From NCBI GenBank assembly GCA_021801795.1, contig JAJYXR010000026.1, positions 5,051-69,050 of the forward strand: a DNA stretch of 64,000 nucleotides, read 5' to 3'. Under the pieces are notes generated by a model. That model did not search any database, had not been told where the DNA came from, and worked only from the letters and a program-made list of their open reading frames with translations. Numbering within the stretch: position 1 is the stretch's first letter; every line of letters starts with the position of its first letter. A program made the translations under genes and the position numbers. Source of the stretch: Actinomycetes bacterium. GTDB lineage: Bacteria; Actinomycetota; Acidimicrobiia; Acidimicrobiales; JAJYXR01. Below are positions 1 through 64,000 of the stretch, in pieces.

Positions 1-266
1 GGTCGGGAGCGATGACCGGACCCCTGGTGGAGACCTACGAGGCGATGCCGTCTCCGAAGGTGGTGGTGGCCGCGGGAACCGACGCCCTGAGCGGGGGAAT
101 GCACGCGGGTAGCTACGCGACCACCGGGGGGGTTACGGCCAGCCTCCCAGTAGATGTGCTGGTGCCTGGCTCACCCCCGAGCCCGTTCAGCCTGCTTCAC
201 GGCATCCTGCTGGCAGTCGGCATCGTCGCCGACCGATCTGGTGGTGGGAAACAGCATGAGGGCTGA
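1..266 (+). CDS. NuoB/HycG-like small-subunit paralogue, C-terminal fragment (5' end outside window)
   Basis: The reading frame is open from the window edge. The fragment ...MPSPKVVVAAGTDALSGG...PVDVLVPGSPPSP aligns with the conserved NuoB/HycG C-terminus (MPePK..ia.GxCAxxGG ... PVDvyvPGCPP). Its paralogue at 29929-30402 keeps GDCA and PGCPP, whereas here the cysteines read D and S. The stop overlaps the ATG of the next gene. Confidence 0.6.
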   Translation, partial: SGAMTGPLVETYEAMPSPKVVVAAGTDALSGGMHAGSYATTGGVTASLPVDVLVPGSPPSPFSLLHGILLAVGIVADRSGGGKQHEG

Positions 267-2379
267 TCTGCTCATAGCGGCGCTCTGCTCATTCGCCTTC
301 GGTGGCATCTCGGACCTGGTGTTCGGAGCCGCGAGGCGCTCTACGGCCACGGTGCCCTATGTCGCGTCCATGGCCGGCAGCGCCTGCCTGCTCGCTCTGG
401 GCATCGACGCCTTCAGGTCGAGGCCGACGACCTTCGACCTCGGCAGCCTTCTCGGGGTGGGAACCACCTCGATGAGGGTGGGCCACCTGGCCGCTATATT
501 CCTCACCCTGCTCTTCGCTATAGGGGTGGCGACATCGGCCTGCAATGTCTCCTGGTCCCGCAGGACGGCTCGGGTCGCGTCACGGGGCCTCGGAGCCGGG
601 TACTGCCTCCTTCTCGCATCGGTCGCTACGGTGATCGTCGCAGGCGACGCCTTCAGCTTCCTCTTCGCCTGGGAGTCACTCGCGCTCAGCTTCTTCGTGC
701 TGAGCTCCTCGGGAAGGCGGAGCGAGTCCCAGGCGACCGCGAGTTGGATGACCCTCGGCTTCGCCAAGCTCGGCGGTGCCTCCCTGCTCATTGGTTTCCT
801 CCTCCTCGCGGGCGCCAGTGGCCACTTCACCATCGCCCAGTGGCACTACGTGCGCTCGGCTGACATCCGCGACGTGGCCTGGGTGCTGGTGGTGATCGGC
901 TTCGGGACGAAGCTGGGGCTTGCCCCCTTCCAGGGATGGATGCCGCGTGGATACACCGCTGCGCCTCCCGCCGCGCGCGCGGCCATGGCCGGCATCGGGG
1001 CGAACGTCGGCGTGTACGGGTTGTGGCGTTTCCTCTCGGTCCTCGGATCTCCTCCGGTGTGGCTGGCGGTGTCCGTGATGCTTGCCGGTGGGATCACCGC
1101 CCTGGTGGGTATCGCCTTCGCAGGCGTGCAGCCTCGGCTGTCCGGCGTCATCGCCTACTCGAGCGTGGAGAACGGGGGGATCATCATCGCGGCCTACGGG
1201 ATAGCTCTCGGAGGTGCCGCGGCTCACTCGCCGGAGCTGGAGGCCGTGGGGTTGCTGGCGGCCAGCCTCCATGTGGTCGCCCATGCGCTCGCGAAGTCCA
1301 CCCTGTTCAGCTCCGCGCAGGGCATAGAGGAAGCGGCCGGCAGCGACGAGCTGGACGAGCTCTCGGGAGCGGGCAGGGCGTTGCCGCTCACCGGCGCCGC
1401 CTTCAGCGCCGGTGCGCTCGCGCTGGCAGGGCTGCCGCCGACGGTGGGCTTCGTGTCCGAATGGTTCATCTTCGAGGCCCTGATGCAGCAGTTCAGGCTC
1501 CAGGGCCTCGCACTGCGCCTCGGCATGGCCGGGGCCGGTGCCCTGATAGCCCTTACCTCGGGTCTGGCTGCACTCACCTTCGTGCGCCTCCTCGGGCTGA
1601 CCATCCTCTCGAAGCGATCACCGAAGCTCGCCGGGGCGAGCGTCCGGCGTTCAGGCCTGGCCGGAAGGGCCGGCCTCAGCGCTCTCGGCCTATCCTGCCT
1701 GGCGGTGGCCGCCGTCACGCCCTTGGAGATTCGCCTGCTGGCAGACGGGCTGTCCGGGCTCGTTCCCGCCTCGATCACACGCCGGGCGCTTGCTTCTGCC
1801 TGGGTCCTCCAGCCCGTCTACTCCCACTTCTCCATCCTCTCGCCCTCCTGGCTCTGGGTCGCCATGCCGCTGGCCTTCTCAGTGGTCCTCGTCATGGCCA
1901 CCCTGGCCTCCAGTGGTCGCTACCTGAGACCGAGACGTGTGCGAGCCTGGCGCTCTGCAGGACCAGGTGTGTCCGGACCGACTGCCTATGATCCCGACAC
2001 CTTCGCGAACCCGCTGCGCCACGTCCTCGCGAACGTGCTCGGGGCTCGCTACGAGGTGGTCATGATCGAACGATCCGACGCCGCCGAGCCGGCTCGGCAT
2101 CTGGGGGAGCCTGACGGTCTGGAGCGGTCCACGCTCCGGGAGGAGCCAGACGACCCAGCCCGTCTCGATGAGCGGCCGGGTGGCGGGAGCGCCCGCATCG
2201 AGTACCGGTCCTCGGTGGTGGAGCCGGTGGAGACCTACGTCTACAGGCCGGGGGTCCGAATCGGCCTGCTCGCCTCACGGGCGGTACGACGGCTCCAGTC
2301 TGGGCGTCTCGACGCCTACGTGGCCTACATGTTCGTCACCCTGCTCCTGCTGCTCGTGGTGGTGGCTACCGTGCACTGA
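256..2379 (+). CDS. HyfB/HycC/NuoL-like proton-conducting membrane subunit (Mrp antiporter-like)
   Basis: Polytopic membrane protein with the NuoL/HyfB signature region (FAWESLALSFFVL, GLAPFQGWMPRGY). The C-terminal part (RLDAYVAYMFVTLLLL) parallels the paralogue at 34984-36945. I chose the ATG at 256, which overlaps the upstream stop at 264-266, rather than the track start at 154. Confidence 0.85.
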   Translation: MRADLLIAALCSFAFGGISDLVFGAARRSTATVPYVASMAGSACLLALGIDAFRSRPTTFDLGSLLGVGTTSMRVGHLAAIFLTLLFAIGVATSACNVSWSRRTARVASRGLGAGYCLLLASVATVIVAGDAFSFLFAWESLALSFFVLSSSGRRSESQATASWMTLGFAKLGGASLLIGFLLLAGASGHFTIAQWHYVRSADIRDVAWVLVVIGFGTKLGLAPFQGWMPRGYTAAPPAARAAMAGIGANVGVYGLWRFLSVLGSPPVWLAVSVMLAGGITALVGIAFAGVQPRLSGVIAYSSVENGGIIIAAYGIALGGAAAHSPELEAVGLLAASLHVVAHALAKSTLFSSAQGIEEAAGSDELDELSGAGRALPLTGAAFSAGALALAGLPPTVGFVSEWFIFEALMQQFRLQGLALRLGMAGAGALIALTSGLAALTFVRLLGLTILSKRSPKLAGASVRRSGLAGRAGLSALGLSCLAVAAVTPLEIRLLADGLSGLVPASITRRALASAWVLQPVYSHFSILSPSWLWVAMPLAFSVVLVMATLASSGRYLRPRRVRAWRSAGPGVSGPTAYDPDTFANPLRHVLANVLGARYEVVMIERSDAAEPARHLGEPDGLERSTLREEPDDPARLDERPGGGSARIEYRSSVVEPVETYVYRPGVRIGLLASRAVRRLQSGRLDAYVAYMFVTLLLLLVVVATVH

Positions 2380-2395
2380 GCGGTGCCGTCGGGTC

Positions 2396-2860
2396 TCAGC
2401 GCTGCTCGGCGGAACAGGTGGCCTTCACCCGGCCGCCCGCGGGGTACATGCGGAGCAGGTGATTCCAGGCGCACCCGGGGCAGACCTCGACCACGTAGCA
2501 GGCCACTTCCTCGGTGCGCCTGCAGAGCCGTTCGAGCTCTCTCCGGGTAGCAGGGCAGCGCCCCTGGGCCGGTAGCCGCCGGCCGAAGACGTAGGTGACG
2601 TGTACGAGCTGTGCCTCCTCGCATATGGGGCAGCTCTCCCCGAGAGGCGTGCCTATGTTCCGGGCTGCCCGGAGTAGCTCGGGGTGGGCATCGCAGACGT
2701 CCAGGCGCGACAGGCGGCCCTTACGGTACTGGCTGACCACGGCGTTACGCGCGAGGCGGTACTCGACCCTGCCTTCCGTCCCCCTCGCTGGAAGCGCCTG
2801 GAGCGTCCGGGAATCCCCCTTCACATGCCCGACGCTAGTCGCTGGCAGGGGGCACGGCAC
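2396..2860 (-). CDS. DUF5318-like small Cys-rich protein, conserved neighbour of ino1 in actinobacteria
   Basis: The ORF begins 7 nt downstream of the ino1 stop on the same strand. It carries CPIC and CPGC pairs (zinc-ribbon-like). The family name comes from recalled synteny, not a search. The start (GTG at 2860 or an internal GTG about 12 codons in) is uncertain. Confidence 0.6.
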   Translation of the reverse strand: MPCPLPATSVGHVKGDSRTLQALPARGTEGRVEYRLARNAVVSQYRKGRLSRLDVCDAHPELLRAARNIGTPLGESCPICEEAQLVHVTYVFGRRLPAQGRCPATRRELERLCRRTEEVACYVVEVCPGCAWNHLLRMYPAGGRVKATCSAEQR

Positions 2861-2867
2861 GGCGATG

Positions 2868-3980
2868 TCAGTTCTCGGGCCAGGTGGGCCCCGGCTCTCC
2901 TGCCGCGAACTGCTCCACCAGCACCCGAGCCTCGTCGTCGTGGTACTGGACGGGGGGAGATTTCATGAAGTACGCGCAGGGCCCCACGAGAGGGCCGCCT
3001 ATCCCCCGGTCGAGCGCGAGCTTCGCGCAGCGAACAGCGTCGATGATGACCCCGGCAGAGTTAGGCGAGTCCCACACCTGGAGCTTCAGCTCCACCTCCA
3101 TGGGCACGTCACCGAAGTTCCGACCCTCCATGCGTATGTGGGCCCACTTCCGGTCCGCCAGCCATGGCACGTGATCGGACGGGCCGATGTGCACGTCATC
3201 CGCTGGCAGGATGGTGTTCTCGATCTGACTGGTGACCGCCTGGGTCTTCGAGATCTTCTTCGACTCCAGCCTCTGGCGCTCCAGCATGTTCATGAAGTCC
3301 ATGTTCCCGCCGAAGTTCAGCTGGTAGGTGTGATCGAGGGCGACCCCCCTGTCCTCGAAGAGCCTGGTCAGGACTCTGTGCACGATGGTTGATCCGACCT
3401 GGCTCTTTATGTCGTCACCCACTATGGGAATCCCCGCATCCCTGAAGCGGCGCGCCCAGGTGGGGTCCGATGCGATGAAGACCGGTATGGCATTCACGAA
3501 GGCCACCTCTGCCTCCAGGCAGGCCTCGGCGTAGTGGCGCTGGGCCTCCTCCGAGCCGACCGGGAGGTAGCTCACGAGAACGTCCGCCTTCGCCTCCACC
3601 AGGGCTCTGGCTATGTCAACCGGCTCCGCCGGCGACTCCTCGATCATCGTGCGGTAGTACTGCCCCAGACCGTCGAGGGTGGGGCCGCGCTGGACGGTGA
3701 CGTCCAGGTGACCTACCGGTGAGAACCGGATGGTGTTGTTCTGGCCGGCGAACACGGCCTTGGATAGGTCGACACCGACCTTCGTGGCGTCGACGTCGAA
3801 AGCAGCTACCGGCTCCACGTCGCCCACGTGGTAGCCGCCGAGGCTCACGTGCATTAGGCCTGGCACCTGGTCGGCTGGGTCCGCGTTCCGGTAGTACTCG
3901 ATCCCCTGGACGAGGGAGCTGGCGCAGTTGCCCACTCCGGCTATCGCCACGCGTACCTTCCTGCCTAGGTCTCTGCTCAT
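2868..3980 (-). CDS. ino1: myo-inositol-1-phosphate synthase
   Basis: 370 aa. The N-terminus [22 protein letters not shown] (NAD-binding) and overall similarity match actinobacterial Ino1. A GGAGGGA ribosome-binding site lies upstream. Confidence 0.95.
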
Positions 3981-4037
3981 GGGGTTTCTCCCTCCGTGAT
4001 TGTTCTCGGTCGTTCAGCTCTCATCGGGTGTCTGCGT

Positions 4038-4080
4038 CCTAACTGCTCCGCGCCTAACTGCTCCGCGCCTCACTGCTCTG
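4038..4080. repeat. 15-bp tandem repeat, about 2.7 copies (CCTAACTGCTCCGCG), spanning the padR stop codon
   Basis: Copies start at 4038, 4053 and 4068; the third is a variant, CCTCACTG. The padR stop (cta at 4054-4056 on the plus strand) lies in copy 2. Confidence 0.85.
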
Positions 4081-4752
4081 GCGGGGATGGGGCTGCTGGG
4101 ACGGCTGGTCGGCCGGTCCCGAGGAAGCCGCCGAGCGTTCGGCGTCGATCAGGTGGTCGAGCCAGGAGATGTCCTTCTCGGCCACCTCGGCAGTGTGCTC
4201 CACCAGGCTGAGCGCGTAGGAGTCGAGCAGATCGGCGGAGGCCGCGGAGCGCGCCTTGCTCAGCAGCTCTGCCATGTGGGCCCTACGGCGCTCGAGCAGG
4301 CGGATGCGCGACTGGGGTGGCAGGTGGCGGGCGAAGGCCAGCCGGAGACCGAAGAGCCTCGCGTCGTCCCCGGAGCCTCTGGCTTCTTCGTCGAGGAGCT
4401 TCACGAAGAGCCTCCGACCGTAGTCGGTGATCCTGTAGACCTTACGGGCGCGACGCTGCTTCGTGGTGGCGGAGATCCTGGAGCGCAGAGCAGCTCTCTC
4501 TCCGGAGAGCGAGCCGGTCATGGGAACGGGAATATGAGCTGGCGAGCCGGACGAGCCAGGGTCGGGCATCACCTCGAGCGCCCCGCTCTTCTCCAGGCGG
4601 TTCAGCGCCGGGTAGAGCGAGCCGTAGGAGACGTTCGAGAGTATGCCCAGCTCGTCGCGCAGCCGGCGGCGGATCTCGTAACCGTGCATGTCCCGCTCGG
4701 AGAGCAGGCCGAGTATGGCCAGCTCAAGCACAGCGGTATGCCTCAGGGGCAT
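4054..4752 (-). CDS. PadR family transcriptional regulator
   Basis: The N-terminal winged helix LELAILGLLSERDMHGYEIRRRL...SYGSLYPALNRLEKSG is the typical PadR signature. Its position next to ino1 matches M. tuberculosis Rv0047c. Confidence 0.9.
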   Translation of the reverse strand: MPLRHTAVLELAILGLLSERDMHGYEIRRRLRDELGILSNVSYGSLYPALNRLEKSGALEVMPDPGSSGSPAHIPVPMTGSLSGERAALRSRISATTKQRRARKVYRITDYGRRLFVKLLDEEARGSGDDARLFGLRLAFARHLPPQSRIRLLERRRAHMAELLSKARSAASADLLDSYALSLVEHTAEVAEKDISWLDHLIDAERSAASSGPADQPSQQPHPRQSSEARSS

Positions 4753-4800
4753 CGCCGGGCTCCCCCGGGCAGAGGCGGCTTCGGGTAAGGGTCGTGCCCA

Positions 4801-4830
4801 TGCCGGTGCCGGTGCCGGTGCCGGTGCCGC
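4801..4830. repeat. Hexanucleotide microsatellite (TGCCGG)x4 plus TGCCGC, upstream of padR
   Basis: Read directly at 4801-4830, in the padR-cca spacer about 50 bp upstream of the padR start. Confidence 0.9.
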
Positions 4831-4889
4831 CCATGCCTGTGCAGACTGTAGTCATTACCGATGTATCGTAGCGATATATCTAGCCGTAG

Positions 4890-6338
4890 TCAAGTCGAGC
4901 GGGAGGCCCACCAGGCGTCGAGGCGCCGGTAGGCCTCCTGCTCGCCGAGAGGTCCTTCGTCGAGCCTGAGATCGAGCAGGAACTCGAGCGCCTCGCCGAC
5001 GGCACGCCCGGGCCTGATCCCCAGGTGCTCCATGACCTGGTTGCCGTCGAGGTCGGGGCGGATGGCATCGAGCTCCTCCAGGCTCCTCAGCTCGGTGATA
5101 CGCGATTCGAGCTCGTCCATCCGCTCGGCGAGCTCACGGGCCTTCGCGGCGTTACGGGTGGTGCAGTCGCACCTGGTGAGCTCGTTCAGCCTCTCCAGGA
5201 GCGGACCAGCATCACGCACGTAGCGCCTCACCGCGCGGTCGCTCCAGCCGAGCCGGTAGGTGTGGAACCTCAGGTGGAGCTCGACGAGGGTGCTCACCAC
5301 CTCGATGTCCTCCCCGGAATAGTGCAGTGCCTTCATGCGGTCACGAGCCATCCGGCTGCCGACCACGTCGTGGTGATGGAAGCTCACGCCCTCTGGACCA
5401 TAGGAGCGAGTTCTGGGCTTTCCTATGTCATGGAGCAGGGCGGCGAGGCGCAGCAGCCTGTCGGGGCTGGCTTTGTCGACCACCGCAAGGGTGTGGGCGA
5501 GCACGTCCTTGTGCCGCTGGATGGGGTCCTGCTCCAGCTCGAGCGCGGGCAGCTCGGGCAGGAACTCGTCCGCGAGACCGGTTCTCACCAGGAACCACAG
5601 ACCCGGTGAGGGCTTGGGCACGACGAGCAGGCGATCGAGCTCGTCGCGTATGCGCTCGGGGGAGACTATTGCGAGCCTCTCGTGGAGGCTCTCCGCGGCC
5701 GCCACCAGCTCCGGCACCGGCTCGAAGCCGAAGCCCGCGATGAAGCGGGCGGCCCTCATCATCCTGAGGGGGTCGTCCGAGAAGGACTCCTCTGGGGTGA
5801 GCGGGGTCCGCAGGCGACCCGCGGCGAGGTCCTCCAGCCCTCCCCAGGGATCGATCAGCTCCATGCCGGGCATCCGGAGAGCCATCGCGTTCACCGTGAA
5901 GTCGCGCCTGGAGAGGTCCACCTCGATGGAGTCCCCGAAGAGAACCTCCGGCTTGCGGCTGTCTGACCTGTATGTCTCCACCCGGTGGGTGGTGATCTCG
6001 TAGCGCCTGGAGCGTCGCATGCAGCCGATGGTTCCGTAGAGCTTGCCCTGGAGCCAGACGGCGTCGGCCCATGGGGTCACTATCTCCTCGATGGCCTCCG
6101 GACGGGCATCGGTGGTCAGGTCGATGTCGGTCTGGTAGAGCTCCTGGCCGGCCTGAGCGGCACTCCTCGGCGGAGACGACGGACTCGACGAAGGCGAGGA
6201 AGGCGCGCCGGGGCTCTTAGCGAGTATGGCATCGCGAACCGAGCCACCGACGATGTAGAGGCTGTAGCCGGCCGCGGCGAAACGCCGCGCCAGCTCCTCG
6301 GTGGCCTCGGCTAGAGGCTTCACGCGCTCTGGGATCAT
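4890..6338 (-). CDS. cca: CCA tRNA nucleotidyltransferase / poly(A) polymerase family with HD domain
   Basis: YIVGGSVRDAIL nucleotidyltransferase motif, DFTVNAMA and RMMRAARF motifs, and a C-terminal HD region (LLHDIGKP). Synteny with M. tuberculosis pcnA (Rv3907c). Confidence 0.9.
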   Translation of the reverse strand: MIPERVKPLAEATEELARRFAAAGYSLYIVGGSVRDAILAKSPGAPSSPSSSPSSPPRSAAQAGQELYQTDIDLTTDARPEAIEEIVTPWADAVWLQGKLYGTIGCMRRSRRYEITTHRVETYRSDSRKPEVLFGDSIEVDLSRRDFTVNAMALRMPGMELIDPWGGLEDLAAGRLRTPLTPEESFSDDPLRMMRAARFIAGFGFEPVPELVAAAESLHERLAIVSPERIRDELDRLLVVPKPSPGLWFLVRTGLADEFLPELPALELEQDPIQRHKDVLAHTLAVVDKASPDRLLRLAALLHDIGKPRTRSYGPEGVSFHHHDVVGSRMARDRMKALHYSGEDIEVVSTLVELHLRFHTYRLGWSDRAVRRYVRDAGPLLERLNELTRCDCTTRNAAKARELAERMDELESRITELRSLEELDAIRPDLDGNQVMEHLGIRPGRAVGEALEFLLDLRLDEGPLGEQEAYRRLDAWWASRST

Positions 6339-6403
6339 CGGATCGAGGGTAGTGCGCTGGCGCGCGCCGCTGGCGACGACTCCGAGCGGGGCACCGGCCT
6401 CGG

Positions 6404-8518
6404 ATGCCAGGCACTACAATTCGGCGCCGCGTGTATACGTTCCCGCAGGGCGCTCTGCGCCGGGTTCGCGCCTGGATGTCATGCGTGGGCGCCGTCGCCA
6501 TATTCATGCTGCTGGCTGCCACGGGGCCTGCGGGCGCCTCCGGCGCGCCCGCCCGGAGCGCCGCGAGCCTGACTCTGCTCGGCCAGTCCACATGGGTGGC
6601 GCCTGGCCAGTCCTTCGATATGCACATCGGCGTAGTCGGTCCCGACCCGAGCAAGGTCTCGGTGGAGCTGACCCTCTACAGGCGCCTCAGGACCCAGTCG
6701 GCCTTTCGCGAGTCGCTTGGCACGGCGTCTGGCGAGGGGCCCGTCCTGGATCGTCTGGCCCCGGTGCCCCTGGCGTCGGTGCCTGCAGATCCACATGGTG
6801 GCTATGACCTCTTCGTGCCCATAGGCACCGGCGGTTCGCCGCCGGTGCCTCCCACCCCCTTCGGTGTGGTGCTGGCCTGCCAGATCTCGACCTGCGCCGG
6901 CGTCTACCCGGTGCGCGTCGCCCTCGTATCGGACAGCTCAGGGCTGCAGCTCGCGTCTATCGTCACGCAACTGGTCTTCGTCGAACCGCCTCCGGGTACC
7001 AGGCGCCTTCGCTTCGCCATCGTGGTCCCCATGTCACTGCCCTCCGGGGTAACCGATGCTGCCTCTGGGGCCTCGGTTCCTGCCGGGAGCTTCTCCTCGT
7101 TCAGCCGGGAGGCCACCAGCCTCTCGACTACCTCGCTCCCAGTCACCCTCCAGATCGAGCCTGCAGCCGTCGCGGCGCTGGAGGAGTCGAGCAGCCTGCC
7201 CGGTCGGCTGTCCTCGGCACGCTCCACGCTGTCGGCGCTGGCTGCAGCAGCGGGTGCTCCGTCGCACGAGAGCATCGCCTCTACCTACGTGCCGGTGGAC
7301 GCTGATGCCCTGGTGTCCGCAGGATTGGGTAGCTACCTGTCCACCCAGCTCTCACGCGCTGGCCACATCATGACCGGGGCCGGCATCCACACCCTGGGCG
7401 GGACATGGGTATCGGCTGGCACCCCCAGCGCGGCGTCCGTTTCCGAGCTGACCTCGCTGGGCATCCATCAGATGGTGCTGCCCGAGGACGCGCTGAGCGG
7501 CTCGGTGGGAACCCTCACCCCCACCCAGCCCTTCACGCTCAGCTCCGGCGGCGGCTCGGTCGTCCAGGCGGTAGTCAGCGACCCGGGGCTGGACACGGAG
7601 CTGGGCGACGCTGTCGGAACCAACGGCGTGCTGGCAGCCCACTGGCTGCTGGCCGACCTCGCGCTCATCTACTTCGAGCAGCCGAACCTCGACACCTTGA
7701 GAGGCGTGGTAGCAGTCGCTCCGACGAGCTGGGATCCCGGCAGAGGTTTCTTCTCTGCGTTTTTCTCGGGGCTGGCCACCAGTCCGGTGGTGGACCCCGT
7801 GACCGTGTCCAGCCTTCTCCAGAGCGTTCCCGCCGGTGTGGACGGCGAGGCCGCCGTGCGTCACCTGGCCCCGGTTCCTGGGTCAGCGTCGGCCCAGCTG
7901 CCCGCCGCGAGCATCCGAGCTGCCGGCGCTCGCCTCGACGCGTTCGAGAGCGCGGTGACGAACCCTGGGGTGATCGGGAACCTGACCGACTTCCTGCTGG
8001 CGACCCAATCGAGCCTGCTGAGCCCTCCCGAGCGCCCCAGGGCAGTGGGGACCTTCTACCGGGAGCTGGACATCCAGCTCCACCAGCTGGCACTCACCTC
8101 GGATAGGACGATTACCCTCACATCTACGACCGGCCGGGTGCCGGTGACCATACTGAGTGCCGCTCCCTACCCACTAAAGGTGATCCTCACGCTGAAGAGC
8201 GACGGCCTGGCGTTTCCTGACGGCTCCACGCGCACGCTGACCCTCGGCCGCAGCACCAACGCCGCATACCTGAACGTCCGGACGAAGACCCCCGGCGACT
8301 TCCCGGTCGAGATAAGCATCACCTCGCCCTCTGGAGGGCTCGTGTTCCTAGAAGGCCGGCTGACCATCCGGTCGCGCGCGGTGTCGCTGATGGGGATAGT
8401 GCTCTCGGTGGGTGCGATCCTGATCCTCCTCGCCTGGTGGTTCCGGACTGCCCGCTCTGGACACAGCAGGCTTCCCGCGCACGCCAGGCACCGGCAGGCC
8501 CGAGCAGGTACCCGATGA
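6404..8518 (+). CDS. Secreted, C-terminally membrane-anchored conserved protein (DUF6049-like, Rv3909 position)
   Basis: N-terminal signal-like segment (RRVRAWMSCVGAVAIFMLLAATGPAGASG), a long Ala/Ser/Thr/Leu/Val-rich extracytoplasmic body and one C-terminal TM helix (LMGIVLSVGAILILLAWWF). It lies immediately upstream of murJ, as in other actinobacteria. The family name is recalled, not searched. An alternative start is the ATG at 6476. Confidence 0.6.
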   Translation: MPGTTIRRRVYTFPQGALRRVRAWMSCVGAVAIFMLLAATGPAGASGAPARSAASLTLLGQSTWVAPGQSFDMHIGVVGPDPSKVSVELTLYRRLRTQSAFRESLGTASGEGPVLDRLAPVPLASVPADPHGGYDLFVPIGTGGSPPVPPTPFGVVLACQISTCAGVYPVRVALVSDSSGLQLASIVTQLVFVEPPPGTRRLRFAIVVPMSLPSGVTDAASGASVPAGSFSSFSREATSLSTTSLPVTLQIEPAAVAALEESSSLPGRLSSARSTLSALAAAAGAPSHESIASTYVPVDADALVSAGLGSYLSTQLSRAGHIMTGAGIHTLGGTWVSAGTPSAASVSELTSLGIHQMVLPEDALSGSVGTLTPTQPFTLSSGGGSVVQAVVSDPGLDTELGDAVGTNGVLAAHWLLADLALIYFEQPNLDTLRGVVAVAPTSWDPGRGFFSAFFSGLATSPVVDPVTVSSLLQSVPAGVDGEAAVRHLAPVPGSASAQLPAASIRAAGARLDAFESAVTNPGVIGNLTDFLLATQSSLLSPPERPRAVGTFYRELDIQLHQLALTSDRTITLTSTTGRVPVTILSAAPYPLKVILTLKSDGLAFPDGSTRTLTLGRSTNAAYLNVRTKTPGDFPVEISITSPSGGLVFLEGRLTIRSRAVSLMGIVLSVGAILILLAWWFRTARSGHSRLPAHARHRQARAGTR

Positions 8519-8525
8519 GCAGCCG

Positions 8526-10160
8526 ATGAAGGGCGGGGACCCGCCCGGAGAGGAGACCGGATACGAGACCGGTTCCCCCAGGCAGATCCGCCGGGCGACA
8601 GCCGCGATGGTGGCCGGCACGGCCCTCTCGCGCATCACAGGGGTGGCCCGCATGTTCGCGCTGGCCTACGCGCTCGGCTTCACGTCGCTCGCGGACGCCT
8701 ACAACCTCGCGAACACGATGCCCAACATCGTCCACGACCTCGTCATAGGGGGGGTCCTGGCCGCGACGTTCGTACCGGTGTTCGTCGACAGGCTGGTGAG
8801 ACGACCTCGAGAAGAGGCCTGGGAGGCCATCTCTGCGGTGACCAGCGTGGCCCTACTGGTCCTCGCGGCTGCGTCCCTCGTCTTCCTGGCCGCCGCCCCC
8901 TGGGTGGTGGACGCGGTGACGGTCCTCATTCACGGCGAGCACGCCCGGCTCCAGCGCGCGGTGGCTACCGAGCTCCTGCGCCTCTTCGTGCCCCAGCTCG
9001 CCGCGTATGGTTTCATCAGCATCGCCACTGCCCTGCTGAACACCACGCGCCGGTTCGCTGCACCGACCTTCGTGCCCGTGGTGAACAACCTGGTGCTGAT
9101 AGCCATGCTGGTCTCCTTCGGGACGGTGGTCCATGGCCCCACGCTCGCGAGCATCCAGGCCCACCGGACCGAGCTGGTAGTGCTGGGCCTGGGCACCACT
9201 CTCGGCGTGGTGCTCCAGGGACTCCTGCTCATCCCCAGCCTGAGACGAGCCGGTCTGGAGCTGCGCTGGCTGCCGTCCTTCCGCCACGAGGCGGTGAGGA
9301 CCGTGGTGCGCCTCTCGGGCTGGACACTCGGTTTCGTCCTGGCGAACCAGGTCGCGCTCATGGTGGTGCTGGCCCTGGCCGAGCGAGTCGGACCGGGCGC
9401 ACTCTCCTCCTATACCTACGCCTATACGGTGTTCCTGCTGCCTTACGGGGTGATGGCCGTTTCGGTGATGAGTGCCGTCACCCCAGAGCTCGCGGCTCAC
9501 TGGGCACGTGACGACGTGAGGCTGTTCAGGAGGCGGCTGGCGACAGGCCTGCGGTCGATACTCGCGATAATCCTTCCTGCGGCAGCCGGAGAGATCGTGC
9601 TGGCACGCCCGCTGGTGGCCTTCATCTTCGGCCACGGAGCAGGGAGCATCGCCAGCACGCTGCCTACCGCCCACGCCCTGGCGATGCTCGCCCTGGGCTT
9701 GCCCGGGTTCTGCGCCTTCCTCTACGCCGTGCGCGTCTTGCAGGCCATCCAGGACACCCGGTCTGCCTTCTGGCTGTACCTGTTGGAGAACCTCCTGAAC
9801 ATCGTGGGCGCGGTCATCCTAGCCGGGCTGCTCGGGCTGGAGGGGATCACGCTATCCATCAGCATCGCCTATACCATCGCCGCCATAGTGGCTTTCGCGC
9901 ACCTGCGCTCGAAGGGCCACGGCCTGGACCTGTCCTACGTCGCGCGCCCTGCCCTGCGGGTAGTGGTGGCCACCGCTGCCCTGGTCGTCGTCGCAGCCGT
10001 CACCTCGAACCTGAGCGGATCGCAGAGCGCCCTGGGCCTTCTGGGCAGGGTGCTTCTCGGCGTCGCCGGTGGGGCAGCTGCATACGCGCTGGTGGCCACA
10101 GCCGGCGCCCTGATCAGCTCCCGCAGGCGTGCGGGCCTGCACCTGATGCGCAGGAACTAG
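8526..10160 (+). CDS. murJ: Lipid II flippase MurJ (MviN)
   Basis: 544 aa polytopic protein. The N-terminus GTALSRITGVARMFALAYALG...LADAYNLANTMPNIVHDLVIGGVL is the MurJ signature. Synteny with Rv3910. Confidence 0.9.
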   Translation: MKGGDPPGEETGYETGSPRQIRRATAAMVAGTALSRITGVARMFALAYALGFTSLADAYNLANTMPNIVHDLVIGGVLAATFVPVFVDRLVRRPREEAWEAISAVTSVALLVLAAASLVFLAAAPWVVDAVTVLIHGEHARLQRAVATELLRLFVPQLAAYGFISIATALLNTTRRFAAPTFVPVVNNLVLIAMLVSFGTVVHGPTLASIQAHRTELVVLGLGTTLGVVLQGLLLIPSLRRAGLELRWLPSFRHEAVRTVVRLSGWTLGFVLANQVALMVVLALAERVGPGALSSYTYAYTVFLLPYGVMAVSVMSAVTPELAAHWARDDVRLFRRRLATGLRSILAIILPAAAGEIVLARPLVAFIFGHGAGSIASTLPTAHALAMLALGLPGFCAFLYAVRVLQAIQDTRSAFWLYLLENLLNIVGAVILAGLLGLEGITLSISIAYTIAAIVAFAHLRSKGHGLDLSYVARPALRVVVATAALVVVAAVTSNLSGSQSALGLLGRVLLGVAGGAAAYALVATAGALISSRRRAGLHLMRRN

Positions 10161-10262
10161 CCTACCGGTGCGACAGCTACACGGTAGGCTGGGCAGATCA
10201 CCCTCCTACCTGGGGGATGATGTGTGTTCGCGCCTGGAGAAGATCTACCGAGGGAGGGGCCG

Positions 10263-11126
10263 ATGCCTGGCATCCATGTGGTGACCGACAGCGCGTCTGA
10301 CATGACACGTTCGATGGCCGAGGACCGCGGCGTTCGGGTCGTCCCCCTCACCATCCGCTTCGGCGACGAGGAGCTGGTCGACCGCACGGAGCTTTCCACT
10401 GCCGACTTCTGGAAGCGCCTGGGGGAGGGCACCGTGATGCCCTCGACGGCAGCCCCGGCACCCGGGGCGTTCCAGGAGACCTTCACCCAGGCAGCAGACG
10501 CCGGAGCTGAGGCCGTGGTGTGCATCTGCCTGTCCTCGGAGCTATCCGCTACCTACCAGTCGGCCTGCACGGCCGCTTCGGCACTCTCCGACCGGATCGA
10601 GGTCAGGGTGATCGACTCGCTGTCGGTGACCGCCGCCCAGGGCATGCTCGTCCAAGCGGCTGTCGACGCTGCCGAGGCAGGCAGGTCCCTCGACGAGATA
10701 GAAGCCGAGGTGCTCTCCAGGCGCGACCGTACGCGCATATTCGCGGTCATAGACAGCCTGGAGTTCCTTCGACGCGGTGGACGCATCGGAGGGGCGGCCG
10801 CACTGCTCGGCTCCATGCTCTCGATAAAGCCGGTGATCGAGGTACGAGAGGGACGCGTGGACACCGAGTCCAAGCAGCGAACCAGGTCTCGCGCCCTGGC
10901 CTACCTGGCCACTAAGGCAGTCGAGGCTGGACCCGGCGGTCGGGTGACCGTAGTCGACGGTGACGCCGACGATGTCCAGGACCTGCTCGACCTGCTGGCG
11001 AAGAGCGACCCGCCGGTCAGCCCCGAGGTGGTCCCCCTGGGGCCTGTGATTGGCAGCCACACCGGGCCTGGCACCATCGGCATGTGCTACCAGGCTGCTG
11101 CTGGCCAGGCACCACCGGGCACCTGA
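10263..11126 (+). CDS. DegV family fatty-acid-binding protein
   Basis: The N-terminus MPGIHVVTDSASDM is characteristic of DegV. About 287 aa. I chose the internal ATG at 10263 over the track start at 10224. Confidence 0.85.
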   Translation: MPGIHVVTDSASDMTRSMAEDRGVRVVPLTIRFGDEELVDRTELSTADFWKRLGEGTVMPSTAAPAPGAFQETFTQAADAGAEAVVCICLSSELSATYQSACTAASALSDRIEVRVIDSLSVTAAQGMLVQAAVDAAEAGRSLDEIEAEVLSRRDRTRIFAVIDSLEFLRRGGRIGGAAALLGSMLSIKPVIEVREGRVDTESKQRTRSRALAYLATKAVEAGPGGRVTVVDGDADDVQDLLDLLAKSDPPVSPEVVPLGPVIGSHTGPGTIGMCYQAAAGQAPPGT

Positions 11127-11172
11127 GCCGCGCCGACCCTACGGGCGTCCTTAGCCGACTAACCTCGCTGGC

Positions 11173-11538
11173 ATGGACGAACGAGGTATGACTGGAGCGG
11201 GCGAGGCCCCATACCCCCACGAGGCCGATTGGCCTGCCCGAGCTGCAGACATGGTGGAGGACGTGGTGGGCACCGTACGCGATCGGGTGGTGCGACCCCT
11301 CGTCATCGCTGCCAGAGGAGCGGTGTTCGGGCTCCTGATAGCGACCATGGCGGTGCTGGCGGGGGTGCTGGTGGCCATCGCCGTGATCCGCCTGCTCGAC
11401 GTCTATGCGTTCGCGAACAGGGTGTGGGCATCGGATGCGCTGGTCGGCTTCCTGTGGTGCATGGCAGGCGCCTATGCCTGGTCTCACCGCAGCCCACGTA
11501 ATACCGGACGGGCTGGTGGATCCGAGGGGAGGGTCTGA
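11173..11538 (+). CDS. Hypothetical small membrane protein
   Basis: Hydrophobic helices (GAVFGLLIATMAVLAGVLVAIAVI, ALVGFLWCMAGAYAW). The stop overlaps the trxB ATG by 1 nt (TGATG). No family was recognised. Confidence 0.5.
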   Translation: MDERGMTGAGEAPYPHEADWPARAADMVEDVVGTVRDRVVRPLVIAARGAVFGLLIATMAVLAGVLVAIAVIRLLDVYAFANRVWASDALVGFLWCMAGAYAWSHRSPRNTGRAGGSEGRV

Positions 11539-12530
11539 TGGGCACGACCGATGCAGGGCGCCATGCTCAGGTAGTCGTCGTCGGGTCCGGTCCCGCAGGT
11601 CTCACTGCTGCCATATACAGCGCCCGGGCGAATCTACGTCCCTTGGTGCTTGCCGGGGAGCCCTCCTCCACGAGTGACCAGCCTGGCGGCCAGCTCATGC
11701 TCACCACCGAGGTCGAGAACTTCCCGGGCTTCGTGGACGGCATATTGGGCCCCGAGCTGATGCAGCGCTTCGAGGAACAGGCAGCCCGCTTCGGTGCCGA
11801 TATCGTCCGACGGCGTGTCACCAGGGTCGACCTGAGTGAGAGGCCGTTTCGCCTCTGGACCAGCGATTCGGCCGGCCAGGAGGAGTCGGTCCCAGACGTG
11901 AGCGCGGATTGCTTGATCGTGGCCACCGGGGCCAGGTCTCTCATGCTCGGGGTCCCGGGCGAAGACAGGCTTCTCGGACACGGGGTGTCCACCTGTGCCA
12001 CCTGCGACGGGTTCTTCTTCCGTGGCCAGGAGATCGCGGTCGTGGGCGGCGGGGACTCCGCTATCGAGGAGGCTGTGTTCCTCACCCGCTTTGCCAGCAA
12101 GGTCACGATCATCCACCGGCGCAAGGAGCTGCGGGCCTCGAAGATCATGCAGGATCGTGCCTTTGCGAACGAGCGTATCGACTTCCGCTGGAACACCGTG
12201 GTGGTCGAGGTGCTCGGCGCTTCGAAGCTCGAGGCCCTGCGTGTGCGTGACACCACCAGCGGAGAGGAGAGCCTCATGGAGCTGGCCGGGCTGTTCGTCG
12301 CGATCGGCCACGAGCCGAACACCGCCCTCTTCCAGGGTCAGCTCGAGTTGGCCGCCAACGGATACCTGGTTACCCATGGGGGATCTTCTACCAGCGTGGA
12401 CGGCGTCTTTGCCTGCGGCGACGTCCAGGACCACGTATACCGCCAAGCGATCACGGCCGCTGGATCTGGGTGCATGGCCGCCATCGACGCCGAAAGATGG
12501 CTCGAGTCAAGCAAACACCGGCGGCCATGA
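11538..12530 (+). CDS. trxB: Thioredoxin-disulfide reductase
   Basis: GSGPAG FAD motif, redox-active CATCDG, GGGDSA NADPH motif. Confidence 0.95.
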   Translation: MGTTDAGRHAQVVVVGSGPAGLTAAIYSARANLRPLVLAGEPSSTSDQPGGQLMLTTEVENFPGFVDGILGPELMQRFEEQAARFGADIVRRRVTRVDLSERPFRLWTSDSAGQEESVPDVSADCLIVATGARSLMLGVPGEDRLLGHGVSTCATCDGFFFRGQEIAVVGGGDSAIEEAVFLTRFASKVTIIHRRKELRASKIMQDRAFANERIDFRWNTVVVEVLGASKLEALRVRDTTSGEESLMELAGLFVAIGHEPNTALFQGQLELAANGYLVTHGGSSTSVDGVFACGDVQDHVYRQAITAAGSGCMAAIDAERWLESSKHRRP

Positions 12531-12598
12531 GCCGGTACTCTGGAGCCGCCGGCATGGAGTGGACCCGGTAGCGTCCCTGACAGGTTAAGGATATATCT

Positions 12599-12925
12599 AT
12601 GAGCGATAGTGTCATCACTTTGAGCGATAGCGATTTCGACCTCCACGTGAAGTCCTCAGAGGTGCCAATCCTCGTGGACTTCTGGGCGGAGTGGTGCGGT
12701 CCTTGCAAGATGGTCGCGCCGATACTCGACGAGATAGCAGCAGAGCACCCGGGGAAGCTGACTATCGGGAAACTGGACATAGACCATAATCTCGACACCA
12801 CCCGGCGTTTCGAGGTAATGAGCATTCCCACTCTCATCCTCTTCGTCGACGGCGAGCCGAAGGTACGGGTGGTGGGTGCCCGGGGCAAGGCTCAACTCCT
12901 GCAGGAGATACAGGCGTACCTCTGA
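12599..12925 (+). CDS. trxA: Thioredoxin
   Basis: 108 aa with the WCGPC active site. Confidence 0.95.
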   Translation: MSDSVITLSDSDFDLHVKSSEVPILVDFWAEWCGPCKMVAPILDEIAAEHPGKLTIGKLDIDHNLDTTRRFEVMSIPTLILFVDGEPKVRVVGARGKAQLLQEIQAYL

Positions 12926-13911
12926 GCATCGAACCACTCTCGACGCTCCCTCTCGCCATAGGCAGCGATGGGGATGCTGTCGCCGACCTCCAGAGGCGGC
13001 TCTCCGCGCTCGGGTTCTCCACTGCACCTGATCCGGCTGCTACCTTCGGTCCTGGAACCCGGGCCGGGGTCGAGGCCTTCCAGCACGCCAGGGGGCTGCG
13101 TATAGACGGGGTCTGTGGTCCCCAGACCTGGTCGGCGCTTGTCGAGGCGGGGTTGCGCCTGGGTGACCGGCTCTTGTACCGGCGCCAGCCGATGCTGAGG
13201 GGGGACGACGTAGCCGACCTCCAGAGGCGGCTCTCCGCGCTCGGGTTCGACACCGGTCGGGTGGACGGCATATTCGGTCCGCTGACTGCTACCGCTCTGG
13301 CCGAGCTCCAGAGGAACCTTGGCCTGCCTCCTGACGGAATATGCGGCAGGAGCACCCTCTCGGAACTGTTCAGGGTGATGCCCCGCCATGGAGACCCGGA
13401 GCTGGTGACCACCGTGCGAGACCGGGAACTCTTGCGCCAGTCTCCCCGCACGATAGCTAATCGCAGAGTCGCTGTCGGAGAGGAGGGGGGCCTCGATGTG
13501 ATGGTGGCTTCTATCACGCGACATCTGAGTGGATCCGGCGCCGAGGTTATCCCTGTCTGGCACCCCGACGGGTCGGCTCAGGCCTCTATTGCGAACCTGG
13601 CCAGAGCAGACGTCTACATAGGATTGAGGCTCGACCACCAGTCACGCTGCTGCAAGGTCGCGTACTACGCCGGATACCGTTACGAGTCTCCTGGAGGGAA
13701 GCGGCTGGCAGAGTCGGTGATGCATCATGTGTCAGAGGCTCTGGATATAACCGGGTCCGTGAGAGGCATGTCGGTGCCGGTGTTGAGAGAGACCCAGATG
13801 CCCGCTGTCATCTGCGAGGTGGGCTCTGCCTCCGACGTGGTCAGAAGAGGCCCGGAGCTGTCCGCTGCGGTGTCGACCGCTGTAGCCGCCTGGGCAGAGT
13901 CCCCTCTGTGA
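12922..13911 (+). CDS. CwlM-like protein: two PG_binding_1-type repeats plus a degenerate Amidase_3 domain (5' boundary unresolved)
   Basis: The frame is open from 12790. Two repeats (GDAVADLQRRLSALGF... and GDDVADLQRRLSALGF...) are followed by an amidase_3-like domain ending at 13911. The first ATG/GTG/TTG in frame is the TTG at 13153, which would remove repeat 1. The start given (CTG at 12922, overlapping the trxA TGA) is a guess. Synteny with Rv3915 cwlM. Confidence 0.7.
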   Translation: MSIEPLSTLPLAIGSDGDAVADLQRRLSALGFSTAPDPAATFGPGTRAGVEAFQHARGLRIDGVCGPQTWSALVEAGLRLGDRLLYRRQPMLRGDDVADLQRRLSALGFDTGRVDGIFGPLTATALAELQRNLGLPPDGICGRSTLSELFRVMPRHGDPELVTTVRDRELLRQSPRTIANRRVAVGEEGGLDVMVASITRHLSGSGAEVIPVWHPDGSAQASIANLARADVYIGLRLDHQSRCCKVAYYAGYRYESPGGKRLAESVMHHVSEALDITGSVRGMSVPVLRETQMPAVICEVGSASDVVRRGPELSAAVSTAVAAWAESPL

Positions 13912-13982
13912 GGCCATACTGACTCCACCAGGTTGGTTCCAGGTGCGGGATACACCGGCTCTCACCAGGAACGACCTCGTGT

Positions 13983-14011
13983 ATCCACAACCTCATGCAC
14001 AGGTTGTGGAT
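13983..14011. repeat. Perfect 11-bp inverted repeat (ATCCACAACCT-N7-AGGTTGTGGAT) carrying two DnaA-box-like 9-mers
   Basis: Read directly. GTATCCACA and (reverse complement) TGATCCACA each match TTATCCACA at 8 of 9 positions. It lies in the lower-GC convergent spacer between the cwlM-like gene and parB. Confidence 0.8.
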
Positions 14012-14136
14012 CAACCTGCAGATACCGTGGAAGGTTGAGTCATCGCGCTGAGCGCGAAACCCCTGGTCAGAAAACGTGCTTGCCACCTGTGGGCACTGTC
14101 GGTGGTACATACACCATTAGATGAGGAACAGGCTGA

Positions 14137-15108
14137 TCAGGCCCCTACCATCAGCTTGTATATACGCTCCAGGTCCTCGAGCGTCGCAAACTCTACTATC
14201 ACCTTCCCACGCTTGCCGCCCATCTCCACCTTCACGCGTGTGTTCAGATGACCAGACAATAGCTCTTCGAGCTCCAGAACCCCAGGTGCAGGCAGCCTCC
14301 TCCTGTCATCGACTGCTGCCGATGGACCTCTAGCAGCAGATTCCGGCCCTTGCCTGCTGGGCTGGTCGACATGGGCTGCGGTGCCGGAGTCTATTGAAGC
14401 GGTGCCGGCGTCCTCACCCACGCCGTCCATGGCTGGAGGTCTCGTCCTCCGCCGTACTTCCTCCTCGACTGCGCGCACGGTCAAGTTCTCCACCACGATC
14501 CTGCGTGCGAGCTCCTCCTGAAGAGATCTATCAGGGGTGCCGAGGAGCGCCCGGGCATGCCCTGCTGTCAGCTCCCCATCGGCCAGCGCTCTCTGCACAC
14601 CGGCGGGGAGCTGCAGGAGCCTGAGCATGTTGGTGACGGCAGTCCTGCTCTTTCCCACCCGCGATGACACCTGGTCGTGGGTGTAGGAGAACTCGTCGAT
14701 TAGCTGCTGGTATGCCGTAGCCTCCTCTATCGGGTTCAGATCCTCCCGGTGGAGGTTCTCCACCAGTGCCTGTTCCAGGCTGTGAAGGTCGGTGGTCGTC
14801 TGAACCAGAGCCGGGATCGTCTGGAGGCCCGCACGTCTGGCGGCACGCCATCTTCTCTCCCCAGCGACCAGCTCGTACTCGTCTTCCTCTATCTCGCGTA
14901 CCAATACCGGCTGCAGTATGCCGAGCTCTCGTATCGAGGCGGCCAACGACGACATCGAGTCCTCGTCGAAGTGGGTGCGTGGCTGTAGTGGATTCGGTCT
15001 GATGCTGGTTATGGGTAGCTCCCTCAGGCTGGACGAACGGTCACCGACTGCCTCCGTCGGGATGAGTGCCCCCAGGCCTTTGCCAAGCCCGCTCCTTCTA
15101 GCCACCAC
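14137..15108 (-). CDS. parB: Chromosome partitioning protein ParB
   Basis: N-terminal GLGKGLGALIP box, the VAGERRWRAARRAGL ParB box and an HTH region. Overlaps the parA stop. Confidence 0.95.
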   Translation of the reverse strand: MVARRSGLGKGLGALIPTEAVGDRSSSLRELPITSIRPNPLQPRTHFDEDSMSSLAASIRELGILQPVLVREIEEDEYELVAGERRWRAARRAGLQTIPALVQTTTDLHSLEQALVENLHREDLNPIEEATAYQQLIDEFSYTHDQVSSRVGKSRTAVTNMLRLLQLPAGVQRALADGELTAGHARALLGTPDRSLQEELARRIVVENLTVRAVEEEVRRRTRPPAMDGVGEDAGTASIDSGTAAHVDQPSRQGPESAARGPSAAVDDRRRLPAPGVLELEELLSGHLNTRVKVEMGGKRGKVIVEFATLEDLERIYKLMVGA

Positions 15109-15940
15109 TTACCTCCTTTGCCAGCTCCCGGTAGGCAATCGCCCCCCGGGAAGTCGGATCGAAAACCGTAATTGGCTGCCCGAATGAAGGCGCCTCTGAG
15201 ATTCTCACCGTCCGCGGCACTACGTTACGGCACACGCGGGCTCCGAAGTGCTCCCTCACCTCGGAGGCCACCTGATCGGCAAGCTTCGTCCGGGCGTCGT
15301 ACATGGTTAGCACTATGGTGGTTACCTCTAGGCCCGAGTTCAGGTTCGTCTGCACCAGGTGAACGTTCCTCAATAGCTGACCCAATCCCTCCAGTGCGTA
15401 GTACTCGCACTGGATCGGCACAAGCACCTCCCGCGCGGCAGCCAGGCCGTTCACGGTTATGAGGCCCAGGGAAGGCGGGCAGTCGATCAGTACGAAGTCG
15501 AAATCCTCGAGCACTGGTTCGATGGCGCGTCGTAGCCTCAGCTCCCTGCTGAACATCGGAACCAGCTCGATCTCTGCACCAGCGAGGTCTATGGTCGCCG
15601 GCGCTACGAAGAGGTTCTTCATGCTGGTCGGCTCGATGCAGTCTTCCAGCGGGGTCTCACGCATCATGACGTCGTACATCGACTGCTCGAAGTTGCGAGC
15701 GTCTACTCCGAGCCCGGTGGTCGCGTTGCCCTGGGGATCCAGGTCTATCACGAGAACCCGGTATCCCATCTCCGCTAGACTGGCCCCAAGGTTCACGGCG
15801 GTGGTGGTCTTTCCAACCCCGCCCTTCTGGTTGGCAACAGCTATGACCCGAGGCAGATCTGGCCTCTTGTGCTGGACCGACCCCTCTTCATCGCCGCTGC
15901 CCGCCTTCTTACCAGCCTTATCTGCCTTGGCATTGGTCAC
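15098..15940 (-). CDS. parA: Chromosome partitioning ATPase ParA/Soj
   Basis: Deviant Walker A motif NQKGGVGKTTT; ParA family throughout. Confidence 0.95.
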   Translation of the reverse strand: MTNAKADKAGKKAGSGDEEGSVQHKRPDLPRVIAVANQKGGVGKTTTAVNLGASLAEMGYRVLVIDLDPQGNATTGLGVDARNFEQSMYDVMMRETPLEDCIEPTSMKNLFVAPATIDLAGAEIELVPMFSRELRLRRAIEPVLEDFDFVLIDCPPSLGLITVNGLAAAREVLVPIQCEYYALEGLGQLLRNVHLVQTNLNSGLEVTTIVLTMYDARTKLADQVASEVREHFGARVCRNVVPRTVRISEAPSFGQPITVFDPTSRGAIAYRELAKEVSGG

Positions 15941-15989
15941 GGTGCACCATACTTCACTCTTGGAGCCGCCAGGTCAAGTACGCCGACGT

Positions 15990-16005
15990 GGTTTCACGTG
16001 AAACA
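15990..16005. other. parS centromere-like site (GGTTTCACGTGAAACA)
   Basis: Matches the tGTTTCACGTGAAACa consensus at 15 of 16 positions. Palindromic. Located in the parA-rsmG spacer. Confidence 0.85.
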
Positions 16006-16035
16006 TCAGGAACCCTCTTGCCGGGCAGGTGCTTG

Positions 16036-16773
16036 CTAGGCTCGTGGCCTGAATATGGGCCTCTTCGCCGGTATACCCACCGCCCTCGGGTACTTGTCCG
16101 GACACGGAGAGGCCTGCCTGAGAACCTGGTAGTGAAACGGGCTGCTACTAGCGACAAGCGGCTGCATCCCCAGAATGGCAAGACCATCTGGTGGCCAGCG
16201 GCCGCTTGACCCCGGGTCGCCTGGGGGATCTGGAGGTTCTGATACCACCAGCAGGCCCCCGGTCATCAAGAAGCCCGCTGCACACTCTGCAGTGACTGCT
16301 GGGGGACCGAATGATCTTGCTACAGCCAGATCGAACGCAGCCCTCATGTTCGGGTCTCGAGCTGCTGCCTCGGCTCTTTCCTCCACCACATCCACACGGG
16401 TACCTAGGGCCAGTCTATCTACGGACTCGCGTAGGAACGTTGCACGCCGGCGGTTCGACTCCATGAGAACGAATCTGGTAGTAGTCCACCGTGTGGCAAG
16501 CACCAACCCAGGTAGGCCGCCACCGGAGCCAAGATCCACTACTCTGGCCGGAATCCAGGATCCGTCAGTAGGGGTGTTCATGGCGGCAGCAGGGCCGGGA
16601 GATGCTCGATGCTGGTCGACACGGCTGACAGGCAGGTTCGACGGCTCGATCTCCTCTAGCGCAGTAGCGAACCCGAGAGCATGAGCAGCCTGGTAATCCA
16701 GCTCCGAGGAACCGAGAAATCCCATGGACCTGGCTCTCGACAGCACCAACGCGAGCTCTGGATCCAGGTTCAC
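16036..16773 (-). CDS. rsmG: 16S rRNA (guanine527-N7)-methyltransferase RsmG/GidB
   Basis: SAM-binding motif VVDLGSGGGLPGLVLA. Conserved position between jag and parA. Confidence 0.9.
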   Translation of the reverse strand: MNLDPELALVLSRARSMGFLGSSELDYQAAHALGFATALEEIEPSNLPVSRVDQHRASPGPAAAMNTPTDGSWIPARVVDLGSGGGLPGLVLATRWTTTRFVLMESNRRRATFLRESVDRLALGTRVDVVEERAEAAARDPNMRAAFDLAVARSFGPPAVTAECAAGFLMTGGLLVVSEPPDPPGDPGSSGRWPPDGLAILGMQPLVASSSPFHYQVLRQASPCPDKYPRAVGIPAKRPIFRPRA

Positions 16774-16800
16774 GCTACGCAGCTCCGGCGAACCTGTGGA

Positions 16801-17850
16801 TCAAAGATGCGGGAGACTGTCTCCAGGAGCCTCGTCGGTGGGGAATATCACGACATAGCGACGCGGGTCTTCGCCCTCGGACCTGGTACCCACCCCAGCG
16901 ATCTCCGTAACGGCGTCGTGCACCACCTTGCGATCAGGAGAAGCCATGGGCTCCAGCCTGCGCTCGGTACCGCTGGTGATGACCTCCTGTGCTACCTGCT
17001 GGGCGAACTTCTGCAATGCTTCAGCCCTCTTGGCACGATATCCTGCCACGTCGATGAGGATCCGATCTACTCGCCCACCAGTGGCGCGCTGCACCGCGGC
17101 ACGGCTCAGCTCCTGAACGGCGGCAATGGTGGTTCCGCCACGACCGACGAGGAGACCGAGCCCGTCGCCTTCCACCTTTATCTCGGCAGTGGACTCGTCC
17201 AGTACCTGGCTCGAGACCGTGCCCGCGAGGCCCATCTCCCTGACTAGACCTTCCACGAACGACTTGGCCTCGCTCGCCTGAACCTCTATCGGTGCTGATT
17301 CCTGCATGGTGTCTGCTCCCTCTCTTCTCCTACCTGACCCACCTGGACGGTTCGTGTTTCCTTCCGCTCTATCGACACCGTCACTGTTCGCAGAACGCGA
17401 CCTGCGTCCATTGGACGATTCCTTCGAGGTCTCTTCCGTAGATTCGTCAGACTTGGCCCGGTTCTTCGACCCTGCCTTGGGGGAGCTCCTCTCACCCGAC
17501 TGACGTTTCGCCTTTCCTGAGCCCCTCTGCGGTTCGTCTCCATCGGGAGCACGGTTCTTCGCCGATCTGCTCTTAGTCCGATCCGAGTATCCGTCGGCCT
17601 TTTCTTTCGACGCACCCTTTGATTTTGATTCGGCGCGCGGATTCTTGGCACCCCTGCCACGCTTGGGCCGCGGCGCCTTCGGAACCACTCGGGCCCTGAC
17701 CCGCGCCTCACCTCGCAGCAGGCCGAAAAGACCAGACCTGGGCTCGGTGACCACCACGAACTCCGCGTCCGCTTCTGCCACACCCAGCTGGTCAAGAGCC
17801 GCTTCCTTGGCAATGTCGACTGTCTTACCAGTCGTTTCCACCCATTCCAT
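16801..17850 (-). CDS. jag: Jag/KhpB-like RNA-binding protein (Jag_N, KH, R3H) with a long basic disordered linker
   Basis: The N-terminus MEWVETTGKTVDIAKEAALDQLGV is Jag_N-like; a C-terminal KH/R3H region (GRGGTTIAAVQELS ... LEPMASPDRKVVHDAV) is present. Located immediately downstream of yidC. Confidence 0.85.
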   Translation of the reverse strand: MEWVETTGKTVDIAKEAALDQLGVAEADAEFVVVTEPRSGLFGLLRGEARVRARVVPKAPRPKRGRGAKNPRAESKSKGASKEKADGYSDRTKSRSAKNRAPDGDEPQRGSGKAKRQSGERSSPKAGSKNRAKSDESTEETSKESSNGRRSRSANSDGVDRAEGNTNRPGGSGRRREGADTMQESAPIEVQASEAKSFVEGLVREMGLAGTVSSQVLDESTAEIKVEGDGLGLLVGRGGTTIAAVQELSRAAVQRATGGRVDRILIDVAGYRAKRAEALQKFAQQVAQEVITSGTERRLEPMASPDRKVVHDAVTEIAGVGTRSEGEDPRRYVVIFPTDEAPGDSLPHL

Positions 17851-17855
17851 CTACC

Positions 17856-19067
17856 TCAACGAGCCCTTCTCTCGCGCTTGTCCTTCGACCGCGGGTGTGC
17901 AGTGGCCTTCGGTGGTCCATCCCCGTTCGCACTGCGCGTGCCGTTCGAATCCCCGACCCGGCCACCGGCCTTACCCGACGAGGTGCTTTCCTTCCCACCA
18001 GAGCTCCCACCGGCGGCCTTCTGGCCCGATCGATTTCCAGAGCTCTTCGGCTTCTGCGGGTTAGATCCCCGGTTCGATCCGGAGCTGCCCCCCCCTCGAG
18101 TCGTTCCCCCGGCCGCCCCCCCCTGGCTGGAAGGCTCCCTCCGGGGTGGCGGCAGGGGCGCCGGTGGGGGTGCCGGTGCGTACTTCTTCTGGAGGTCGGC
18201 GAACCTGTCCAGGAGCGTGGGGCGCCGAGGAGCCGAGGAGCCTGCGGAGGACTTCGCGCCAGCCAGGTCGTCTGAGCCCGACGGCGCTCCTGTGGGTATC
18301 ATCCCGAAGCGGAATAGGCCTTCCTGTATGGCGATCCTGCTCAGGCTGGAGACGATGAAGTAGACCACCACGCCTGCCGGGAAGTACAGGTAGAACACCG
18401 CGAACATGATCGGCATGTACTTCTGCATCATCTGCGCCTGCGGGTTGGTCTGCGCTAGCTGCGGGTTTCTCCTGTTTATCTGGTTGATCTGAAGATACTG
18501 GAGAACGATAGCCGCGACGAACATCACCCAATACGGTGCCGCTGATCCCAATGAGTGGTGGTGCGCTATGACACTCTTGGCCAGATCCACACCGAAAGAG
18601 ACCATCTTTCCAGCACTGTGGTATAGATTCTTGTAAAGGAGAGTTTGATGCCCTATATAGCGTGGTGCCGGAACTATGTGGTGGTGGACTGTTATCGTGT
18701 TAGTAAGTCCACGAATAACGTCATAGAGGATTATAAAGACTGGCATCTGAATTAACATTGGTAGACAGCCGCCAGCAGGGCTTACGTTATTCTCACGATA
18801 GAGCTTCATCATCTCTTCGTTGAGCTGCTGCCTGTCGCCCTTGTACTTCTGTTGAATCTTCTTCAGCTCGGGTGCCAGCCGCTGCATGGCGACCATTGAT
18901 TTCGTGCTCTTAATAGTTAGCGGGGCCGTAACAACCATCACAGCTAGCGTAAGTAAGGCTATCGCTATTGCGTAATTCGGGGTGAGCGCATAGAAGACTG
19001 CCAGGAGCTCCGCTATGAGCTTGAAGAGTGGTTCAAAGATCTGGCCGATGGTGCTCGCGATTATCAT
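17856..19067 (-). CDS. yidC: Membrane protein insertase YidC (short Gram-positive type) with a roughly 140-aa basic Gly/Ser-rich C-terminal tail
   Basis: Conserved core motifs (MQRLAPELKKIQQKYKGDRQQLNEEMMKLYRENNVSPAGGCLPMLIQMPVFI). Position downstream of rnpA and yidD. Confidence 0.95.
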   Translation of the reverse strand: MIIASTIGQIFEPLFKLIAELLAVFYALTPNYAIAIALLTLAVMVVTAPLTIKSTKSMVAMQRLAPELKKIQQKYKGDRQQLNEEMMKLYRENNVSPAGGCLPMLIQMPVFIILYDVIRGLTNTITVHHHIVPAPRYIGHQTLLYKNLYHSAGKMVSFGVDLAKSVIAHHHSLGSAAPYWVMFVAAIVLQYLQINQINRRNPQLAQTNPQAQMMQKYMPIMFAVFYLYFPAGVVVYFIVSSLSRIAIQEGLFRFGMIPTGAPSGSDDLAGAKSSAGSSAPRRPTLLDRFADLQKKYAPAPPPAPLPPPRREPSSQGGAAGGTTRGGGSSGSNRGSNPQKPKSSGNRSGQKAAGGSSGGKESTSSGKAGGRVGDSNGTRSANGDGPPKATAHPRSKDKRERRAR

Positions 19068-19084
19068 GTATCTTCGCGCTCCTG

Positions 19085-19480
19085 CTACCCGGGAGATCCG
19101 GATCTAGAGGCGTGCGCGCCCCGACGCACCGGCTGTGGCGCTACCGTGCTGCTGGACAGCGCGTCCGACACGCGGGCGCGCCCGGGGACGGGGTCGAAAC
19201 CCGATCCACCCCATGGGGCGCAACGGGCCAGCCTCGCTGTAGCCATGCGAAGCCCCCGGGACAGGCCGTGTATCTCTATGGCCTCCAGCGCGTAGCTGGA
19301 ACAGGTCGGCAGGTACCTGCACGGCGATGGCCTGCCAGACCTGGCCCCCTGATAGGCGCGGATGAGCCAGATCGCCAGCCTGGCGGGCCAGGATGCCGGC
19401 CTGGTCGACTCGGGGCGGGTCGACTCGGGGCGGGTCGCGGTGCTGCCATCCGTGGAGGGAAGTCCCGAGGTGTGCTGCAT
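19085..19480 (-). CDS. yidD: Membrane protein insertion efficiency factor YidD
   Basis: Core motif [35 protein letters not shown] chose the ATG at 19480, 2 nt after the rnpA stop. The N-terminus contains a 15-bp tandem repeat. Confidence 0.8.
19403..19439. repeat. 15-bp tandem repeat, about 2.5 copies (GGTCGACTCGGGGCG), inside the yidD 5' end
   Basis: Copies at 19403-19417, 19418-19432 and a partial at 19433-19439. It encodes [13 protein letters not shown]. Confidence 0.85.
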
Positions 19481-19482
19481 CG

Positions 19483-19869
19483 CTATCGCTTCTCCGCGCT
19501 GGCTAGGTGCATTGCTCGGTGCAGGGCTCGGCCGAGCTCCTCGAAGCCCAGTTCTCTGGCCTCGGGAAATGCGCTCACCAGGTAGGCTCCCGGGCGCAGA
19601 TCGGGCTCGGCCAGGCTCGCCGCCGCCCGCAGGCGCCGGCGCAGGCGGTTGCGCTCTGCAGCGCATCCGACGCGCTTGGTTATCGCATATGCCACCTGGG
19701 GATGCACTTCTACTGGCTCCCGGGTGCGCGCCGTAGAGGCCGGGTTCACCGGGGGCACCTGGTGGGCGGTGTTGTCCACGTAGCTAACCCTTAGCGGTCC
19801 GGCGCTGGCCCTTCTCCTGCTCTGCCGCAGGGCGTCGAAGGTGGAGCGCCCACGCACTCGCCAGATCAC
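19483..19869 (-). CDS. rnpA: Ribonuclease P protein component
   Basis: Basic protein with an RNR-like motif ([12 protein letters not shown]). I chose the GTG at 19869, 10 nt after the rpmH stop. The longer track ORF overlaps rpmH. Confidence 0.85.
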
Positions 19870-19879
19870 GGGTGTTTCC

Positions 19880-20014
19880 CTACGCTGCCAGGCGCCGGCG
19901 ACCCCTGAGGCGCCTGGAGCGTACGATCGCCCTTCCGGCACGCGTCGCCATGCGATGCCTGAAGCCGTGCTTCCTGGCACGCCTGCGCGTGTTGGGTTGG
20001 AATGTGCGCTTCAT
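19880..20014 (-). CDS. rpmH: 50S ribosomal protein L34
   Basis: Hand translation of the minus strand gives [44 protein letters not shown]. It is too short for the ORF track. Canonical position divergent from dnaA. Confidence 0.95.
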
Positions 20015-20294
20015 CTCGATCTTCCCGTCCTTGAAAAAAGGCACCGGCGGTGCCACGAAGGCGGACCTCTCCAGACCAAGGAGCTCACTGACTCGTCGGT
20101 CCGAGCGGACTGGACCCCACCATGCTATGCGCGCTGGGCCACCGCCACCACTTCAGACCTTCTGCCAGGCTTTTCGAGCCCGCGAGCAAGCGCCCTGCCG
20201 GGGGTGTACCTTTCTGTCCATCTACCAGTCGGTCCCGTACTCGCCATTGGCGCCATTCGAGCGGCGCCTCGAACCTCGGCTGGTACTGGTCCGG

Positions 20295-20324
20295 AATCCA
20301 CACCTGTGGATTACCCTGTGGACG
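20295..20324. promoter_or_regulatory. Cluster of three DnaA-box-like elements in the dnaA promoter region
   Basis: AATCCACAC (20295-20303); TGTGGATTA (20306-20314, reverse complement TAATCCACA, 8 of 9 to TTATCCACA); CTGTGGACG (20316-20324, reverse complement contains GTCCACA). Located 18-47 bp upstream of the dnaA ATG. Confidence 0.55.
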
Positions 20325-20341
20325 CAACCGAGGACCGGGGG

Positions 20342-21868
20342 ATGAAATCCGAGGTGAACGCAGCTAAGGACTTGTGGAAGCGTTGCTCTGAGGCCCTGAG
20401 GGACCAGGTGTCGGAGGCTACCTGGCACGCGTGGCTGTCCGGCCTCGAGCCGCGCTCGGTCACCGAGGACTCGGTGCTGATCGACGTGCCAAATGCTCTC
20501 GTCAGAGATCGTGTCCAGGAGCGTTTCATCGGCCTCATCGCCGCCGCGTTCACCGAGCTGACTGGCAAGGAAATGAGCGTCAGCCTCGCAGTGGCACCGA
20601 TGGCACCCTCACCCCACGAAGGAGCCGGCGGTGCTCTTGGCCTGGGCCTTTGCCGAGCCGACACCGAGGCTCCGGACACCGTTGCCTTGCTGGGTCCCGA
20701 GCGCGCCGGTATCCCTGCGGACCATTCGGCGGGGGGTTTCGGGGCCGAGCTGGAGCTGGTCCAGGACGGGTACGTCCGGGCTACCGGTTACCCGGGACGG
20801 GAGAGAAGCTCTCCTTCTGGCCGTCCCACCAGGCATCACGACGACAGCCTGGACTCGCGCTACAGCTTCGAGGCGTTCGTCATAGGTTCCTCGAACCGCT
20901 TCGCCCACGCGGCGGCCCTCTCGGTGGCCGAGGCCCCTGCCAAGTCGTACAACCCTCTCTTCATCCACGGCGGGGCGGGACTCGGCAAGACCCACCTGCT
21001 CCACGCCATAGGAAACTACGTCAGGGACAACTTCGCGGGGCGCTACGTCCGCTACGTCTCTACGGAGACATTCATGAACGAGTTCGTGGACGCGATCCGC
21101 TCGAACACCACGACGGCGTTCAAGCGGCGCTACAGGGAGTGCGACGTGCTGCTCATCGACGACGTCCAGTTCATGGAAGGAAAGGAGCAGCTCCAGGAGG
21201 AGTTCTTCCACACCTTCAACCACCTCTACGGTGCATCTCGCCAGATCGTCCTCACCTCGGATCGTCCCCCCAAGTCGATTGCCACCCTGGAGAACCGGCT
21301 GAGAAGTCGTTTCCTGTCAGGTCTCATAACCGATGTCCAGCCTCCGGAACTGGAGACCAGGCTGGCCATCCTCAGGAAGAAGGCTGATTCAGAGCTACTG
21401 GATGTCCCCGCCGAGGTGCTCGAGTTCATCGCCACCCATGTGAAGGACAACATCCGGGAGCTCGAGGGGGCCCTGATCAGGGTCGCGGCCTACGGCAGCC
21501 TGAACCGCCAGCGGGTGGACCGGGAGCTCGCTGAGCACGTCTTGTCCGATCTCGTGGCTGCCGACCAGCCACGCCGGATCACACCCCAGATGATCCTCGC
21601 TGCTACCGCCTCTACGTTCGGGTTCAGCGTGGACGAGCTCTGCGGACCGAGCCGTCGCCGTCCGCTGGTTACCGCGCGCCAGATCAGCATGTACGTATTC
21701 CGTGAGCTCACCGACTTCTCCTACCCGGCCATAGCCCGCGAGTTCGGCGGCAGGGATCACACCACTGTGATGCATGCCGTGGAGAAGATATCCGCCCTCA
21801 TGAAGGAACGCCGCCAGATATACGACCAGGTCACAGAACTAATAGTGCGTATCAAGGCAGAGAGATGA
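20342..21868 (+). CDS. dnaA: Chromosomal replication initiator protein DnaA
   Basis: Walker A motif [16 protein letters not shown], the box VII region and a C-terminal DNA-binding domain ([11 protein letters not shown]). The ATG at 20342 is preceded by GAGGA. The track ORF from 19841 runs antisense through rpmH and rnpA. Confidence 0.95.
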
Positions 21869-22105
21869 CCTGTGGGTCCGGCTGTGGAGAGGTTGTGGGA
21901 TATCGTCTCTACCGGTGGAACGGCTCCGGGGTATTACCATGCTTCATTCCCGTCGATGGCGGAACCGGGCGGCTCCTGTGGAATCCACCGCACCGCCTGT
22001 GTGGAGAAATACTGGCACCCAGCAGGCAGTTTGCCTTGTAACCCACAATCCACAGCCACTACTACCATTACCTGTTTTTAAATACCATCTAGGAAAGGAC
22101 CCTGT
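21869..22105. other. Probable oriC (dnaA-dnaN intergenic region)
   Basis: A 237-bp non-coding gap with at least seven CCACA/TGTGG-core DnaA-box-like elements (for example 21881-21889, 21893-21901, 21976-21984, 21998-22006, 22041-22049, 22047-22055). An AT-rich tract, TTACCTGTTTTTAAATACCATCTA (22068-22091), lies next to dnaN. This is the usual actinobacterial oriC position. Confidence 0.7.
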
Positions 22106-23218
22106 GTGAAGTTCCGCTGCGAGCGAGACACCTTGGTCGAAGCCCTCACCACGGCCGGCCGGGCTACCGCCGGTCGTGCCACCACCCCGGCGGCGTCAGG
22201 CGGGGTGCGCATGGCCGTGGACGGTAACGATCTGCGGGTGACCGGTACGGACCTGGACCTCACCATCCGCGTCGAGACAGAGGTGATCGGCCTGGACAAC
22301 GGCATCTGTGTGGTACCAGCGCGCCTGGCAGCCGACATCGTGAGATCACTCGAACCCGGTGCGGTGACTATCGAGGACTCCGATGGGGAGGTGGAGATAT
22401 CGGCGGCCAGATCGCGCTTCGTGGTCAGAACCCTGCCAGTGGAGGACTTCCCAGTCCTCGTTGAGCCGGCGGGCAACCATGTGGAGCTGGACACGGATAA
22501 ATTCGCGGAGGCGCTCCGCCAGGTGGTCAGGGCTGCATCGACCGACGATGCACGACCCCTGCTGACCGGCGTTCTCATTACACGCTTCGGTGACGGGATT
22601 CGCCTCGTGGCCACGGACTCCTACCGGCTGGCTCTCAGGGACATGACGGGAGCAGAGGCTGTTCCCGATGGGGTGGACGAGCTCCTGGTCCCTGCCAGGG
22701 GACTCGGAGAGCTCCAGCGTCTCATTGGATCCTCCTCGAAGGAGGACCGTCCGCTTGGCCTGTCCCTGGCCGACACCGATGCCACCTTCAGGGTGGGCAA
22801 CACGAGGCTCACCACCCGCCTGTTGAGTGGAAAGTTCCCCGACTACCAGCAGCTGATCCCACCGGGGTACCCGAGCAAGCTGCTAGTGGGCAGAGACGCG
22901 ATACTCGAGGCCCTACGGCGCGCACGCCTGCTGGTGCGCGACAACACGACCCCGGTCAGGCTGTCCATGCGGCCGGGAACTCTCGAGATCAGCGTGTCCT
23001 CCCAGGAGGTCGGCCACGAGAGCGAGGAGATAGACGCCGAGCTCGACGGTGAGGAGACGACGGTGGCCTTCAACCCTGCATATCTAGCCGACGGGATCGA
23101 GGCGGTACAGGGAGACGACGTCCTCATCGAGACCACCGACTCCTCCAAGCCGTCCACGGTACGTGCGCCGGCCCAGGAGGACTACCGATATCTACTGATG
23201 CCGGTACGGGTTTCCTGA
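22106..23218 (+). CDS. dnaN: DNA polymerase III beta sliding clamp
   Basis: 370 aa with a GTG start. Typical DnaN N-terminus (KFRCERDTLVEAL) and C-terminus (YLLMPVR). Confidence 0.95.
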   Translation: MKFRCERDTLVEALTTAGRATAGRATTPAASGGVRMAVDGNDLRVTGTDLDLTIRVETEVIGLDNGICVVPARLAADIVRSLEPGAVTIEDSDGEVEISAARSRFVVRTLPVEDFPVLVEPAGNHVELDTDKFAEALRQVVRAASTDDARPLLTGVLITRFGDGIRLVATDSYRLALRDMTGAEAVPDGVDELLVPARGLGELQRLIGSSSKEDRPLGLSLADTDATFRVGNTRLTTRLLSGKFPDYQQLIPPGYPSKLLVGRDAILEALRRARLLVRDNTTPVRLSMRPGTLEISVSSQEVGHESEEIDAELDGEETTVAFNPAYLADGIEAVQGDDVLIETTDSSKPSTVRAPAQEDYRYLLMPVRVS

Positions 23219-23233
23219 CCACCGCGGCTGGAG

Positions 23234-24334
23234 ATGGCCCTGTCGAGGATCTCCCTGACGGATTTCCGGTGTTTTTCCCAGGTGGAGGTCGACATCGCCA
23301 TCGAGGGGACCACAGCCCTCACGGGACCGAACGGGGCCGGGAAGAGCTCGGTGGTCGAAGGGGTCTCCTGGCTCGCGGACCAGAGATCTTTTCGTGGCTC
23401 CCAACGCGATTTGCTGGTGCGGACCGGGGCCGACCAGGCCATGGTGATCGCTGACCTCGTGGTGGGGGGGAGAAAGATCGGGATCAGGGCCCTGCTGCCC
23501 AGGACCCGCAACGCGACTCTGGAGATTAACTCGAACCGGGTGAGGAATACGTCGTCGGTGTCCGAGGTGCTCCGGGCTGTCACCTTCTCGCCGGATGACC
23601 TGCGGCTGGTACAGGGAGGGCCGGCCGACAGGCGCTCCTGGCTGGACGGGATCCTTTCGGCGAGGAGCCTACGTGCAGCGGAGCGGATACGGACGGTTGA
23701 AAGAGCGCTCCGTCAGCGCGCTGCCCTGCTGAAGCAGATTGCCCGTAGGGGGGGAGGGATCTCACCAGAGGTGGGATCGACCCTGGACGTATGGGACGAA
23801 CGGTTGGCGGGCTGCGGCAGCTTGCTCGCCGAGGATCGTGAGGATCTGGTCGGGCGGCTCTCTCCACTGGTAGACGCCTCCTACCGTGATCTGTCGGGGT
23901 CGTCCAGTGAGGTGAGCCTTCTCTACAGGCGCTCCTGGGAGGGTGACCTCCAGGAGGCCCTTGTGCGCGGACGGCAGGACGATGTAGTCAGACAGGCTAC
24001 GGGGGTGGGACCTCATCGAGACGAGCTGGTCGTGCTGCTCGACGGCAGGACGGCGCGCTCCCAGGCTTCCCAGGGGGAGCAGCGTTGCATAGCCCTGGGC
24101 CTGAAGGTGGCCAGCCACGCCGTTCTGAGCGAGCCCGGTCGCGAACCACCGGTGCTGCTGCTCGACGACGTCTTTTCCGAGCTGGACCACTATCGCGCGA
24201 CGGCTCTCGTCGCCCAGTTGCCGAGGAACCAGACCATCCTCACGACCGCGGGCGACCTCCCGGCGGGGATGGAGATAGGGAAGGTCGTCGAGCTCACAGC
24301 CGATCACAGCCTCGCGGCCCCAGGAATTCTCTAG
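23234..24334 (+). CDS. recF: DNA replication and repair protein RecF
   Basis: Walker A motif GPNGAGKSS, signature SQGEQR, Walker B motif LLLDDV. Confidence 0.95.
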   Translation: MALSRISLTDFRCFSQVEVDIAIEGTTALTGPNGAGKSSVVEGVSWLADQRSFRGSQRDLLVRTGADQAMVIADLVVGGRKIGIRALLPRTRNATLEINSNRVRNTSSVSEVLRAVTFSPDDLRLVQGGPADRRSWLDGILSARSLRAAERIRTVERALRQRAALLKQIARRGGGISPEVGSTLDVWDERLAGCGSLLAEDREDLVGRLSPLVDASYRDLSGSSSEVSLLYRRSWEGDLQEALVRGRQDDVVRQATGVGPHRDELVVLLDGRTARSQASQGEQRCIALGLKVASHAVLSEPGREPPVLLLDDVFSELDHYRATALVAQLPRNQTILTTAGDLPAGMEIGKVVELTADHSLAAPGIL

Positions 24335-24342
24335 GCCATTCG

Positions 24343-24672
24343 ATGGACCGCCCGAGGAAGAGGCGCCCCGGACGCCCTGGCCAGGAGCCCGTGACCATCG
24401 GCGAGGCCCTGGATTCACTGATCGGAAGGATTAGCGGTCAGGACGTCACAGGGATGAGCGGGACCTTCGCCCGGTGGGAGGAGGTGGTGGGAACCACCAT
24501 GGCGGCTCACGTCAAACCGGTCGGCCTGGAAGGAGCCGACCTGGTACTGGAGGTGGACCACCCTGCGTGGGCCACCCAGGTCCGAAGGATGGCACCCGAG
24601 ATCCTCACGGGCCTCCGAGATGCACGCGCGTTGCCCGAGGGAACTCGGTCCGTGAGGGTGAGGGTCAGGTAG
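24343..24672 (+). CDS. DUF721 (DciA-like) protein
   Basis: 109 aa. The C-terminal part, LVLEVDHPAWATQVRRMAPEI, is typical of DUF721. Conserved position between recF and gyrB (Rv0004). I chose the ATG at 24343; the track ORF from 24085 overlaps recF. Confidence 0.8.
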   Translation: MDRPRKRRPGRPGQEPVTIGEALDSLIGRISGQDVTGMSGTFARWEEVVGTTMAAHVKPVGLEGADLVLEVDHPAWATQVRRMAPEILTGLRDARALPEGTRSVRVRVR

Positions 24673-24701
24673 TGGCCGCTTTTACGAGGCTGCACCGATG
24701 A

Positions 24702-26777
<2,076 letters not shown>

Positions 26778-26814
26778 GAGCGGACCGGCCAGCAGACGAA
26801 AGACTAGGAGCGAC

Positions 26815-29328
26815 ATGGCTAAGTCCGGGAACGGAAGCGCCGGCGGAGGGGCGGCAGGTGACGGTGGGGGGGGCACCGCCACGCTGGACCCGGTGTCGGG
26901 GTCCATCGAACCCATAGAGATACAGGAGGAGATGGAGCGCTCCTTCCTCGAGTACTCCATGTCGGTAATAGTCTCCCGGGCCCTGCCCGACGTGCGCGAC
27001 GGGCTCAAACCCGTGCACCGCCGGATCCTCTACTCCATGCAGGAGCAGAACCTCCGGCCCGACCGCCCCCATACGAAGTGTGCCCGGGTCGTGGGTGACG
27101 TGATGGGTGTCTACCACCCCCACGGAGACAGCGCGATCTACGAGGCTCTGGCCCGGATGGTCCAGGACTTCAGCCTCAGGCATCCGCTCATAGACGGCCA
27201 CGGGAACTTCGGGGGCACCGGACCCGACGAGGGTCCAGCGGCGATGCGCTACACCGAATGCCGGCTCGCGCCCCTCGCTCTGGAGCTGATGGCCGGCATA
27301 GACGAGGAAACGGTCGACTTCGTCCAGAACTACGACGGCACCCAGTCCGAGCCGACGGTGCTCCCCGCCAGGTTCCCGAACCTGCTGGTGAACGGATCAC
27401 AGGGCATCGCGGTGGGCATGGCCACGAACATCCCGCCCCATAACCTCGGCGAGGTGATAGACGCGACCATCCACCTGATGGAGCACCCAGAAGCCACCCC
27501 TGACGATCTCATGGGGTTCGTGAAGGGGCCAGACTTCCCGACCGGTGCTCTCATCCTGGGTCGCCAGGGGATCATGGATGCCTACCGGACGGGGAAGGGA
27601 TCCATACGCCTGAGAGCGCTGGCCGAGGCCGAGGAGGTCCGCGGCACCACCCGCATCGTGGTCACCGAGGTCCCCTATCAGACCTCGGTGGAGGTGATCG
27701 AGAAGAAGATCGCCGAGCTGGTGCGCGCAGGCGAGCTCGACGGCATCTCGGGCACCCAGAACGACTCGGCAGGACGTAAGACCCGCCTGGTCATCACCTT
27801 GAAGCGCGACGCGAACACGAACGTGGTGCTGAACAACCTCTATAAGCAGACCCCCATGCAGACGAGCTTCGCGATAAACACCGTCGCTCTCGTCGACGGG
27901 GTGCCCCGCACCTTGAACCTGGTCCAGGCACTCCAGCACTACATAGACCACCAGGTGGAGGTCCTCACCCGGCGCTCGGAGTACCGCCTGGCGAAGGCCC
28001 GGGAGAGGGCCCACATAGTAGAAGGCCTCCTGCGGGCAATCGACATGCTCGACGCGGTCATAGCTGCCATCAGGGGTTCGGATGACCGACCGGCGGCCCG
28101 GGCAGCTCTGATGGCAGAGCCGTTCAGCTTCTCGGAGATCCAGGCCAACCACATCCTCGACATGACCCTCGGCAGGCTCACACGCCTCGGTCGCTCGGAG
28201 CTCGAGGAGGAGATGGAGAAGCTGCGGGCGACCATCACGGAGCTCGAGGCCATCCTCGCGGACCCCGCGAAGCTGCGTGGCGTCATCGCCGATGAGCTTG
28301 CCGACATAAGGGCGCGTTTCGCGACCCCCAGGCGCACAGTGTTGACCCACGACCCCGGTGAGCTCGGCGTCGAGGATCTGATCGACGACGAGGAGCTGGT
28401 CGTGACCCTCACGCGTGCCGGCTACGTGAAGGCGGTGGCAGCAGCAGCGTTCCGAACCCAGGGCAGGGGAGGTCGCGGGGTCCAGGGCGCGCGGCTGAAA
28501 GAAGAGGACCTGGTGGACGTGGTGGTGCATACCACGGCCCATGCCCACCTCCTCATGTTCTCGAACCGCGGTCGTGTGTATCGCATCAGGGCGCACGAGA
28601 TCCCCGCGAAGGAACGCACCGCGAAGGGGACCGCGGTGGTGAACCTGCTTCCGCTGGCCCCGGGGGAGACCATCCAGGCGATAGTCGGCACGAGGAGCTT
28701 CGACCCCGACCGCTACCTGCTGTTCGCCACGAAGTCCGGTCAGGTGAAGAAGACCGCCTTCAGCGAGTACGACAAGTCCCGTCGGGAGGGCTTCATAGCC
28801 ATATCGCTTCGCGAGGGCGACGAGCTGGTTCGCGTACTGCCGACCTCGGGTGAGGACGACGTCCTGCTCATAAGCCGTAACGGGGCTGGTATCCGCTTCA
28901 GCGAGACCGAGGTCCGTCCCATGGGTCGCGACGCGTCGGGGGTCAGGGGGATGCGCCTTCGCGAGGGCGACGAGCTGGTCTCCTGCGACGTGGTCCGGGA
29001 GGGAGCCGACGTCCTCATCGTCACCGATGCCGGATATGGCAAGCGCACGAAGACCGACCATTTCAACCGCCAGGGTCGCGGTGGTCAGGGTGTGCGGGCG
29101 ATCAGGCTGACCGCGAAGCGCGGCCGCGTGGTGGGCGCGTTCATGGCCGCCCTGGACGACGAGATACTCGCGGTCTCCTCCGGCGGGGTGGTGATCCGCA
29201 CCGCGGTACGGGAGATCACGGCCCAGGGACGCGACGCTACAGGTGTTCGCATCATGAACCTCGACGAGGGACACAGCCTCGCCGCCGTAGCAGCCATGGA
29301 GTCAGACTCTGTCGAGGAGAGTCCCTAG
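26815..29328 (+). CDS. gyrA: DNA gyrase subunit A
   Basis: DGLKPVHRRILY, AAMRYTE with the active-site Tyr, and C-terminal beta-pinwheel repeats. Confidence 0.97.
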   Translation: MAKSGNGSAGGGAAGDGGGGTATLDPVSGSIEPIEIQEEMERSFLEYSMSVIVSRALPDVRDGLKPVHRRILYSMQEQNLRPDRPHTKCARVVGDVMGVYHPHGDSAIYEALARMVQDFSLRHPLIDGHGNFGGTGPDEGPAAMRYTECRLAPLALELMAGIDEETVDFVQNYDGTQSEPTVLPARFPNLLVNGSQGIAVGMATNIPPHNLGEVIDATIHLMEHPEATPDDLMGFVKGPDFPTGALILGRQGIMDAYRTGKGSIRLRALAEAEEVRGTTRIVVTEVPYQTSVEVIEKKIAELVRAGELDGISGTQNDSAGRKTRLVITLKRDANTNVVLNNLYKQTPMQTSFAINTVALVDGVPRTLNLVQALQHYIDHQVEVLTRRSEYRLAKARERAHIVEGLLRAIDMLDAVIAAIRGSDDRPAARAALMAEPFSFSEIQANHILDMTLGRLTRLGRSELEEEMEKLRATITELEAILADPAKLRGVIADELADIRARFATPRRTVLTHDPGELGVEDLIDDEELVVTLTRAGYVKAVAAAAFRTQGRGGRGVQGARLKEEDLVDVVVHTTAHAHLLMFSNRGRVYRIRAHEIPAKERTAKGTAVVNLLPLAPGETIQAIVGTRSFDPDRYLLFATKSGQVKKTAFSEYDKSRREGFIAISLREGDELVRVLPTSGEDDVLLISRNGAGIRFSETEVRPMGRDASGVRGMRLREGDELVSCDVVREGADVLIVTDAGYGKRTKTDHFNRQGRGGQGVRAIRLTAKRGRVVGAFMAALDDEILAVSSGGVVIRTAVREITAQGRDATGVRIMNLDEGHSLAAVAAMESDSVEESP

Positions 29329-29390
29329 CCACCAGACGGTAGACTCTGTGACGCTCGGCGCCCGAACCCCGGTCGCTCGGCGCCGTGATT

Positions 29391-29464
29391 GGGGCTATAG
29401 CTCAGTCGGTTAGAGCGCAGCACTGATAATGCTGAGGTCGCAAGTTCGATTCTTGCTAGCCCCA
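29391..29464 (+). tRNA. tRNA-Ile (anticodon GAU)
   Basis: 74 nt. The acceptor stem GGGGCTA/TAGCCCC pairs, the D-loop is AGCTCAGTCGGTTAGAGC, the anticodon loop is CTGATAA and the T-arm is GGTCGCAAGTTCGATTCTTGC. CCA is not encoded. It follows gyrA as in mycobacteria. Confidence 0.93.
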
Positions 29465-29541
29465 CCGTCCACCGAACTACACCACGGGCGCCTTCCGGCC
29501 TCAGCCGTGGCCGAGCTCGGTGACCTAGTACAGTATGAAGT

Positions 29542-29784
29542 GTGATTCCGAGCCGCTCGGCGACAAGCGAAGCGCCCCAATGGGTGGTCACATCGCTGAC
29601 GTGGATGTGGCTTCTGGTGGTGCTAGCGGGTGTTGGTCTGGTCATCGCCGACAAGCTGCCGCATGGGTGGCCGGGTGGCTGCACCACAGGCATTGACGGT
29701 GATCCCATTGCAGCATTGTTCGGTGCGCCGATGTTCTTTGCGGCCGCCAGCACGAGCGCCGCGGTCATCTGCAGACCCACGTGA
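29542..29784 (+). CDS. Possible small membrane protein (hypothetical)
   Basis: 80-aa ORF with one clear hydrophobic helix (WVVTSLTWMWLLVVLAGVGLVIA) in a lower-GC spacer. No homology was recognised, so the coding status is uncertain. Confidence 0.3.
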   Translation: MIPSRSATSEAPQWVVTSLTWMWLLVVLAGVGLVIADKLPHGWPGGCTTGIDGDPIAALFGAPMFFAAASTSAAVICRPT

Positions 29785-29928
29785 TGGTAACTCGCCGCGA
29801 TCGGGGGGCATGTCGTCACCAAACGTTTTGTCGATGCGTAACTCCCAGCAGTGTGCCATTGAGGGCTCCGATGCGTTCGACAAGCGCTCTGGATAATCTC
29901 GTCGGCCAGCCAGCCGGGTTCGCCTGCG

Positions 29929-30402
29929 TTAACGCAATGTGGTGGCCCGCCCTGCCAGTCCGCTGCTCGCCAGGGCATCGAGGATCTGCTCAGGGGTCGG
30001 GGGGCAGCCGGGAATCCTGACGTCGACCGGCAGCAGGTGCTCCAGCGGGCCGGCGAGATCCCGATGGTCGCCGAGCACCCCTAGCCCCATGGCGCAGTCG
30101 CCCAATGCGGCGACCAGGCGTGGTTCGGGCATTGCCTGGTACGCACTGAGGAGGGGGATGACCATCCGGCTAGTGATGGCCCCCGTTATCAACAGGACGT
30201 CAGCGTGCCTGGGTGAGGCCGTAATGGTGATGCCGTGACGCGAGAGATCGTAGAAGAGATTGGCAGTGGCGCCGAGCTCGTGCTCGCAGGCATTGCACGA
30301 GCCTGCGTCCACATGCCGCACGGCCAGTGAGAGCCGTCTGGCGGGGCGGGCTATCCCGGCAGTCTTACGGTCGCTGTGGAGCTGGCGCAGTAGGACGAAC
30401 AT
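29929..30402 (-). CDS. Group-4 [NiFe]-hydrogenase small subunit (HycG/NuoB-like)
   Basis: 157 aa with all four Fe-S ligand positions present (GSCNACE, GDCA, PGCPP). The ATG at 30402 is preceded by AGGAGG. The track ORF start at 30675 overlaps hycE. Confidence 0.85.
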   Translation of the reverse strand: MFVLLRQLHSDRKTAGIARPARRLSLAVRHVDAGSCNACEHELGATANLFYDLSRHGITITASPRHADVLLITGAITSRMVIPLLSAYQAMPEPRLVAALGDCAMGLGVLGDHRDLAGPLEHLLPVDVRIPGCPPTPEQILDALASSGLAGRATTLR

Positions 30403-30419
30403 GGTAGGGCCTCCTGGCT

Positions 30420-31988
30420 CTAGCGATCCGAGCAGGCGTAGCAGAGCTCGAAGCTCTTGTTCACGAGCGGGAAGTCCGGCAGGAGGTTCCCGGCCGTGGC
30501 ATGAGCTACTGCCGGCCAGTTGGCGTATGAGGCGGTGCGGAGGTGGAGCCGCTGGATGGTGGTTCCGTCGGACTCGACGATGCAGGTGGTCGCGCCGCGC
30601 GGGCCTTCCACGACGCCGACGCCGACGGGTGATCCCTCCGCGACAGCACCGGCCGTGGCATCGTGGAGGTCGCACCTCAGGAGGGTGTCGAGAAGCGCCA
30701 GCGTCGTCTCGAGCTCGGCTGCCCGTAGAGCCATGCGGGCAGCGACGTCACCCGTGGGGTCCACCGGGCTCGGCGGCTGGAGCTCCCTGTAGTCGAGCCG
30801 TGGGCTCTCGGAGCGGGTATCGGCAGGTATGCCCGAGGCGCGTGCCGCCGGGCCTACGGTGCCGAAGCGTGCAGCGCTGGAGGCATCGAGGACTCCGACT
30901 GCCGTGACCCGGTTCTGCACCGAGGTATTGAACAACACCTCTCGCCAGGAACGCATCGAATCCTCCCCGATCGAGCGGAGCTCCTGGCGCGCCTCGCGTC
31001 TCTCCCCACCTGCCAGGCAGAAGGCGCCCTTGGCGATCTGTATGGTGCCGAACATGAAACGGTGACCGGTGAGGCGACCGATGAGGCGCTGGGCTCTCTC
31101 CTTCAGGGCGGCGAACGCCATGGTGCCCGGTGCGAACCCGATACCGGCGCATATCGCGCCGATGTCGTTCAGATGGTTGTACAGGCGCTCCAGCTCTACT
31201 AGAACCGTGCGCTGGGTCTTCAGGGCGGCATCGGGCCAGAGCCCGAGCACCTCCTCGCAGGCCTGCGCGAAGGCCAGGGTGTTCGAGACGGCGCAGGCCC
31301 CGCAGGCACGCTGGACGATGGCAAGCCCCGTGTCGAGCGGGGCACCCACGGCAGCTCGCTCGAGACCCCGGTGGTTGTAGAACAGTCGCAGATCCAAATG
31401 CAGCACGCGCTCGCCGACCACGTGGAACCGGAAGTGCCCGGATTCGATCACCCCGGCGTGTATGGGTCCGACGGCCACTTGATGGGTGCCGGCTCCCACC
31501 ACGGGCACGGTCCAGGACTTGAGGCAATCCGAGTGGCTGATGAGGGGGCGCATCGGCACGTGGCCTGCGAAGTCCACCCCGTAGAGATCGTGTGCCTCGC
31601 GCTCATCCCACGCTGCGGCCGGAAGGATGTCGACGATGCTGGGGAACGTCCAGCCGGATCCAGAGGCGCCGGTTACAGAGGCGCCGGCTGGAGCTGCAGA
31701 CGCGCCCGCTAGGGAGGCCCCGGCACCTCGCAGCTCGCCCGACCGGCCTGGAACTGCCCGTGCCGAGAGCACCTTTACCTGGTCTCCGAAGCTGAAGACG
31801 CTCCTGATCGTGGTACCGGTCTCGTCGCGGCCAGCGCGGTCGCTGCATCTGGCTTCATCAGGTCCGACGGCATAGAGGCCCCTGAAGCGCCCACCACTGT
31901 GTATGGCTGAGTCATGTGCCTCGCGCCACGAGGAGGGCGTGGTCTGCACCAGGGTGGTGCCAGGGTTCTGCGGGGCGCTCTTGGTCAC
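30420..31988 (-). CDS. hycE: Group-4 [NiFe]-hydrogenase large subunit, fused NuoC-NuoD type (HycE-like)
   Basis: NuoC-like N-terminus (ERE.HDLYGVDFAGH). NuoD/large-subunit body with the N-terminal ligand pair RACGAC and the C-terminal pair ELCYACSDR directly followed by stop. The GTG at 31988 overlaps the upstream stop (GTGA). Confidence 0.9.
   Translation of the reverse strand: MTKSAPQNPGTTLVQTTPSSWREAHDSAIHSGGRFRGLYAVGPDEARCSDRAGRDETGTTIRSVFSFGDQVKVLSARAVPGRSGELRGAGASLAGASAAPAGASVTGASGSGWTFPSIVDILPAAAWDEREAHDLYGVDFAGHVPMRPLISHSDCLKSWTVPVVGAGTHQVAVGPIHAGVIESGHFRFHVVGERVLHLDLRLFYNHRGLERAAVGAPLDTGLAIVQRACGACAVSNTLAFAQACEEVLGLWPDAALKTQRTVLVELERLYNHLNDIGAICAGIGFAPGTMAFAALKERAQRLIGRLTGHRFMFGTIQIAKGAFCLAGGERREARQELRSIGEDSMRSWREVLFNTSVQNRVTAVGVLDASSAARFGTVGPAARASGIPADTRSESPRLDYRELQPPSPVDPTGDVAARMALRAAELETTLALLDTLLRCDLHDATAGAVAEGSPVGVGVVEGPRGATTCIVESDGTTIQRLHLRTASYANWPAVAHATAGNLLPDFPLVNKSFELCYACSDR
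31661..31690. repeat. 15-bp tandem duplication inside the hycE NuoC-NuoD linker
   Basis: CAGAGGCGCCGGTTA followed by CAGAGGCGCCGGCTG, with a further degenerate copy. It encodes part of the Gly/Ala/Ser linker GAGASLAGASAAPAGASVTGASGSG. Confidence 0.75.
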
Positions 31989-33451
31989 GAGGCCCACCTC
32001 ACGATTGCCTCCACCAGGAAGGAGCCAGGCAGGACGAACGCGAGGGACACGAGTGCCGACAGGGTGGCAGCACCGAACCCTGCCAGAACTCCGGCGGCAT
32101 GACGGGAGCGGGTCCCAACACGATGCCTCCGCCCCCCGAGGAGGCCTTCGAGCAGGGCGTGGAGCAGCCCGAGGAACCCCAGTGCCAATAGCAGGGCCGC
32201 CAGGCTTGCCGCGAGCACCTGGCCCGCGAGGAATCCACCCAGGAGGATGAAGAGCTCGCTGAAGAACAGCGGTGAAGGGGGCACCCCGCCCAGGGTTCCC
32301 AAGCTGAGGGCGAAGGAACTGGCCAGCGCAGGGCTCGACATCGCGAGGCCACGTACCGGCAGCTTCGCCGCGCTCGGGCGGCTGGCCAGCAGTGGAGTCG
32401 CTGTGTAGAACCCGAGTGCCTTCGCGCCAGCGTGGGCAGCCACATGCAGCACGACACCGGCAATCGCCAGTGGAGTCCCGAAGCCTATCCCCAGGGCGAT
32501 GATGCCCATGTGCTCCAGGCTCGAGTATGCGAGCAGGCGCTTCAAAGGCATGGGTCGCCAGAGGAACGGAACGGCCACGGCCAGCGACAGGAGGCCGAAG
32601 CCGATGAACAGGTAGGAAGCGGTGTTCCCTCCCAGGGCAGGCCCGAGGGCTATCTTCACCCGCCAGGCCACGAGCATGACGGTCGGTAGCAGCGCAGCGG
32701 AAAGCAAGGCACTCACCGGCGGTGGCGACTCGCTGTGCGCGTCCGGTAGCCAGTTGTGAACCGGGGCCCAACCTATCTTGGCAGCGAACCCAGCCATCAT
32801 CATGAAGAAGGAGACCAGTACGACATCGCGCGGGATGTGCCTGGCGAGCCGCGACAGAGCAGTCCAACCGAGGGCTCCGAGACCGGGGTCGTGAGCGGAT
32901 GCGTAGACCACGAGGATCCCCAGCAGCGCCACCGTGAGGCCTGCGGTGGTCAATATGAGGTACTTCCATCCCGCCTCGAGAGCGCTGCGTTTCCCGCTGA
33001 AGGCCACCAGGGGCGCGGACGCGGCAGTGGTCGCCTCCACGAGGAGCCAGGCCAGCCCAAGGTTCCCTGCCAGCGGTACGGCGAGCAGGGCAGCCCAGAA
33101 GCAGTAGAAGCCCAGGTAGTACCAGCGCCTCGAACGCTGGGGCGAGAAGAAGCTCCTCGTGGTGCCGTCAAGGAATCTCGGTGACAGCAAGGCGCTTGCC
33201 ATGCCTACGAGCGAGGTGACGCAGAGGAAGACCACGGCCACCGGGTCGATGGTGAGCAGCCCCGTAGTGGCGGCTGGACGCAGCCACAGGTCCATGCCCC
33301 CGAGGCTGAGACCGGCGCCAGCGGTGGTCAGCGCGAAGACCCGGTTCAGGTGGTCACCGACGTGGTCGTCCGCGAAGAGCTGGATGATCAGTCCACCGGC
33401 CAGGGGCAGGAGCACCACCAGCATGGCGAGATCGGTAAGATGGTCAATCAC
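31985..33451 (-). CDS. NuoN/NuoM-like proton-conducting membrane subunit (HyfF/HycQ-like)
   Basis: Polytopic protein with the PF00361-type core (GWAPVHNWLPDAHSESPPPVSALLSAALL). The GTG at 33451 overlaps the upstream gene by 8 nt. An alternative start is the ATG at 33424. Confidence 0.85.
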   Translation of the reverse strand: MIDHLTDLAMLVVLLPLAGGLIIQLFADDHVGDHLNRVFALTTAGAGLSLGGMDLWLRPAATTGLLTIDPVAVVFLCVTSLVGMASALLSPRFLDGTTRSFFSPQRSRRWYYLGFYCFWAALLAVPLAGNLGLAWLLVEATTAASAPLVAFSGKRSALEAGWKYLILTTAGLTVALLGILVVYASAHDPGLGALGWTALSRLARHIPRDVVLVSFFMMMAGFAAKIGWAPVHNWLPDAHSESPPPVSALLSAALLPTVMLVAWRVKIALGPALGGNTASYLFIGFGLLSLAVAVPFLWRPMPLKRLLAYSSLEHMGIIALGIGFGTPLAIAGVVLHVAAHAGAKALGFYTATPLLASRPSAAKLPVRGLAMSSPALASSFALSLGTLGGVPPSPLFFSELFILLGGFLAGQVLAASLAALLLALGFLGLLHALLEGLLGGRRHRVGTRSRHAAGVLAGFGAATLSALVSLAFVLPGSFLVEAIVRWAS

Positions 33452-34061
33452 GCAGGCCCCGCAGGACGGTCGCGTCACCGCTCCCGAACTCGCGGAAGAT
33501 GCGATCGTGGAAGGCGGTTGCGACACTCAGGACGATGACGACGTCGAATATCACGCCCAGGTCGATGACTATGGGCATCCCCCCGGCCACCACGGTGGCG
33601 GCGAAGGCGATTCCGTTCTCGGCTACCAGGAGGCCGAGCACCTGGAACAGTGTCGCCTTGCGGACTATGGCGGTAGTTATGCCGATCACCACGAGGGCGA
33701 CCGTGGCGTGCTCCTGCGAGAGGCTCGGCAGCCCGAACCTCGGCACGAGTGCAGCGGCCGTGATGGCTACTGCCGCTGCGACCGCGAGTCGGACCGGCGC
33801 AGCGAGAGCCTCGGTGATGGGGCGGTCCTGACGGGTCCTGTGGACGCTCCACCCGAGGATGGCGGCTATGAAGACAGCCTTTGCGAGCAGCGCCAGGGCT
33901 GACGACATGAACTCAGTGGAGCGATGAGATGCTTCCAGCAGGGCCAGGAGTGCGATTAGGAGCGACTGGGTGGCGACGAGGGCGATCGCAGTCGAGCGGC
34001 GTCGGACCACTGTCACTGCGAGGGCCAGGGCGATCACCATCCAGCCGACCGCGCCCGTCAT
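33444..34061 (-). CDS. HyfE/HycP-like (NuoK-related) membrane subunit
   Basis: 205-aa hydrophobic protein. Its ATG overlaps the hycD stop (ATGA). Its position matches HycP in the M. tuberculosis Rv0085 locus. Confidence 0.8.
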   Translation of the reverse strand: MTGAVGWMVIALALAVTVVRRRSTAIALVATQSLLIALLALLEASHRSTEFMSSALALLAKAVFIAAILGWSVHRTRQDRPITEALAAPVRLAVAAAVAITAAALVPRFGLPSLSQEHATVALVVIGITTAIVRKATLFQVLGLLVAENGIAFAATVVAGGMPIVIDLGVIFDVVIVLSVATAFHDRIFREFGSGDATVLRGLRD

Positions 34062-34987
34062 GGTCGGGCTCCTATGAACCAGGTGACGAACCCGGCCAGC
34101 GCTATGGCGGTGCCTGCCCCGAGAAGGCGCGGTACGGCCAGAAGGCGCATCTTGGCCTGCCATGTCTCTATGACGGCCAGCAGCACGCACCAGAGGGGCA
34201 GCCCGACGAGCTCCGAGAGCAGCTGTGGGATCATCCCGTGTGCATGTGGTAGGAAGATCTCGACAGTCAGGACGAACATGATCCAGTGACGTGCCGCGGC
34301 CGACCACTGGAGCATCGCCAGGTCCCGCCCCGCGTACTCCAGCAGCGGTCCTTCGTGGATCATCGTCAGTTCCAGATGCGTGTCGGGGTTGTCGATGGGC
34401 TGGCGCCCCGTCTCGGCGAGCACCACCAGGCCGAATGCCCCAAGAGCGCACCAGCGCAAAGCACCGCCCCATCCCGCGAGCCCGCTGGTCGTGGCCATCA
34501 GGGTTCCGAGATCGGTCGAGTGGGAAGGGAGAGCCACCAGCACCAGGACGGCGAGCAGCATGCCTTCGACGAGCGCTGCGAAGGTGAGGTCCCGGCTCGC
34601 GCCCATGAGAGCGAAGCCGCTGCCCGTGTCCCATGCAGCCAGAGCCAGCGAGAAGCGTGCCAGGGCGAGCAGGCCGACGAGAACGAGCACGTCATGGCCC
34701 AAGGGGGACACCTCTTCGAAGGAAGTGGCGGGCACGACCACCACAGCAGCGAGCAGGGACACCGTGACTATAGGAGGGGCCAGCCGGTACACGACCCCGG
34801 ACCCATCCGGGTCGACGGTCGACTTGTGCCAGAGCCGGTTGAGCTCGCGGTATGGCTGCAGAGGCGATGGACCGGGGCGACCCTGGAGGCGAGCTTTAAC
34901 CGCCTGGATGATGCCGGGGAGGAGAGGGGCAGCGACCGTGCCCGCCGCCAACTCTACGAGAGTGGAGACCCACGCGTCCGGCATCAT
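34058..34987 (-). CDS. hycD: NuoH/HycD-like membrane subunit (formate hydrogenlyase subunit 4 family)
   Basis: 309 aa with NuoH-family motifs (LAETGRQPIDNPDTHLELTMIHEG, EYAGRDLA). The ATG overlaps the upstream stop (ATGA). Confidence 0.9.
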   Translation of the reverse strand: MMPDAWVSTLVELAAGTVAAPLLPGIIQAVKARLQGRPGPSPLQPYRELNRLWHKSTVDPDGSGVVYRLAPPIVTVSLLAAVVVVPATSFEEVSPLGHDVLVLVGLLALARFSLALAAWDTGSGFALMGASRDLTFAALVEGMLLAVLVLVALPSHSTDLGTLMATTSGLAGWGGALRWCALGAFGLVVLAETGRQPIDNPDTHLELTMIHEGPLLEYAGRDLAMLQWSAAARHWIMFVLTVEIFLPHAHGMIPQLLSELVGLPLWCVLLAVIETWQAKMRLLAVPRLLGAGTAIALAGFVTWFIGARP

Positions 34988-36945
34988 CGCATCAGTCCGA
35001 GACGGGCGATGGCGAGAAGAGCTATGACCAGCCCGAGAAGTGTGGCGATGTAGGCGCGGAGGCTGCCGGATTGGATGCGACGCAGGAGCGCAGCCCATGC
35101 GAGCGCTGCCCGTACGACAGGTCGGTAGAGCAGGGTGTCGAACAGATGCGGCGTATGAGACTCGTAGGCCACGCTCTCGACCAGGACGCCGTTGCGCTCT
35201 ACGTCCACACTTCTCTCCGGCTTCAGGACTGGCTCCATGAGGAGCCGTAGTGGCTTGGTGAAGGCGGCGGATGTCCAGCGCAGTGGAACCTCGACGGGTT
35301 GGCCGCAGGTCCAGACAGGCGCCGGTGCTGCCGACCGCCGTGAGCGGAGCAGGACCAGGAGCGCTCCCCCGGTGAGGAGGAATGCCAGGAGCGCTGCGGC
35401 CGGAAATGAACCGGTACCGACTATGTCCATCCCAGCCCTCATCGGCAGCCGGACAGGGCCGCCAGGGGCCAGTGACACCAGGCGTGCCACGAGAATCCCG
35501 GGAATGCATCCGAGCAGCACGCAGAGGGTTCCGAGGGCGACCAGCCCGGCGAGCACCGGGCGAGCCGACTCCTGGGCGGTGGCGCACGCTTCGCGGCGGG
35601 GTGGGCCGAGCAGCACCAGGCCTACGACCTTCGTGAAGCAGAGCACGGCCAAGGCTGCAGTGCCGGCCAGCCCCGCGAGTGCGATCAGGGTGGGCAGTGC
35701 CGTCCTTAGAGGGGTACTGGTGGCGCCGTGGAGGAGTGCTTCCAAGGTGAGCCATTCCGAGGCGAACCCGTTGAATGGCGGGAGCCCGGCGATGGCCATG
35801 GATCCGATCAGGAACGCTCCACCTGTCCAGGGCATCCGCTTCAGCAGCCCACCCAGGTGGTCCAGATCCAGCTTGCCCACGGCGCTGTGAAAGCTGCCGG
35901 CACCGAGGAACAGGAGCCCCTTGAACACGGCGTGGTTCATGGTGTGGAGCAGCGCCGCAGCGAGCGCGAGGGCCGCCCAGAGGTGATCCCCGTTCGCGTT
36001 CAGGATGAACGCTGCCCCCAGGCCGAGGGCGATTATCCCGACGTTTTCCACCGAATGGAAGGCGAGGAGGCGTTTCAGCTCGTGTTGGACGAGGGCGTAG
36101 AGGACACCGCCGAGGCATGACAGGAGGCCTAGGGCCAGCAGCGCCACACCGAGGAGCGCCGCCGATCTCGCCGGCCACCCCAGGGTGAAACGGACTAGCC
36201 CGTATATAGCGACCTTGATCATCATGCCTGACATGAGCGCCGAGAAGTGGCTTGGTGCCAGGGGGTGGGCTCTCGGAAGCCAGGAGTGAAGGGGCATGAG
36301 GCCGGCTTTCGTCCCGAACCCGATGAGTGCGGCCAGGCCAATGCCGATCTGCAGTGTTTCAGCCCTGCCCGCCAGAGCGCCCGGGTCGCCCAGCGCGTGG
36401 AAGCGAACCAGGGCCAGCAGCGCCACCCAGACCCCCACCCCTCCGAGATGTGTCGTTGCCAGGTAGACGTAGACGTCGTGGCGCGCAGAGCGTCCGTGGT
36501 GGCTGACCAGTATGGCGGTGGCCGGTAGGACGGTCATGAGCTCCCAGAAGGCGAGGAAGGTGGTGACGTCGCGGGCGACGAGCACTCCGGTCATGGCGAG
36601 AATGAAAGCTCCCGTCAGCGCTGAGAGTGACCGTGCGCCCCGTGACCCGGGCAGGGTTCCGAGAGCGAAGCCGAGTGCCGGCACCGTGACGACGGCCAGG
36701 GTGAGGAGGAAGAACCCGCTCAAGGGATCCACCCCCAGGGCCGGGTCGAAGCTGTCCCTGAAGGGCACCCCGAGCGTGCCGGCCCCTGCGAAGACTGCCG
36801 TGCCCCAGGCACCCATGACGGTGGTCCCGAGGATCTGGGCCCACAGGGCTGGCCTTACGTAGCGGTCGCTCCTCGCCAGGTACGGGAGCCCTGAGCCGAG
36901 TGCCACCAGGGCGGCACCGGCTGCCATCGCTGCCAGGCCGATCAT
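34984..36945 (-). CDS. HyfB/HycC/NuoL-like proton-conducting membrane subunit
   Basis: 653 aa and a paralogue of 256-2379 (FWELMTV, GLMPLHSWLPRAHPLAPSHFSALMSG). The ATG overlaps the arsR stop (ATGA). Confidence 0.9.
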   Translation of the reverse strand: MIGLAAMAAGAALVALGSGLPYLARSDRYVRPALWAQILGTTVMGAWGTAVFAGAGTLGVPFRDSFDPALGVDPLSGFFLLTLAVVTVPALGFALGTLPGSRGARSLSALTGAFILAMTGVLVARDVTTFLAFWELMTVLPATAILVSHHGRSARHDVYVYLATTHLGGVGVWVALLALVRFHALGDPGALAGRAETLQIGIGLAALIGFGTKAGLMPLHSWLPRAHPLAPSHFSALMSGMMIKVAIYGLVRFTLGWPARSAALLGVALLALGLLSCLGGVLYALVQHELKRLLAFHSVENVGIIALGLGAAFILNANGDHLWAALALAAALLHTMNHAVFKGLLFLGAGSFHSAVGKLDLDHLGGLLKRMPWTGGAFLIGSMAIAGLPPFNGFASEWLTLEALLHGATSTPLRTALPTLIALAGLAGTAALAVLCFTKVVGLVLLGPPRREACATAQESARPVLAGLVALGTLCVLLGCIPGILVARLVSLAPGGPVRLPMRAGMDIVGTGSFPAAALLAFLLTGGALLVLLRSRRSAAPAPVWTCGQPVEVPLRWTSAAFTKPLRLLMEPVLKPERSVDVERNGVLVESVAYESHTPHLFDTLLYRPVVRAALAWAALLRRIQSGSLRAYIATLLGLVIALLAIARLGLMR

Positions 36946-37286
36946 TGCTGATGTGCGGAGGTTTCCTCGGCCGCCAACTCGTCTAGCAGGGCACGGCTGT
37001 CCTCGAGTGTGGCCGTGAGGATCTGCCTGGCCAGGGCCAGCAGGTCACTGGTACGGGGATCCCGGATGCGGTAGTAGACGCAGGTGCCTTCCTTGCGGCC
37101 CTCGACCAGGCCCTGCCTGCGCAGGGCGGCGAGATGCTGTGAGGTGCCGCTCGAGTCGAGTGGCAGGGCCGCCTGCAGTTCTCCCACGCTCAGCTCGGAC
37201 TTCGACAGCAGCTCGAGTATCCGGATCCGTGCGGGGTGACCGAGGACCCGGAACAGCTCCGCCTTCAGCATCGGGATCTCTGGCAC
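36942..37286 (-). CDS. ArsR/SmtB family transcriptional regulator, first gene of the hydrogenase operon
   Basis: 114 aa with the HTH region LFRVLGHPARIRILELL...LSVGELQAAL...SGTSQHLAALRRQGLV. Same length class and position as M. tuberculosis Rv0081. Confidence 0.9.
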   Translation of the reverse strand: MPEIPMLKAELFRVLGHPARIRILELLSKSELSVGELQAALPLDSSGTSQHLAALRRQGLVEGRKEGTCVYYRIRDPRTSDLLALARQILTATLEDSRALLDELAAEETSAHQQ

Positions 37287-37310
37287 GGCTCTGAACCATA
37301 TATACAGAGA

Positions 37311-37332
37311 CTCTAAGAGGCAAATCTTAGAG
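37311..37332. promoter_or_regulatory. Candidate operator: perfect 8-6-8 palindrome CTCTAAGA-GGCAAA-TCTTAGAG upstream of arsR
   Basis: Read directly. It lies in a strikingly AT-rich 70-bp patch 25-46 bp upstream of the arsR ATG, and AGAGACT is also directly repeated. Assigning it to ArsR is inference. Confidence 0.4.
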
Positions 37333-37418
37333 ACTTATAAGATTCATGAGTATTGGATCGGATGCGTGGGTCCACCTGATGGAGGGGGCGCTCTGTCGTC
37401 CCGAGACGGCAGAGCCGG

Positions 37419-38732
37419 TTACTTCTCGGAGACGAACTTCGCGTCGAAGGGCACCTGGGTCGGAGCGAGGAACCAGCTACCCACCGGCTTTCCGGCGATC
37501 TGGATAGTGACGATCACGTGCGAGGCACCCAGCTCTATCTCGAGTGGCTGACCTGCCGAGGCCTCGAAGGTGCGGTGGCTGCCAGCCGCCAGGACCCCGG
37601 TGAACGACGGGGCGCTCTGGGCCGAGGTGGTGACCTGGACCCAGCAGCTCTCGAACGCCGCCACCACCACACCATAAGACGCCGCGCGAACCCTAACGGT
37701 GGCCGAGGCCGATCCTGTGGAGCTAGTCGACACCAGTGGCACCGACGATGGCCGAGGCGCAGAGGGCGTGCCACCGGTCTCCTTCGGCGCCGGTGAGGAC
37801 GAGCCCGATGACACGACGCTCACCACGTCCTTTCTCACGTTCGACACGAACGAGGAGATTCGCTGGGCGTGCAGCGCATCGAGGTACCTAGGACGCCAGT
37901 GCTCGATGACGAGTCCCGCGACAGCTACTGCCAGCACCACCACCGTCACCCACACGGCACGCCGTAGGCCGGAGCGGGTTCGTGTGCGTGGCGCGGGAGT
38001 GCTGTCGGGGGATCTCGGGCTGATGGCGGGCACCTCGGCTGTCTCGGTGAAGGAGCCGAGGTGGCCGTCGGGGCCAGCCGGCCCGAAGAATCCCGCTGAC
38101 CTGCCCAGGCTCACGGTGCTCGCCAGGCGCGTCCGGGTACCGGCCAGGCTGAAGGTGTCACCCGGAACCCCTGTGGCAGTCCCCGCGGCGGCACTTCCCC
38201 TGGCCGTGTTGGTCTCTGCGCCGGTGAGAGCCAGCACGCCAGCAGCCGTGTCGAACGCGCCGGGCTCGTCCCAGGTCCCTGCGGGCAGGTCTGTGCTCAC
38301 GGCTGACCCCTCGGGCTCCGCACCGATTAGAACATTGGTGGCGGTACCGACGCCGACCAGCGCCTGGGTAGGAGTGGTGGAAGGCTGGACCGGCGAGGTG
38401 GCACCGGTGAGCATGCGTACGAAGGGCGCCGCGTCGAGGCCGACCAGCTCCGCGAACCTCCGGAGGGCATCCGCGGCTTCGGCAGCGCTCACGAAGCAGG
38501 AGAGGTCGCCGGACTCGACGGCGTGAAGCTTTCCCGCAGGTACCCCGGTGCGGTCCTGGACAGCCGTGAGATCCACCCCGAGAGCCAGCCGTGTGGCGCG
38601 GAGCGCCGCGCCTATCCGGGCGGCACCCAGAGACAGGGCCTCGTTGCCCGCCAGAGCCGCCTCGCCCTCGGGCCGACCCGCGCCGGAACCCGACCAGAGC
38701 CGAGACGTTCTTCTTCGCGATCGGCTTGCCAT
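37419..38732 (-). CDS. RodZ-like protein (N-terminal XRE-type HTH, one TM helix, C-terminal DUF4115-like domain)
   Basis: HTH region (LRATRLALGVDLTAVQDRTGVPAGKLHAVESGD), a TM helix (VWVTVVVLAVAVAGLVI) and a C-terminal beta-rich domain (CWVQVTT...GVLAAGSHRTFEA...LEIELG). Domain names are recalled from family knowledge. Confidence 0.65.
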   Translation of the reverse strand: MASRSRRRTSRLWSGSGAGRPEGEAALAGNEALSLGAARIGAALRATRLALGVDLTAVQDRTGVPAGKLHAVESGDLSCFVSAAEAADALRRFAELVGLDAAPFVRMLTGATSPVQPSTTPTQALVGVGTATNVLIGAEPEGSAVSTDLPAGTWDEPGAFDTAAGVLALTGAETNTARGSAAAGTATGVPGDTFSLAGTRTRLASTVSLGRSAGFFGPAGPDGHLGSFTETAEVPAISPRSPDSTPAPRTRTRSGLRRAVWVTVVVLAVAVAGLVIEHWRPRYLDALHAQRISSFVSNVRKDVVSVVSSGSSSPAPKETGGTPSAPRPSSVPLVSTSSTGSASATVRVRAASYGVVVAAFESCWVQVTTSAQSAPSFTGVLAAGSHRTFEASAGQPLEIELGASHVIVTIQIAGKPVGSWFLAPTQVPFDAKFVSEK

Positions 38733-38837
38733 GGGTACTCCTCGGTCGGCTTCATACTACTCGCGACCTGGTGCTAACCCGCCGGGCTGTCCGGATTTCA
38801 CGGCGCTGCGCAACCCGGCATGGGCTGCCGCGCCATC

Positions 38838-40025
38838 TCAGGAGAGCGACGCCCTCAGAGCCTCGACGAGCGATGCGGTCCGTTCGTCCCCACCCAGGCC
38901 GAGCCTCATCTGGTTCATCACGTAGGCGAATGCGACTCCTGAGTCCGGGTCGGCGAAGCCGAGCGAACCGCCTGCGCCCGAGTGGCCGAAGGAGCCGGGT
39001 CCGAGCAGCGGGGAGAAGGCCGAGTGGCACATGAAGCCGAGCCCGAAGCTGGTCGGAGCCACGAGCACCCGGTCGGGGCCGCCCACCACCTCTCTGCGGG
39101 CCTCGTCGAGCACCTCGGGGGCGAGCAGGCGGACTCCGTCGACGGTGCCGATGGTCGCGGCATACATCCTTGCCAGCGATCTGGCGTCGGTGATGCAGTT
39201 CGCGGCCGGCACCTCTGCTGCGTGGACCTCACGGCTGTTGAAGGGACCACCGCGTTTTCCGAATATCCCGAATGCTCCGTTCAAGGTGAGCGCCCGCAAG
39301 GCCAGCCCGTCGCTGCCGAGCATGGTGGTGAGAGCCTGGAGGGTATCGGGATCGAGGTCGTCGAAGGAGGGTAGAGGCCCTGTCCGCAGCGGGGCCACCC
39401 TCGGTTCGTGCTCCTCTGGCAGCCCGATCCACAGGTCCAGGCTTAGAGGCCCGGCGATCCTCTCGGCGACCATTGCGCCGACGCTGCTGCCGGTCACCCG
39501 GCGTATGACCTCGCCCACCAGCCAGCCGAAGGTGAGGGCGTGGTAGCCGTGAGCGCTGCCGGGCTCCCAGAAGGGCGCCTGGGCGGCGAGCGCCTGGACT
39601 ACCGGATCCCAGCGGAGAACCTCGTCGAGTGCGAGCTCGCCGTCGATGGTGGGAAGGCCGGCCTGGTGGGACATCAGCCACCGCATGGAGACATGCTGCT
39701 TTCCGGCTGCGGCGAACTCGGGCCAGTAGTAGCTGACGGGGGCATCCAGATCCAACATGCCGTCCTGGACCAGCATGTGGGCACACAGCGCGGTGACGCC
39801 CTTGGTGGTGGAGAAGACGAGCTGCAGGGTATCGGCCCCATAGGCCCTGGCCGTCTTCGGATCGGCCACCCCTCCCCAGAGGTCGACCACCCTTTCACCA
39901 TCCCGGTAGATGCAGACCGCTGCACCGAGGTCTCCGAGCTCGTCGAAGTTCCGCTGGAATGCCGCCGCCACCGGCTCGAATCCCGAGGAGACATAGCCAT
40001 CCATACCCCCACCCCTTTCATGCAC
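38838..40025 (-). CDS. Serine hydrolase, beta-lactamase/esterase (class C-like) family
   Basis: SxxK motif in LVFSTTKGVTAL; typical EstB/AmpC-like length. The start may be the ATG at 40004 (MDGYVSSGF). Confidence 0.85.
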   Translation of the reverse strand: MHERGGGMDGYVSSGFEPVAAAFQRNFDELGDLGAAVCIYRDGERVVDLWGGVADPKTARAYGADTLQLVFSTTKGVTALCAHMLVQDGMLDLDAPVSYYWPEFAAAGKQHVSMRWLMSHQAGLPTIDGELALDEVLRWDPVVQALAAQAPFWEPGSAHGYHALTFGWLVGEVIRRVTGSSVGAMVAERIAGPLSLDLWIGLPEEHEPRVAPLRTGPLPSFDDLDPDTLQALTTMLGSDGLALRALTLNGAFGIFGKRGGPFNSREVHAAEVPAANCITDARSLARMYAATIGTVDGVRLLAPEVLDEARREVVGGPDRVLVAPTSFGLGFMCHSAFSPLLGPGSFGHSGAGGSLGFADPDSGVAFAYVMNQMRLGLGGDERTASLVEALRASLS

Positions 40026-40127
40026 GCGTCGGAGCTTCCCGACGCCGTCGAGCGTCTCACGGAGCGGGGCACCGAATCCAGTCCGGGGCCGGCAGATCGC
40101 GACACTGACGTCACAGTCGGATTCAGG

Positions 40128-40143
40128 CTGACGGCGACGTCAT
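40128..40143. promoter_or_regulatory. Island palindrome copy A: CTGACggcgacGTCAT
   Basis: Located in the divergent hydrolase/P450 promoter gap, directly followed by a TACAAT-like element. One of five copies of CTGAC-N6-GTCA(G/T). Confidence 0.5.
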
Positions 40144-40235
40144 ACAATGTTATGATCGGTTACGGAATCTGTACCCATCCGTCCCTTGGAAGGGGGAACA
40201 TCGCGATGTACGGGGAGCAGGAGGGATCCGAGGGC

Positions 40236-41408
40236 ATGGACCTCTCGAACCTGGATGTGGCACGGGTCGAGGACCCCAGAGCCCTGTTCGAGCAGCTGCG
40301 CGCCGAGCCCGTACTCCAGGTCGGTCCTGGTTTCGCTGCCCTGACCCGGCGCAGCGACATCGAGGCCGCCCTGCGGAACCCGGGGTTGTTCTCCTCTGGT
40401 GCCGAAGCCGTGGCCCTCGGCAACGTGCGGCCACTCATACCTTTGCAGATCGATCCCCCGAAGCACGTGAAGTACCGGCGCATCCTCGACCCACTATTCG
40501 GTCCGAAGCAGGTGGCCCCGATGGAGTCCGAGGTGGTCGCCAGGGTGAAGGAGCTGATGGACGCCTTCATCGACCGCTCCTCGTGCGACTTCCACGAGGA
40601 GCTGGCCGTCCCGCTGCCCTGCAGCGTCTTCCTGGAGCTGATGGGACTGCCGCTCGGTGACCTGGAGCTGTTCCTCGCCATGAAGGAAGGGATAATCCGC
40701 CCGCCGGGTGCCACCCTGGAGGAGCAGGACCCCGAACGGCGCCGTACTGCCGACGCGATATACACCTACTTCTCCGATCTCGTCTGCCAGCGCCGGAAGG
40801 CCCCGGGTGAGGATCTGCTGACCCGCATCATCGACTCGGAGGTGGACGGCGAGCGACTGACCGACGAGGAGGTGGTGGACATCTGCTTCCTCTTCCTCAT
40901 CGCCGGCCTGGACACCGTCACCGACTCGCTGGACTGCTTCTTCGCCTACCTGGCCCAGAACCCCGAGCACAGGCGCCAGATCGTGGAGGATCCCTCGGTG
41001 ATCCCCTCGGCCGTGGAGGAACTGCTCCGCTGGGAGAGCCCCGTTCCGGGGATCGCGAGGGTGGCTACGTCGGACACGGAGGTCGGGGGCTGCCCGGTGA
41101 AGGCCGGTGATCACGTCTTCCTCCTCATCGGCTCCGCGAACACCGACACCGTGGCGACCCCTGGTGTCGACCATGTGGACCTCACCCGTAACCCGAATGC
41201 GCACCTGGCATTCGGCGGCGGTGTGCACAGGTGCCTGGGCTCCCATCTGGCGCGTCTCGAGCTGCGCGTGGTGCTACGCGAGTTCCACCGCCGCATACCC
41301 GACTACTCGCTCGCTCCGGGGACGACCCTTCAGTACACCTCCGGCCTGCGTTCCCTCCATCACCTGCCCCTCGTCTTCTCCGCGGTGGCGGAGCCCGCAG
41401 GTGTGTGA
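40236..41408 (+). CDS. Cytochrome P450
   Basis: Heme-binding loop FGGGVHRCLGSHLA and the EELLRWESP (ExxR) motif. The ATG at 40236 is preceded by GGAGCAGGAGGGA. An alternative start is the ATG at 40206. The track ORF from 39540 is antisense to the hydrolase. Confidence 0.9.
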   Translation: MDLSNLDVARVEDPRALFEQLRAEPVLQVGPGFAALTRRSDIEAALRNPGLFSSGAEAVALGNVRPLIPLQIDPPKHVKYRRILDPLFGPKQVAPMESEVVARVKELMDAFIDRSSCDFHEELAVPLPCSVFLELMGLPLGDLELFLAMKEGIIRPPGATLEEQDPERRRTADAIYTYFSDLVCQRRKAPGEDLLTRIIDSEVDGERLTDEEVVDICFLFLIAGLDTVTDSLDCFFAYLAQNPEHRRQIVEDPSVIPSAVEELLRWESPVPGIARVATSDTEVGGCPVKAGDHVFLLIGSANTDTVATPGVDHVDLTRNPNAHLAFGGGVHRCLGSHLARLELRVVLREFHRRIPDYSLAPGTTLQYTSGLRSLHHLPLVFSAVAEPAGV

Positions 41409-41426
41409 GCCTGGACGGATGGCACG

Positions 41427-41618
41427 ATGCGCCTAGAGCTGGACCAAGACGCCTGCCAGGGCCACGGCCGCTGCTATGCGCTGGCACCGGAGCTCTTCGA
41501 GGCCGACGAGCGCGGCCACTGCCGGCTGCTCATAGACCTGGTCCCCGACGGACTCGAGTCTTCAGCGCGCGACGGGGTGGATAACTGCCCGGAACGGGCT
41601 CTTACACTGAGCGACTAG
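41427..41618 (+). CDS. Small ferredoxin, 3Fe-4S type, P450 redox partner
   Basis: 63 aa with DACQGHGRC ... NCPERA. Located immediately downstream of the P450. Confidence 0.85.
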   Translation: MRLELDQDACQGHGRCYALAPELFEADERGHCRLLIDLVPDGLESSARDGVDNCPERALTLSD

Positions 41619-41697
41619 GCACCGAGCGACTAGGCACCGAGCGGCTGGACACCGAGCGACTGGGCACCGAGCGACTGGGCACCGAGCGGCTGGCACC
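41609..41697. repeat. 15-bp tandem repeat, 6 copies (GAGCGACTAGGCACC and variants), starting in the ferredoxin stop codon
   Basis: Copies start at 41609, 41624, 41639, 41654, 41669 and 41684. The TAG at 41616-41618 in copy 1 is the ferredoxin stop. Confidence 0.9.
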
Positions 41698-41728
41698 CCG
41701 GGACTGGGTTCAGCGGCCAGGGCAGTGC

Positions 41729-43021
41729 TCAGCGGCCGCGCGAGCCAAGCGAGCCGAGGTCGGTGGCCTTCGTGCGATGCTCGGCCGACCTGCCGGAAGC
41801 GCTCGACGGCCTCGGGGTGACGTCGACGTCCGTGGCCTCGGCCCTGAGGGCCCGAACGGTGCACTGTTCCCGGGGTCGCTTCGAGAAGGGGTCGTAGGAG
41901 AAGATCCGCATCGCGTTCAGGTGGGTGATGCGGTCGATCTCGTCGTCGTCGAGCGCGGCGAGGTACTTCATGGCTGCCTCCGGTGAGGTGGGCCAGGTGG
42001 AGTCGGAGTGCGGGTAGTCGCATTCCCAGCAGACCTGATCGAGGTTCAGGTGGGACCGACTCTCGATGCCGAAGGAGTCGTCGATGAAGCATGTGACGAT
42101 CCGGTCGAGGAAGACCTGGCTCGGCAGCATCCCTCCGAAGCTCTGACCGGTCCAGGCGTGATGGTGCTGGTAGACATAGTCGATTCGCTCCAGGAAGTAG
42201 GGGATCCAGCCGATGCCGCCCTCCGAGAGAGCGATCTTCAGGCTCGGGTACTTGCGCAGGACCGGTGACCATATGAGGTCGGTGGCGGCCTGGACGATGT
42301 TCAGGGGCTGGAGAGATATGAGCACGTCTATCGGGGCGTCAGGTGCCGTTATCACCAGCTGGGAGGACGAGCCTATGTGCATGCAGACCACCGTTCCCTC
42401 GTCGGCGCAGGCTGTCCAGAAGGGATCCCAGTGCTCCGCGTGAAGGCTCGGGTAGCCGAGTTTGGAGGGGTTCTCGGAGAAGGTGACGGCGTGGCAGCCC
42501 TTCGCGGCCATGCGTCGCACCTCGGCTGCCATCAGGTCGGGGTCCCACAGGGGGGGCAGGGCCAGGGGGATGAACCGGCCAGGCTCCGCGCCGCACCAGC
42601 TCTCCACGTGCCAGTCGTTATAGGCCTGGAGCATGGCTAGCCCGAGCTCCTTGTCCTCGGTCCGGGCGAACAGCTGGCCGCAGAACTGGGGAAAGGAGGG
42701 AAAGCACATGGATCCGAGGACGCCGTTCGCGTTCATGTCCCTGATCCGCTCGCGGATGTCGTAGCAGCCCCTGCGCATCTCCTCGAAGGAGGTCGGCTCG
42801 ATCCCGTAGTCCTCGGGCGACCGGCCGGCTACGGCGTTCAGCCCTATGTTCGGTATCTCCGATCCCTCATAGCTCCAGACGTCCGTACCATCGTCCTTAC
42901 GGACCACCTTCGGCTCTCGGCCGCTGAAACGCTTGGGAACCCGGCCCTCGAAGAGGTCTGGTGGTTCGACGACGTGGTCATCGACGCTTACGAGGACAAG
43001 GTCTTCTGCCTGCATGGCCAT
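41729..43021 (-). CDS. Amidohydrolase-2 (ACMSD/LigW-type metal-dependent hydrolase/decarboxylase) family protein
   Basis: The N-terminus LVSVDDHVVEPPDLF is typical, as are later motifs and the roughly 430 aa length. It is a paralogue of 51629-52792. Confidence 0.85.
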   Translation of the reverse strand: MAMQAEDLVLVSVDDHVVEPPDLFEGRVPKRFSGREPKVVRKDDGTDVWSYEGSEIPNIGLNAVAGRSPEDYGIEPTSFEEMRRGCYDIRERIRDMNANGVLGSMCFPSFPQFCGQLFARTEDKELGLAMLQAYNDWHVESWCGAEPGRFIPLALPPLWDPDLMAAEVRRMAAKGCHAVTFSENPSKLGYPSLHAEHWDPFWTACADEGTVVCMHIGSSSQLVITAPDAPIDVLISLQPLNIVQAATDLIWSPVLRKYPSLKIALSEGGIGWIPYFLERIDYVYQHHHAWTGQSFGGMLPSQVFLDRIVTCFIDDSFGIESRSHLNLDQVCWECDYPHSDSTWPTSPEAAMKYLAALDDDEIDRITHLNAMRIFSYDPFSKRPREQCTVRALRAEATDVDVTPRPSSASGRSAEHRTKATDLGSLGSRGR

Positions 43022-43072
43022 ACCTCCTGGCGGGCCGGCGCTCGTCGTGTCCCGGCTGAGCCAATCATAACG

Positions 43073-43088
43073 CTGACATCTACGTCAG
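43073..43088. promoter_or_regulatory. Island palindrome copy B: CTGACatctacGTCAG
   Basis: Located in the divergent amidohydrolase/acyl-CoA ligase promoter gap. Confidence 0.5.
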
Positions 43089-43180
43089 GCAGGCGGCCGC
43101 TGTTCGGCATAAGCTCCGAGGGTGGTCACGAACGGCTCTTGGCAAGCGACACGCTTTCCAGTCTGTTCAGGAGGTCTCCG

Positions 43181-44737
43181 GTGGTGAGCGCAGATGCCCG
43201 GCCGAGAGGTATCGCGGCGATAGCCGAGGCCGAGCCCGAGCGGGTGGCGCTCGTGGCCGCAGGCAGGCATGTCAGCTTCTCGGATCTAAACCGGTTCGCG
43301 AACGGGGTCGCGGCAGGCCTCATGGAGGCCGGTGTAGGCCCGGCAGCCAGGGTGGCGGTGATGCTCGGGAACGAACCGGCTCTCTTCTACGCACACCTCG
43401 GGGTGGCCCGGCTGGGGGCTCTCGTGGTGCCGCTCTCCTGGCGCCTGAAGGCAGCGGAGATCGCCTACATCCTGGAGGACTCCGGCGCGTCCTTCTTCAT
43501 CCACGACGGATCGCCAGGAGCACTCGAAGCCGTCTCGCTCACCGGCGTGAGGTCCTGTTCGGCGTCAGACCCGGAGGTCTTCGGTGCTGCCGATCGGCCG
43601 CCGCGCGAGGACTATCTGGGGGCACCGGTGACGACGATGGGCTACACCTCTGGAACGACTGGACGTCCCAAAGGCATCGTCCGGCCTGCGCCGGCCCCAG
43701 CGGCCAGCGCCCCAGCCCAGCCCTTTGCCCGCTTCTGGGGCTTCGGACCAGATGACGTCCACCTGCTGTGCGGTCCCGCCTACCACAGTGCCCCGGGAGC
43801 CTACGCGCACATGACCCTGGTGGAGGGTGGTCGCGTGGTGGTGATGGAGAGGTTCGAGGCCCTGGAGTGCCTGAGGCTCATAGAGGCCGAGGGAGTCACC
43901 ACGACGCACATGGTTCCCGCGAACTTCGTGCGGATCGGGCAGGCACCCTGGGAGGAGTTCGATCGGTCCAGCATACGGAGGGTCCTACATGCAGCAGCCC
44001 CCTGTCCGGTCTCCCTGAAGCTCCAGATGATGAAGGTGTTCCCGCCCGGGAGCCTCTGGGAGTACTACGGGGCCAGCGAGGGCATGGTGTCGGTGGTCTC
44101 CCCCGAGGAGTGGCTGGAACGGCCTGGAACCCTGGGAAAGCCGTTCCCCGGTCTCAGCGTTCGCATCCTCGACGGCAGCGGCCATGACATGCCACCAGGG
44201 GAGGTGGGAGCCATATACGTCTCCTCGATGCCCGGCGCGCGCTTCGAGTACCACGGCGCCCCCGAGAAGACCGCGGAGGCATGGAAGGGCGACTTCTTCA
44301 CCGTAGGTGACCTGGGGTGGCTGGACGAGGACGGGTACCTCTTCCTCGCGGACCGGCGCACCGACCTCATCATTACCGGCGGTGTGAACGTCTATCCTGC
44401 CGAGGTCGAGCAGGCTTTCATGGAGGAGGAGGACGTGGTGGACGTAGCAGTGATCGGCTTACCCGACGACAGGATGGGCCAGCGGGTTCATGCCATCATC
44501 GAGCTGGCTCCCGGTGCTGCTGAGGATGCCGATGACCTGGTCGGACGCGTGGCCAAGCGCCTCGCGGACTTCAAGCTCCCGCGATCGGTGGAGTTCGTGA
44601 AGCAGCTCGAGCGCGAGCCCAACGGGAAGGTCATGAAGGCGAACCTCCGAGACCAGCGCAGAGCAGGGCGATTCCAGGGCACCCTGCACCTGCTGGGTGA
44701 CCTGGGGCGCTCCGGATCTACCGAGCCACTGCCATGA
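43181..44737 (+). CDS. AMP-forming acyl-CoA synthetase (adenylate-forming superfamily)
   Basis: Motif I GYTSGTTGRPKG, later GEVGAIYV, GDLGWLDEDGYLFLADR and the PNGKV lysine motif. The GTG at 43181 lies 7 nt after AGGAGG. Confidence 0.85.
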   Translation: MVSADARPRGIAAIAEAEPERVALVAAGRHVSFSDLNRFANGVAAGLMEAGVGPAARVAVMLGNEPALFYAHLGVARLGALVVPLSWRLKAAEIAYILEDSGASFFIHDGSPGALEAVSLTGVRSCSASDPEVFGAADRPPREDYLGAPVTTMGYTSGTTGRPKGIVRPAPAPAASAPAQPFARFWGFGPDDVHLLCGPAYHSAPGAYAHMTLVEGGRVVVMERFEALECLRLIEAEGVTTTHMVPANFVRIGQAPWEEFDRSSIRRVLHAAAPCPVSLKLQMMKVFPPGSLWEYYGASEGMVSVVSPEEWLERPGTLGKPFPGLSVRILDGSGHDMPPGEVGAIYVSSMPGARFEYHGAPEKTAEAWKGDFFTVGDLGWLDEDGYLFLADRRTDLIITGGVNVYPAEVEQAFMEEEDVVDVAVIGLPDDRMGQRVHAIIELAPGAAEDADDLVGRVAKRLADFKLPRSVEFVKQLEREPNGKVMKANLRDQRRAGRFQGTLHLLGDLGRSGSTEPLP

Positions 44738-44768
44738 ACGCCGCCATGAGCGCTGCCGGGGTCCTGCT

Positions 44769-46301
44769 ATGAGCGCATCGGAAGCCACGGCGGAGGGCGC
44801 TGCCGGAGCCGGTCGGGACCCGGCGCCGACGGAGCATCCGGTTCTGGGTGAGCCGCGCCTCACCGTGGGCGGGTCGCTGGTCGAGTCACGCTCCGGTGCT
44901 CTGTTCGAGAACATGGACCCGGCTACGGAGCTGGTCCTCGGGCACTGCGCCGACGGCTCCACCGAGGACATGCAGGACGCGATCGAGGCTGCCAGGACGG
45001 CCTTCGACACCACCGGCTGGTCCACGGACCCGGCCTTCAGGAGCCGGTGCCTCTACCAGCTCTTCGAGGCCATGGAGGCCCACAAGGAGGAGCTGCGATC
45101 GGTGGTGGTGGCCGAGGCCGGCTCTCCGGTGGCGATGACCTACGCGGTCCAGGTGGAGGAACCTGTCGCGGACATGGCCTACTGGGCAGAGCTGGCCGGC
45201 AGCTACGAGTACGACCGGCCGCTTCCCGACCGCGAGGTCTTCGGTCAGATGCAGCGCCGGCTGGTGGCGCGGGAGGCGGTAGGGGTGGTGGGTGCCATCA
45301 CCCCCTGGAACTTCCCGCTCTACCTGAACGTGGCGAAGCTGGCGCCCGCGCTGGCGGCCGGGAACACGGTGGTGCTGAAGCCGGCTCCCGACACGCCGTG
45401 GTCGGCCACCTGGCTAGGCAGGCTGGCCGTGGAGGAGACCGACATTCCACCGGGCGTGCTGAACGTGGTCGCCTCCTCGGACCATCTGGTGGGTGAGACG
45501 CTCACCAGCGATCCCAGGGTGGACATGATCACCTTCACCGGCTCGACGGCCACCGGACGGCGGATAATGGCCTCGGCCTCGCAGAGCCTGAAGAAGGTCT
45601 TCCTGGAGCTCGGTGGGAAATCCGCGAACATCGTGCTCGATGACGCCGACGTGGCATCAGCGGTTGCCTTCAGCGCCATCGGCGTCTGTGTCCACGCAGG
45701 GCAGGGCTGTGCCATAACCACGCGCCTCTTGCTGGCACGGTCTGTCTACGACGAAGGCATCGAGCTGGCAGCAGAGGCAATGCGAGGCATCGGCGTAGGC
45801 GACCCCTGGGACCCCGCGAACCTGCAGGGGCCACTCATAAACGCCCGCCAGCGGGAGAGGGTCTTTGGCTACGTCGAGGCAGGCAAGGCGAGCGGTGCCA
45901 GACTGGTGCTAGGTGGAGGGGTGCCCGAGGGCCTGGGCCGGGGGTTCTACGTGGAGCCGACCCTCTTCGCTGACGTGGACCCGGACGCGACTCTAGCCCA
46001 GGAGGAGATATTCGGCCCGGTGCTCGTGGTGATCCCCTTCGACGACGACGACGACGCGGTCCGGATAGCCAACCATTCGAGATACGGGCTCTCGGGGGCG
46101 GTGAACAGTGCATCGGAGGAGCGGGCCACCGCGGTCGCGAGGAGGCTGAGGACCGGAACGGTCTCGGTGAACGGGGGGATGTGGTTCTCCCCCGACGTCC
46201 CCTTCGGAGGGTATCGACAGAGCGGGATCGGCCGCGAGAACGGCATCGAGGGCTTCGAGGAGTACCTCGAGGTGAAGGCCCTCGCGTTCCCTAAGTCCTA
46301 A
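44769..46301 (+). CDS. NAD(P)-dependent aldehyde dehydrogenase
   Basis: FTGSTATGRRI, ELGGKSANIV and the catalytic-Cys region GQGCAITTR. The start at ATG 44769 is approximate. Confidence 0.9.
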   Translation: MSASEATAEGAAGAGRDPAPTEHPVLGEPRLTVGGSLVESRSGALFENMDPATELVLGHCADGSTEDMQDAIEAARTAFDTTGWSTDPAFRSRCLYQLFEAMEAHKEELRSVVVAEAGSPVAMTYAVQVEEPVADMAYWAELAGSYEYDRPLPDREVFGQMQRRLVAREAVGVVGAITPWNFPLYLNVAKLAPALAAGNTVVLKPAPDTPWSATWLGRLAVEETDIPPGVLNVVASSDHLVGETLTSDPRVDMITFTGSTATGRRIMASASQSLKKVFLELGGKSANIVLDDADVASAVAFSAIGVCVHAGQGCAITTRLLLARSVYDEGIELAAEAMRGIGVGDPWDPANLQGPLINARQRERVFGYVEAGKASGARLVLGGGVPEGLGRGFYVEPTLFADVDPDATLAQEEIFGPVLVVIPFDDDDDAVRIANHSRYGLSGAVNSASEERATAVARRLRTGTVSVNGGMWFSPDVPFGGYRQSGIGRENGIEGFEEYLEVKALAFPKS

Positions 46302-46332
46302 GTCCTAAGTCCTAAGTCCTAAGTCCTAAGTC
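46291..46332. repeat. Heptanucleotide tandem repeat (CTAAGTC)x6, starting in the aldehyde dehydrogenase stop codon
   Basis: Six perfect copies at 46291-46332. The TAA at 46299-46301 is the gene's stop. Confidence 0.95.
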
Positions 46333-46354
46333 CTGGCGGACCCAGGCACCATGG

Positions 46355-46399
46355 AGCCGGCGGCACGGTGGGGCTCCAGCCGGCGGCACGGTGGGGCTC
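46355..46399. repeat. 23-bp period tandem duplication (AGCCGGCGGCACGGTGGGGCTC x2)
   Basis: Identical 22-mers at 46355-46376 and 46378-46399, ending 5 nt before the CoA-transferase stop. Confidence 0.9.
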
Positions 46400-46404
46400 G
46401 GGAA

Positions 46405-48813
46405 TCATTCCAGCACCCCGTCGCGGGCCAGCCTGTCGATCTCGGAGCCCTCGAGGCCGAGCAGCTCGGAGAGGACGAGGTCGTTGTGCTCCCCGAGGCA
46501 GGGACTGGGTCGGCTGTACCCACCGGGGGTGCTGGCCAGGCGGAACCCATTGCGCTCGTAGCCGCAGTCGCCCATGCAGGGGTGGTGGAGAACCGCGAAG
46601 TGGTCGCGCGCGGCCAGCTGGGGATCTGCCCAGGCATCCGCGAAGTCCGACACAGGCACCGCCTCCACCCCGATGGCTTGGAGCTGCTCGGCGACTTGAT
46701 CTGCGCCAAGCTCGGCCGTCCAGAGCGCTACCATGCTCTCTACCTCGGACACCCTGGCCATCCGGCCACCTAGAGCCGCGAGCCTCTCGTCCAGGGCATC
46801 GCCCCCCAGGACGCCAGCGAGCCTGGCCCAACTGGCGTCGTCGTTACAGGCGATCGCCACGAAGCGGTCGTCACCCCTGGTGGGGAAGATGCCGTGGGGC
46901 ACGGCCCGTTCGGAGCGGTTGCCGATGCGCTCGGATACCCGGGAGTTCACCACGAAGTCGACCAGCCAGGGCGAGAGCGTGTAGGCCGCCGCCTCCACCT
47001 GGCTGACGTCTATGTGCAGGCCCCGGCCGGTGCGCCTCCTGTAGAGGAGCCCGGCGGCGAGCGCGGTGGCGACGAAGCGGGGAGCCAGGGAGTCGGTGAT
47101 GGTCCCGTAGGGGCCAACCGGTTCCCGATCAGGCCATCCGGTCAGGAAGTTGTAGCCGGCCAGAGCGGAGCCCTGGCCGCCGAAGCCGGGGTAGTCGCGG
47201 TGGGGGCCAGTCTGTCCCTGGAGACAGGAGCTCACCATCACCAGGTCGGGCTTGTGCTCTAGGAGCGTGGTGTAGTCCAGCCCCAGACCCTCGAGTGCCC
47301 GTGGCGCGAAGTTCTCCACCAGCGCGTCGGCCCAGGACACCAGACGGAGCGCCAGGGCCTTTCCCTCGGGGTGCTTCAGGTTCACGGTTATGCCCAGCTT
47401 CCCCACGTTCAAGGAGTCGAACATCTCCGATCCGTCGAGGCCGCATGGGTTGTCCGGCCGCATCCCATAGGTGCGGAGGAAGTCCGGCCGTGAGCGCGAT
47501 TCGATCCTCACCACCGTGGCACCGTGCTCCGCGAAGTAGCGGAGCGCGATCGGACCTGCGGCCCCGGTGCCGAGCTCGACCAGGCGGATTCCCTCCCAGG
47601 CCATCCGACCGGCGTCCGGAGGCTCGTCTTGGCGCCAGAGGTGACTGGCGCGGGAAGACCGACCGGTGTCCGGCACCGCTCCAGACGCCACCCCTCCTGG
47701 AGGTGTCTCGGCAGGATGTGACTGCGGTTGGCCGGCTGGGGACCTCGGTCGGGGTCGCTCGATGGAGCCGTCGGGGTGACGCAGCTGGAGGAAGGAGAGG
47801 GGAAAGTCATCCACGAAGGAAAAGGGCCCGAAGAAGCCCCGGTGCCTGAGCTGGGTGCTGGCCAACAGCTCGGCGGGGGAGTTGATGGGTGCGAGCATGA
47901 GGTTCGTGGCGCAGGCGATCTCGTAGAGCTCCCCCATGGTGCGGAGCGAGAAGTAGGTGGCGATTGGGGCCGATATGGCCTCCAGCTCGCCGGGAGCCAG
48001 GGCGGTGTGGTCGTAGCTCTCCCAGTCCCGGTCGGTCAGTGCGCTGGTGGCCAGGCCGGCTTCCTCGACCAGTCTGGTGATGGTGCGGAGGTTGGCCACC
48101 CTGGCCTTGCCACCTCTCAGGCCGAAGGAGACGAAACCGTCCGCACATGGCCAGATCTCGCGGCTCGCGCCGATGTTCGCGCCGGAACGCCTGCCTCGGT
48201 TCGAGGTGCGTGGGTAACGGCCGGGCCAGCCCATCGAGGCGATCATGACCGACTCCTGTATGGACACGTCCACCTGCTGGGGCACACCGGAGGCCAGAGC
48301 AGAGAGCGCTGCGAGCGCGGCCTCGGGACCGACATGGGCATAGGAGACCGGCTCCCTGCAGCGCACAGGGGGGCGGTCGGGGTCCCCGGTGCAGTAGAGG
48401 TTCCCCGTGGATGCCATGATCCCGATGTCGGTGGCCTGCCAGTCAGATCTCGGACCTCCCAGCCCGAAGGGGGTCACCGACACCCATACGGCATGCCCAT
48501 AGTTGGTCGGGTCCAGGGCTAGTGTCCCAGGCCAGCCTGGCGTGTCGATGACTATGTGGCAGCCGGCCAGCAGCTCCTGAAGACGGGGATCGTCGGCGCC
48601 GCTCACGGGCAGGATCGACTTCCCTGCGTTCCAGGTCGTGTAGCGAAGGGAGATCCCGTCGGGACCGAGCGGTGGCAGTTGGCGGAGTGGGTCGTCGGGT
48701 AGCTCTGCCCGGACGACCTCGGCACCGAGGTCTCCGAGGATCCTTCCGGTCATCGCGGCAGGCTCGCCTGCCAGGTCGACTACCTTGACCGATTCTAGAA
48801 GGGACTCGTTCAC
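46405..48813 (-). CDS. Tandem-fused family III (CaiB/BaiF) CoA-transferase, two complete modules in one 802-aa chain
   Basis: Two N-terminal-type Rossmann starts (VKVVDLAGEPAAMTGRILGDLGAEVV and IRLVELGTGAAGPIALRYFAEHGATVV) about 420 aa apart, joined by a Pro/Ser/Gly/Arg-rich linker. Confidence 0.85.
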   Translation of the reverse strand: MNESLLESVKVVDLAGEPAAMTGRILGDLGAEVVRAELPDDPLRQLPPLGPDGISLRYTTWNAGKSILPVSGADDPRLQELLAGCHIVIDTPGWPGTLALDPTNYGHAVWVSVTPFGLGGPRSDWQATDIGIMASTGNLYCTGDPDRPPVRCREPVSYAHVGPEAALAALSALASGVPQQVDVSIQESVMIASMGWPGRYPRTSNRGRRSGANIGASREIWPCADGFVSFGLRGGKARVANLRTITRLVEEAGLATSALTDRDWESYDHTALAPGELEAISAPIATYFSLRTMGELYEIACATNLMLAPINSPAELLASTQLRHRGFFGPFSFVDDFPLSFLQLRHPDGSIERPRPRSPAGQPQSHPAETPPGGVASGAVPDTGRSSRASHLWRQDEPPDAGRMAWEGIRLVELGTGAAGPIALRYFAEHGATVVRIESRSRPDFLRTYGMRPDNPCGLDGSEMFDSLNVGKLGITVNLKHPEGKALALRLVSWADALVENFAPRALEGLGLDYTTLLEHKPDLVMVSSCLQGQTGPHRDYPGFGGQGSALAGYNFLTGWPDREPVGPYGTITDSLAPRFVATALAAGLLYRRRTGRGLHIDVSQVEAAAYTLSPWLVDFVVNSRVSERIGNRSERAVPHGIFPTRGDDRFVAIACNDDASWARLAGVLGGDALDERLAALGGRMARVSEVESMVALWTAELGADQVAEQLQAIGVEAVPVSDFADAWADPQLAARDHFAVLHHPCMGDCGYERNGFRLASTPGGYSRPSPCLGEHNDLVLSELLGLEGSEIDRLARDGVLE

Positions 48814-48886
48814 ATCTGTGCCTGGAGCTGGGTATCGCCCGGCATGCCCGCGGTCGCGCCCCGGGCATAGGTCGGGAATCGGGAAG

Positions 48887-50092
48887 TTACGAGGCTGCCT
48901 TTTCGAGTATGTGCACAGCGCAGGCCGACCCCAGGCCGATGACGTGGGTGAGGCCTACCCTGGCACCCTCGATCTGCCGGTCGCCGGCCTCTCCACGCAG
49001 GTGGGTGGCCACCTCGTAGACGTTCGCCACGCCGGTGGCTCCTATCGGGTGACCCTTTGACAGCAGGCCGCCCGAGACGTTCACCGGGGTGGAGCCGTCA
49101 CGCCAGGGGCCACGCCGGTCTATGAACTCCCCGGCCCCGCCAGGCTCGCAGAGCTGGAGGTTGTCGTAGTGGACGAGCTCGGCAGTCGCGAAGCAGTCAT
49201 GGAGCTCCACCAGGTCCAGATCCGCTGGAGCCACCCCCGCCTGCTCGTAGGCCAGCGCGGCGGCCTGCCTGGTGAGGGTCGAGACGTCGAAGTCGGCCAT
49301 CTCCGAAGGGGTGTAGGGGTCGCTCGTGAGGACCGAGGCAGAGATCTTCACGGCCCGGTGCCTCACGTCGGGGTCGAGGGTCGCGAGCTTCGAGTCCGAG
49401 CAGAGGACCACTCCAGCCGCGCCGTCACCGGTCGGGCAGCACATGAGGAGGGTGTTCGGGTAGGCCACCATCTCTGCTGCCATCACCTCTTCCAGTGAGA
49501 AGGGCTTCTGGTATTGGGCCAGCGGGTTCAGCGCCGAGTGGGCGTGGTTCTTCTCGGCTACCTTCGCGAACTGCTCGAACCCCACGCCGTCGTGGTCGTT
49601 CGCGTACTCCATACCCACCTGTGCGAACACGCCGGGCATCAGCTGGGTGCCGATGATCCCCTCGACGGGCATCACCGACCCGTAGCGGCCCGACGGGGTG
49701 AAGCCGGCCGGCTTCGGGCGCGAACGCCCAGCGTTCCCGAGGAGACCCATCTTTCCCATCTGCTCAGCTCCGACCGCGAGGGCCATGTCGGCCTCGCCGG
49801 CCTTTATGGCCATCAGCGCGGTCCGCATGGCAGTGGCGCCAGTGGCACAGGCATTGGCGACGTTATAGATGGGAATCCCGGTCTGGCCTATCTGCTTGGC
49901 CAGTCGCTGGCCGAGCATGTTCGGTGCCTCCGAGAGGCATCCCACGGCCATCATCTGGATGTCCTGGATGCTGGCATCTGCGTCTGCCAGGGCACCCAGG
50001 GTCGCCTCCGCGGCCAGGTCGATTACATCCAGATCGGGGTAACGCCCGAAGCGGGTCATCGCCGCTCCGATTATCCAAGCCTCTGCGGGCAT
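48887..50092 (-). CDS. SCP-x/lipid-transfer-type thiolase (nucleophilic Cys present)
   Basis: The NVANACATGATAM active-site Cys region and GHPIGATG. The ATG at 50092 is preceded by GGAGGAG. The track ORF start at 50434 overlaps the DUF35 gene. Confidence 0.85.
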   Translation of the reverse strand: MPAEAWIIGAAMTRFGRYPDLDVIDLAAEATLGALADADASIQDIQMMAVGCLSEAPNMLGQRLAKQIGQTGIPIYNVANACATGATAMRTALMAIKAGEADMALAVGAEQMGKMGLLGNAGRSRPKPAGFTPSGRYGSVMPVEGIIGTQLMPGVFAQVGMEYANDHDGVGFEQFAKVAEKNHAHSALNPLAQYQKPFSLEEVMAAEMVAYPNTLLMCCPTGDGAAGVVLCSDSKLATLDPDVRHRAVKISASVLTSDPYTPSEMADFDVSTLTRQAAALAYEQAGVAPADLDLVELHDCFATAELVHYDNLQLCEPGGAGEFIDRRGPWRDGSTPVNVSGGLLSKGHPIGATGVANVYEVATHLRGEAGDRQIEGARVGLTHVIGLGSACAVHILEKAAS

Positions 50093-50111
50093 TCTGATCT
50101 CCTCCGTCCAT

Positions 50112-50147
50112 ACCTCTGTCGTTCGGGACCTCTGTCGTTCGGGACTC
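50112..50147. repeat. 16-bp tandem repeat, about 2.2 copies (ACCTCTGTCGTTCGGG), in the DUF35-thiolase junction
   Basis: Identical copies at 50112-50127 and 50128-50143, then a partial copy. Confidence 0.9.
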
Positions 50148-50157
50148 GCTGGGTAGC

Positions 50158-50586
50158 TCAGGCTGGGGTGAAGCCGAAGGCGACTGCCTCGGTCCCCTCC
50201 TCGTCGGTGCCCGCTACGAAGGTGGTCAGCTTCACCCGGCCTCCGAGCTGGATATTGGCCGGGTCGGCCTCGATCCCGACCAGGTTCGCCTTCACCATGC
50301 CGCCACCGTCGAGAGCCACGGTGGCCGAGACGTAGGGCACGGTTACACCCGGCGCGGCGCGCCTGACCACGGTGAACGATCTGATCACCCCGGTCCGGCC
50401 GAGGGGCTTGGGGGCGAAGTCCAGACCTCCACACCTGGCACAGGCATTACGGCGGTCGAAGAACATCGCCTGGCAGGAGCTGCACTCCTGTGCGACGAGG
50501 TAGGGATCGCCCTGGTCGATGACCAGGTAGCCGACTGCGGGTATCCTGCGGCCCCGAGTGGCCGCTTCGGTCATGGTCATAGGCAT
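50158..50586 (-). CDS. DUF35 OB-fold/zinc-ribbon protein (thiolase partner)
   Basis: CSSCQAMFFDRRNACARCG zinc ribbon followed by an OB-fold region. Upstream partner of a thiolase, the usual pairing. Confidence 0.85.
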   Translation of the reverse strand: MPMTMTEAATRGRRIPAVGYLVIDQGDPYLVAQECSSCQAMFFDRRNACARCGGLDFAPKPLGRTGVIRSFTVVRRAAPGVTVPYVSATVALDGGGMVKANLVGIEADPANIQLGGRVKLTTFVAGTDEEGTEAVAFGFTPA

Positions 50587-50601
50587 ATCCTATCAATGTC
50601 T

Positions 50602-50617
50602 CTGACGGCCACGTCAG
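50602..50617. promoter_or_regulatory. Island palindrome copy C: CTGACggccacGTCAG
   Basis: Located in the divergent DUF35/crotonase gap, 16 bp from the DUF35 start and 38 bp from the crotonase start. Confidence 0.5.
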
Positions 50618-50654
50618 TCCGTGTCGCCGGAGAGCCCAGAGCGAGGAGGGTCGG

Positions 50655-51512
50655 ATGTCCGAGGGGTCAGCCAGTACCGGGTCAGCCAGTACCGGGTCAG
50701 CAGAGCAGGAGATACTGCATCGCGTCGAGGAGAGGGTGTCATGGATAACGCTGAACCGGCCCGAGGTGTCGAACGCCATGACGCCGGCTCAGCGGGAGCT
50801 GGTCATCGCCCTTCTGGAGGAGGCCAGTGCCTCGCTGGCGATAGGGGCCGTGGTGATCACCGCTACAGGCAAGGGTTTCTGCACGGGCGCGGATCTCCGC
50901 CCGGGCAGCAGGGTCCCGGCCCCGAGGCCGGAGGGTGCTCCGGAGAGGGCCATGTGGGACGTGACGCGGATGATCCGTTCGGGGGCCCAGCGGCTGATCG
51001 AGGCCGTGCTGGACTGCGAGAAGCCGGTAGTCGCGGGGGTGAACGGAACTGCGGCCGGGCTCGGGGCGCACCTGGCGTTCGCGTGTGACCTGGTGGTGGC
51101 TGCCGATCAGGCGCGCTTCATCGAGGTCTTCGTCCGCCGTGGCATCGCCCCCGACGCCGGGGGTGCCTACCTGCTGCCGCGCCTGGTGGGCCTGCAGGCA
51201 GCGAAGGAGATGGTGTTCTTCGGCGACGACATCTCCGCCGAAAGGGCCGGGCGTCTTGGCCTGGTGAACAGGGTGGTGCCGGCCCATGAGCTCCCCTCCA
51301 CGCTGGCCGAGATCGCCGGGAGGCTCGCGTCGGGCCCCACGAAGGCACTCGGTGCTGCGAAGTGGCTGCTGAACCGATCGCTCGACTCGGATCGCCGGAC
51401 CGCTTTCGAGGAGGAAGCCATGGTCCAGGAGCTGGTCACCTCGACGGCCGATATGCGGGAGGGCATGGCTGCCTTCGCCGAGAGGCGTTCGGCGGATTTC
51501 CGGGGCTGGTGA
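50655..51512 (+). CDS. Enoyl-CoA hydratase/isomerase (crotonase) family
   Basis: ITLNRPEVSNAM..., the GKGFCTGADL oxyanion-hole region and VNGTAAGLG. The ATG is preceded by GAGGAGGG. Confidence 0.9.
   Translation: MSEGSASTGSASTGSAEQEILHRVEERVSWITLNRPEVSNAMTPAQRELVIALLEEASASLAIGAVVITATGKGFCTGADLRPGSRVPAPRPEGAPERAMWDVTRMIRSGAQRLIEAVLDCEKPVVAGVNGTAAGLGAHLAFACDLVVAADQARFIEVFVRRGIAPDAGGAYLLPRLVGLQAAKEMVFFGDDISAERAGRLGLVNRVVPAHELPSTLAEIAGRLASGPTKALGAAKWLLNRSLDSDRRTAFEEEAMVQELVTSTADMREGMAAFAERRSADFRGW
50664..50702. repeat. 15-bp tandem repeat, about 2.6 copies (GGGTCAGCCAGTACC), in the crotonase 5' end
   Basis: Copies at 50664-50678 and 50679-50693, then a partial. It encodes GSASTGSASTGSA. Confidence 0.9.
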
Positions 51513-51559
51513 GGGCTACCGGCCGGTTTCCGCTTGCCAGATCCCCAGGGGGAATTAGA

Positions 51560-51575
51560 CTGACACGGGAGTCAT
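51560..51575. promoter_or_regulatory. Island palindrome copy D: CTGACacgggaGTCAT
   Basis: About 55 bp upstream of the second amidohydrolase start. This is the weakest copy. Confidence 0.4.
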
Positions 51576-51628
51576 AGAACTAGACGGGGCCCGCCTGGGC
51601 AGTGCCTTTGGGCGGCGATGAGGGAGCG

Positions 51629-52792
51629 ATGGGGAAGATGGGACATAACTACCGGCTCATATCGGCCGACGGGCATGTGGTGGAGCCACCGGACATGTGG
51701 ACGCGCTACCTGCCGCGGGAGTACCACGACAGGGCGCCACGTCTGGTGAAGGACCCGAAGGGTGGCGACGCATGGGAGCTGGCCCCCGGCGCGCCCCCCA
51801 TGCCGATAGGTCTGGTGACCAACAGCGGCCCTTACGGCAAGCGTTACGAGGAGCTCGAATGGTACGGGTCTACATACGACTCGATCCGCAAGGGCGCCTT
51901 CTCGGGCAAGGAGCGTCTGGAGGAGCAGGAGTTCGACGGGGTGGACGCCGAGGTCCTCTTTCCCTCCCAACGCACCATGGCCGCCTTCATGGCCCAGGAG
52001 GACGACGGCTACCACCTGGCGGGGCTCCATGCCTATAACAGCTGGATGCGCGAGGAGTTCATGGCGGCGGACCCGGACCGGCTGATCGGCCTTGCCCAGA
52101 TGCCCGGTGTCGACGTGGCTACCGCGATCAGCTGGCTGCGCGATGCGAAGGCCGAGGGCTTCAGGGGCGTGATCATCTCCGCGTATCCCTCTGGAGGCTC
52201 GAGGCTCTCCGCCGATGACGACCCCTTCTTCGAGGCCGCGGAGGCCGAGGGGATGCCCGTCCACATTCACAGCGGGCTGCGCCAGGCCGGTAAGAGGAAG
52301 AAGGCGGGGTCTGGCCAGCGGGCCGCCGCCGACGCGGGCAAGCCACCGGGCCTGGCGGAGATGGGCGGCGCTGTCGGGGACGCGTCGGGTTTCATGTCGT
52401 CCTTCATCTACTCCGGCCTCTTCGACCGCTTCCCCGATCTGCAGATGGTGGCAGTGGAATGCGGCGCGGGGTGGATTCCCCACTTTCTCGAGCACATGGA
52501 CGACCACTACTGGAGGAACCGGACCTGGGTCGGCTCTACGCTGAAGCTGCTGCCGAGCGAGTACTTCCGGCGGAACTGGAAGGCGACCTTCGTGCGCGAG
52601 CCGTTCGCCATAGCAGTACGGCACTGGATCGGTGTGAATAACCTCATGTGGTCCACCGACTACCCCCACCATCGCCACGACTGGCCTTACAGCAGGCGTG
52701 TGCTGGAGGAGTCCATGGGGGGCGTGCCGGAGGCCGAGAGGGTTCAGATGGTCTGCGAGAACGCACGCGGGCTCTACAGGCTCCCCGGATAG
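51629..52792 (+). CDS. Amidohydrolase-2 family protein (paralogue of 41729-43021)
   Basis: LISADGHVVEPPDMW at the N-terminus and WSTDYPHH near the C-terminus. The ATG at 51629 follows GAGGGAG. Confidence 0.85.
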   Translation: MGKMGHNYRLISADGHVVEPPDMWTRYLPREYHDRAPRLVKDPKGGDAWELAPGAPPMPIGLVTNSGPYGKRYEELEWYGSTYDSIRKGAFSGKERLEEQEFDGVDAEVLFPSQRTMAAFMAQEDDGYHLAGLHAYNSWMREEFMAADPDRLIGLAQMPGVDVATAISWLRDAKAEGFRGVIISAYPSGGSRLSADDDPFFEAAEAEGMPVHIHSGLRQAGKRKKAGSGQRAAADAGKPPGLAEMGGAVGDASGFMSSFIYSGLFDRFPDLQMVAVECGAGWIPHFLEHMDDHYWRNRTWVGSTLKLLPSEYFRRNWKATFVREPFAIAVRHWIGVNNLMWSTDYPHHRHDWPYSRRVLEESMGGVPEAERVQMVCENARGLYRLPG

Positions 52793-52810
52793 CCCCGTCG
52801 CCTGTGGAAC

Positions 52811-52866
52811 CCGAAGACCTCGTGAAGCCCCGAAGACCTCGTGAAGCCCCGAAGACCTCGTGAAGC
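52811..52866. repeat. 19-bp tandem repeat x3 (CCGAAGACCTCGTGAAGCC) between the amidohydrolase and SDR genes
   Basis: Copies at 52811-52829, 52830-52848 and 52849-52866. Each copy carries GTGA. Confidence 0.9.
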
Positions 52867-52882
52867 AAGGATCCGAGCCGAT

Positions 52883-53749
52883 ATGAGCGCCAAGAGCCCT
52901 ACAGGAGCCGGCGCGCCGGGAGACCTATGGGGGTATGACTCGAGGCGCGTCCTCGTAAGTGGCGGCGGAGGTGCTGGGATGGGAGCTGCCGCCGTGCGCG
53001 ACCTGGTGGCGCTCGGAGCGGAAGTCCACGTCTTCGATCTGAAGGAGCCACCTCCCGGTGCTGCCAGCTTTACCCGCGTCGACCTGCGGGAGCCGGATGA
53101 GATAAGCGAGGCTGTCGAGGGTGTCGGTGGCCGGTTCGACGCCCTCTTCAACTGCGCGGGCCTGCCGGGTGCGCCCTTCAGTGGTCTCGAGGTGATGCTG
53201 GTGAACTTCGTGGCTGCCAGGCACCTGACGGGCCTGGTGGCAGAGCGGATGGATGCAGGTGGGGGCGTGGTCACGGTCTCCTCGGCCGGTGCATTCGGCT
53301 GGGAGAGCGCCGCGGCAGCTATCGAAGGGCTGCTGGCCACCGACAGCTACGGTTCGGCCAGAGCGTGGTGCGAGTCCCATCCCGAGCTCGTAGGCGAGGG
53401 CTACCTGCTGTCGAAGCAGGCGATCATCGCCTGGACGATGCACGCGGCCCTGGACCTGGCCCCGCGGGGAATCAGGGTGAACTGCACCAGTCCGGGACCG
53501 ACCGACACCCCGATGATGCCTTCTTTCGAGGCCTACATGGGAAAGGACTTCATGGACCGGTTCCCCAAGCCCATAGGGCGGAACTCGACTCCCGATGAGC
53601 AGGCTCATGCCCTCGTCTTCCTGAACTCACCAGCCGCGTCCTACCTGACTGGTGTGAACCTGTACGTGGACGGTGGCTTCTCGGCCGGCATGACCACGGG
53701 TCGTCTCGACTTCTCGGTGCTCCAGGGCGAGATAGCCGAAGGGGACTGA
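52883..53749 (+). CDS. Short-chain dehydrogenase/reductase (SDR)
   Basis: VLVSGGGGAGMG cofactor loop and a YLLSKQA (YxxxK) catalytic motif. I chose the ATG at 52883. The track start at 52841 is a GTG inside the 19-bp repeat. Confidence 0.85.
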   Translation: MSAKSPTGAGAPGDLWGYDSRRVLVSGGGGAGMGAAAVRDLVALGAEVHVFDLKEPPPGAASFTRVDLREPDEISEAVEGVGGRFDALFNCAGLPGAPFSGLEVMLVNFVAARHLTGLVAERMDAGGGVVTVSSAGAFGWESAAAAIEGLLATDSYGSARAWCESHPELVGEGYLLSKQAIIAWTMHAALDLAPRGIRVNCTSPGPTDTPMMPSFEAYMGKDFMDRFPKPIGRNSTPDEQAHALVFLNSPAASYLTGVNLYVDGGFSAGMTTGRLDFSVLQGEIAEGD

Positions 53750-53753
53750 GCCG

Positions 53754-56063
53754 ATGGTCGCCCCACGCGCCGCCATGGAGCCGGCTCCGAAGCGGCTCGA
53801 TCTCGAAAGGTTCTTCCATCCCGAAGCAGTGGCGCTGGTCGGTTCGGTGAACCGGAAGGCAGATCCCGCGAACCTGGCCCGCTACTACGACAGTCGCTGG
53901 GGCGAGGGGCGCTGGTACCTGGTGAACGTCCACGGCGGCTCCGTGGGCGACATCCCCATCTACGAGCACGTCACCTCGGTGCCGGTGCCCCTGACCCTCG
54001 CTGTGGTGAACGTGGGGACCAAGCTGGTGGCAGGGGTCATGGAGGAGTGCGGCGTCGGCGGGGTTCCCTTCGTGCTCGTCTTCAGCGCGGGCTTCAGCGA
54101 GGTGGGACCCGAAGGTGCGGCCCTGGAGCGTGAGGTCGGCCAGATCGCGAAGCGTTACGGGATAAGGGTTTTCGGACCGAACACGAACACGAACGCCTTC
54201 GAACGTCTTGCCCAGCCATCGCGGGTCCGCGGTGGCAGGATCGGGCTGGTGACCCAGAGCGGCCATCAGGGACGTCCGATCGTCCAGGGGACCGAGTTCG
54301 GCGTAGCCTTCAGCCGCTGGGTCCCTACCGGCAACGAGCTGGACCTGGAGGCCGCCGACTTCATCGAGTACTTTGCCGGCGACGACGAGACATCGGTGGT
54401 GGCTGCCTACCTGGAGGGGTTCCGGGACCCGGCGAAGCTCCGCCGTGCACTGGAGGCGGCGAACGCGGCCGCGAAGCCCATCGTGGTCCTGAAGATCGGT
54501 TCCACCGCGGCAGGCAGCCGGATGGCTGCCTCGCACACCGGGCACCTGGCTGGCTCCGACGCGGTGGTGGACGGTCTCTTTGCCCAGCACGCGGTGGTGC
54601 GCGTGCGGGATCTCGACGAGCTGCTGGAGACCTCCGCGCTCTTCGCGAAGCTCCCGCGTCCGACTGGTCCGAACTGCGCGCTCTACTCCATATCGGGAGG
54701 ATCGGGTGCCCTGATGGCTGAGGTAGCAGAGTCCCATGGGGTGCCGGTCCCTGTCCTTTCGGAGAAGACCCGCAAGGCCCTCCACGACGTGGTCCCCGAG
54801 TACCTCACCGTCTCCAACCCGGTGGACAACGGTGCGGAGTTCCTGGTGCGGGCGCCAGTGGAGGCGCGCCGGAGGGTGTTCGAGCTCATCTGCGGCGACC
54901 CGACGGTGGATCTCGTGGTGGTGGGCCTCACCGGGGCGCTAGGACGCCTCACCGACCGGTTCGCCGAGGACATAGTCGCCTTTGCCGACGACCTGGCCAA
55001 GCCGGTGGTGGTCACCTGGAACTCCTTCAAGACCGACCAGGAGGGCTTCCGCCGGCTGGCCGACTCGGGGCTGCCGATGTTCCGCTCCTTCCGTAACTGC
55101 TTCGCAGCCATAGCTGCCTTCTCCCGCTACCAGGCAGCCTCGAAGAGCTTCAGGCACAGGAAGCCTTTCCCGGTCCGCGTCCCCTCCGAGGCCCGCATGG
55201 TGCTGGCCAGGCTCGATCCGAGAATGGCGGGCGACGACGGGCCGGTGCTCGCCGATCCGGGCAAGCTAGCCCTGCCGGGCCAGCCAGCCGATCCGGGCAA
55301 GCCAGCCCTGCCGGGCCAGCCAGCCGATCCGGGCAAGCCAGCCCTGCCGGGTGGGCCAGGCGGGCGGGTGGTGCTCGACGAGGCCTCCGCTGCTGGCCTG
55401 CTCGCGTCCTTTGGTATCCCGCTGGCCGACCAGGCTGTGGCGGCTACCGCTAGCGAGGCAGCGCGCGTGGCCGGTCAGATCGGCTTCCCTGTGGTCATGA
55501 AGATCGCGTCCGTGGACTTTCCCCACAAGTCCGATGCCGGGCTGGTGCGCCTCGGGGTCTCTTCTTCATCCGAGGCAAGGCGGGTGTTCGCGGAGATCAT
55601 GGCCGGGGCGAAGCAGGCCAACCGGCATGCCAGGATCGACGGGGTCACCGTCCAGCGTGAGGTGAGGGACTCTACGGAGATGATCGTGGGGGTTACGAGG
55701 GATCCGGTCCTCGGTCCCGCGGTGATGGTCGGCACCGGGGGGGTCTTCGCGGAGGTGATGGCAGACGTGGCCGTGCGCCCGCTCCCCCTGGACCGGCTGG
55801 ACGCAGAGGAGATGCTGGCCTCCCTACGAGGCGCGGCACTGCTCCATGGTGCCCGCGGGCGTCCGAAGGCCGACGTGAAGGCCCTGGTGGAGGTGGTCGT
55901 GTCGGTAGCCCGTATGGCCTCGGCCTGCTCGGCCAGCCTGCTGGAGCTCGACCTGAACCCCCTGGCGGTCCTGGCGAAGGGAAAGGGAGCGGTGGCTCTC
56001 GACGCGCTGGTGGTGATGTCCTCCACGACCTTGTCGAAGGAGCACCGATGGACCTGGAGCTGA
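53754..56063 (+). CDS. ADP-forming acyl-CoA synthetase (acetate-CoA ligase [ADP-forming] family; CoA-binding, ligase and ATP-grasp domains fused)
   Basis: N-terminal CoA-binding region (FFHPEAVALVGS), a succinyl-CoA-synthetase-like middle with SHTGHLAG (phosphohistidine loop) and a C-terminal ATP-grasp (GFPVVMKI). 769 aa. Confidence 0.85.
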   Translation: MVAPRAAMEPAPKRLDLERFFHPEAVALVGSVNRKADPANLARYYDSRWGEGRWYLVNVHGGSVGDIPIYEHVTSVPVPLTLAVVNVGTKLVAGVMEECGVGGVPFVLVFSAGFSEVGPEGAALEREVGQIAKRYGIRVFGPNTNTNAFERLAQPSRVRGGRIGLVTQSGHQGRPIVQGTEFGVAFSRWVPTGNELDLEAADFIEYFAGDDETSVVAAYLEGFRDPAKLRRALEAANAAAKPIVVLKIGSTAAGSRMAASHTGHLAGSDAVVDGLFAQHAVVRVRDLDELLETSALFAKLPRPTGPNCALYSISGGSGALMAEVAESHGVPVPVLSEKTRKALHDVVPEYLTVSNPVDNGAEFLVRAPVEARRRVFELICGDPTVDLVVVGLTGALGRLTDRFAEDIVAFADDLAKPVVVTWNSFKTDQEGFRRLADSGLPMFRSFRNCFAAIAAFSRYQAASKSFRHRKPFPVRVPSEARMVLARLDPRMAGDDGPVLADPGKLALPGQPADPGKPALPGQPADPGKPALPGGPGGRVVLDEASAAGLLASFGIPLADQAVAATASEAARVAGQIGFPVVMKIASVDFPHKSDAGLVRLGVSSSSEARRVFAEIMAGAKQANRHARIDGVTVQREVRDSTEMIVGVTRDPVLGPAVMVGTGGVFAEVMADVAVRPLPLDRLDAEEMLASLRGAALLHGARGRPKADVKALVEVVVSVARMASACSASLLELDLNPLAVLAKGKGAVALDALVVMSSTTLSKEHRWTWS
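55251..55355. repeat. 36-bp in-frame tandem repeat, about 2.9 copies, in the inter-domain linker of the ADP-forming synthetase
   Basis: Copies start at 55251, 55287 and 55323. It encodes ADPGKLALPGQP, ADPGKPALPGQP and ADPGKPALPGGP. Confidence 0.9.
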
Positions 56064-57208
56064 CTGACGAGCAGCATGACCTCCAGGCAGCAGTGGCGTC
56101 GGTGCTGGCCGCTCGCTGCCCGGTGTCCCTCGCTCGTCATGTGGTCGAGCAGGATCCCGAGTCACCCGCGGAGCTGGCGGGCTTCGCGCGCACGACCCGG
56201 GAGCTCGACTGGCAGCGGCTGAATATCCCGGTGGATCACGGTGGTCTGGGTCTGGGCCTGGTGGAGGTGGTGGTGCTGGCCGAGCAGATGGGCCGGGTGA
56301 TCGCGCCAGGACCGCTACTCGCGACCGTCTCCCAGTTCGTGCCGATGCTGACCGAGCTGGGAAGCTATGAGCAATGCAAGCGGTTTCTGGCCCCGGTGGC
56401 TGCAGGTGATCTCTCGGGGACCCTCGCGCTGGCCGAGCGGCCGGGTGGCTTCGGCCTCCAGGCTCTGGGCGCTGGTGCGGTGGAGAGCGGGGGCGCCTGG
56501 ACGCTCTCGGGCACGAAGAGTTTCGTGATGGAGGCAGGCCGGGCAGAGGAGATGGTGGTGGTGGCCCGGCTGGCCGGCAGCCGGGCAGGTGAAGGCCTTG
56601 CCGCGTTCGTCGTGCCTGTGGCGGCAGAGCGAGTCGTGCCGATGGCGGTCATCGACGAGTCGAGGCAGCTTGCCAGGGTGGATCTCGACGGAATGCGGGT
56701 GGAGCCCGATCGAGCGCTGGGTGTCCCTGGAGAATGCTCAGCGGGCCTGGTCCGTGCCCTGCAGCAGTCCACGGTGGCGCTCTGTGCCGAGGCCGTCGGG
56801 ACCTGTCAGACGGTGCTCGATACCGTCATCGCCCATGTGAGCACCCGGGAGCAGTTCGGGGTGAAGATCGGGTCGTTCCAGGCCCTGAAGCACAAGGCGG
56901 CCGATATGTACCTGGCCCTGGAATCGGCCCGCGCCACCACCTACTTCGCGGCCGCGGCCATCGCAGAGGACGACCCCCGGCGCGAGATCGCCACCTCGGT
57001 CGCCAAGGCGTCTGTGGGCGACTGCGTGAGGCTGGTCGCCGAGGAGGGCATCCAATGCCTGGGGGGCATCGCGTACACCTGGGAGCACGACATGCATCTG
57101 CTGGTGAAGAGGGCGAAGACCGCGTCGATGCTGTTCGGCACCACAGCAGAGCACCACCGGCGCATAGCAGGCCTGATCGGCCTCGGAGGCGGCCAGCGGG
57201 AGCGCTAG
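56048..57208 (+). CDS. Acyl-CoA dehydrogenase
   Basis: ACAD fold motifs throughout (N-terminal LTDEQ, C-terminal GGIAYTWEHDMHL). It overlaps the upstream gene by 16 nt. Confidence 0.9.
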   Translation: MDLELTDEQHDLQAAVASVLAARCPVSLARHVVEQDPESPAELAGFARTTRELDWQRLNIPVDHGGLGLGLVEVVVLAEQMGRVIAPGPLLATVSQFVPMLTELGSYEQCKRFLAPVAAGDLSGTLALAERPGGFGLQALGAGAVESGGAWTLSGTKSFVMEAGRAEEMVVVARLAGSRAGEGLAAFVVPVAAERVVPMAVIDESRQLARVDLDGMRVEPDRALGVPGECSAGLVRALQQSTVALCAEAVGTCQTVLDTVIAHVSTREQFGVKIGSFQALKHKAADMYLALESARATTYFAAAAIAEDDPRREIATSVAKASVGDCVRLVAEEGIQCLGGIAYTWEHDMHLLVKRAKTASMLFGTTAEHHRRIAGLIGLGGGQRER

Positions 57209-58752
57209 CCGGTCCCTGGGTACCCCCCGCCACCGAAGCGCTCGTCGAGAGCGTCGTAGTCCAGAGCGAATCCCTGCCTGGGCAGCGAGTCGACCAGTTC
57301 CACGGACTTAGGCTTCTTGTAGGAGGCGATCCGCTGGCGGCAGTGCTCTATGAGCTCGGCTTCGTCGGCAGCCTCACCTGGCTTCAGGACGACTATGGCC
57401 TTCACGTTCTGTCCCCAGGTCCTGTCGGGCACGCCGATCACGGCTGCATCGGCTACGGCGGGATGGGTCTTCAGGCATGCCTCGACCTCCGCCGGGTAGA
57501 TGTTCTCTGCCGCGGACTTCACGATCCGGGTAAGCGGGGCGATGAAGGTGAGCGACCCGTCGTCCTCGATCCGTCCTAGGTCGCCGGTGTGGTGCCATCC
57601 TCCGCGCCGGCGCTCTGCGTTCAGCTCGGGCCGGTCGTGGTATCCGTTCATCACGGTCGGCCCCTTTATGACTATCTCCCCGGTCTCCCCCGGGGGGACA
57701 TCCTCGCCAGAAGGTCCGAGCACGGCCACCTGGATGAATGCAGGCGGCCGCCCATGCGTACCCTTGCACGGCCCCAGCGCGCCGAAGGTGGCGAGACCCA
57801 TGACCTCGGTCTGACCGTAGCCACCGGGGTGGCGACCCCAGGGACTGTCGTCCACGGTGATCATGGCCGTCCAGGCCGGCTTTCCCGCGAAGGTCCTGAG
57901 GGAGCTGAGGTCGTAGCGACCGCCGGCGTTCGCCTCTACCATCTGGTCCATGGTCGGGCCCATGACGAAGGCCCCGGTGCAGCGTTCCTCCGACACCAGG
58001 CGGCAGAGCTCCTCGGCGTCCACACGGGGAGTGAAGACGTTCTTCCCGCCCATCACGAAGGTCGCGAGGGTGGTCATGAGGGTGGCCACGTGGAACAGCG
58101 GCCCGCAGTTCAGGTAGGCGTAGCCGGCATCGATTCCCTGGAGCTGGGCCACCAGCGCCCCCTGGGTCACCAGCGCACGGTGTGCCAGCAGGGCGCCGTT
58201 CGGCGTTCCGCTGAAGGCCGCGGTGTAGATCATGAGCACCGGCTCTGCGTCGGATACCTCGACGGGCACAGGGTCTCCGCCGGATCCTTCCAGGAGAGCC
58301 TCGTAGCCTTCGGCGCCTGGATCGTCGTGGCAGAGCCACCTGGTGTCGCGCACAGCTTCAGGAGCTTCCTTCTCTGCCAGGGATCTTGCTTCTCGGACCG
58401 TGGAGCCGATCTCGGAGAGCTGCCAGACGACGACCCCCGGGCTGGCGTCTCCGAGCACGAAGGCCAGCTCCTCTGCGCTCTGGCGCCAGTTCACCGGGCA
58501 GAGGACTGCCCCGAGACGCCCGCACGCGAGTAGGCATTCGAGCAGCCGGTGGCAGTTCTGGGCCAACCAGAGCACCCGGTCGCCCCTGGTGACGCCGAGG
58601 GACTCCAGCAGGACCGCGAGCCGATCCACACGGGCGGCCAGGGTCGCGTAGTCGATCCGATCCGATCCACATACTGCCGCCGGAGACCCCGGCCTGGTGC
58701 GCCGGTGGCCCGCCAGGAGGTCACCCATGGTGAGCTCTCTCGGGGTGCTCAC
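57205..58752 (-). CDS. AMP-forming acyl-CoA synthetase (adenylate-forming superfamily)
   Basis: YTAAFSGTPNGA (degenerate motif I), GEIVIKGP, GDLGRIEDDGSL and the final Lys region. The GTG overlaps the stop of the upstream PaaK-like gene (GTGA). Confidence 0.88.
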   Translation of the reverse strand: MSTPRELTMGDLLAGHRRTRPGSPAAVCGSDRIDYATLAARVDRLAVLLESLGVTRGDRVLWLAQNCHRLLECLLACGRLGAVLCPVNWRQSAEELAFVLGDASPGVVVWQLSEIGSTVREARSLAEKEAPEAVRDTRWLCHDDPGAEGYEALLEGSGGDPVPVEVSDAEPVLMIYTAAFSGTPNGALLAHRALVTQGALVAQLQGIDAGYAYLNCGPLFHVATLMTTLATFVMGGKNVFTPRVDAEELCRLVSEERCTGAFVMGPTMDQMVEANAGGRYDLSSLRTFAGKPAWTAMITVDDSPWGRHPGGYGQTEVMGLATFGALGPCKGTHGRPPAFIQVAVLGPSGEDVPPGETGEIVIKGPTVMNGYHDRPELNAERRRGGWHHTGDLGRIEDDGSLTFIAPLTRIVKSAAENIYPAEVEACLKTHPAVADAAVIGVPDRTWGQNVKAIVVLKPGEAADEAELIEHCRQRIASYKKPKSVELVDSLPRQGFALDYDALDERFGGGGYPGTG

Positions 58753-60086
58753 TGGTCGACCACCCGGGAGGACTTGTAGCCGGACCTGGGGATGCTTCCC
58801 CGGTCGAGCAGCTCTATGGTCGTCGTGATGGAAAGAGCCTCCCTGATCGCAGCCGCGCAGCGCGAGGCGATGTCCTCGTCGTGCAGCCGGTCCGCGCCAG
58901 AGCCCTCGGAGCGCTCGACGCGCACGACGAGCGGTTCACCTGCCTGGTCTGGGCGGGGGCGTACCAGCTGCCATTCGAGGGTCGGCTCGCTCACCCCCCC
59001 CACCTGCCTCAGGGCAGTCTCCAGCTCAGATGGCTGGAACCTCTTCCCCTGGACCGCTACGAGGTCCTTGAAGCGGCCCCCCCAGAGCGCCCGGATGCTG
59101 GTCTCGCCGCATTCGCAGGGGCCGCGCAGCACCGCGCAGGCCTCCTCCAGGTCGTAGCGCAGGAGGCCGTTGTCCCGGTCGAGGGTGGTGACCACCAGGT
59201 TCCCCCACTCCCCCTCGGGGACCTCCCTCCCGGTCTCGGGGTCGACTGCCTGCACGATCGCCCAGTCCTCGCAGAGGTGGGCACCGGGCGACTGGCCGCA
59301 GGGGCCGCCTACGTAGGCATAGCACTCGGCGCCCGCGGTCATGAGAGGCATTCCCTTCCCCAGGCCGAAGCCGGGCAGCCCCTTGAACTCCAGGCCCGCG
59401 TCGAGAGGATCGATGCCGAGCTTCGCCGCGACCTCGAAGAAACGACCGGTGGAGAACCCCATGAAGGGGATGTCGGGCTTCACCTTGGTCCAGAAGCGCA
59501 GTCCCTGCTCCGCGAGCTCGTCGGTGTCGGGAGGGGGCACCCATATGTTCAGGAAACCGAAATACTCGTAGGCTCCCGAGAGCATCGCACCGCCCCCGTA
59601 GAGGTAGGCAGGGTGAGCGTGGGTGACGATCATGCCGGGACGGTGCCCGAAGCGCCACCAGGTCCGGGCCGCCGACTCGTACTCGATCCAGAGGTCCCGG
59701 CGGGTCCAGATGCTTATGGTGGGGTCCCCGGTGGTCCCGGTGGAGGTGCCGAGACGCACCGCCTGCCGGGGGCTCGTGAAGCGGTAGTCGCCCCATGGGG
59801 GGAGCTCCGCCTCGGAGTCCCGCAGGTCCTGCTTGACCGTGAGGGGAATCCTGTGGAGGTCGGCTATGCCTCCGAAGTCCTCAGGTGACTCGATCCCTGC
59901 ACTTCGCAGCTTTCGCCCGAACAGCGGCACCGGGGTCCCCAGAGCTCGGGCCACCAGCTCCTTCAGGCGGCGATCCTGCAGCCCGTGGAGCTGCTCGGGG
60001 TCCATGGTCTGGACAGCGGGATCCCAGTATGCCTGGGAGTGGTCTCGGGGCGTGGGCCCCAGTACCTCGGGTCCGTCCAGTGGCAT
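58749..60086 (-). CDS. Phenylacetate-CoA ligase (PaaK)-like / F390-synthetase family adenylating enzyme
   Basis: The N-terminal pattern (MDPEQLHGLQDRRLKELV...), LHRIPLTVKQDLRD and STGTTGDPT are typical of PaaK-like ligases. Confidence 0.8.
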   Translation of the reverse strand: MPLDGPEVLGPTPRDHSQAYWDPAVQTMDPEQLHGLQDRRLKELVARALGTPVPLFGRKLRSAGIESPEDFGGIADLHRIPLTVKQDLRDSEAELPPWGDYRFTSPRQAVRLGTSTGTTGDPTISIWTRRDLWIEYESAARTWWRFGHRPGMIVTHAHPAYLYGGGAMLSGAYEYFGFLNIWVPPPDTDELAEQGLRFWTKVKPDIPFMGFSTGRFFEVAAKLGIDPLDAGLEFKGLPGFGLGKGMPLMTAGAECYAYVGGPCGQSPGAHLCEDWAIVQAVDPETGREVPEGEWGNLVVTTLDRDNGLLRYDLEEACAVLRGPCECGETSIRALWGGRFKDLVAVQGKRFQPSELETALRQVGGVSEPTLEWQLVRPRPDQAGEPLVVRVERSEGSGADRLHDEDIASRCAAAIREALSITTTIELLDRGSIPRSGYKSSRVVDQ

Positions 60087-60122
60087 CTCTCACCTCCGTT
60101 GGTCGGTGTGGCTCGCGGTGGC

Positions 60123-61325
60123 TCAGCGCCTCGGAAGGCCGAGCACCCTTTCGGCGATTATGTTCCGCTGGATCTCCGAGGTTCCCCCTGCGATGGTGCC
60201 GGCGAAGGACTGCAGGTAGTGGACGATCCAGGCATCCTCCTCGCGGCTGCCGAACGAGGGTGCCAGGTGGAGGCTCACGTCTGTGCCCGCGGGTCCCAGT
60301 GCCTCGGCTACGTCGCGGGTGATCCTGCGGCGCAGCTCGGAGCCCATCAGCTTGAGCACGGAGTGCTCCGGTGCCTCCAGGCCCTTCACGGACTTCGAGA
60401 AACCTCGGTACCCGAGGAGCTTCAGCGCCTGGGCGCGTACGTAGGCATCTGCGATCATGTCGGCTACCAGGGGGTCCTTCCCGATCTCCGGCACCCCCTC
60501 GGGGGGGTGCGCGGCAACCGCTACGACCCTGTCCAGAAGTGTCTCGATCCCGGCCGCCTCCCGGATCCAGAGCATCCCCCGCTCGTGGGCAAGGGACCCG
60601 CCCGCGATCGACCAGCCCCGGTTCAGCTCCCCGAGAAGGTTCTCCGCGGGTACCTCCACGTCGGTGAAGAAGACCTCGTTGAAATCCGCGTGGAAGCGGT
60701 CTGTGAGCTCCGGAAGTGGCCTCGTCTCGATCCCCTCGGAGCGCATGTCGACTATCAGCACGCTTATGCCCTGGTGCTTCGGGGCTTCGGGGTCGGTGCG
60801 CACGAAGCAGAGGCACCAGTCCGCGTGGTGGGCGCCCGAGGTCCAGACCTTCTGCCCGTTCACCACGAACCTGTCGCCCTGCAGGTCGGCCCGGGTCCGC
60901 AGTCCGGCCAGGTCGCTCCCGGCCCCCGGCTCGCTCATACCGATGCACCAGGAGATCTCGGCCTTCAGGGTCGCGAGCGCGAACCTCTCCTTCTGAGCCG
61001 GGTTCCCCCAGTCGAGTATCGAGGGGGTGACGATGGAGAGGCCCTGGGGGTTAGTGGTCCTAGGCACCTCCAGGCGCGCCAGCTCCTCGAAGTAGACCAT
61101 CTGCTGGAGGGCACTGGCGTTACGCCCGCCCAGCTCTGGTGGCCAGCCCGGTACCAGCCATCCGTTGTCGAAGAGCAGCCGCTGCCAGCTACGTGCCCAT
61201 TCGGGGATGTAGGCAGACGAGAGCACCGGCTCGGAGCGATCCTCCATCGGGGGCAGGTTCGATCCGAGCCAGCCTCTGAGCTCGGATCTGAAGGCCTCTG
61301 TCTCCTCGTCGTAGTGCAGCTGCAC
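60123..61325 (-). CDS. Acyl-CoA dehydrogenase
   Basis: ACAD motifs (GMSEPGAGSDLAGL, GGTSEIQRNIIAERVLGLP). GTG start at 61325. Confidence 0.9.
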   Translation of the reverse strand: MQLHYDEETEAFRSELRGWLGSNLPPMEDRSEPVLSSAYIPEWARSWQRLLFDNGWLVPGWPPELGGRNASALQQMVYFEELARLEVPRTTNPQGLSIVTPSILDWGNPAQKERFALATLKAEISWCIGMSEPGAGSDLAGLRTRADLQGDRFVVNGQKVWTSGAHHADWCLCFVRTDPEAPKHQGISVLIVDMRSEGIETRPLPELTDRFHADFNEVFFTDVEVPAENLLGELNRGWSIAGGSLAHERGMLWIREAAGIETLLDRVVAVAAHPPEGVPEIGKDPLVADMIADAYVRAQALKLLGYRGFSKSVKGLEAPEHSVLKLMGSELRRRITRDVAEALGPAGTDVSLHLAPSFGSREEDAWIVHYLQSFAGTIAGGTSEIQRNIIAERVLGLPRR

Positions 61326-61346
61326 GCCTAGATCGTAGCCTCTGGG

Positions 61347-61362
61347 CTGACGTGTGTGTCAG
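61347..61362. promoter_or_regulatory. Island palindrome copy E: CTGACgtgtgtGTCAG
   Basis: Located in the 39-bp gap between the thiolase-fold gene stop (61365) and the ACAD start (61325). Confidence 0.5.
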
Positions 61363-61364
61363 GT

Positions 61365-62666
61365 TCAGTAAGGTTCGCTGGTAAGCAGCAGGCAGCCTGC
61401 GATTGGGCCGCCCCCGTTGGCCACTGCTGCCACCGCAGGAGGCCTGCCGCTCGGCCCCACCCGTACCTGCCTGGCGCCCCCCCCGCCTCTCAGCTGCAGG
61501 CATGCCTCGTGCAGCAGACCGAACCCGTGCAGCCTGCCGCCGGAGAGCTGGCCGCCACCGGTGTTCAGTGGGAGCGATCCATCCAGGGCGATGCGCGACC
61601 CGCCCTCTACGAAGGAGCCGCTCTCGCCGCGCCCCGCGAAGCCGAGGGCCTCCAGCCAGACCATGGTGAGGATGCTGAATCCGTCGTAGAGCTCGGCCAC
61701 CTCCACGTCCTCGGGACGCAGATCCGTGCGCTGCCAGAGGCTCGCGCCGGCGTCGCGTGCTGCCATGGTGGTCATGTCGTCGAACTGGTCCCAGCTGGGA
61801 CGGCCCCTGAGGGCAGTGCCAATCGCGTTCACGTGGGCTACTGGGTGGCGAGCGTCCTTGGCGTAGGCCGATGACGACACCACCAGGGCCGTGGAACCGT
61901 CGCAGGGCGCATCGCAGTCGTATAGGCACAGGGGGGTGGAGATCATCCGGGCAGCCATGTAGTCCTCCAGGGACATCGGCTCGCGGTAGACCGCTGCGGG
62001 GTTGGCGCCGGCATTTCGCCGGGCATTGATGGCTATCTGGGCAAGCTGCTCTCGGCTGAGCCCGAACTCGTGGAACCGCCGCTGGGCCACCAGCGCGATC
62101 CAGTTCACGGCCGACACGGCCCCGAACGGGAGGCTCCACTGGAGGAAGCCCGAGAACCGCGGCACCCCGCGTGATCCCCCGGCGCCCTCAGCCGAGCCTC
62201 CCCCGCCGCCCTCAGCCGAGCCTCCCCCGCCACCCTCAGCCGAGCCTCCCCCGCCGCCGATGCCCCGCCGCCCCCCGGCGCCCTGGGCCGTCGACTCGGT
62301 CACCGTCCTGTAGACCAGCACGTGCCTGGCAAGCCCCGCTGCGACGGCCAGGCAGGCAGCGAAGAAGGCCCTCACCTGGCCGGCGCCCTCGGAGCCGCCG
62401 TCGTGCCAGCTCAGCTGCAGGCGGAGGGCATCCTGGACCTCCGGGGTGCCTGGGCCGGCGAACCCCGGTGTACCGATCCCTGCCCCCGGGTAGGTCGAGA
62501 GGCCGTCGATGTCGTCGCGGCTGAGACCGGCATCGGCGATGGCCGCCAGGCAGGCTTCCACGGTGAGGTCGATGTCGCTGCGCCCGAGGTGCCTGCCGAT
62601 CTGCGACTGGCCCATGCCGCTCACCACGGCCCTCCGCTCGAGGATCTTCGCCTCCAGAGCGCTCAC
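61365..62666 (-). CDS. Thiolase-fold protein of the SCP-x/Ltp type that apparently lacks the nucleophilic Cys (possible aldolase-type)
   Basis: It aligns with 48887-50092 over its whole length. NACATG of the paralogue corresponds by hand alignment to SEGAG here. It contains a (GGGGSAEG)x3 insertion. The GTG start at 62666 lies in the 40-bp repeat. Confidence 0.8.
   Translation of the reverse strand: MSALEAKILERRAVVSGMGQSQIGRHLGRSDIDLTVEACLAAIADAGLSRDDIDGLSTYPGAGIGTPGFAGPGTPEVQDALRLQLSWHDGGSEGAGQVRAFFAACLAVAAGLARHVLVYRTVTESTAQGAGGRRGIGGGGGSAEGGGGGSAEGGGGGSAEGAGGSRGVPRFSGFLQWSLPFGAVSAVNWIALVAQRRFHEFGLSREQLAQIAINARRNAGANPAAVYREPMSLEDYMAARMISTPLCLYDCDAPCDGSTALVVSSSAYAKDARHPVAHVNAIGTALRGRPSWDQFDDMTTMAARDAGASLWQRTDLRPEDVEVAELYDGFSILTMVWLEALGFAGRGESGSFVEGGSRIALDGSLPLNTGGGQLSGGRLHGFGLLHEACLQLRGGGGARQVRVGPSGRPPAVAAVANGGGPIAGCLLLTSEPY
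62185..62256. repeat. 24-bp in-frame tandem repeat x3 inside the thiolase-fold gene
   Basis: Copies at 62185-62208, 62209-62232 and 62233-62256. It encodes GGGGSAEG three times. Confidence 0.9.
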
Positions 62667-62775
62667 CGGGCACCGCCTCCGCTGCGCGGGCTCTCGCGGG
62701 GGTCACCGGGCACCGCCTCCGCTGCGCGGGCTCTCGCGGGGGTCACCGGGCACCGCCTCCGCTGCGCGGGCTCCC
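62663..62775. repeat. 40-bp tandem repeat, about 2.8 copies, spanning the DUF35 stop and the thiolase-fold start
   Basis: Copies start at 62663, 62703 and 62743 (unit TCACCGGGCACCGCCTCCGCTGCGCGGGCTCTCGCGGGGG). The thiolase GTG (62664-62666) is in copy 1 and the DUF35 TGA (62743-62745) is at the same unit position in copy 3. Confidence 0.9.
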
Positions 62776-63213
62776 CAGAGGGGCCGGGGTGTCCTGGGGG
62801 GAGGTGGAGACCGGCCTGAAGAGCGGGAGCCACTCGTCCTCGACGTGCTCGAAGAGGACCTCCAGCTCCATGCCTATCCAGACGTCCGCGGGGTCGGTGC
62901 CGACGAGGTTCGTGGTGAGGCGGATGTCGGCCTGCTCAGCGATCTCCACCAGGGCGACTACGTAGGGCTCGGAGCCGGGTATCCACTGCTGGTGGTTCAC
63001 GGTGAAGCTGTGCAGGGTTCCCCTGCCGCTCACCACCTCGGGTGCCAGGCCGTCCGCGAGGCAGTAGGGGCATCGGGGCACCGGTGGATGCACGAAGCGC
63101 CGGCAGGACGGGCAGCGCAGGAAGCGGAGGCGCCCGTCGGCGCCTCCCTGCCAGAAGAAACGGTTCTCCGGGTCGAGGCGCGCGAGGAGTCTGATGGGAG
63201 GACCGTCGGCCAC
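62743..63213 (-). CDS. DUF35 OB-fold/zinc-ribbon protein (partner of the Cys-less thiolase-fold protein)
   Basis: FFWQGGADGRLRFLRCPSCRRFVHPPVPRCPYC zinc ribbon plus OB fold. The GTG at 63213 is my guess for the start. The track ORF up to 63501 is antisense to the SDR. Confidence 0.75.
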   Translation of the reverse strand: MADGPPIRLLARLDPENRFFWQGGADGRLRFLRCPSCRRFVHPPVPRCPYCLADGLAPEVVSGRGTLHSFTVNHQQWIPGSEPYVVALVEIAEQADIRLTTNLVGTDPADVWIGMELEVLFEHVEDEWLPLFRPVSTSPQDTPAPLGSPRSGGGAR

Positions 63214-63220
63214 GCGGGGG

Positions 63221-64000
63221 ATGCTAACCGAGGACGGTGTCGTCTGGCAGGCTGTGGAGGTGGCACCCGAGCGTGGTCCCCTCGACGGCAGGCGGATCGT
63301 GGTCGTGGGGGCCTCCTCGGGCATAGGGCGCGAGGTGGCGCTGGAGGCCTGTGGACGTGGAGCGCGGGCTGTGGTGGCCGGCCGCCGTGGGGAGGTGCTG
63401 GAGGAGCTGGTCCGTGAGATCCCGGAGCGCTCCCGGGCCATAGTGTGCGACGTGACCGAGGAGGGCGGTTGCGATGAGCTCCTGGCCAGGGCGGAGGCCA
63501 TCCTGGGGGGCGTCGACTCGGTGGTCTACGCAGCCGGGGCATCCCACCTGGTGAGGCTTGCCGACGCCCAGAGGTCGGACTGGCAGGGTGTGCTGGCGAC
63601 GAACCTGCTCGGCGCGGCGGCGCTCGTCCGGGCTTCCCTGGGCGCGCTCAGGGAGTCGGGCGACCCGAGCGCGGTGTTCCTCTCTTCGCATTCCGTCGGA
63701 GATCCCTGGCCCGGTCTCGTGCTCTACGCTGCCAGCAAGGCAGCGCTCGACGAGATGGTCCGGGGGCTTCGGGCGGAGGAGCCGTGGCTGAGGGCTCTCA
63801 GGATTGTCGTAGGTCCTACCCTGACGGGCTTCGTGGATGCCTGGGATCCTGCAGCAGCAGCCGCGGCCCTGGAGGAATGGGCGAGTGCCGGCTACCTGCG
63901 TCACGAGATCCAGGAAGCCTCCGACGTGGCGAGGGTGGTCTGCGACGTTCTGGCCGATCCTTCCCGGCGAGGAGATCTCCGGGTGATATCGGGGTCGGTG
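63221..64000 (+). CDS. Short-chain dehydrogenase/reductase (SDR), 3' end outside the window
   Basis: Not in the ORF track because there is no stop in the window. Hand translation gives MLTEDGVVWQ...RRIVVVGASSGIGREVA and ...YAASKAALDEM (YxxxK). The frame is open to position 64000. Confidence 0.8.
   Translation, partial: MLTEDGVVWQAVEVAPERGPLDGRRIVVVGASSGIGREVALEACGRGARAVVAGRRGEVLEELVREIPERSRAIVCDVTEEGGCDELLARAEAILGGVDSVVYAAGASHLVRLADAQRSDWQGVLATNLLGAAALVRASLGALRESGDPSAVFLSSHSVGDPWPGLVLYAASKAALDEMVRGLRAEEPWLRALRIVVGPTLTGFVDAWDPAAAAAALEEWASAGYLRHEIQEASDVARVVCDVLADPSRRGDLRVISGSV

What the first reader, a model, noticed from the sequence alone, without database searches (positions are those of the whole stretch)
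1..2379. Second hydrogenase-like module whose NuoB-type subunit has lost Fe-S cysteine ligands (Ehr-like, probably not a hydrogenase)
The partial gene at the window start aligns residue for residue with the C-terminus of the HycG-like subunit at 29929-30402. It reads GTDA instead of GDCA and PGSPP instead of PGCPP. Two of the four cysteines that hold the proximal [4Fe-4S] cluster in NuoB and [NiFe] small subunits are therefore replaced by Asp and Ser.

The gene is translationally coupled to a HyfB/NuoL-type antiporter subunit with the same C-terminal architecture as the one in the canonical cluster.

Loss of redox-cofactor ligands in an otherwise complex-I-like module is the hallmark of the poorly understood energy-converting-hydrogenase-related (Ehr) complexes, whose substrates are unknown.
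Basis: partly seen in the sequence, partly recalled or inferred. Interest (0 to 1): 0.6.

Follow-up and report, generated by a model that had tools for sequence, protein, structure and literature searches.

The report
Fluoride-switched hydrogenase-like complex without redox centres
The window opens inside a six-gene operon for a membrane complex that descends from hydrogenases and complex I but has lost its nickel-iron site and two of three iron-sulfur clusters; it sits behind a fluoride-sensing RNA switch, so it is probably a fluoride-stress ion translocator and not a hydrogenase.

Summary
The partial gene at window 3-266 is the end of a 269-aa HycF-HycG (ferredoxin + NuoB-like) fusion. All four proximal-cluster cysteines are replaced, by Asp142, Glu145, Asp209 and Ser239.

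- **Large subunit:** the upstream partner lacks all four [NiFe] cysteines (Glu/Ala/Ser/Gly). By the published definition this is an Ehr-type complex, not a hydrogenase.
- **Ferredoxin half:** it keeps exactly one four-cysteine set.
- **Conservation:** these states are conserved, not decay. D142 and S239 are invariant in 121 homologues. dN/dS is 0.17-0.34. The six-gene order recurs in at least 55 loci, and at least 538 species genomes encode a relative, including cultured Streptomyces.
- **Membrane subunits:** they keep their charged ion-path residues.
- **New here:** contig C36 joins the start of C2. A variant fluoride aptamer with an extra hairpin lies just upstream of the first gene. It scores 62 bits with a model built without it, and its 3' strand can mask the ribosome-binding site. 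Aptamers precede the operon in 65 of 71 relatives. No crcB or hypD was found in this genome.

Most likely it is a fluoride-induced, redox-inert ion translocator. The substrate and driving force are inferred only.

The parts
3..266 (+). Last 87 codons of the 269-aa ferredoxin + NuoB/HycG-like fusion gene (Ehr small subunit). The full gene is C2:4507-5316, so its start lies 544 bases before the window.
   Evidence: ORF and translation. Pfam Oxidored_q6 E 1.7e-18 plus Fer4 single-cluster domains. PDB HycG E 1.7e-29 and MbhJ E 8.6e-25. Foldseek top hits 6cfw_J and 7z0s_G.
81..83 (+). Codon gac = Asp209, at the position of the third proximal-cluster cysteine (GTDA versus GDCA).
   Evidence: Asp in 120 of 121 homologues and Glu in 1.
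171..173 (+). Codon tca = Ser239, at the position of the fourth proximal-cluster cysteine (PGSPP versus PGCPP).
   Evidence: Ser in 121 of 121 homologues.
256..2379 (+). hyfB/NuoL-type antiporter-like subunit (707 aa), the last gene of the operon. Its ATG overlaps the small-subunit gene by 11 nt.
   Evidence: Pfam Proton_antipo_M E 6.8e-35. NCBIfam hydrogenase 4 subunit B, 362 bits, below the 667 cut-off. PDB HycC E 7e-37, MbhH, and MrpA/MrpD about 1e-22. It keeps WE (TM5), GFGTK (TM7), HALAKS (TM8) and GFVSEW (TM12).

Best explanation
The window begins inside the fifth gene of a six-gene operon. The gene order is hycD/NuoH-like, hyfE-like, hyfF/NuoN-like, NuoC+NuoD-like large subunit, HycF+HycG-like small-subunit fusion, and hyfB/NuoL-like. 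It encodes an Ehr-type complex, a descendant of group-4 membrane [NiFe]-hydrogenases.

Shown:
- The large subunit has none of the four Ni-Fe cysteines.
- The NuoB-like domain has none of the four cluster cysteines. Conserved Asp/Glu/Asp/Ser stand in their place.
- The ferredoxin domain keeps ligands for only one [4Fe-4S] cluster.
- The membrane subunits keep the charged residues of complex-I/Mrp-type ion paths.
- The operon has no redox-partner gene.
- A fluoride-riboswitch aptamer carrying an extra hairpin lies directly upstream of the first gene.

Inferred:
- Without fluoride, the aptamer's 3' strand pairs with the ribosome-binding site. Fluoride locks that strand into the pseudoknot and frees translation, so the complex is made under fluoride stress.
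- The complex cannot wire electrons to an active site. It therefore most likely acts as a redox-independent, Mrp-like proton/cation translocator that helps keep cytoplasmic pH and ion balance when HF influx acidifies the cell.
- The carboxylate-lined former N2/[NiFe] pocket would serve as a protonation or cation site coupled to the membrane arm.
- The remaining cluster would be structural or regulatory.
For: - **Gene set and coupling:**
- **Cysteine replacements:**
- **Conservation:** D142, E146, W147, E148 and S239 are 121/121. D209 is 120/121. Position 145 is Glu in 104 and Asp in 14. The four ferredoxin cysteines are 121/121.
- **Large-subunit motifs:** AERxEGxxSVAH occurs in 72 of 80 loci and GPVRSG[VI] in 73 of 80.
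- **Selection:** dN/dS is 0.17-0.34.
- **Synteny:** the order ABCDEF is seen in 55 of 80 loci plus the first 14. No conserved neighbour gene was found.
- **Spread:** at least 538 species genomes. The acidic family forms one clade nested among CCCC relatives.
- **Ion-path residues retained:**
- **Contig join:** C36 joins C2 by a 127-bp overlap, and hycD is the first gene, divergent from panB.
- **Aptamer:** the best RF01734 hit in the genome is C36:3200-3259 (23.6 bits). The structure with the inserted hairpin is 92.8% paired, and 0 of 500 shuffles reach it. Model R2, built without the own sequence, finds only C36:3194-3257 in the genome (62.2 bits, E 1.6e-14).
- **Aptamers in relatives:** 65 of 71 loci have one within 300 nt upstream of hycD, and 48 of these were outside the training set. 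Canonical RF01734 hits above the gathering score lie upstream of hycD in L005-L008.
- **Expression platform:** the minimum-energy fold pairs GCCUCUACG with CGUGGAGGC, which contains the GGAGG ribosome-binding site.
- **Literature:** 'formate hydrogen lyase' and Na+/H+ antiporters are among the commonest fluoride-riboswitch genes (PMC11139923 and PMC8004769).
Against: - No experiment exists on any member of this clade.
- A secondary antiporter does not obviously need a peripheral arm or an invariant [4Fe-4S] cluster.
- The direction and substrate of transport are unknown.
- The own aptamer is below Rfam's gathering score, and the variant with an inserted hairpin has not been shown to bind fluoride.
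- Position 145 and, in the wider family, position 239 vary (DVDS, DIDD and DDDA types). Only part of the carboxylate set is strictly required.
- The AF2 model is poor exactly at the former cluster loops (pLDDT below 50 at residues 143-165 and 210-221).
- Only 2 of 201 sampled genomes of the class carry the family, so it is accessory.
Confidence: 0.6

Rival explanations
1. It is still a redox enzyme with new chemistry. The retained [4Fe-4S] cluster would take electrons from ferredoxin or another donor. A non-cysteine metal site formed by Asp142/Glu145/Asp209/Ser239, plus the Glu that replaces the first Ni-Fe cysteine, would turn over an unknown substrate and drive ion pumping.
For: The four ferredoxin-domain cysteines are invariant in 121/121, and the replacement residues are conserved rather than random. 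The large-subunit Glu is present in all 72 motif-bearing loci.
Against: Two of the three clusters of the wire are missing, so no continuous path can be drawn from sequence. No donor or partner gene is conserved next to the operon. No His/Cys set typical of catalytic metal sites was seen. Which of the two HycF-type clusters survives could not be determined here.
Confidence: 0.15
2. The complex handles fluoride directly. It would export F- or HF, or bind a metal-fluoride species in the carboxylate-lined cavity, driven by the proton-motive force through the antiporter-like subunits.
For: The only fluoride aptamer found in this genome controls this operon. No CrcB/Fluc gene was found. Neither CLC homologue looks like a CLC-F or has an aptamer. 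The fluoride riboswitch itself binds F- through Mg2+, so a carboxylate-Mg-F site is chemically conceivable (established knowledge).
Against: Close relatives carry crcB right next to the operon, behind its own aptamer (L001 and L066), so the complex does not generally replace the exporter. The genome is 92% complete, so crcB may lie in a gap. No known anion-transport motif is present, and carboxylates alone repel F-.
Confidence: 0.12
3. It is a decaying, non-functional duplicate of the canonical group-4 hydrogenase operon in the same window.
For: A second, cysteine-complete cluster lies about 30 kb away. All redox ligands but one set are lost.
Against: There are no frameshifts or stops, and all junctions are tight or overlapping. 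dN/dS is 0.17-0.34. Replacement residues are invariant. The operon is conserved in hundreds of species and has a dedicated riboswitch. The small subunit is only 46% identical to the canonical copy and belongs to a separate clade.
Confidence: 0.02
4. It is a working [NiFe]-hydrogenase or formate hydrogenlyase, as such genes are usually annotated.
For: Homology to HycE/HycG/HycC. Source names such as 'Ni,Fe-hydrogenase III small subunit'.
Against: All four Ni-Fe ligands and the proximal cluster ligands are absent. No HypD maturation gene is in the genome. No formate dehydrogenase or HycB-like gene is in the operon.
Confidence: 0.01

Closest known systems
Ehr (energy-converting / Ech-hydrogenase-related) complexes, e.g. 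Geobacter sulfurreducens EhrA-D, L, S (GSU0739-45)
   Same: Group-4-hydrogenase-like subunit set with NuoL-like, HyfE-like, NuoH-like, large and small subunits. The large subunit lacks the CxxC Ni-Fe ligands. Function is unknown.
   Different: Here the small subunit is fused to a ferredoxin domain and has no proximal-cluster cysteines at all. Only one of three clusters remains, and the operon sits behind a fluoride aptamer. A sister copy in locus L005 keeps the small-subunit cysteines. The state of the Geobacter EhrS cysteines could not be checked.
E. coli formate hydrogenlyase Hyd-3 (PDB 7Z0S: HycC, D, E, F, G) and P. furiosus MBH (PDB 6CFW)
   Same: Best solved relatives of every subunit tested: HycG 1.7e-29, MbhJ 8.6e-25, MbhL 9.4e-32, HycE 2.2e-31, HycC 7e-37. 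Same NuoC-NuoD fusion as HycE.
   Different: No Ni-Fe ligands, no proximal cluster, one instead of two HycF clusters, HycF and HycG fused, no HycB/FdhF partner, and a second antiporter-like subunit plus HyfE as in Hyf.
Mrp-type multisubunit cation/proton antiporters (PDB 7D3U, 6Z16, 7QRU)
   Same: Two antiporter-like subunits with the conserved Glu/Lys/His/Lys/Glu set. MrpA and MrpD are hit at about 1e-22. Proposed here to work alike, without redox input.
   Different: Mrp has no NuoH-like subunit and no peripheral arm. MrpB/E/F/G homologues were not found in the operon. It may work like an Mrp but is not a member.
'Formate hydrogen lyase' genes listed among fluoride-riboswitch-controlled genes (Baker et al. 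2012, as cited in PMC11139923 and PMC8004769)
   Same: Hydrogenase-4/FHL-like membrane genes directly downstream of a crcB-motif RNA.
   Different: The reviews read them as FHL and as a shift to fermentative metabolism. The proteins here cannot be hydrogenases. The aptamer here is a variant with a hairpin inserted between P1 and P2.
Mycobacterium tuberculosis Rv0082-Rv0087 (hyc-like, called Ehr-related in PMC6728331)
   Same: Actinobacterial six-gene hyc/hyf-like cluster with the same six subunit types in a cyclically permuted order (gene order from my own knowledge; Ehr homology).
   Different: Not compared at sequence level here. It is regulated by Rv0081/DosR, not by a fluoride riboswitch (own knowledge).

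Membership tests
[quoted passage not shown]
   ERVEGVASVAH and SFGISIAGVAG: Cys is replaced by Glu, Ala, Ser and Gly. The same holds in 72 of 80 related loci.
Group 4 membrane-bound [NiFe]-hydrogenase | Small subunit with four cysteines for the proximal [4Fe-4S] cluster | tested here: not met
   Asp142, Glu145, Asp209 and Ser239.
Group 4 membrane-bound [NiFe]-hydrogenase | Hyp maturation machinery in the genome | tested here: not met
   No HypD (PF01924) match in the 92%-complete genome. The control genomes gave matches.
Ehr complex | Subunits homologous to group-4 hydrogenase / complex I core: NuoH-, NuoL/N-, HyfE-, NuoCD- and NuoB-like | tested here: met
   Pfam, NCBIfam and PDB matches for all six genes.
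Ehr complex | Large subunit lacks the conserved Ni-Fe-coordinating residues | tested here: met
   Definition taken from PMC6349859, PMC10284858 and PMC4758237.
Ehr complex | Phylogenetic placement next to group 4 (4f) hydrogenases on a reference large-subunit tree (HydDB-type classification) | not testable with these tools
   No labelled reference set or HydDB was available. Indirect evidence: the large subunit scores better against MbhL/HycE (about 1e-31) than against NuoD (about 1e-26). The small subunit nests among Cys-complete hydrogenase-type relatives.
Respiratory complex I (Nuo/NDH-1) | NuoD quinone head-group ligands (Tyr in the RxDY motif, His in the beta1-beta2 loop) and cluster N2 in NuoB | tested here: not met
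   Gly stands at the Tyr position (ERVEGVA versus DRMDYIS of 7q5y_B). Arg stands at the His position (GPVRSG). There are no N2 cysteines. A separate nuo cluster lies on contig C26.
Mrp antiporter | Seven-subunit MrpA-G set without a peripheral arm | tested here: not met
   Only MrpA/D-like folds are present. The operon also encodes NuoH-, NuoCD- and NuoB-like subunits.
Fluoride riboswitch (crcB motif, RF01734) | Match at or above Rfam's gathering score (34 bits) | tested here: not met
   23.6 bits at C36:3200-3259. This is nevertheless the best hit in the genome, E 2.9e-4. The Rfam model cannot place the inserted hairpin.
Fluoride riboswitch (crcB motif, RF01734) | P1, P2 and pseudoknot with the conserved core (GAUGxxG loop, AACYGCC, GCUGAUGxCYUCUAC) | tested here: met
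   P1 is CCGG/CCGG, P2 is GCCG/CGGC and the pseudoknot is GAGGC/GCCUC. The core letters are present. The structure is 92.8% paired with covariation in three helices. Model R2, built without the own sequence, scores it 62.2 bits.
Fluoride riboswitch (crcB motif, RF01734) | Binds fluoride and switches gene expression | not testable with these tools
   Needs in-line probing or a reporter assay. Only an alternative pairing that masks the ribosome-binding site was predicted.

The most novel reading that the evidence does not exclude
This actinobacterial clade may be a complex-I-type energy converter that runs with no electron-transfer chain. The conserved carboxylates at the former N2 site (Asp142, Glu145/146/148, Asp209) and the Glu at the former Ni-Fe site would replace the redox-switched charge. 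Protonation, or binding of a metal or metal-fluoride species, would trigger the membrane arm. In this genome no crcB was found and this operon carries the only fluoride aptamer, so the complex would then be the main fluoride defence. It would act by pumping protons out or by moving fluoride itself.
Probability: 0.15. Interest if true: 0.85.

Novelty: new variant of a known kind. Interest (0 to 1): 0.62.

Why it matters
- **Annotation and the fluoride literature.** Genes of this type are annotated as hydrogenase, NADH dehydrogenase or ferredoxin. Reviews of fluoride resistance treat the riboswitch-linked 'formate hydrogen lyase' as a fermentative enzyme (PMC11139923). This family cannot make hydrogen, so that reading of the fluoride regulon needs revising.
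- **A lead on Ehr function.** Ehr complexes have had no known function. A dedicated fluoride switch gives a concrete condition under which to test one. The family occurs in cultured Streptomyces, so the genetics are feasible.
- **Complex I mechanism.** A conserved complex-I-like machine has an intact membrane arm, but carboxylates replace N2 and the Ni-Fe/quinone site. This is a natural experiment on how charge changes in the peripheral arm drive the antiporter modules.
- **Riboswitch detection.** The aptamer variant with an inserted hairpin falls below Rfam's threshold. Fluoride regulons in Acidimicrobiales-type genomes are therefore probably under-counted.

Tried and rejected
- **Papers not held.** Marreiros et al. 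2013, Baker et al. 2012 and McIlwain et al. 2021 are not held. What they say is taken only from papers that cite them. I could not check whether cysteine-free NuoB-like subunits were already described for Ehr.
- **Rfam at gathering threshold.** It found no riboswitch on the own contigs. The sub-threshold hit and clade-specific models were needed.
- **Which HycF/NuoI cluster survives.** The distal N6a-type and medial N6b-type clusters could not be told apart. The papers read give the order of clusters but not their ligands, and the structure tool returns no coordinates.
- **CLC-F status of the two CLC homologues.** One is canonical (GREGP, with CBS domains). The other (GREGA) is closest to ClC-ec1-type structures. 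The result is inconclusive.
- **AF2 model of the small subunit.** It is only moderate (pLDDT 66) and poor at the former cluster loops. It was used only to confirm the fold class.
- **NCBIfam.** No curated family reaches its cut-off for any subunit.
- **Conserved partner genes.** None was found beyond the six genes. A universal-stress-protein-like gene follows the operon in 4 of 14 loci.
- **Rejected readings.** A pseudogene and a working hydrogenase are both rejected (see rivals).
Full report
**1. Where the window lies and what the gene is**

The window is C2:5051-69050 of a 2.5-Mb, 43-contig, high-GC genome. Reading 5 kb upstream on C2 shows six genes on the plus strand with overlapping or nearly abutting junctions:
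- hycD/NuoH-like, cut by the contig end, to C2:788
- hyfE-like, C2:785-1453
- hyfF/NuoN-like, C2:1464-2954
- a NuoC+NuoD-like large subunit, C2:2951-4507, 518 aa
- a 269-aa ferredoxin + NuoB-like fusion, C2:4507-5316, which is the partial gene at window 3-266
- a hyfB/NuoL-like gene, C2:5306-7429, which is window 256-2379

Pfam assigns NADHdh, Proton_antipo_M (twice), Complex1_49kDa plus Complex1_30kDa, and Oxidored_q6 plus single-cluster Fer4 domains. No NCBIfam model reaches its cut-off for any subunit.

**2. The observation**

BLASTP of the fusion protein against the canonical small subunit (window 29929-30402, minus strand) gives 46% identity over 124 ungapped residues, E 3e-33. GTDA aligns with GDCA and PGSPP with PGCPP, as reported. 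GSDGTEE also aligns with GSCNACE. All four ligands of the proximal [4Fe-4S] cluster are therefore replaced, by Asp142, Glu145, Asp209 and Ser239. The same columns align with HycG (7z0s_G) and MbhJ (6cfw_J).

The small-subunit stop (window 264-266) overlaps the hyfB-like ATG (256-258). The hyfB-like protein aligns with the canonical HyfB almost to its last residue.

**3. The partner subunits**

The large subunit reads ERVEGVASVAH where MbhL and HycE have RxCGxCxxxH. It ends SFGISIAGVAG where the canonical copy in this window ends SFELCYACSDR. All four Ni-Fe ligands are gone (Glu, Ala, Ser, Gly).

The complex I quinone ligands are absent as well. Gly stands at the Tyr position and Arg stands in GPVRSG at the His position.

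The ferredoxin half has the N-terminal signature of HycF/NuoI-type subunits (from my own knowledge). It keeps only CPTGAI plus CILCMRC. That is the CysPro of motif 1 and the CxxCxxC of motif 2, one complete four-cysteine set. Whether this is the distal or the medial cluster of the HycF fold could not be settled.

**4. A conserved state, not decay**

- In 121 homologues (57-66% identical to the query) D142, E146, W147, E148 and S239 are invariant. D209 is Asp in 120. Position 145 is Glu in 104 and Asp in 14. The four ferredoxin cysteines are invariant.
- Among 150 representatives of 50%-identity clusters the acidic family forms one clade of 45 rows (SH-aLRT 89; inner core 98). It is nested in a 76-row clade (99) that also holds Cys-complete relatives, among them the canonical subunit of this window. 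A few other lineages lost cysteines independently. In that wider set positions 145 and 239 vary more (DVDS, DIDD and DDDA types).
- dN/dS of the fusion gene between close pairs is 0.17-0.34.
- The six-gene order recurs in the first 14 loci and in 55 of 80 further loci. The rest are cut by contig ends or confused by C/F cross-hits.
- AERxEGxxSVAH is present in 72 of 80 loci and GPVRSG[VI] in 73 of 80.
- At least 538 species genomes encode a relative. Most are Acidimicrobiales, Pseudonocardiaceae, Streptosporangiaceae and Mycobacteriales MAGs, but four are cultured Streptomycetaceae.
- The family is patchy. Only 2 of 201 sampled genomes of the host's class have it.

**5. The membrane arm looks functional**

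The hyfB-like subunit keeps the TM5 Glu, TM7 Lys, TM8 His/Lys and TM12 Glu of antiporter-like subunits. It hits HycC, MbhH and MrpA/MrpD. By eye, the hyfF-like, hycD-like and hyfE-like proteins carry the corresponding motifs: IEVTT, [29 protein letters not shown] and FRSEF; IPVE...ELG...E...EHSG; and ENG (sequences).

**6. What Ehr means**

Papers that could be read define Ehr as group-4-related complexes whose large subunit lacks the Ni-Fe ligands, with unknown function. This operon meets that definition. The cysteine-free NuoB domain is an extra step. A second, tandem copy in locus L005 has a Cys-less large subunit but a Cys-complete small subunit. This suggests the Ni-Fe ligands were lost first. 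The primary Ehr paper was not available.

**7. The fluoride link**

Notes from earlier agents of this scan said that related Ehr operons sit behind fluoride riboswitches. I treated this as a lead and tested it.

- Contig C36 ends with the missing 5' part of hycD and overlaps C2 by 127 bp. hycD is the first gene of the operon and is divergent from panB.
- Rfam finds RF01734 above its gathering score directly upstream of hycD in L005, L006, L007 and L008.
- In the own genome the best RF01734 hit anywhere is C36:3200-3259, just before hycD, but at 23.6 bits.
- Inspection shows why the score is low. In this genome and in the Acidimicrobiales-type relatives the aptamer has P1 CCGG-AUGAGGCU-CCGG. 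An inserted hairpin of 11-25 nt with differing sequences follows. Then come AACYGCC...GGCUGAUGGCCUCUAC.
- On a 17-sequence alignment the four helices, pseudoknot included, are 92.8% paired against 32-56% when slid. There are changes on both sides in P1, the inserted helix and P2, and 0 of 500 shuffles reach the observed value.
- A covariance model built without the own sequence finds a single hit in the whole genome, C36:3194-3257, at 62.2 bits, E 1.6e-14.
- The model that includes the own sequence finds an aptamer within 300 nt upstream of hycD, on the same strand, in 65 of 71 loci with enough upstream DNA. Of these, 48 were not used for training.
- The minimum-energy fold of C36:3190-3320 pairs the aptamer's 3' strand GCCUCUACG with CGUGGAGGC. 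That stretch holds the GGAGG ribosome-binding site before the GTG at 3307. This is the layout of a translational ON switch.

Relatives form fluoride islands. crcB lies divergently behind its own aptamer in L001 and L066. Further aptamers lie elsewhere in locus L010, which also carries enolase and formate-tetrahydrofolate ligase genes.

In the own genome no CrcB was found. The two CLC homologues are not clearly CLC-F, and no second aptamer exists. The genome is 92% complete.

Reviews list 'formate hydrogen lyase' and Na+/H+ antiporters among the commonest riboswitch-controlled genes.

**8. Interpretation**

Shown:
- It is an Ehr-type operon.
- It has no Ni-Fe ligands and no proximal cluster.
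- One cluster is retained.
- The acidic replacements are conserved.
- The ion-path residues are intact.
- No partner gene is conserved.
- A fluoride aptamer lies upstream.

Inferred:
- The complex is made under fluoride stress.
- It cannot pass electrons to an active site.
- It most likely moves protons or cations without redox input, helping pH and ion homeostasis when HF acidifies the cytoplasm.
- The carboxylate-lined former N2/Ni-Fe pocket would act as a protonation or cation site.

Rivals:
- A new redox chemistry using the remaining cluster.
- Direct fluoride handling.
- A relic, which is rejected.
- A true hydrogenase, which is rejected.

One earlier bold reading of this kind, for a Bacteroidota clade, failed a later check on residue invariance. 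I therefore report the variability at positions 145 and 239 and keep the mechanistic confidence moderate.

**9. Limits**

- No expression data could be obtained.
- There is no labelled hydrogenase reference set.
- No structural coordinates were available.
- The AF2 model is poor at the former cluster loops. It confirms only the MbhJ/HycG/NuoB fold class.

Noticed in passing
G000 contig C36:3194-3257 (locus L111), outside the window and 5' of the operon: A fluoride-riboswitch aptamer variant with an extra hairpin of 11-25 nt (longer in some relatives) inserted between P1 and P2. It scores below Rfam's gathering threshold (23.6 versus 34 bits). It is conserved with covariation in Acidimicrobiales-type relatives.
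   Followed up: yes
window 29929-36945 (minus strand): The canonical, cysteine-complete group-4 hydrogenase cluster has no ferredoxin subunit. The genome has no detectable HypD, so even this copy may not be matured as a [NiFe] enzyme. No fluoride aptamer was found in the window.
   Followed up: partly
whole genome G000: No CrcB/Fluc homologue was detected in a 92%-complete genome. Two CLC homologues exist (C37:13182-14219, GREGP type with CBS domains; C13:20435-21865, GREGA type). Neither is clearly a CLC-F or is preceded by an aptamer.
   Followed up: partly
L005:12956-20783: One relative carries a second, tandem Ehr operon with its own fluoride aptamers (12956-13013 and 13605-13664). Its large subunit also lacks the Ni-Fe cysteines, but its small subunit keeps all four cluster cysteines. 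It may be an intermediate state.
   Followed up: partly
L002:8808-9272, L005:13095-13538, L013:12778-13344, L014:12931-13371: A universal-stress-protein-like gene follows hyfB in 4 of the first 14 related loci. In L005 it sits directly behind a fluoride aptamer.
   Followed up: no
L001:914-1543 and L066:150-772: crcB lies divergently upstream of the Ehr operon behind its own, oppositely oriented fluoride aptamer. Two aptamers therefore face away from each other in one intergenic region.
   Followed up: partly
L010:1843-5095: A fluoride aptamer on the minus strand precedes a formate-tetrahydrofolate ligase gene, followed by enolase. The pair lies next to the Ehr operon of a Solirubrobacteraceae MAG, and four more aptamer hits lie elsewhere in the same 20-kb locus.
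   Followed up: no
G000 C36 3' end / C2 5' end: The two contigs overlap by exactly 127 bp inside hycD. The assembly break is therefore probably a k-mer artefact and not a real gap.
   Followed up: yes
window 2396-6338 (minus strand): Downstream of the operon lie a small Cys-rich conserved ORF, myo-inositol-1-phosphate synthase, a PadR-family regulator and a CCA-adding enzyme. By memory this resembles the Rv0046c-Rv0047c neighbourhood of mycobacteria. They are not part of the operon.
   Followed up: no

Follow-up and report, generated by a model that had tools for sequence, protein, structure and literature searches.

The 64-kb window, by which we mean the whole stretch of DNA analysed, comes from an uncultured soil actinobacterium of the order Acidimicrobiales, represented by a MAG of 2.5 Mb (67% GC, 43 contigs). 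Arrays were called with Tandem Repeats Finder (TRF); genes were labelled by Pfam on near-identical contigs, and junctions were read directly. All 13 arrays listed in an earlier note on this DNA were recovered by TRF with nearly the same coordinates, units and copy numbers, and the gene contexts given there hold. They are listed here together with one gene junction.

4038-4078: 15-bp unit, 2.7 copies; the padR stop TAG (4054-4056, minus strand) lies inside unit 2
4801-4829: 6-bp unit (TGCCGG), 4.8 copies; padR leader, 49-77 bp 5' of the start; polymorphic
19403-19437: 15-bp unit, 2.3 copies, in frame, encoding TRPES repeats; 5' part of yidD (19085-19480, minus strand)
31653-31687: 15-bp unit, 2.3 copies, 90% identity, in frame; linker of a fused Complex1_30kDa/49kDa (hycE-like) gene; polymorphic
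31971-31997, minus strand: overlapping stop/start GTGA-GGTGGGCCTC-GTGA at the junction of an antiporter-like gene and hycE
41604-41708: 15-bp unit, 7.0 copies, 85% identity; begins on the ferredoxin stop TAG (41616-41618) and occupies the entire convergent spacer
46290-46334: 7-bp unit (CCTAAGT), 6.4 copies; the aldehyde dehydrogenase stop TAA (46299-46301) is in unit 2; polymorphic
46355-46399: 23-bp unit, 2.0 copies, perfect; convergent spacer between the aldehyde dehydrogenase and CoA-transferase genes
50112-50145: 16-bp unit, 2.1 copies, perfect; between the DUF35 (OB_ChsH2) stop (50158) and the thiolase Shine-Dalgarno site and start (50092)
50664-50701: 15-bp unit, 2.5 copies, perfect, in frame; codons 4-16 of a crotonase (ECH_1) gene
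52810-52866: 19-bp unit, 3.0 copies, perfect; intergenic, from the amidohydrolase stop to the SDR start; polymorphic
55251-55351: 36-bp unit, 2.8 copies, in frame, (ADPGKPALPGQP)n; linker of an ADP-forming acyl-CoA synthetase; polymorphic
62175-62258: 24-bp unit, 3.5 copies, 95% identity, in frame; N-terminal third of a thiolase-fold gene
62663-62773: 40-bp unit, 2.8 copies, perfect; DUF35/thiolase GTGA overlap junction; polymorphic

Reading of the junctions confirmed that the padR, ferredoxin and aldehyde dehydrogenase stops each lie within an array. Unit 1 of the array on the padR stop is a dead copy 3' of that stop, and its copy number is equal in the near-identical contig L119. The array in the padR leader sits 3' of a promoter-like site (4893-4865), past the putative -10 element; L119 has one unit fewer there and carries a TGCCCA variant unit, a case of hexamer unit conversion (TGCCCA to TGCCGG). 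Two units are missing from the aldehyde dehydrogenase array in contig L126, which still encodes the same 510-aa protein. For the hycE-like gene, a 530-aa allele with an extra VTGAS unit was present on 11 Logan contigs, and the acyl-CoA synthetase occurs as alleles of 769 and 757 aa, the long one also in an independent JGI fragment. The 19-bp array is shorter by one unit in two independent assemblies (L126 and L127), as is the 40-bp array in L126 and L295; the latter array is a triplication of the DUF35 stop, the Shine-Dalgarno site and the thiolase GTG start. No change was seen in L126 for the array in the thiolase-fold gene. A fourteenth item of the earlier note, a 231-nt repeat in a cwlM-like gene, is a duplication in which only a 53-nt core at 89% identity is shared, between two PG_binding_1 domains; it is an old domain duplication, of a different class from the arrays.

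Across the whole 2.5-Mb genome TRF returned 670 arrays (202 perfect); a 5th-order Markov copy of the genome gave 39, none of which was perfect. The arrays are therefore real and non-random, and chance is no explanation for them. The window, with 13 arrays where the null predicts about 1 in 64 kb, does not stand out from the rest of the genome. Exact tandem repeats with units of 10-60 bp number about 500, and 320 of the 2067 genes carry an array. Most arrays are very short, at 2-4 copies, and the copy-number distribution declines roughly geometrically (102, 37, 23, 10, 8...). Among 659 array units compared, there was no dominant family, and different units had 11-mers in common at only 2.5 times the level of random genome segments. 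The units are thus unrelated in sequence and do not belong to one mobile family, as had been proposed.

We compared the density of exact repeats (at least 2 copies, units of 10-60 bp) between genomes, with each relative represented by a sample of 9-200 kb (30-120 kb in most cases). The source genome has 202 per Mb and the only other genus of its family about 290, whereas other Acidimicrobiales have 45-64, two other high-GC replicons (Ralstonia and Rhodococcus) 5, and the Markov null 3.6. The excess is 3-6-fold over other Acidimicrobiales and about 40-fold over the Ralstonia and Rhodococcus replicons, which bears out the suggestion of a lineage tendency to duplicate short segments: it is genome-wide and common to the sister genus. 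Units of 1-9 bp showed no excess over the null or other genomes. The claim of an unusually high density holds for this near-perfect class but not for total TRF density, which at 263-267 per Mb lies within the range of other high-GC Acidimicrobiales (75-350; 90-110 in the Ralstonia and Rhodococcus replicons and 20 in E. coli). The exceptional part is the young, near-perfect class with units of 10-60 bp.

The placement of arrays was assessed on gene calls from our own codon-bias caller (89% coding). Coding sequences held 384 arrays (553 expected), of which 364 (95%) had a period divisible by 3, and intergenic DNA held 193 (49 expected); some of these 'intergenic' arrays probably lie in genes that the caller missed or in 5' extensions, given the over-representation of periods 15 and 18 there. 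Coding sequence, at 0.17 arrays per kb, is depleted about 6-fold relative to intergenic DNA at 0.9-1.3, and array density is highest in convergent spacers. Near stop codons (within 30 bp) we counted 175 arrays (68.5 expected, 2.6-fold); the same distance around start codons held 115 (72.7 expected, 1.6-fold). Genome-wide, there was no enrichment of arrays overlapping a start codon (18, with 27 expected) or spanning a whole junction (8, with 16 expected). The reported concentration at gene ends, linkers and junctions is thus supported near stops and starts, in intergenic DNA and in linkers, but not for start overlaps or whole-junction spans. Arrays within proteins prefer the first and last deciles, and their repeat peptides are rich in G, P, Q, A and S. 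These statistics show that selection filters array survival and that arrays persist mainly where they are harmless.

Copy number was compared between assemblies. Against contig ERZ27237285:k141_471632, seven whole-unit differences were found in about 74 kb; from 8 to 76.9 kb of that comparison (69 kb) there was no SNP, yet 6 of 14 arrays differed by whole units. The polymorphism between strains that the earlier note had proposed to look for is therefore present among near-identical assemblies: the arrays are hypervariable, and their copy number changes faster than single bases mutate. In all seven differences the source genome has the longer allele, and a more distant strain carries the short allele at two of the seven variable arrays. 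This uniform direction could in principle reflect an assembler habit, which is disfavoured because three of the arrays (29, 45 and 57 bp) are well under k=141 and the read length, and because a JGI contig also carries the long allele of the 36-bp array.

The birth of an array was observed once. In a strain of 99.5% identity, a 14-bp tandem duplication at the GTGA-N10-GTGA junction (31971-31997) converts ABA to ABABA with a 4-nt microhomology (GTGA); it separates the overlapping antiporter-like gene and hycE and leaves both proteins unchanged. Among the perfect 2-copy arrays (n=102), 10% were without extra matching bases, compared to about 50% expected in the absence of microhomology, and more than half had 1-6 nt of extra match. 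About a quarter of 2-copy arrays contain a partial copy of more than 10 nt, which is not predicted by simple microhomology slippage; the flanks of those with a long partial copy were not degenerate copies (33% identity, 29% in the control).

We consider it likely that the arrays are not one element and are the output of a mutational process that is unusually fast in this Acidimicrobiales family, the arrays being mostly neutral or nearly neutral VNTR/minisatellite loci. At birth, which was seen once and which we otherwise infer, the nascent strand would re-pair during replication at a direct repeat of about 1-8 nt, 10-60 bp away, so that the intervening stretch would be copied twice (ABA to ABABA). 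From two copies on, the turnover that we saw would proceed by slippage or unequal exchange, with gain or loss of whole units no less than about 10,000 times as fast as substitution per base, and would keep the copies identical; the changes seen in this lineage were gains. Most events within genes are then removed by selection, as the placement statistics show. Four kinds survive: repeats that keep the frame and encode flexible linkers or protein ends; repeats outside coding sequence; stop-spanning duplications in which the first stop still terminates the protein; and duplications of an entire stop/start junction, with the upstream gene ending at the first stop and the downstream gene using the last ribosome-binding site and start. 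Direct reading of the sequence showed this arrangement both at 62663-62773 and at 31971-31997.

A specific defect of replication or repair might underlie the high rate, in that the family is without a standalone flap endonuclease (FenA/ExoIX-like); we regard this as improbable. Okazaki 5' flaps would be cut by Pol I only, and those left uncut would re-anneal, producing duplications between short direct repeats with a bias towards gain, as happens in yeast rad27/FEN1 mutants. The rad27-delta signature, as described in PMC5677150, does match: ABA becomes ABABA with a unique part of 1-91 bp, insertions exceed deletions and minisatellites are unstable. The 10-60 bp class, the microhomology and the 7 of 7 gains also fit. 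The gene (about 300 aa, PF02739) is present in 17 of 19 relatives in the order and absent from the source genome and the sister genus; tblastn with flap-endonuclease proteins of three relatives found PolA as the sole match, and the flap-endonuclease gene is the exact point at which synteny with the closest relative is lost, within an unbroken contig. However, two independent families wholly without the gene have hardly any such repeats (0-10 per Mb in f22 and 0-8 in f36, including a 68.7% GC genome), and outside the present family genomes without it gave pooled densities of 80 and 41 per Mb in two samplings, compared to 50 per Mb with it. The 5'-nuclease domain of Pol I is intact, every residue conserved at 90% or more being kept, and the gene loss counts as one phylogenetic event. 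As a sufficient cause, flap-endonuclease loss is largely refuted. Within the repair-gene complement, to which the earlier note had directed attention, loss of NucS, Ku or the standalone flap endonuclease does not explain the rate.

Selection for variability itself appears very unlikely. Arrays would then be contingency or tuning loci, whose copy number adjusts linkers, 5' leaders, translational coupling and 3' ends. The arrays are indeed hypervariable, and the padR leader, the two DUF35-thiolase junctions with a ribosome-binding site and the enzyme linkers are potentially relevant sites; for M. tuberculosis, phase variation in the copy number of promoter tandem repeats has been reported (PMC12817950). 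However, we found no high-identity frame-shifting arrays inside genes and hence no ON/OFF switches, so that the label 'contingency-like' is apt for hypervariability only. The size class typical of contingency loci (1-9 bp) shows no enrichment; density peaks in convergent spacers, which offer the least to regulate; variable arrays on stop codons leave the protein unchanged; and arrays are spread across housekeeping genes of all kinds, with no concentration in surface or stress genes. We think it equally unlikely that the mutation rate is ordinary and that arrays accumulate through weak selection against small insertions (small effective population size or drift). Most arrays do look harmless, and the reduced repair set and small genome of the family could accompany a particular population structure; but selection is plainly effective, as seen in the in-frame bias and the depletion in coding sequence, the genome is compact, and the change of 6 of 14 arrays without a SNP in 69 kb shows a high rate of change, beyond mere poor removal. 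That the arrays or their differences are artefacts of metagenome assembly or binning is scarcely credible. In favour of it, the MAG has 43 contigs, the source genome is longer at every variable array, and Logan contigs built with short k end at arrays. Against it, arrays identical in position and unit are found in independent ENA/MEGAHIT (k141), Logan and JGI assemblies of other samples, the seven variable arrays (29-111 bp) are below k=141 and the read length, long-read MAGs of relatives have such arrays, and the in-frame and gene-end biases are biological signals beyond any assembler.

The fast mutational process that we favour can be set beside known systems. In yeast deficient in rad27 (FEN1), stretches of tens of bp between short direct repeats are likewise duplicated (ABA to ABABA), and there is the same minisatellite instability with gains exceeding losses (Tishkoff 1997; Kokoska 1998; both as summarised in PMC5677150). 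Here the Pol I flap nuclease is intact and loss of the second FEN-like gene is not predictive in other families; the likeness is one of signature, with no common cause implied. Promoter tandem repeats of M. tuberculosis, of which a few loci are linked to phenotypes, are likewise actinobacterial 5'-region repeats that change copy number within near-clonal populations (PMC12817950). In contrast, the arrays described here are genome-wide and mostly at 3' ends and in linkers, and that of padR lies 3' of the putative -10 element. Contingency loci of Neisseria, Haemophilus and Campylobacter, which are also hypermutable repeats varying between clones, have units of 1-8 bp that shift frames or promoter spacing and switch genes on or off; here, units of 1-9 bp are at the null level and genic arrays are in frame. 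MIRUs (mycobacterial interspersed repetitive units) similarly place tandem units between operon genes, with copies bearing the upstream stop and downstream start, as in the 40-bp array at 62663. MIRU units, 40-100 bp long, are related to one another and make up a dispersed family, whereas the present units have no common sequence and each array is a local duplication of resident sequence. The VNTR/minisatellites of M. tuberculosis (the non-MIRU ETR, QUB and Mtub loci of MLVA typing) have the same head-to-tail units of about 10-60 bp with no sequence common between loci, the same intergenic or in-frame genic location, and the same whole-unit changes between close strains, far faster than substitutions. 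Typing schemes use only a few dozen such loci in 4.4 Mb. The scale here is greater, with about 500 exact arrays in 2.5 Mb, an array in 320 of the 2067 genes and about one array per non-coding kb; the arrays are mostly of 2-4 copies, and all differences observed are gains in this lineage. The arrays are an extreme case of ordinary bacterial minisatellites and not a new kind of element.

The genome (2.5 Mb in 43 contigs, 92% complete, 67% GC) belongs to a family that has, among the genomes compared, one other species representative, placed in a different genus. For GyrB, identity to the proteins of uncultured Acidimicrobiales MAGs (peat, palsa and soil) does not exceed 85%. The window carries the replication origin region (rnpA, yidD, yidC, dnaA, dnaN, recF, dciA, gyrB, gyrA) and a block of acyl-CoA metabolism genes, named from the Pfam labels on the genes. 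The DciA-family gene (PF05258) at 24343-24672, between recF and gyrB, is expected where the replicative helicase is loaded without DnaC or DnaI.

All 13 short tandem arrays listed in an earlier note were recovered by Tandem Repeats Finder (TRF), with unit, copy number and position nearly as described and with units of at least 7 bp in 12 of them, and the gene contexts given for them held when each array was read against gene ends. Three genes, namely padR and those for the ferredoxin and the aldehyde dehydrogenase, have their stop codons within arrays, followed by extra copies of the stop region that are non-coding. A 16-bp array is flanked by the DUF35 stop and the ribosome-binding site of the thiolase gene, and a 40-bp array consists of three copies of a junction that was originally GGAGG...GTGA, in which a ribosome-binding site precedes an overlapping start and stop. 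A 231-nt domain repeat reported in the cwlM-like gene does exist, but only as a 53-nt core that two PG_binding_1 domains share at 89% identity, and it is of a different, older class than the short arrays. Genome-wide, TRF detected 670 arrays (267 per Mb), 202 of them perfect and 358 with at least 95% identity; at a TRF score of 50 or more, a fifth-order Markov copy of the genome gave 39 arrays and no perfect one. With 13 arrays, or 203 per Mb, the window is therefore typical of the genome. Genic arrays vanished when codons were shuffled within genes. The arrays are real, and their interpretation in the earlier note is essentially right.

Near-identical contigs from other samples were found by exact-protein look-ups, and copy numbers were taken from the assemblies. 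One such contig (ena:ERZ27237285:k141_471632) spans window positions 2593 to 76860, the last 12.9 kb lying on the same contig of our genome beyond the window. Seven base differences were observed, all at 2633-7978, two of them in the hexamer array, where a TGCCCA unit is converted to TGCCGG. There were also seven indels, each of whole units at a TRF array (6 bp x1, 7 bp x2, 19 bp x1, 36 bp x1, 40 bp x1, 16 bp x1 and 12 bp x1), and our genome was the longer in all seven. These whole-unit differences answer positively the question, raised earlier, of whether the arrays are polymorphic between assemblies. Between 8 kb and 76.9 kb no SNP was found and 6 of 14 arrays differed, so that an array changes at least about 10^4 times as fast as a single base.

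A second assembly (ERZ27237044) has the short alleles at two arrays, as in ERZ27237285. A more distant strain carries the short allele at two of the seven variable arrays, so that these two differences are gains in the lineage of our genome. The synthetase allele of 757 aa was found in five contigs, four of them 50-200 kb long, and the 769-aa allele of the window in one contig; the long allele was found again in an independent JGI fragment. The hycE array carries one additional unit in a 99.5%-identical strain in Logan contigs (the Logan strain). No matches were obtained when JGI metagenomes were scanned with a 23-mer adjoining the 19-bp array. Assembly error is regarded as unlikely, because the variable arrays span 29-111 bp and are shorter than both k = 141 and the reads.

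The base differences from the ERZ27237285 contig are limited to 5.4 kb (2633-7978), with none in the next 69 kb, and this cluster resembles a short segment imported by recombination, the background being clonal otherwise. Upstream of padR, at 4859-4893, lies a stretch that is AT-rich and in part palindromic (TRF 13-bp x2.1, CGATATATCTAG); it is overlapped by a promoter-like site, TTGACT-17-TACGAT, on the minus strand, and is a candidate for the operator and promoter of PadR.

The density of arrays had been called unusually high for a bacterial chromosome. Total TRF density discriminates poorly in this respect, but the near-perfect arrays and the class with 10-60 bp units are distinctive. The latter class was defined in an exact-repeat scan, split by unit length, as units of 10-60 bp with at least two exact copies.

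Tandem arrays per Mb in the genome, its relatives and other replicons.
All TRF arrays, other high-GC Acidimicrobiales: 75-350
All TRF arrays, Ralstonia megaplasmid: 90
All TRF arrays, Rhodococcus pRHL1: 110
All TRF arrays, E. coli: 20
At least 95% identity, this genome: 141
At least 95% identity, sister genus: 214
At least 95% identity, 17 other families, pooled: about 16
At least 95% identity, closer relatives: 10-93
Exact, 10-60 bp units, this genome: 202
Exact, 10-60 bp units, sister genus: about 290
Exact, 10-60 bp units, other Acidimicrobiales: 45-64
Exact, 10-60 bp units, Ralstonia and Rhodococcus replicons: 5
Exact, 10-60 bp units, Markov null: 3.6

The exact-repeat scan gave 507 arrays with 10-60 bp units in this genome. 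Units of 1-9 bp (1, 2, 3, 4-6 and 7-9 bp) showed no excess, their counts differing little from the Markov null and from other genomes. Values of 45-64 per Mb in other Acidimicrobiales and 202-290 in this family indicate that the whole order is raised and that this family is the extreme. Arrays of the same type are present in long-read MAGs of relatives. A search of the literature on tandem repeats in Acidimicrobiia or Acidimicrobiales yielded nothing relevant. Two genomes of another Acidimicrobiales family, f39 (G066 and G143; 54% GC), which do not have the standalone 5'-nuclease gene considered below, contain 104-125 exact 10-60 bp repeats per Mb, and f39 is a second lineage with a raised density. 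A repeat of a different kind was seen in G014, a relative with few short arrays, where a single locus (G014:C1:900001-920000, L098, about 10.4-19.0 kb) holds long tandem repeats with units of 174-348 bp and 76-97% identity.

The placement of arrays was examined on gene models from our own codon-bias caller (2067 genes, 89% coding).

Location of arrays in the genome, observed versus expected.
Fully inside CDS: 384 versus 553
Intergenic: 193 versus 49
Overlapping a stop codon: 67 versus 25
Overlapping a start codon: 18 versus 27
Within 30 bp of a stop: 175 versus 68.5 (sd 8)
Within 30 bp of a start: 115 versus 72.7 (sd 7.7)

The proposed concentration at gene termini was thus seen near both stops and starts, but overlap with the start codon itself was not enriched. 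Non-coding DNA holds about one array per kb, the density being 1.29 per kb in convergent spacers, 1.06 in tandem and 0.89 in divergent ones, as against 0.17 in CDS. At least one array was present in 320 of the called genes. The period was divisible by three in 364 of the 384 CDS arrays, and almost all of the remaining 20 were of low identity. Within proteins, arrays favour the first and last deciles, and the repeat peptides are made of G, P, Q, A and S, hydrophobic residues being avoided. This placement is the pattern expected from a roughly uniform supply of duplications filtered by selection. Such filtering also accounts for arrays of any period on stop codons and whole junctions: translation of the upstream gene terminates at the first stop as before, and the downstream gene uses the last ribosome-binding site and start. 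On the same contig outside the window (133567-133594), a confidently called gene of 411 codons contains a perfect 14-bp x2 array 126 nt ahead of its stop; this duplication, with a period not divisible by three, may have shifted the frame recently and so replaced the last ~40 residues of the protein.

One birth event was seen, at the junction of an antiporter-like gene and hycE. In the window these two genes have 13 nt in common, inside ...GTGA GGTGGGCCTC GTGA..., and 14 bp, comprising the intervening stretch and one GTGA, are tandemly duplicated in the Logan strain; the first TGA ends the upstream protein and the second GTG starts HycE, leaving its N-terminus unchanged and the overlap lost. 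The duplication thus has the form ABA to ABABA, and its microhomology is 4 nt long. Among perfect two-copy arrays genome-wide (n = 102), 10% had no extra matching base, compared to about half expected without microhomology, and most had a microhomology of 1-8 nt. About a quarter of two-copy arrays carry longer partial copies that fit none of the explanations offered here; decayed older copies at the array edges were rejected as their source (flank identity 0.33 versus 0.29 in the control). Copy number declines roughly geometrically.

We compared the repair gene complement of 21 genomes, as the earlier note had advised, and no single gene tracked the repeat load. MutS (MutS domain I) was absent from all 21. 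NucS is missing from this genome, but 9 of 19 relatives with few arrays lack it too. ExoVII is present, a DinB-like gene occurs once, ImuB-like genes are lacking, and the absence of Ku excludes end-joining. A reduced repair set is shared with the sister genus: both are without MutS, NucS, Ku, a standalone FEN-like nuclease and an ImuB-like gene, and retain PolA, ExoVII and a single DinB-like gene.

The most suggestive lead was that duplications are driven by loss of the standalone FEN gene (~300 aa, FenA/ExoIX-like), a 5'-nuclease gene separate from that domain of Pol I (PolA). The gene is present in 17 of 19 relatives in the order and missing from this genome and the sister genus; tblastn for it matches PolA only, and synteny with the closest relative breaks exactly at this gene, inside an unbroken contig. 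The mutational signature is also like that described for yeast rad27 mutants (PMC5677150), with duplications between short direct repeats and, here, our genome the longer in 7 of 7 differences. However, unlike the situation in yeast rad27 (FEN1), the flap (5'-) nuclease domain of PolA is intact in this genome, and the trait does not follow FEN loss: closer relatives that retain the gene have intermediate densities, and when gene loss and repeat density were followed through 250 genomes, two independent families from which it is missing throughout (f22 and f36) had 0-10 repeats per Mb, including in a genome of 68.7% GC. Loss of the standalone gene is therefore not sufficient, and we consider it an improbable contributor.

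The units were not markedly more hairpin-prone than controls once their higher GC (0.73 versus 0.66 in the background) was considered; non-coding units fold slightly better (-0.166 versus -0.146 kcal per nt, p = 0.02) and CDS units show no difference. GC content as a cause was dismissed, with no correlation among relatives (Spearman 0.15, p = 0.45).

We tentatively suggest, as a possible though rather unlikely cause, a heritable peculiarity of replication or of lagging-strand processing in the family, and less so in the order, that would produce gain-biased 10-60 bp duplications (a natural 'minisatellite mutator') orders of magnitude faster than other bacteria do. Such a factor would lie outside NucS, MutS, Ku, the standalone FEN, ExoVII, the PolA 5'-nuclease domain and the Y-family polymerases. 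If true, the mutator state would continually lengthen protein linkers, separate overlapping genes and remodel junctions. Should one genetic cause underlie the raised rate, the order, where densities run from about 0 to some 300 per Mb, would be a natural comparison in which to look for determinants of 10-60 bp repeat stability in bacteria.

The arrays can serve as very fast markers of strains in this uncultured lineage from soil and peat, resolving populations with no SNPs over tens of kb. Repeat insertions of strain-dependent length are held by 15% of predicted proteins, which is relevant to work with MAGs. Logan (short-k) contigs of several runs end exactly in repeats, at window positions 13011, 55296/55322 and 62218, which map to the PG_binding_1 domain repeat, the 36-bp array and the 24-bp array, respectively; the arrays thus fragment short-k assemblies of this organism. 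They also offer natural examples of a stop/start junction duplication that separates overlapping genes with both proteins unchanged, and of selection shaping where insertions survive.

With respect to known repeat classes, the earlier claim that the units share no sequence was borne out, with no dominant family and no consensus among 659 units. Pairs of units sharing an 11-mer numbered 359, against about 145 in random segments (2.5x), and were linked via GC-rich words only. Since the units form no family, MIRU-like, REP-like and MITE-like elements are ruled out. Classical contingency switches were rejected: unlike contingency loci, with their excess of 1-8 bp units, this genome has 1-9 bp units at the null level, and the frame shift on copy change is not seen, nearly all CDS arrays being in frame. 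As to promoter spacing, the padR hexamer array lies downstream of a putative -10 element. Mobile or spaced repeats (REP/BIME, MITE, CRISPR) were rejected, as copies are directly adjacent and each unit is limited to one locus, and so was a dispersed intergenic family of the MIRU type, units at different loci not being homologous. The arrays resemble VNTR/minisatellite loci in their head-to-tail units of about 10 bp or more, in whole-unit copy-number differences between close strains (here read from assemblies) and in each locus being a local duplication. They are ordinary in kind, namely slippage-made, selection-filtered VNTR/minisatellite loci; their number and turnover are extreme for a bacterial genome, with the excess confined to 10-60 bp units and family-wide.

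Follow-up and report, generated by a model that had tools for sequence, protein, structure and literature searches.

The palindrome CTGAC-N6-GTCAK, which recurs in the promoter gaps of a catabolic gene island, is real, and it is most likely the docking site of a TetR-type repressor that would switch a large island for the breakdown of fats or organic acids in uncultured soil Acidimicrobiales. Judged from the sequence, it probably represents the operator of a homodimeric TetR-family repressor, which would serve a catabolic regulon and belong to an unnamed subfamily confined to the Acidimicrobiales. The protein-DNA binding itself, repression rather than activation, the pairing of paralogues with sites and the ligand are features that we infer.

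Palindrome copies in the promoter gaps of the island

Exact search of the window, i.e., the whole 64-kb stretch of DNA that was analysed, has located CTGAC-N6-GTCAK at 40128, 43073, 50602, 51560 and 61347 and nowhere else, and the looser core TGAC-N6-GTCA has returned the identical five sites only, compared to 0.63 expected in 64 kb. All five palindromes of the preliminary description have thus been recovered at their coordinates, the absence of further matches that it noted in a spot check of the island and in intergenic regions of the housekeeping half agrees with this search, and its gene assignments for the five gaps are right according to Pfam. An additional copy with one mismatch is found 23 bp from the 40128 copy. 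The sites (copies 1 to 5 from the exact search) and the genes around them are as follows:

38838-40025, minus strand: beta-lactamase-family hydrolase/esterase (Pfam PF00144), predicted regulated gene, diverging from the gap with the 40105 and 40128 copies
40105-40120, unstranded: predicted auxiliary, weaker operator copy CTGACGTCACAGTCGG, one mismatch, hydrolase/P450 gap
40128-40143, unstranded: predicted operator copy 1, CTGACGGCGACGTCAT, hydrolase/P450 divergent gap
40206-41618, plus strand: cytochrome P450 and small 4Fe-4S ferredoxin (PF00067, PF13459), predicted regulated operon
41729-43021, minus strand: Amidohydro_2 enzyme (PF04909), predicted regulated gene
43073-43088, unstranded: predicted operator copy 2, CTGACATCTACGTCAG, Amidohydro_2/acyl-CoA ligase divergent gap
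43181-46301, plus strand: acyl-CoA ligase and aldehyde dehydrogenase (PF00501, PF00171), predicted regulated operon
46405-50586, minus strand: DUF35 protein (ChsH2-like OB/zinc ribbon), SCP-x-type thiolase and double family-III CoA-transferase (PF01796, PF12172, PF22691, PF02515), predicted regulated operon
50602-50617, unstranded: predicted operator copy 3, CTGACGGCCACGTCAG, DUF35/enoyl-CoA hydratase divergent gap
50655-51512, plus strand: enoyl-CoA hydratase (PF00378), predicted regulated gene
51560-51575, unstranded: predicted operator copy 4, CTGACACGGGAGTCAT, upstream of the second Amidohydro_2 operon
51629-57208, plus strand: Amidohydro_2 enzyme, SDR, ADP-forming acyl-CoA synthetase and acyl-CoA dehydrogenase (by Pfam), predicted regulated operon
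57205-61325, minus strand: acyl-CoA dehydrogenase, PaaK-like ligase and AMP-binding ligase (by Pfam), predicted regulated operon
61347-61362, unstranded: predicted operator copy 5, CTGACGTGTGTGTCAG, upstream of the acyl-CoA dehydrogenase at 60123-61325

The ATG at 51629 was taken as the start in line with the gene call in locus L001 and the peptide MGKMGHNY, and the island runs on past the end of the window on the same contig. Every copy in the window, including that at 40105, is intergenic and thus falls within the non-coding part of the island, which amounts to ~0.94 kb of 23.8 kb (~4%, by arithmetic from the gene coordinates), so that the placement of five out of five sites in gaps has a chance probability of ~1e-7. 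CTGAC-N6-GTCAK yields 8 strand-matches in the window compared to 0.40 expected, a number reached in none of 100 shuffles. When all palindromic dyads of 5-mers with spacers of 0-12 were enumerated without bias (13,312 tests), CTGAC-N6-GTCAG ranked first with three perfect copies vs. 0.055 expected (p = 2.6e-5), a value that is not significant for the window alone after correction for the 13,312 tests. By itself, the window is suggestive as proof of the motif; decisive are the position of the sites and the comparison with other genomes. The consensus has been determined as a core cTGACr-N4-yGTCAg, often flanked by AAC/GTT, in which none of the 20 half-sites of this genome deviates at G, A or C, and the half-site spacing of 6 bp is fixed in all 87 distinct perfect sites.

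A -10-like box of the form TANNNT, pointing to a Pfam-verified gene, has been found within 21 nt of every site in this genome, at distances of -2 to 21 nt and with transcription starts that are predicted, and the predicted operators overlap a -35 box, a spacer, a -10 box or a transcription start. Copy 1 is abutted by TACAAT (40143-40148), and a distance of 17 nt separates its left half from TG-TATGAT (40151-40156) downstream, while copy 2 is accompanied by TATGAT on the minus strand (43069-43064, 3 nt away) and by TAAGCT on the plus strand (43110, 21 nt away). At copy 3, a plus-strand TATCCT lies upstream, and a minus-strand TAGGAT (50592-50587) is 9 nt away, directly before the DUF35 ATGs at 50586 and 50580, so that this transcript looks leaderless. 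At copy 4, the first two bases are shared with the -10 box TAGACT (51556-51561). The minus-strand TACGAT (61337-61332), 9 nt away from copy 5, precedes the GTG start at 61325 by 6 nt, and this transcript consequently appears leaderless as well, as several genes of the island do.

Conservation in relatives and the candidate TetR regulators

Regarding the relatives, 57 perfect copies have been counted in 764 kb of close Acidimicrobiales loci, for which 1.2 are expected, and none in 597 kb of loci from Dehalococcoidia, Binatia and other non-Acidimicrobiales. The site before the second Amidohydro_2 gene has been preserved in 36 of the 41 orthologous promoters of the close Acidimicrobiales loci and in none of 35 other loci, and the copy 3 site in the DUF35/enoyl-CoA hydratase gap is retained in 20 out of 38 relatives. 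Orthologous counterparts have also been found for copy 2 (in L005, L011, L034 and L083) and copy 5 (in L015, L025, L027 and L046), and conserved sites in the thiolase/DUF2889 gap of relatives end in GTCGG, like the 40105 copy. The context of the sites in relatives has been judged by orthologous classes and database gene calls; GC3-based ORF calls were misled by shadow ORFs in this high-GC DNA. Conservation in orthologous gaps, which had been proposed as a check in the preliminary description, has been observed at copies 2, 3, 4 and 5, and its proposal of a regulon signature, operated by a regulator outside the view, is borne out by sites that are confined to promoters, kept in Acidimicrobiales and absent from comparable DNA of other phyla.

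Clustering of the ORFs that start up to ~220 nt from a site in 80 orthologous loci has revealed no adjacent regulator: the clusters comprise amidohydrolase, DUF35, thiolase, hydratase, DUF2889, dehydrogenase and SDR genes, and the 150-aa 'MarR-sized' candidates beside the sites have turned out to be DUF35 proteins. Within the window, the absence of a regulator gene from the island, as stated earlier, holds; the only HTH genes, PadR (4054-4752), ArsR-type (36942-37271) and RodZ-like (37419-38732), are situated in the housekeeping half, and with no palindrome near any of them they have been rejected as the regulator.

Beyond the window, four more palindrome copies have been found on the same contig, one of them in front of a TetR-family gene 12.9 kb past position 64000. 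The site of this gene, CTGACGCCTGCGTCTG, is placed 17 nt before the TetR start codon and 2 nt before a TACCAT box and carries one mismatch (GTCTG), and one-mismatch matches are expected by chance ~1.2-1.5 times per 21 kb. The TetR gene is the last of an operon of acyl-CoA dehydrogenase, hydratase, CoA-transferase, SDR and alcohol dehydrogenase genes, in whose divergent gap, at the operon head, ATGACGCACACGTCAG is located 17 nt from a TAAGGT box. The encoded protein matches Pfam TetR_N (E = 1e-16), and in its predicted fold it resembles TetR repressors, among them the acyl-CoA-binding FasR and KstR, with TM-scores (normalised to target length) of 0.55-0.68 at 18-25% identity; the modelled recognition-helix segment is of low confidence (pLDDT < 50, residues 108-120). 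The best PDB sequence matches over the HTH region are YvdT, 1vi0, 3whb and 5gp9, and no named family fits, as all NCBIfam scores are below cutoff and the PDB sequence and fold searches return generic TetR only.

Two groups have been distinguished in this TetR subfamily, for which counts of 3,848 and 1,281 cluster representatives have been obtained. Group 1 consists of orthologues from metagenomes with 66-82% identity, whose loci contain 22 sites in 197 kb vs. 0.6 expected, with a conserved CTGAC-N6-GTCAT at the operon head, ~5 kb upstream, and a further one ~2.6 kb downstream, and this synteny is found again in a second genome, where the contig also bears the amidohydrolase site. Apart from the gene of this genome, group 1 orthologues have no palindrome directly before the TetR gene, where only a conserved GTGAC-TACGAT box is seen, and autoregulation would therefore need to run via the operon head. 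Group 2 comprises paralogues of 45-60% identity, and among 49 metagenomic loci 40 carry a perfect palindrome, mostly CTGACCACCGTGTCAG, in the TetR/CoA-transferase divergent gap (44 with at most one mismatch), with a second perfect copy ~3 kb away. The N-terminal arm and the recognition helix TSHGTFYLYFSNKEDLLRAL are invariant across both groups, and both possess a basic, Pro/Ser/Lys-rich N-terminal tail of ~65 residues before the HTH that is probably disordered.

Three features by which a TetR regulon is recognised are found here: a short dyad-symmetric operator with fixed spacing, sites that overlap core promoter elements (relative to predicted starts), and a TetR_N gene, within or beside the regulon, that has the operator in front of it. 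In the proposed mechanism, the repressor would occupy core promoters in ten or more transcription units over ~48 kb and, when bound, block RNA polymerase, until a pathway intermediate binds to its C-terminal domain and releases it from the DNA. This intermediate would probably be an acyl-CoA thioester produced by the ligases or CoA-transferases of the island. A more far-reaching reading, which we regard as tentative and on the whole doubtful, is that two paralogous TetRs with diverged ligand domains, an invariant DNA-reading head and long basic tails share one operator word, such that two metabolites would gate one dispersed regulon of dozens of genes, the operator being fused to the -10 boxes and start codons of leaderless genes.

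Alternative readings of the palindrome

The palindrome might instead be the operator of another dimeric transcription factor (e.g., of the CRP/FNR, IclR, MarR or GntR type) that is encoded elsewhere, in which case the TetR genes could be mere members of the regulon and not its regulator; we consider this improbable. The 5-6-5 architecture fits many HTH families, most group 1 TetR genes are without a site directly upstream, and TetR linkage is loose for most sites, since tblastn with both groups has detected no TetR homologue up to 10 kb from the amidohydrolase site in any of 80 loci. However, no other regulator gene adjoins any site in ~1.9 Mb of related loci, where the neighbours are all enzymes, for 90% of the group 2 TetR genes the palindrome is found in the divergent promoter of the gene itself, an arrangement classically seen with TetR, and the recognition helix is identical in both groups. 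CRP recognises a TGTGA-N6-TCACA-like consensus and FNR a TTGAT-N4-ATCAA-like one; the half-site here is CTGAC, not TGTGA or TTGAT, and no gene for a cNMP-binding or CRP-type protein is annotated in the 64-kb window or in the ~24 kb of contig beyond its end. Of the earlier suggestion of a CRP/FNR- or dimeric HTH-type operator, the dimeric HTH part, which covers TetR, has consequently been retained, while the CRP/FNR part yields to evidence that favours a TetR repressor.

Very improbable, in our estimate, is a promoter element in the form of the half-site CTGAC(A/G), which would be -35-like (cf. TTGACA) or recognised by an alternative sigma factor, with the palindrome as two divergent promoters back to back. 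Several sites do lie in divergent gaps, some half-sites are 17-19 nt from a -10 box, and CTGACG at 40128 is placed exactly 17 nt upstream of TG-TATGAT. The spacing between half-site and -10 box nevertheless ranges from ~12 to 27 nt, with two -10 boxes overlapping the palindrome, and the fixed 16-18 nt between a sigma-70 -35 element and its -10 box has been found at 40128 only (17 nt). Both halves are retained in copies 4 and 5 even though only one gene direction is served there, and the 6-bp spacing that is invariant in 87 distinct sites is not needed by an independent promoter pair. Hardly credible is a nucleic-acid structure, i.e., a hairpin in the 5' leader RNA or a REP-like or cruciform DNA repeat, even though a 5-bp stem closing a 6-nt loop is possible in every copy and one (43088-43073) has been flagged by a terminator-like scan. 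The stem is very short, and the 87 distinct sites display no covariation, as only the loop varies while the stem sequence stays the same; moreover, predicted transcription starts are located inside or downstream of several copies, and the sites precede genes instead of following them at 3' ends. Covariance models at gathering score have given no Rfam match in the island, the only one in the window being a tRNA at 29391-29464.

Significance and comparison with known systems

Peat and soil metagenomes are rich in Acidimicrobiales, nearly all of them uncultured, and to our knowledge none of their regulons has been described; the motif gave no hit in a full-text string search of the literature. 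The operator-repressor pair would delimit a coherent regulon of at least ~48 kb that has scattered members and is centred on an uncharacterised pathway of catabolism, and it would offer a cheap experimental entry to the inducing metabolite and hence the substrate, while searches with the motif may help to annotate related metagenomic contigs in their thousands. If the reading of two sensors with one operator word is true, it would constitute a lineage-wide regulatory code and a handle on a degradation pathway that comprises the P450, the amidohydrolase and the thiolase with DUF35.

Acyl-CoA ligands are used by FadR-type TetRs (Bacillus subtilis FadR/YsiA, Thermus thermophilus FadR), FasR and PvrA to control beta-oxidation-type genes, and these regulators are found among the best PDB sequence matches over the HTH region or among the fold matches (FasR with C20-CoA, KstR with a CoA ester, PvrA). 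The likeness is one of generic TetR fold only, with NCBIfam scores far below the cutoffs, and the acyl-CoA ligand proposed here is putative. SimR, another member of the TetR family, contacts the minor groove by a flexible basic N-terminal arm; both TetR groups described here share a basic N-terminal tail, which is longer and contains VRKPAVSPS repeats. McbR of Corynebacterium glutamicum, likewise a TetR-type regulator of a multi-gene regulon in an actinobacterium, binds the operator TAGAC-N6-GTCTA of the same 5-6-5 geometry, with 5-bp inverted half-sites 6 bp apart and a shared inner GAC...GTC (PMC2723105). The outer half-site bases differ (TA vs. CT here) and McbR controls sulphur and methionine metabolism; the likeness is one of operator geometry.

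The closest parallel in layout is provided by the KstR/KstR2 cholesterol-catabolism regulons of Mycobacterium and Rhodococcus. KstR has a palindrome in its own promoter along with 16-31 intergenic copies (PMC1995591), and as in the present system a TetR with a palindrome in its own promoter is combined with recurrence of this palindrome in the intergenic promoters of a lipid/acyl-CoA catabolic island, where it overlaps -10 regions (PMC1995591; PMC3068626). A pair of paralogous TetR types figures in both cases, and the gene content is alike, with acyl-CoA dehydrogenases, hydratases, ligases, a P450 and a thiolase with DUF35. The TetR described here is nevertheless not a KstR/KstR2 equivalog, since it scores 27 bits vs. 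an NCBIfam KstR cutoff of 280 and its motif is not TnnAACnnGTTnnA; indeed, that KstR motif spans 14 bp, whereas CTGAC-N6-GTCAG spans 16 bp, in agreement with the lack of a match to the KstR consensus noted in the preliminary description. The lineages are also different (Mycobacteriales vs. Acidimicrobiales), and the motifs of KstR and KstR2 are distinct, whereas both paralogues share one recognition helix and one motif here. In concept, the proposed switch repeats the KstR paradigm and overturns nothing, and it would add a new example to a well-known type.

The palindrome and its conservation

The 16-bp palindrome CTGAC-N6-GTCA(G/T), of which five copies had been reported in the preliminary description, has been recovered by exact search at 40128, 43073, 50602, 51560 and 61347, with no further copy in the 64-kb window (8 strand-matches vs 0.40 expected from shuffles), and the core TGAC-N6-GTCA has returned the identical five sites. 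With one mismatch permitted, two more matches appear: CTGACGTCACAGTCGG at 40105, at a distance of 23 bp from the copy at 40128, and an unrelated one at 20088 in the rnpA-dnaA intergenic region, the latter looking like chance. All five sites lie in the gaps of the catabolic island, which by gene coordinates amount to ~0.94 kb of 23.8 kb. The island begins at ~38.8 kb and extends beyond the window end, and the gene labels assigned earlier around its gaps agree with Pfam.

Genes flanking the palindrome sites (Pfam)
38838-40025, minus strand: beta-lactamase-family hydrolase, divergent from P450
40206-41618: P450 and ferredoxin, across the gap from the hydrolase
41729-43021, minus strand: Amidohydro_2; across the gap, acyl-CoA ligase and aldehyde dehydrogenase
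46405-50586, minus strand: DUF35, SCP-x thiolase, CoA-transferase; across the gap, enoyl-CoA hydratase
51629-57208: Amidohydro_2, SDR, ADP-forming acyl-CoA synthetase, acyl-CoA dehydrogenase
57205-61325, minus strand: acyl-CoA dehydrogenase, PaaK-like ligase, AMP-binding ligase

The window, which a 151.8-kb metagenome contig in ENA matches at 99.5-100% identity, includes the replication-origin neighbourhood of an Acidimicrobiales genome (rnpA, dnaA, dnaN, recF, gyrB, gyrA, parAB). Its housekeeping half (1-38800) also holds gidB, DciA, dnaA at ~20342-21868, a tRNA at 29391-29464 and, after the origin genes, a complex-I/Mrp-like operon with an ArsR-type HTH gene (36942-37271, minus strand) at its head. 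At 62663-62773 a 40-bp unit (TCACCGGGCACCGCCTCCGCTGCGCGGGCTCTCGCGGGGG) is repeated perfectly in tandem, in 2.8 copies, at the junction of a DUF35 gene 3' end and a thiolase start on the minus strand; in a sister contig one copy is missing, so that the number differs between assemblies and alters the DUF35 C-terminus in the gene calls (112 aa vs 156 aa).

In an unbiased enumeration CTGAC-N6-GTCAG ranks first among palindromic 5-mer dyads in the window with p = 2.6e-5, which is not significant on its own given the 13,312 dyads tested; the significance of the palindrome therefore derives from site position and comparative data, and not from the dyad count. With the second Amidohydro_2 as query and one genome per species, 80 loci have been retrieved. 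The site is kept within 260 nt upstream in 36 of the 41 close Acidimicrobiales orthologues with enough upstream DNA, usually as aGTAAG-CTGACACGAAAGTCAG-AGAACT, and in 0/35 Dehalococcoidia, Binatia, other-phylum or distant-paralogue loci. The window copies at 43073, 50602 and 61347 likewise have conserved counterparts, and one more conserved class occupies a thiolase/DUF2889 gap. The 764 kb of close loci contain 57 perfect palindromes vs 1.2 expected, and the 597 kb from the remaining loci contain none. The regulon signature proposed in the preliminary description is thus conserved in relatives; a chance origin is excluded by the cross-genome counts, and the palindrome is real.

A different conserved palindrome, TGTGACAT(T/G)GGTCACAG, precedes the match start by ~60-120 nt at amidohydrolase orthologues of Binatia and 'Deltaproteobacteria' MAGs (loci L065-L071, L075, L076, L084). 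Its core is TGAC-N4-GTCA, a spacing unlike TGAC-N6-GTCA, and loci L072 and L078 carry TTCCGAAT-N2-CCGTTCGG in its place. Judging by these sequences, the operator attached to one and the same amidohydrolase operon seems to differ from phylum to phylum.

A TetR gene beyond the window

No regulator gene adjoins any palindrome in the 80 amidohydrolase loci, and the PadR, ArsR-type and RodZ-like genes of the window have no palindrome nearby. Past the window, the island goes on along the same contig with four further copies.

Palindromes beyond the window
Aldehyde dehydrogenase/Amidohydro_2 gap
FGGY kinase/2-hydroxyacid dehydrogenase gap
CTGACGCCTGCGTCTG: followed after 2 nt by a TACCAT box and after 17 nt by the start codon of a 281-aa TetR_N protein
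ATGACGCACACGTCAG: divergent gap heading the TetR-ended operon, 17 nt from a TAAGGT box preceding a leaderless GTG

The operon runs dehydrogenase, hydratase, CoA-transferase, SDR, alcohol dehydrogenase and, last, TetR, whose gene ends 12.9 kb past position 64000. The protein has a plain TetR fold, falls in no named family, and belongs to a large subfamily with Acidimicrobiales in every source naming the organism. Before its HTH stands a ~65-residue tail rich in Pro, Ser and Lys (4564-4760 of L087, a TetR locus outside the window) that contains three VRKPAVS(P/S)S repeats and is disordered in the model (pLDDT < 50); paralogues have a basic tail too, and by analogy with SimR the tail may serve as a minor-groove arm.

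Used as query in a metagenome scan, the TetR protein has yielded 80 loci in two groups. The orthologues (group 1, 66-82% identity) keep synteny and conserve CTGAC-N6-GTCATgct at the operon head, ~5 kb upstream of TetR, and gaacCTGAC-N6-GTCATgatcggCCATTA ~2.6 kb downstream, with 22 sites in 197 kb vs 0.6 expected and no palindrome directly before the TetR gene itself. One complete-contig example places TetR 32 kb from the same genome's amidohydrolase site and on the same contig, with palindromes at the expected gaps. The paralogues (group 2, 45-60% identity) are divergent from a family-I CoA-transferase and ABC-uptake operon, and the divergent gap holds a perfect palindrome in 40/49 loci, mostly CTGACCACCGTGTCAG (44/49 if one mismatch is tolerated). 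Another perfect copy is located ~3 kb off in a ureidoglycolate-lyase-like/cupin gap, and these loci total 55 perfect copies in 318 kb vs 0.5 expected. Since neither the N-terminal arm nor the HTH recognition helix (PAS.R.LR.QG..TMR.LLDAAM ... TSHGTFYLYFSNKEDLLRAL) varies within or between the two groups, both should read the same half-site. Between palindrome and CoA-transferase gene, L138, L156, L158, L169 and other loci share a conserved stretch, aaaaATGAGGTCGGACCAGGG, in which a short upstream ORF, M(R/M)SDQG..., may be encoded out of frame with the CoA-transferase gene; a leader peptide is one possible function, a conserved leader RNA another.

Promoter context and proposed mode of action

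Near every window site a -10-like TANNNT hexamer is directed at a verified gene.

-10-like boxes at the window sites
40128: TACAAT or TG-TATGAT, after the site
43073: TATGAT, minus strand, 3 nt off; TAAGCT, plus strand, 21 nt off on the other side
50602: TAGGAT, minus strand, 9 nt off, directly before the DUF35 ATG codons
51560: TAGACT, which shares the first two bases of the palindrome
61347: TACGAT, minus strand, 9 nt off, followed after 6 nt by the GTG start at 61325

As these boxes stand so near the start codons, several of the transcripts look leaderless. The predicted operator overlaps the -35 box, spacer, -10 box or start region, where a repressor would be expected to bind. In GTCAT variants (12782-12797 of locus L173; operon-head sites of L090-L117) the final CAT/ATG often coincides with a start codon, e.g., the FGGY kinase start or GTCATGctg at the operon head, so that the predicted operator extends over the initial codon of genes that look leaderless. 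AGAAC(T/G) is conserved 3' of the palindrome in amidohydrolase and thiolase/DUF2889 promoters (window 51576-51585; class A/B sites of the amidohydrolase loci L005-L052), as GTCAG-AGAACT or GTCGG-AGAACG, and (G/A)AAC precedes many sites; given these flanks, the operator may be as long as ~22 bp (AAC-CTGAC-N6-GTCAG-GTT), or there may be a second signal.

Across the window sites, operator and -10 box are separated by anything from -2 to 21 nt, and the palindrome is therefore not a fixed promoter element; this variability, together with the strict 6-bp spacing between the halves, contradicts its reading as a -35-like element. An RNA or DNA structure is likewise contradicted, as stems are invariant and loops variable with no covariation over 87 distinct sites, and the sites have no Rfam matches. 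That a different unseen factor binds the palindrome, the TetR genes being merely members of its regulon, we consider unlikely. The earlier proposal of an operator for an unseen regulator is supported, and this regulator is most likely the TetR-family repressor encoded just outside the window.

A TetR dimer would sit on the 16-bp operator with half-site centres 11 bp apart, blocking access to the core promoter at many catabolic operons as well as at its own, until a pathway metabolite lifts repression. An acyl-CoA is a plausible ligand, in view of both the genes present and the acyl-CoA-binding TetRs that the fold search matched; the window sites may be served by either one TetR paralogue or both. 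A TetR-operator regulon is not surprising in principle, and the pair is useful for annotating and experimentally opening the catabolic regulon of an uncultured lineage. The 5-6-5 geometry is common to the McbR operator TAGAC-N6-GTCTA. By analogy, the KstR paradigm would be the most economical reading of palindrome and TetR, KstR having been defined likewise by an own-promoter palindrome and 16-31 intergenic copies overlapping -10 regions.
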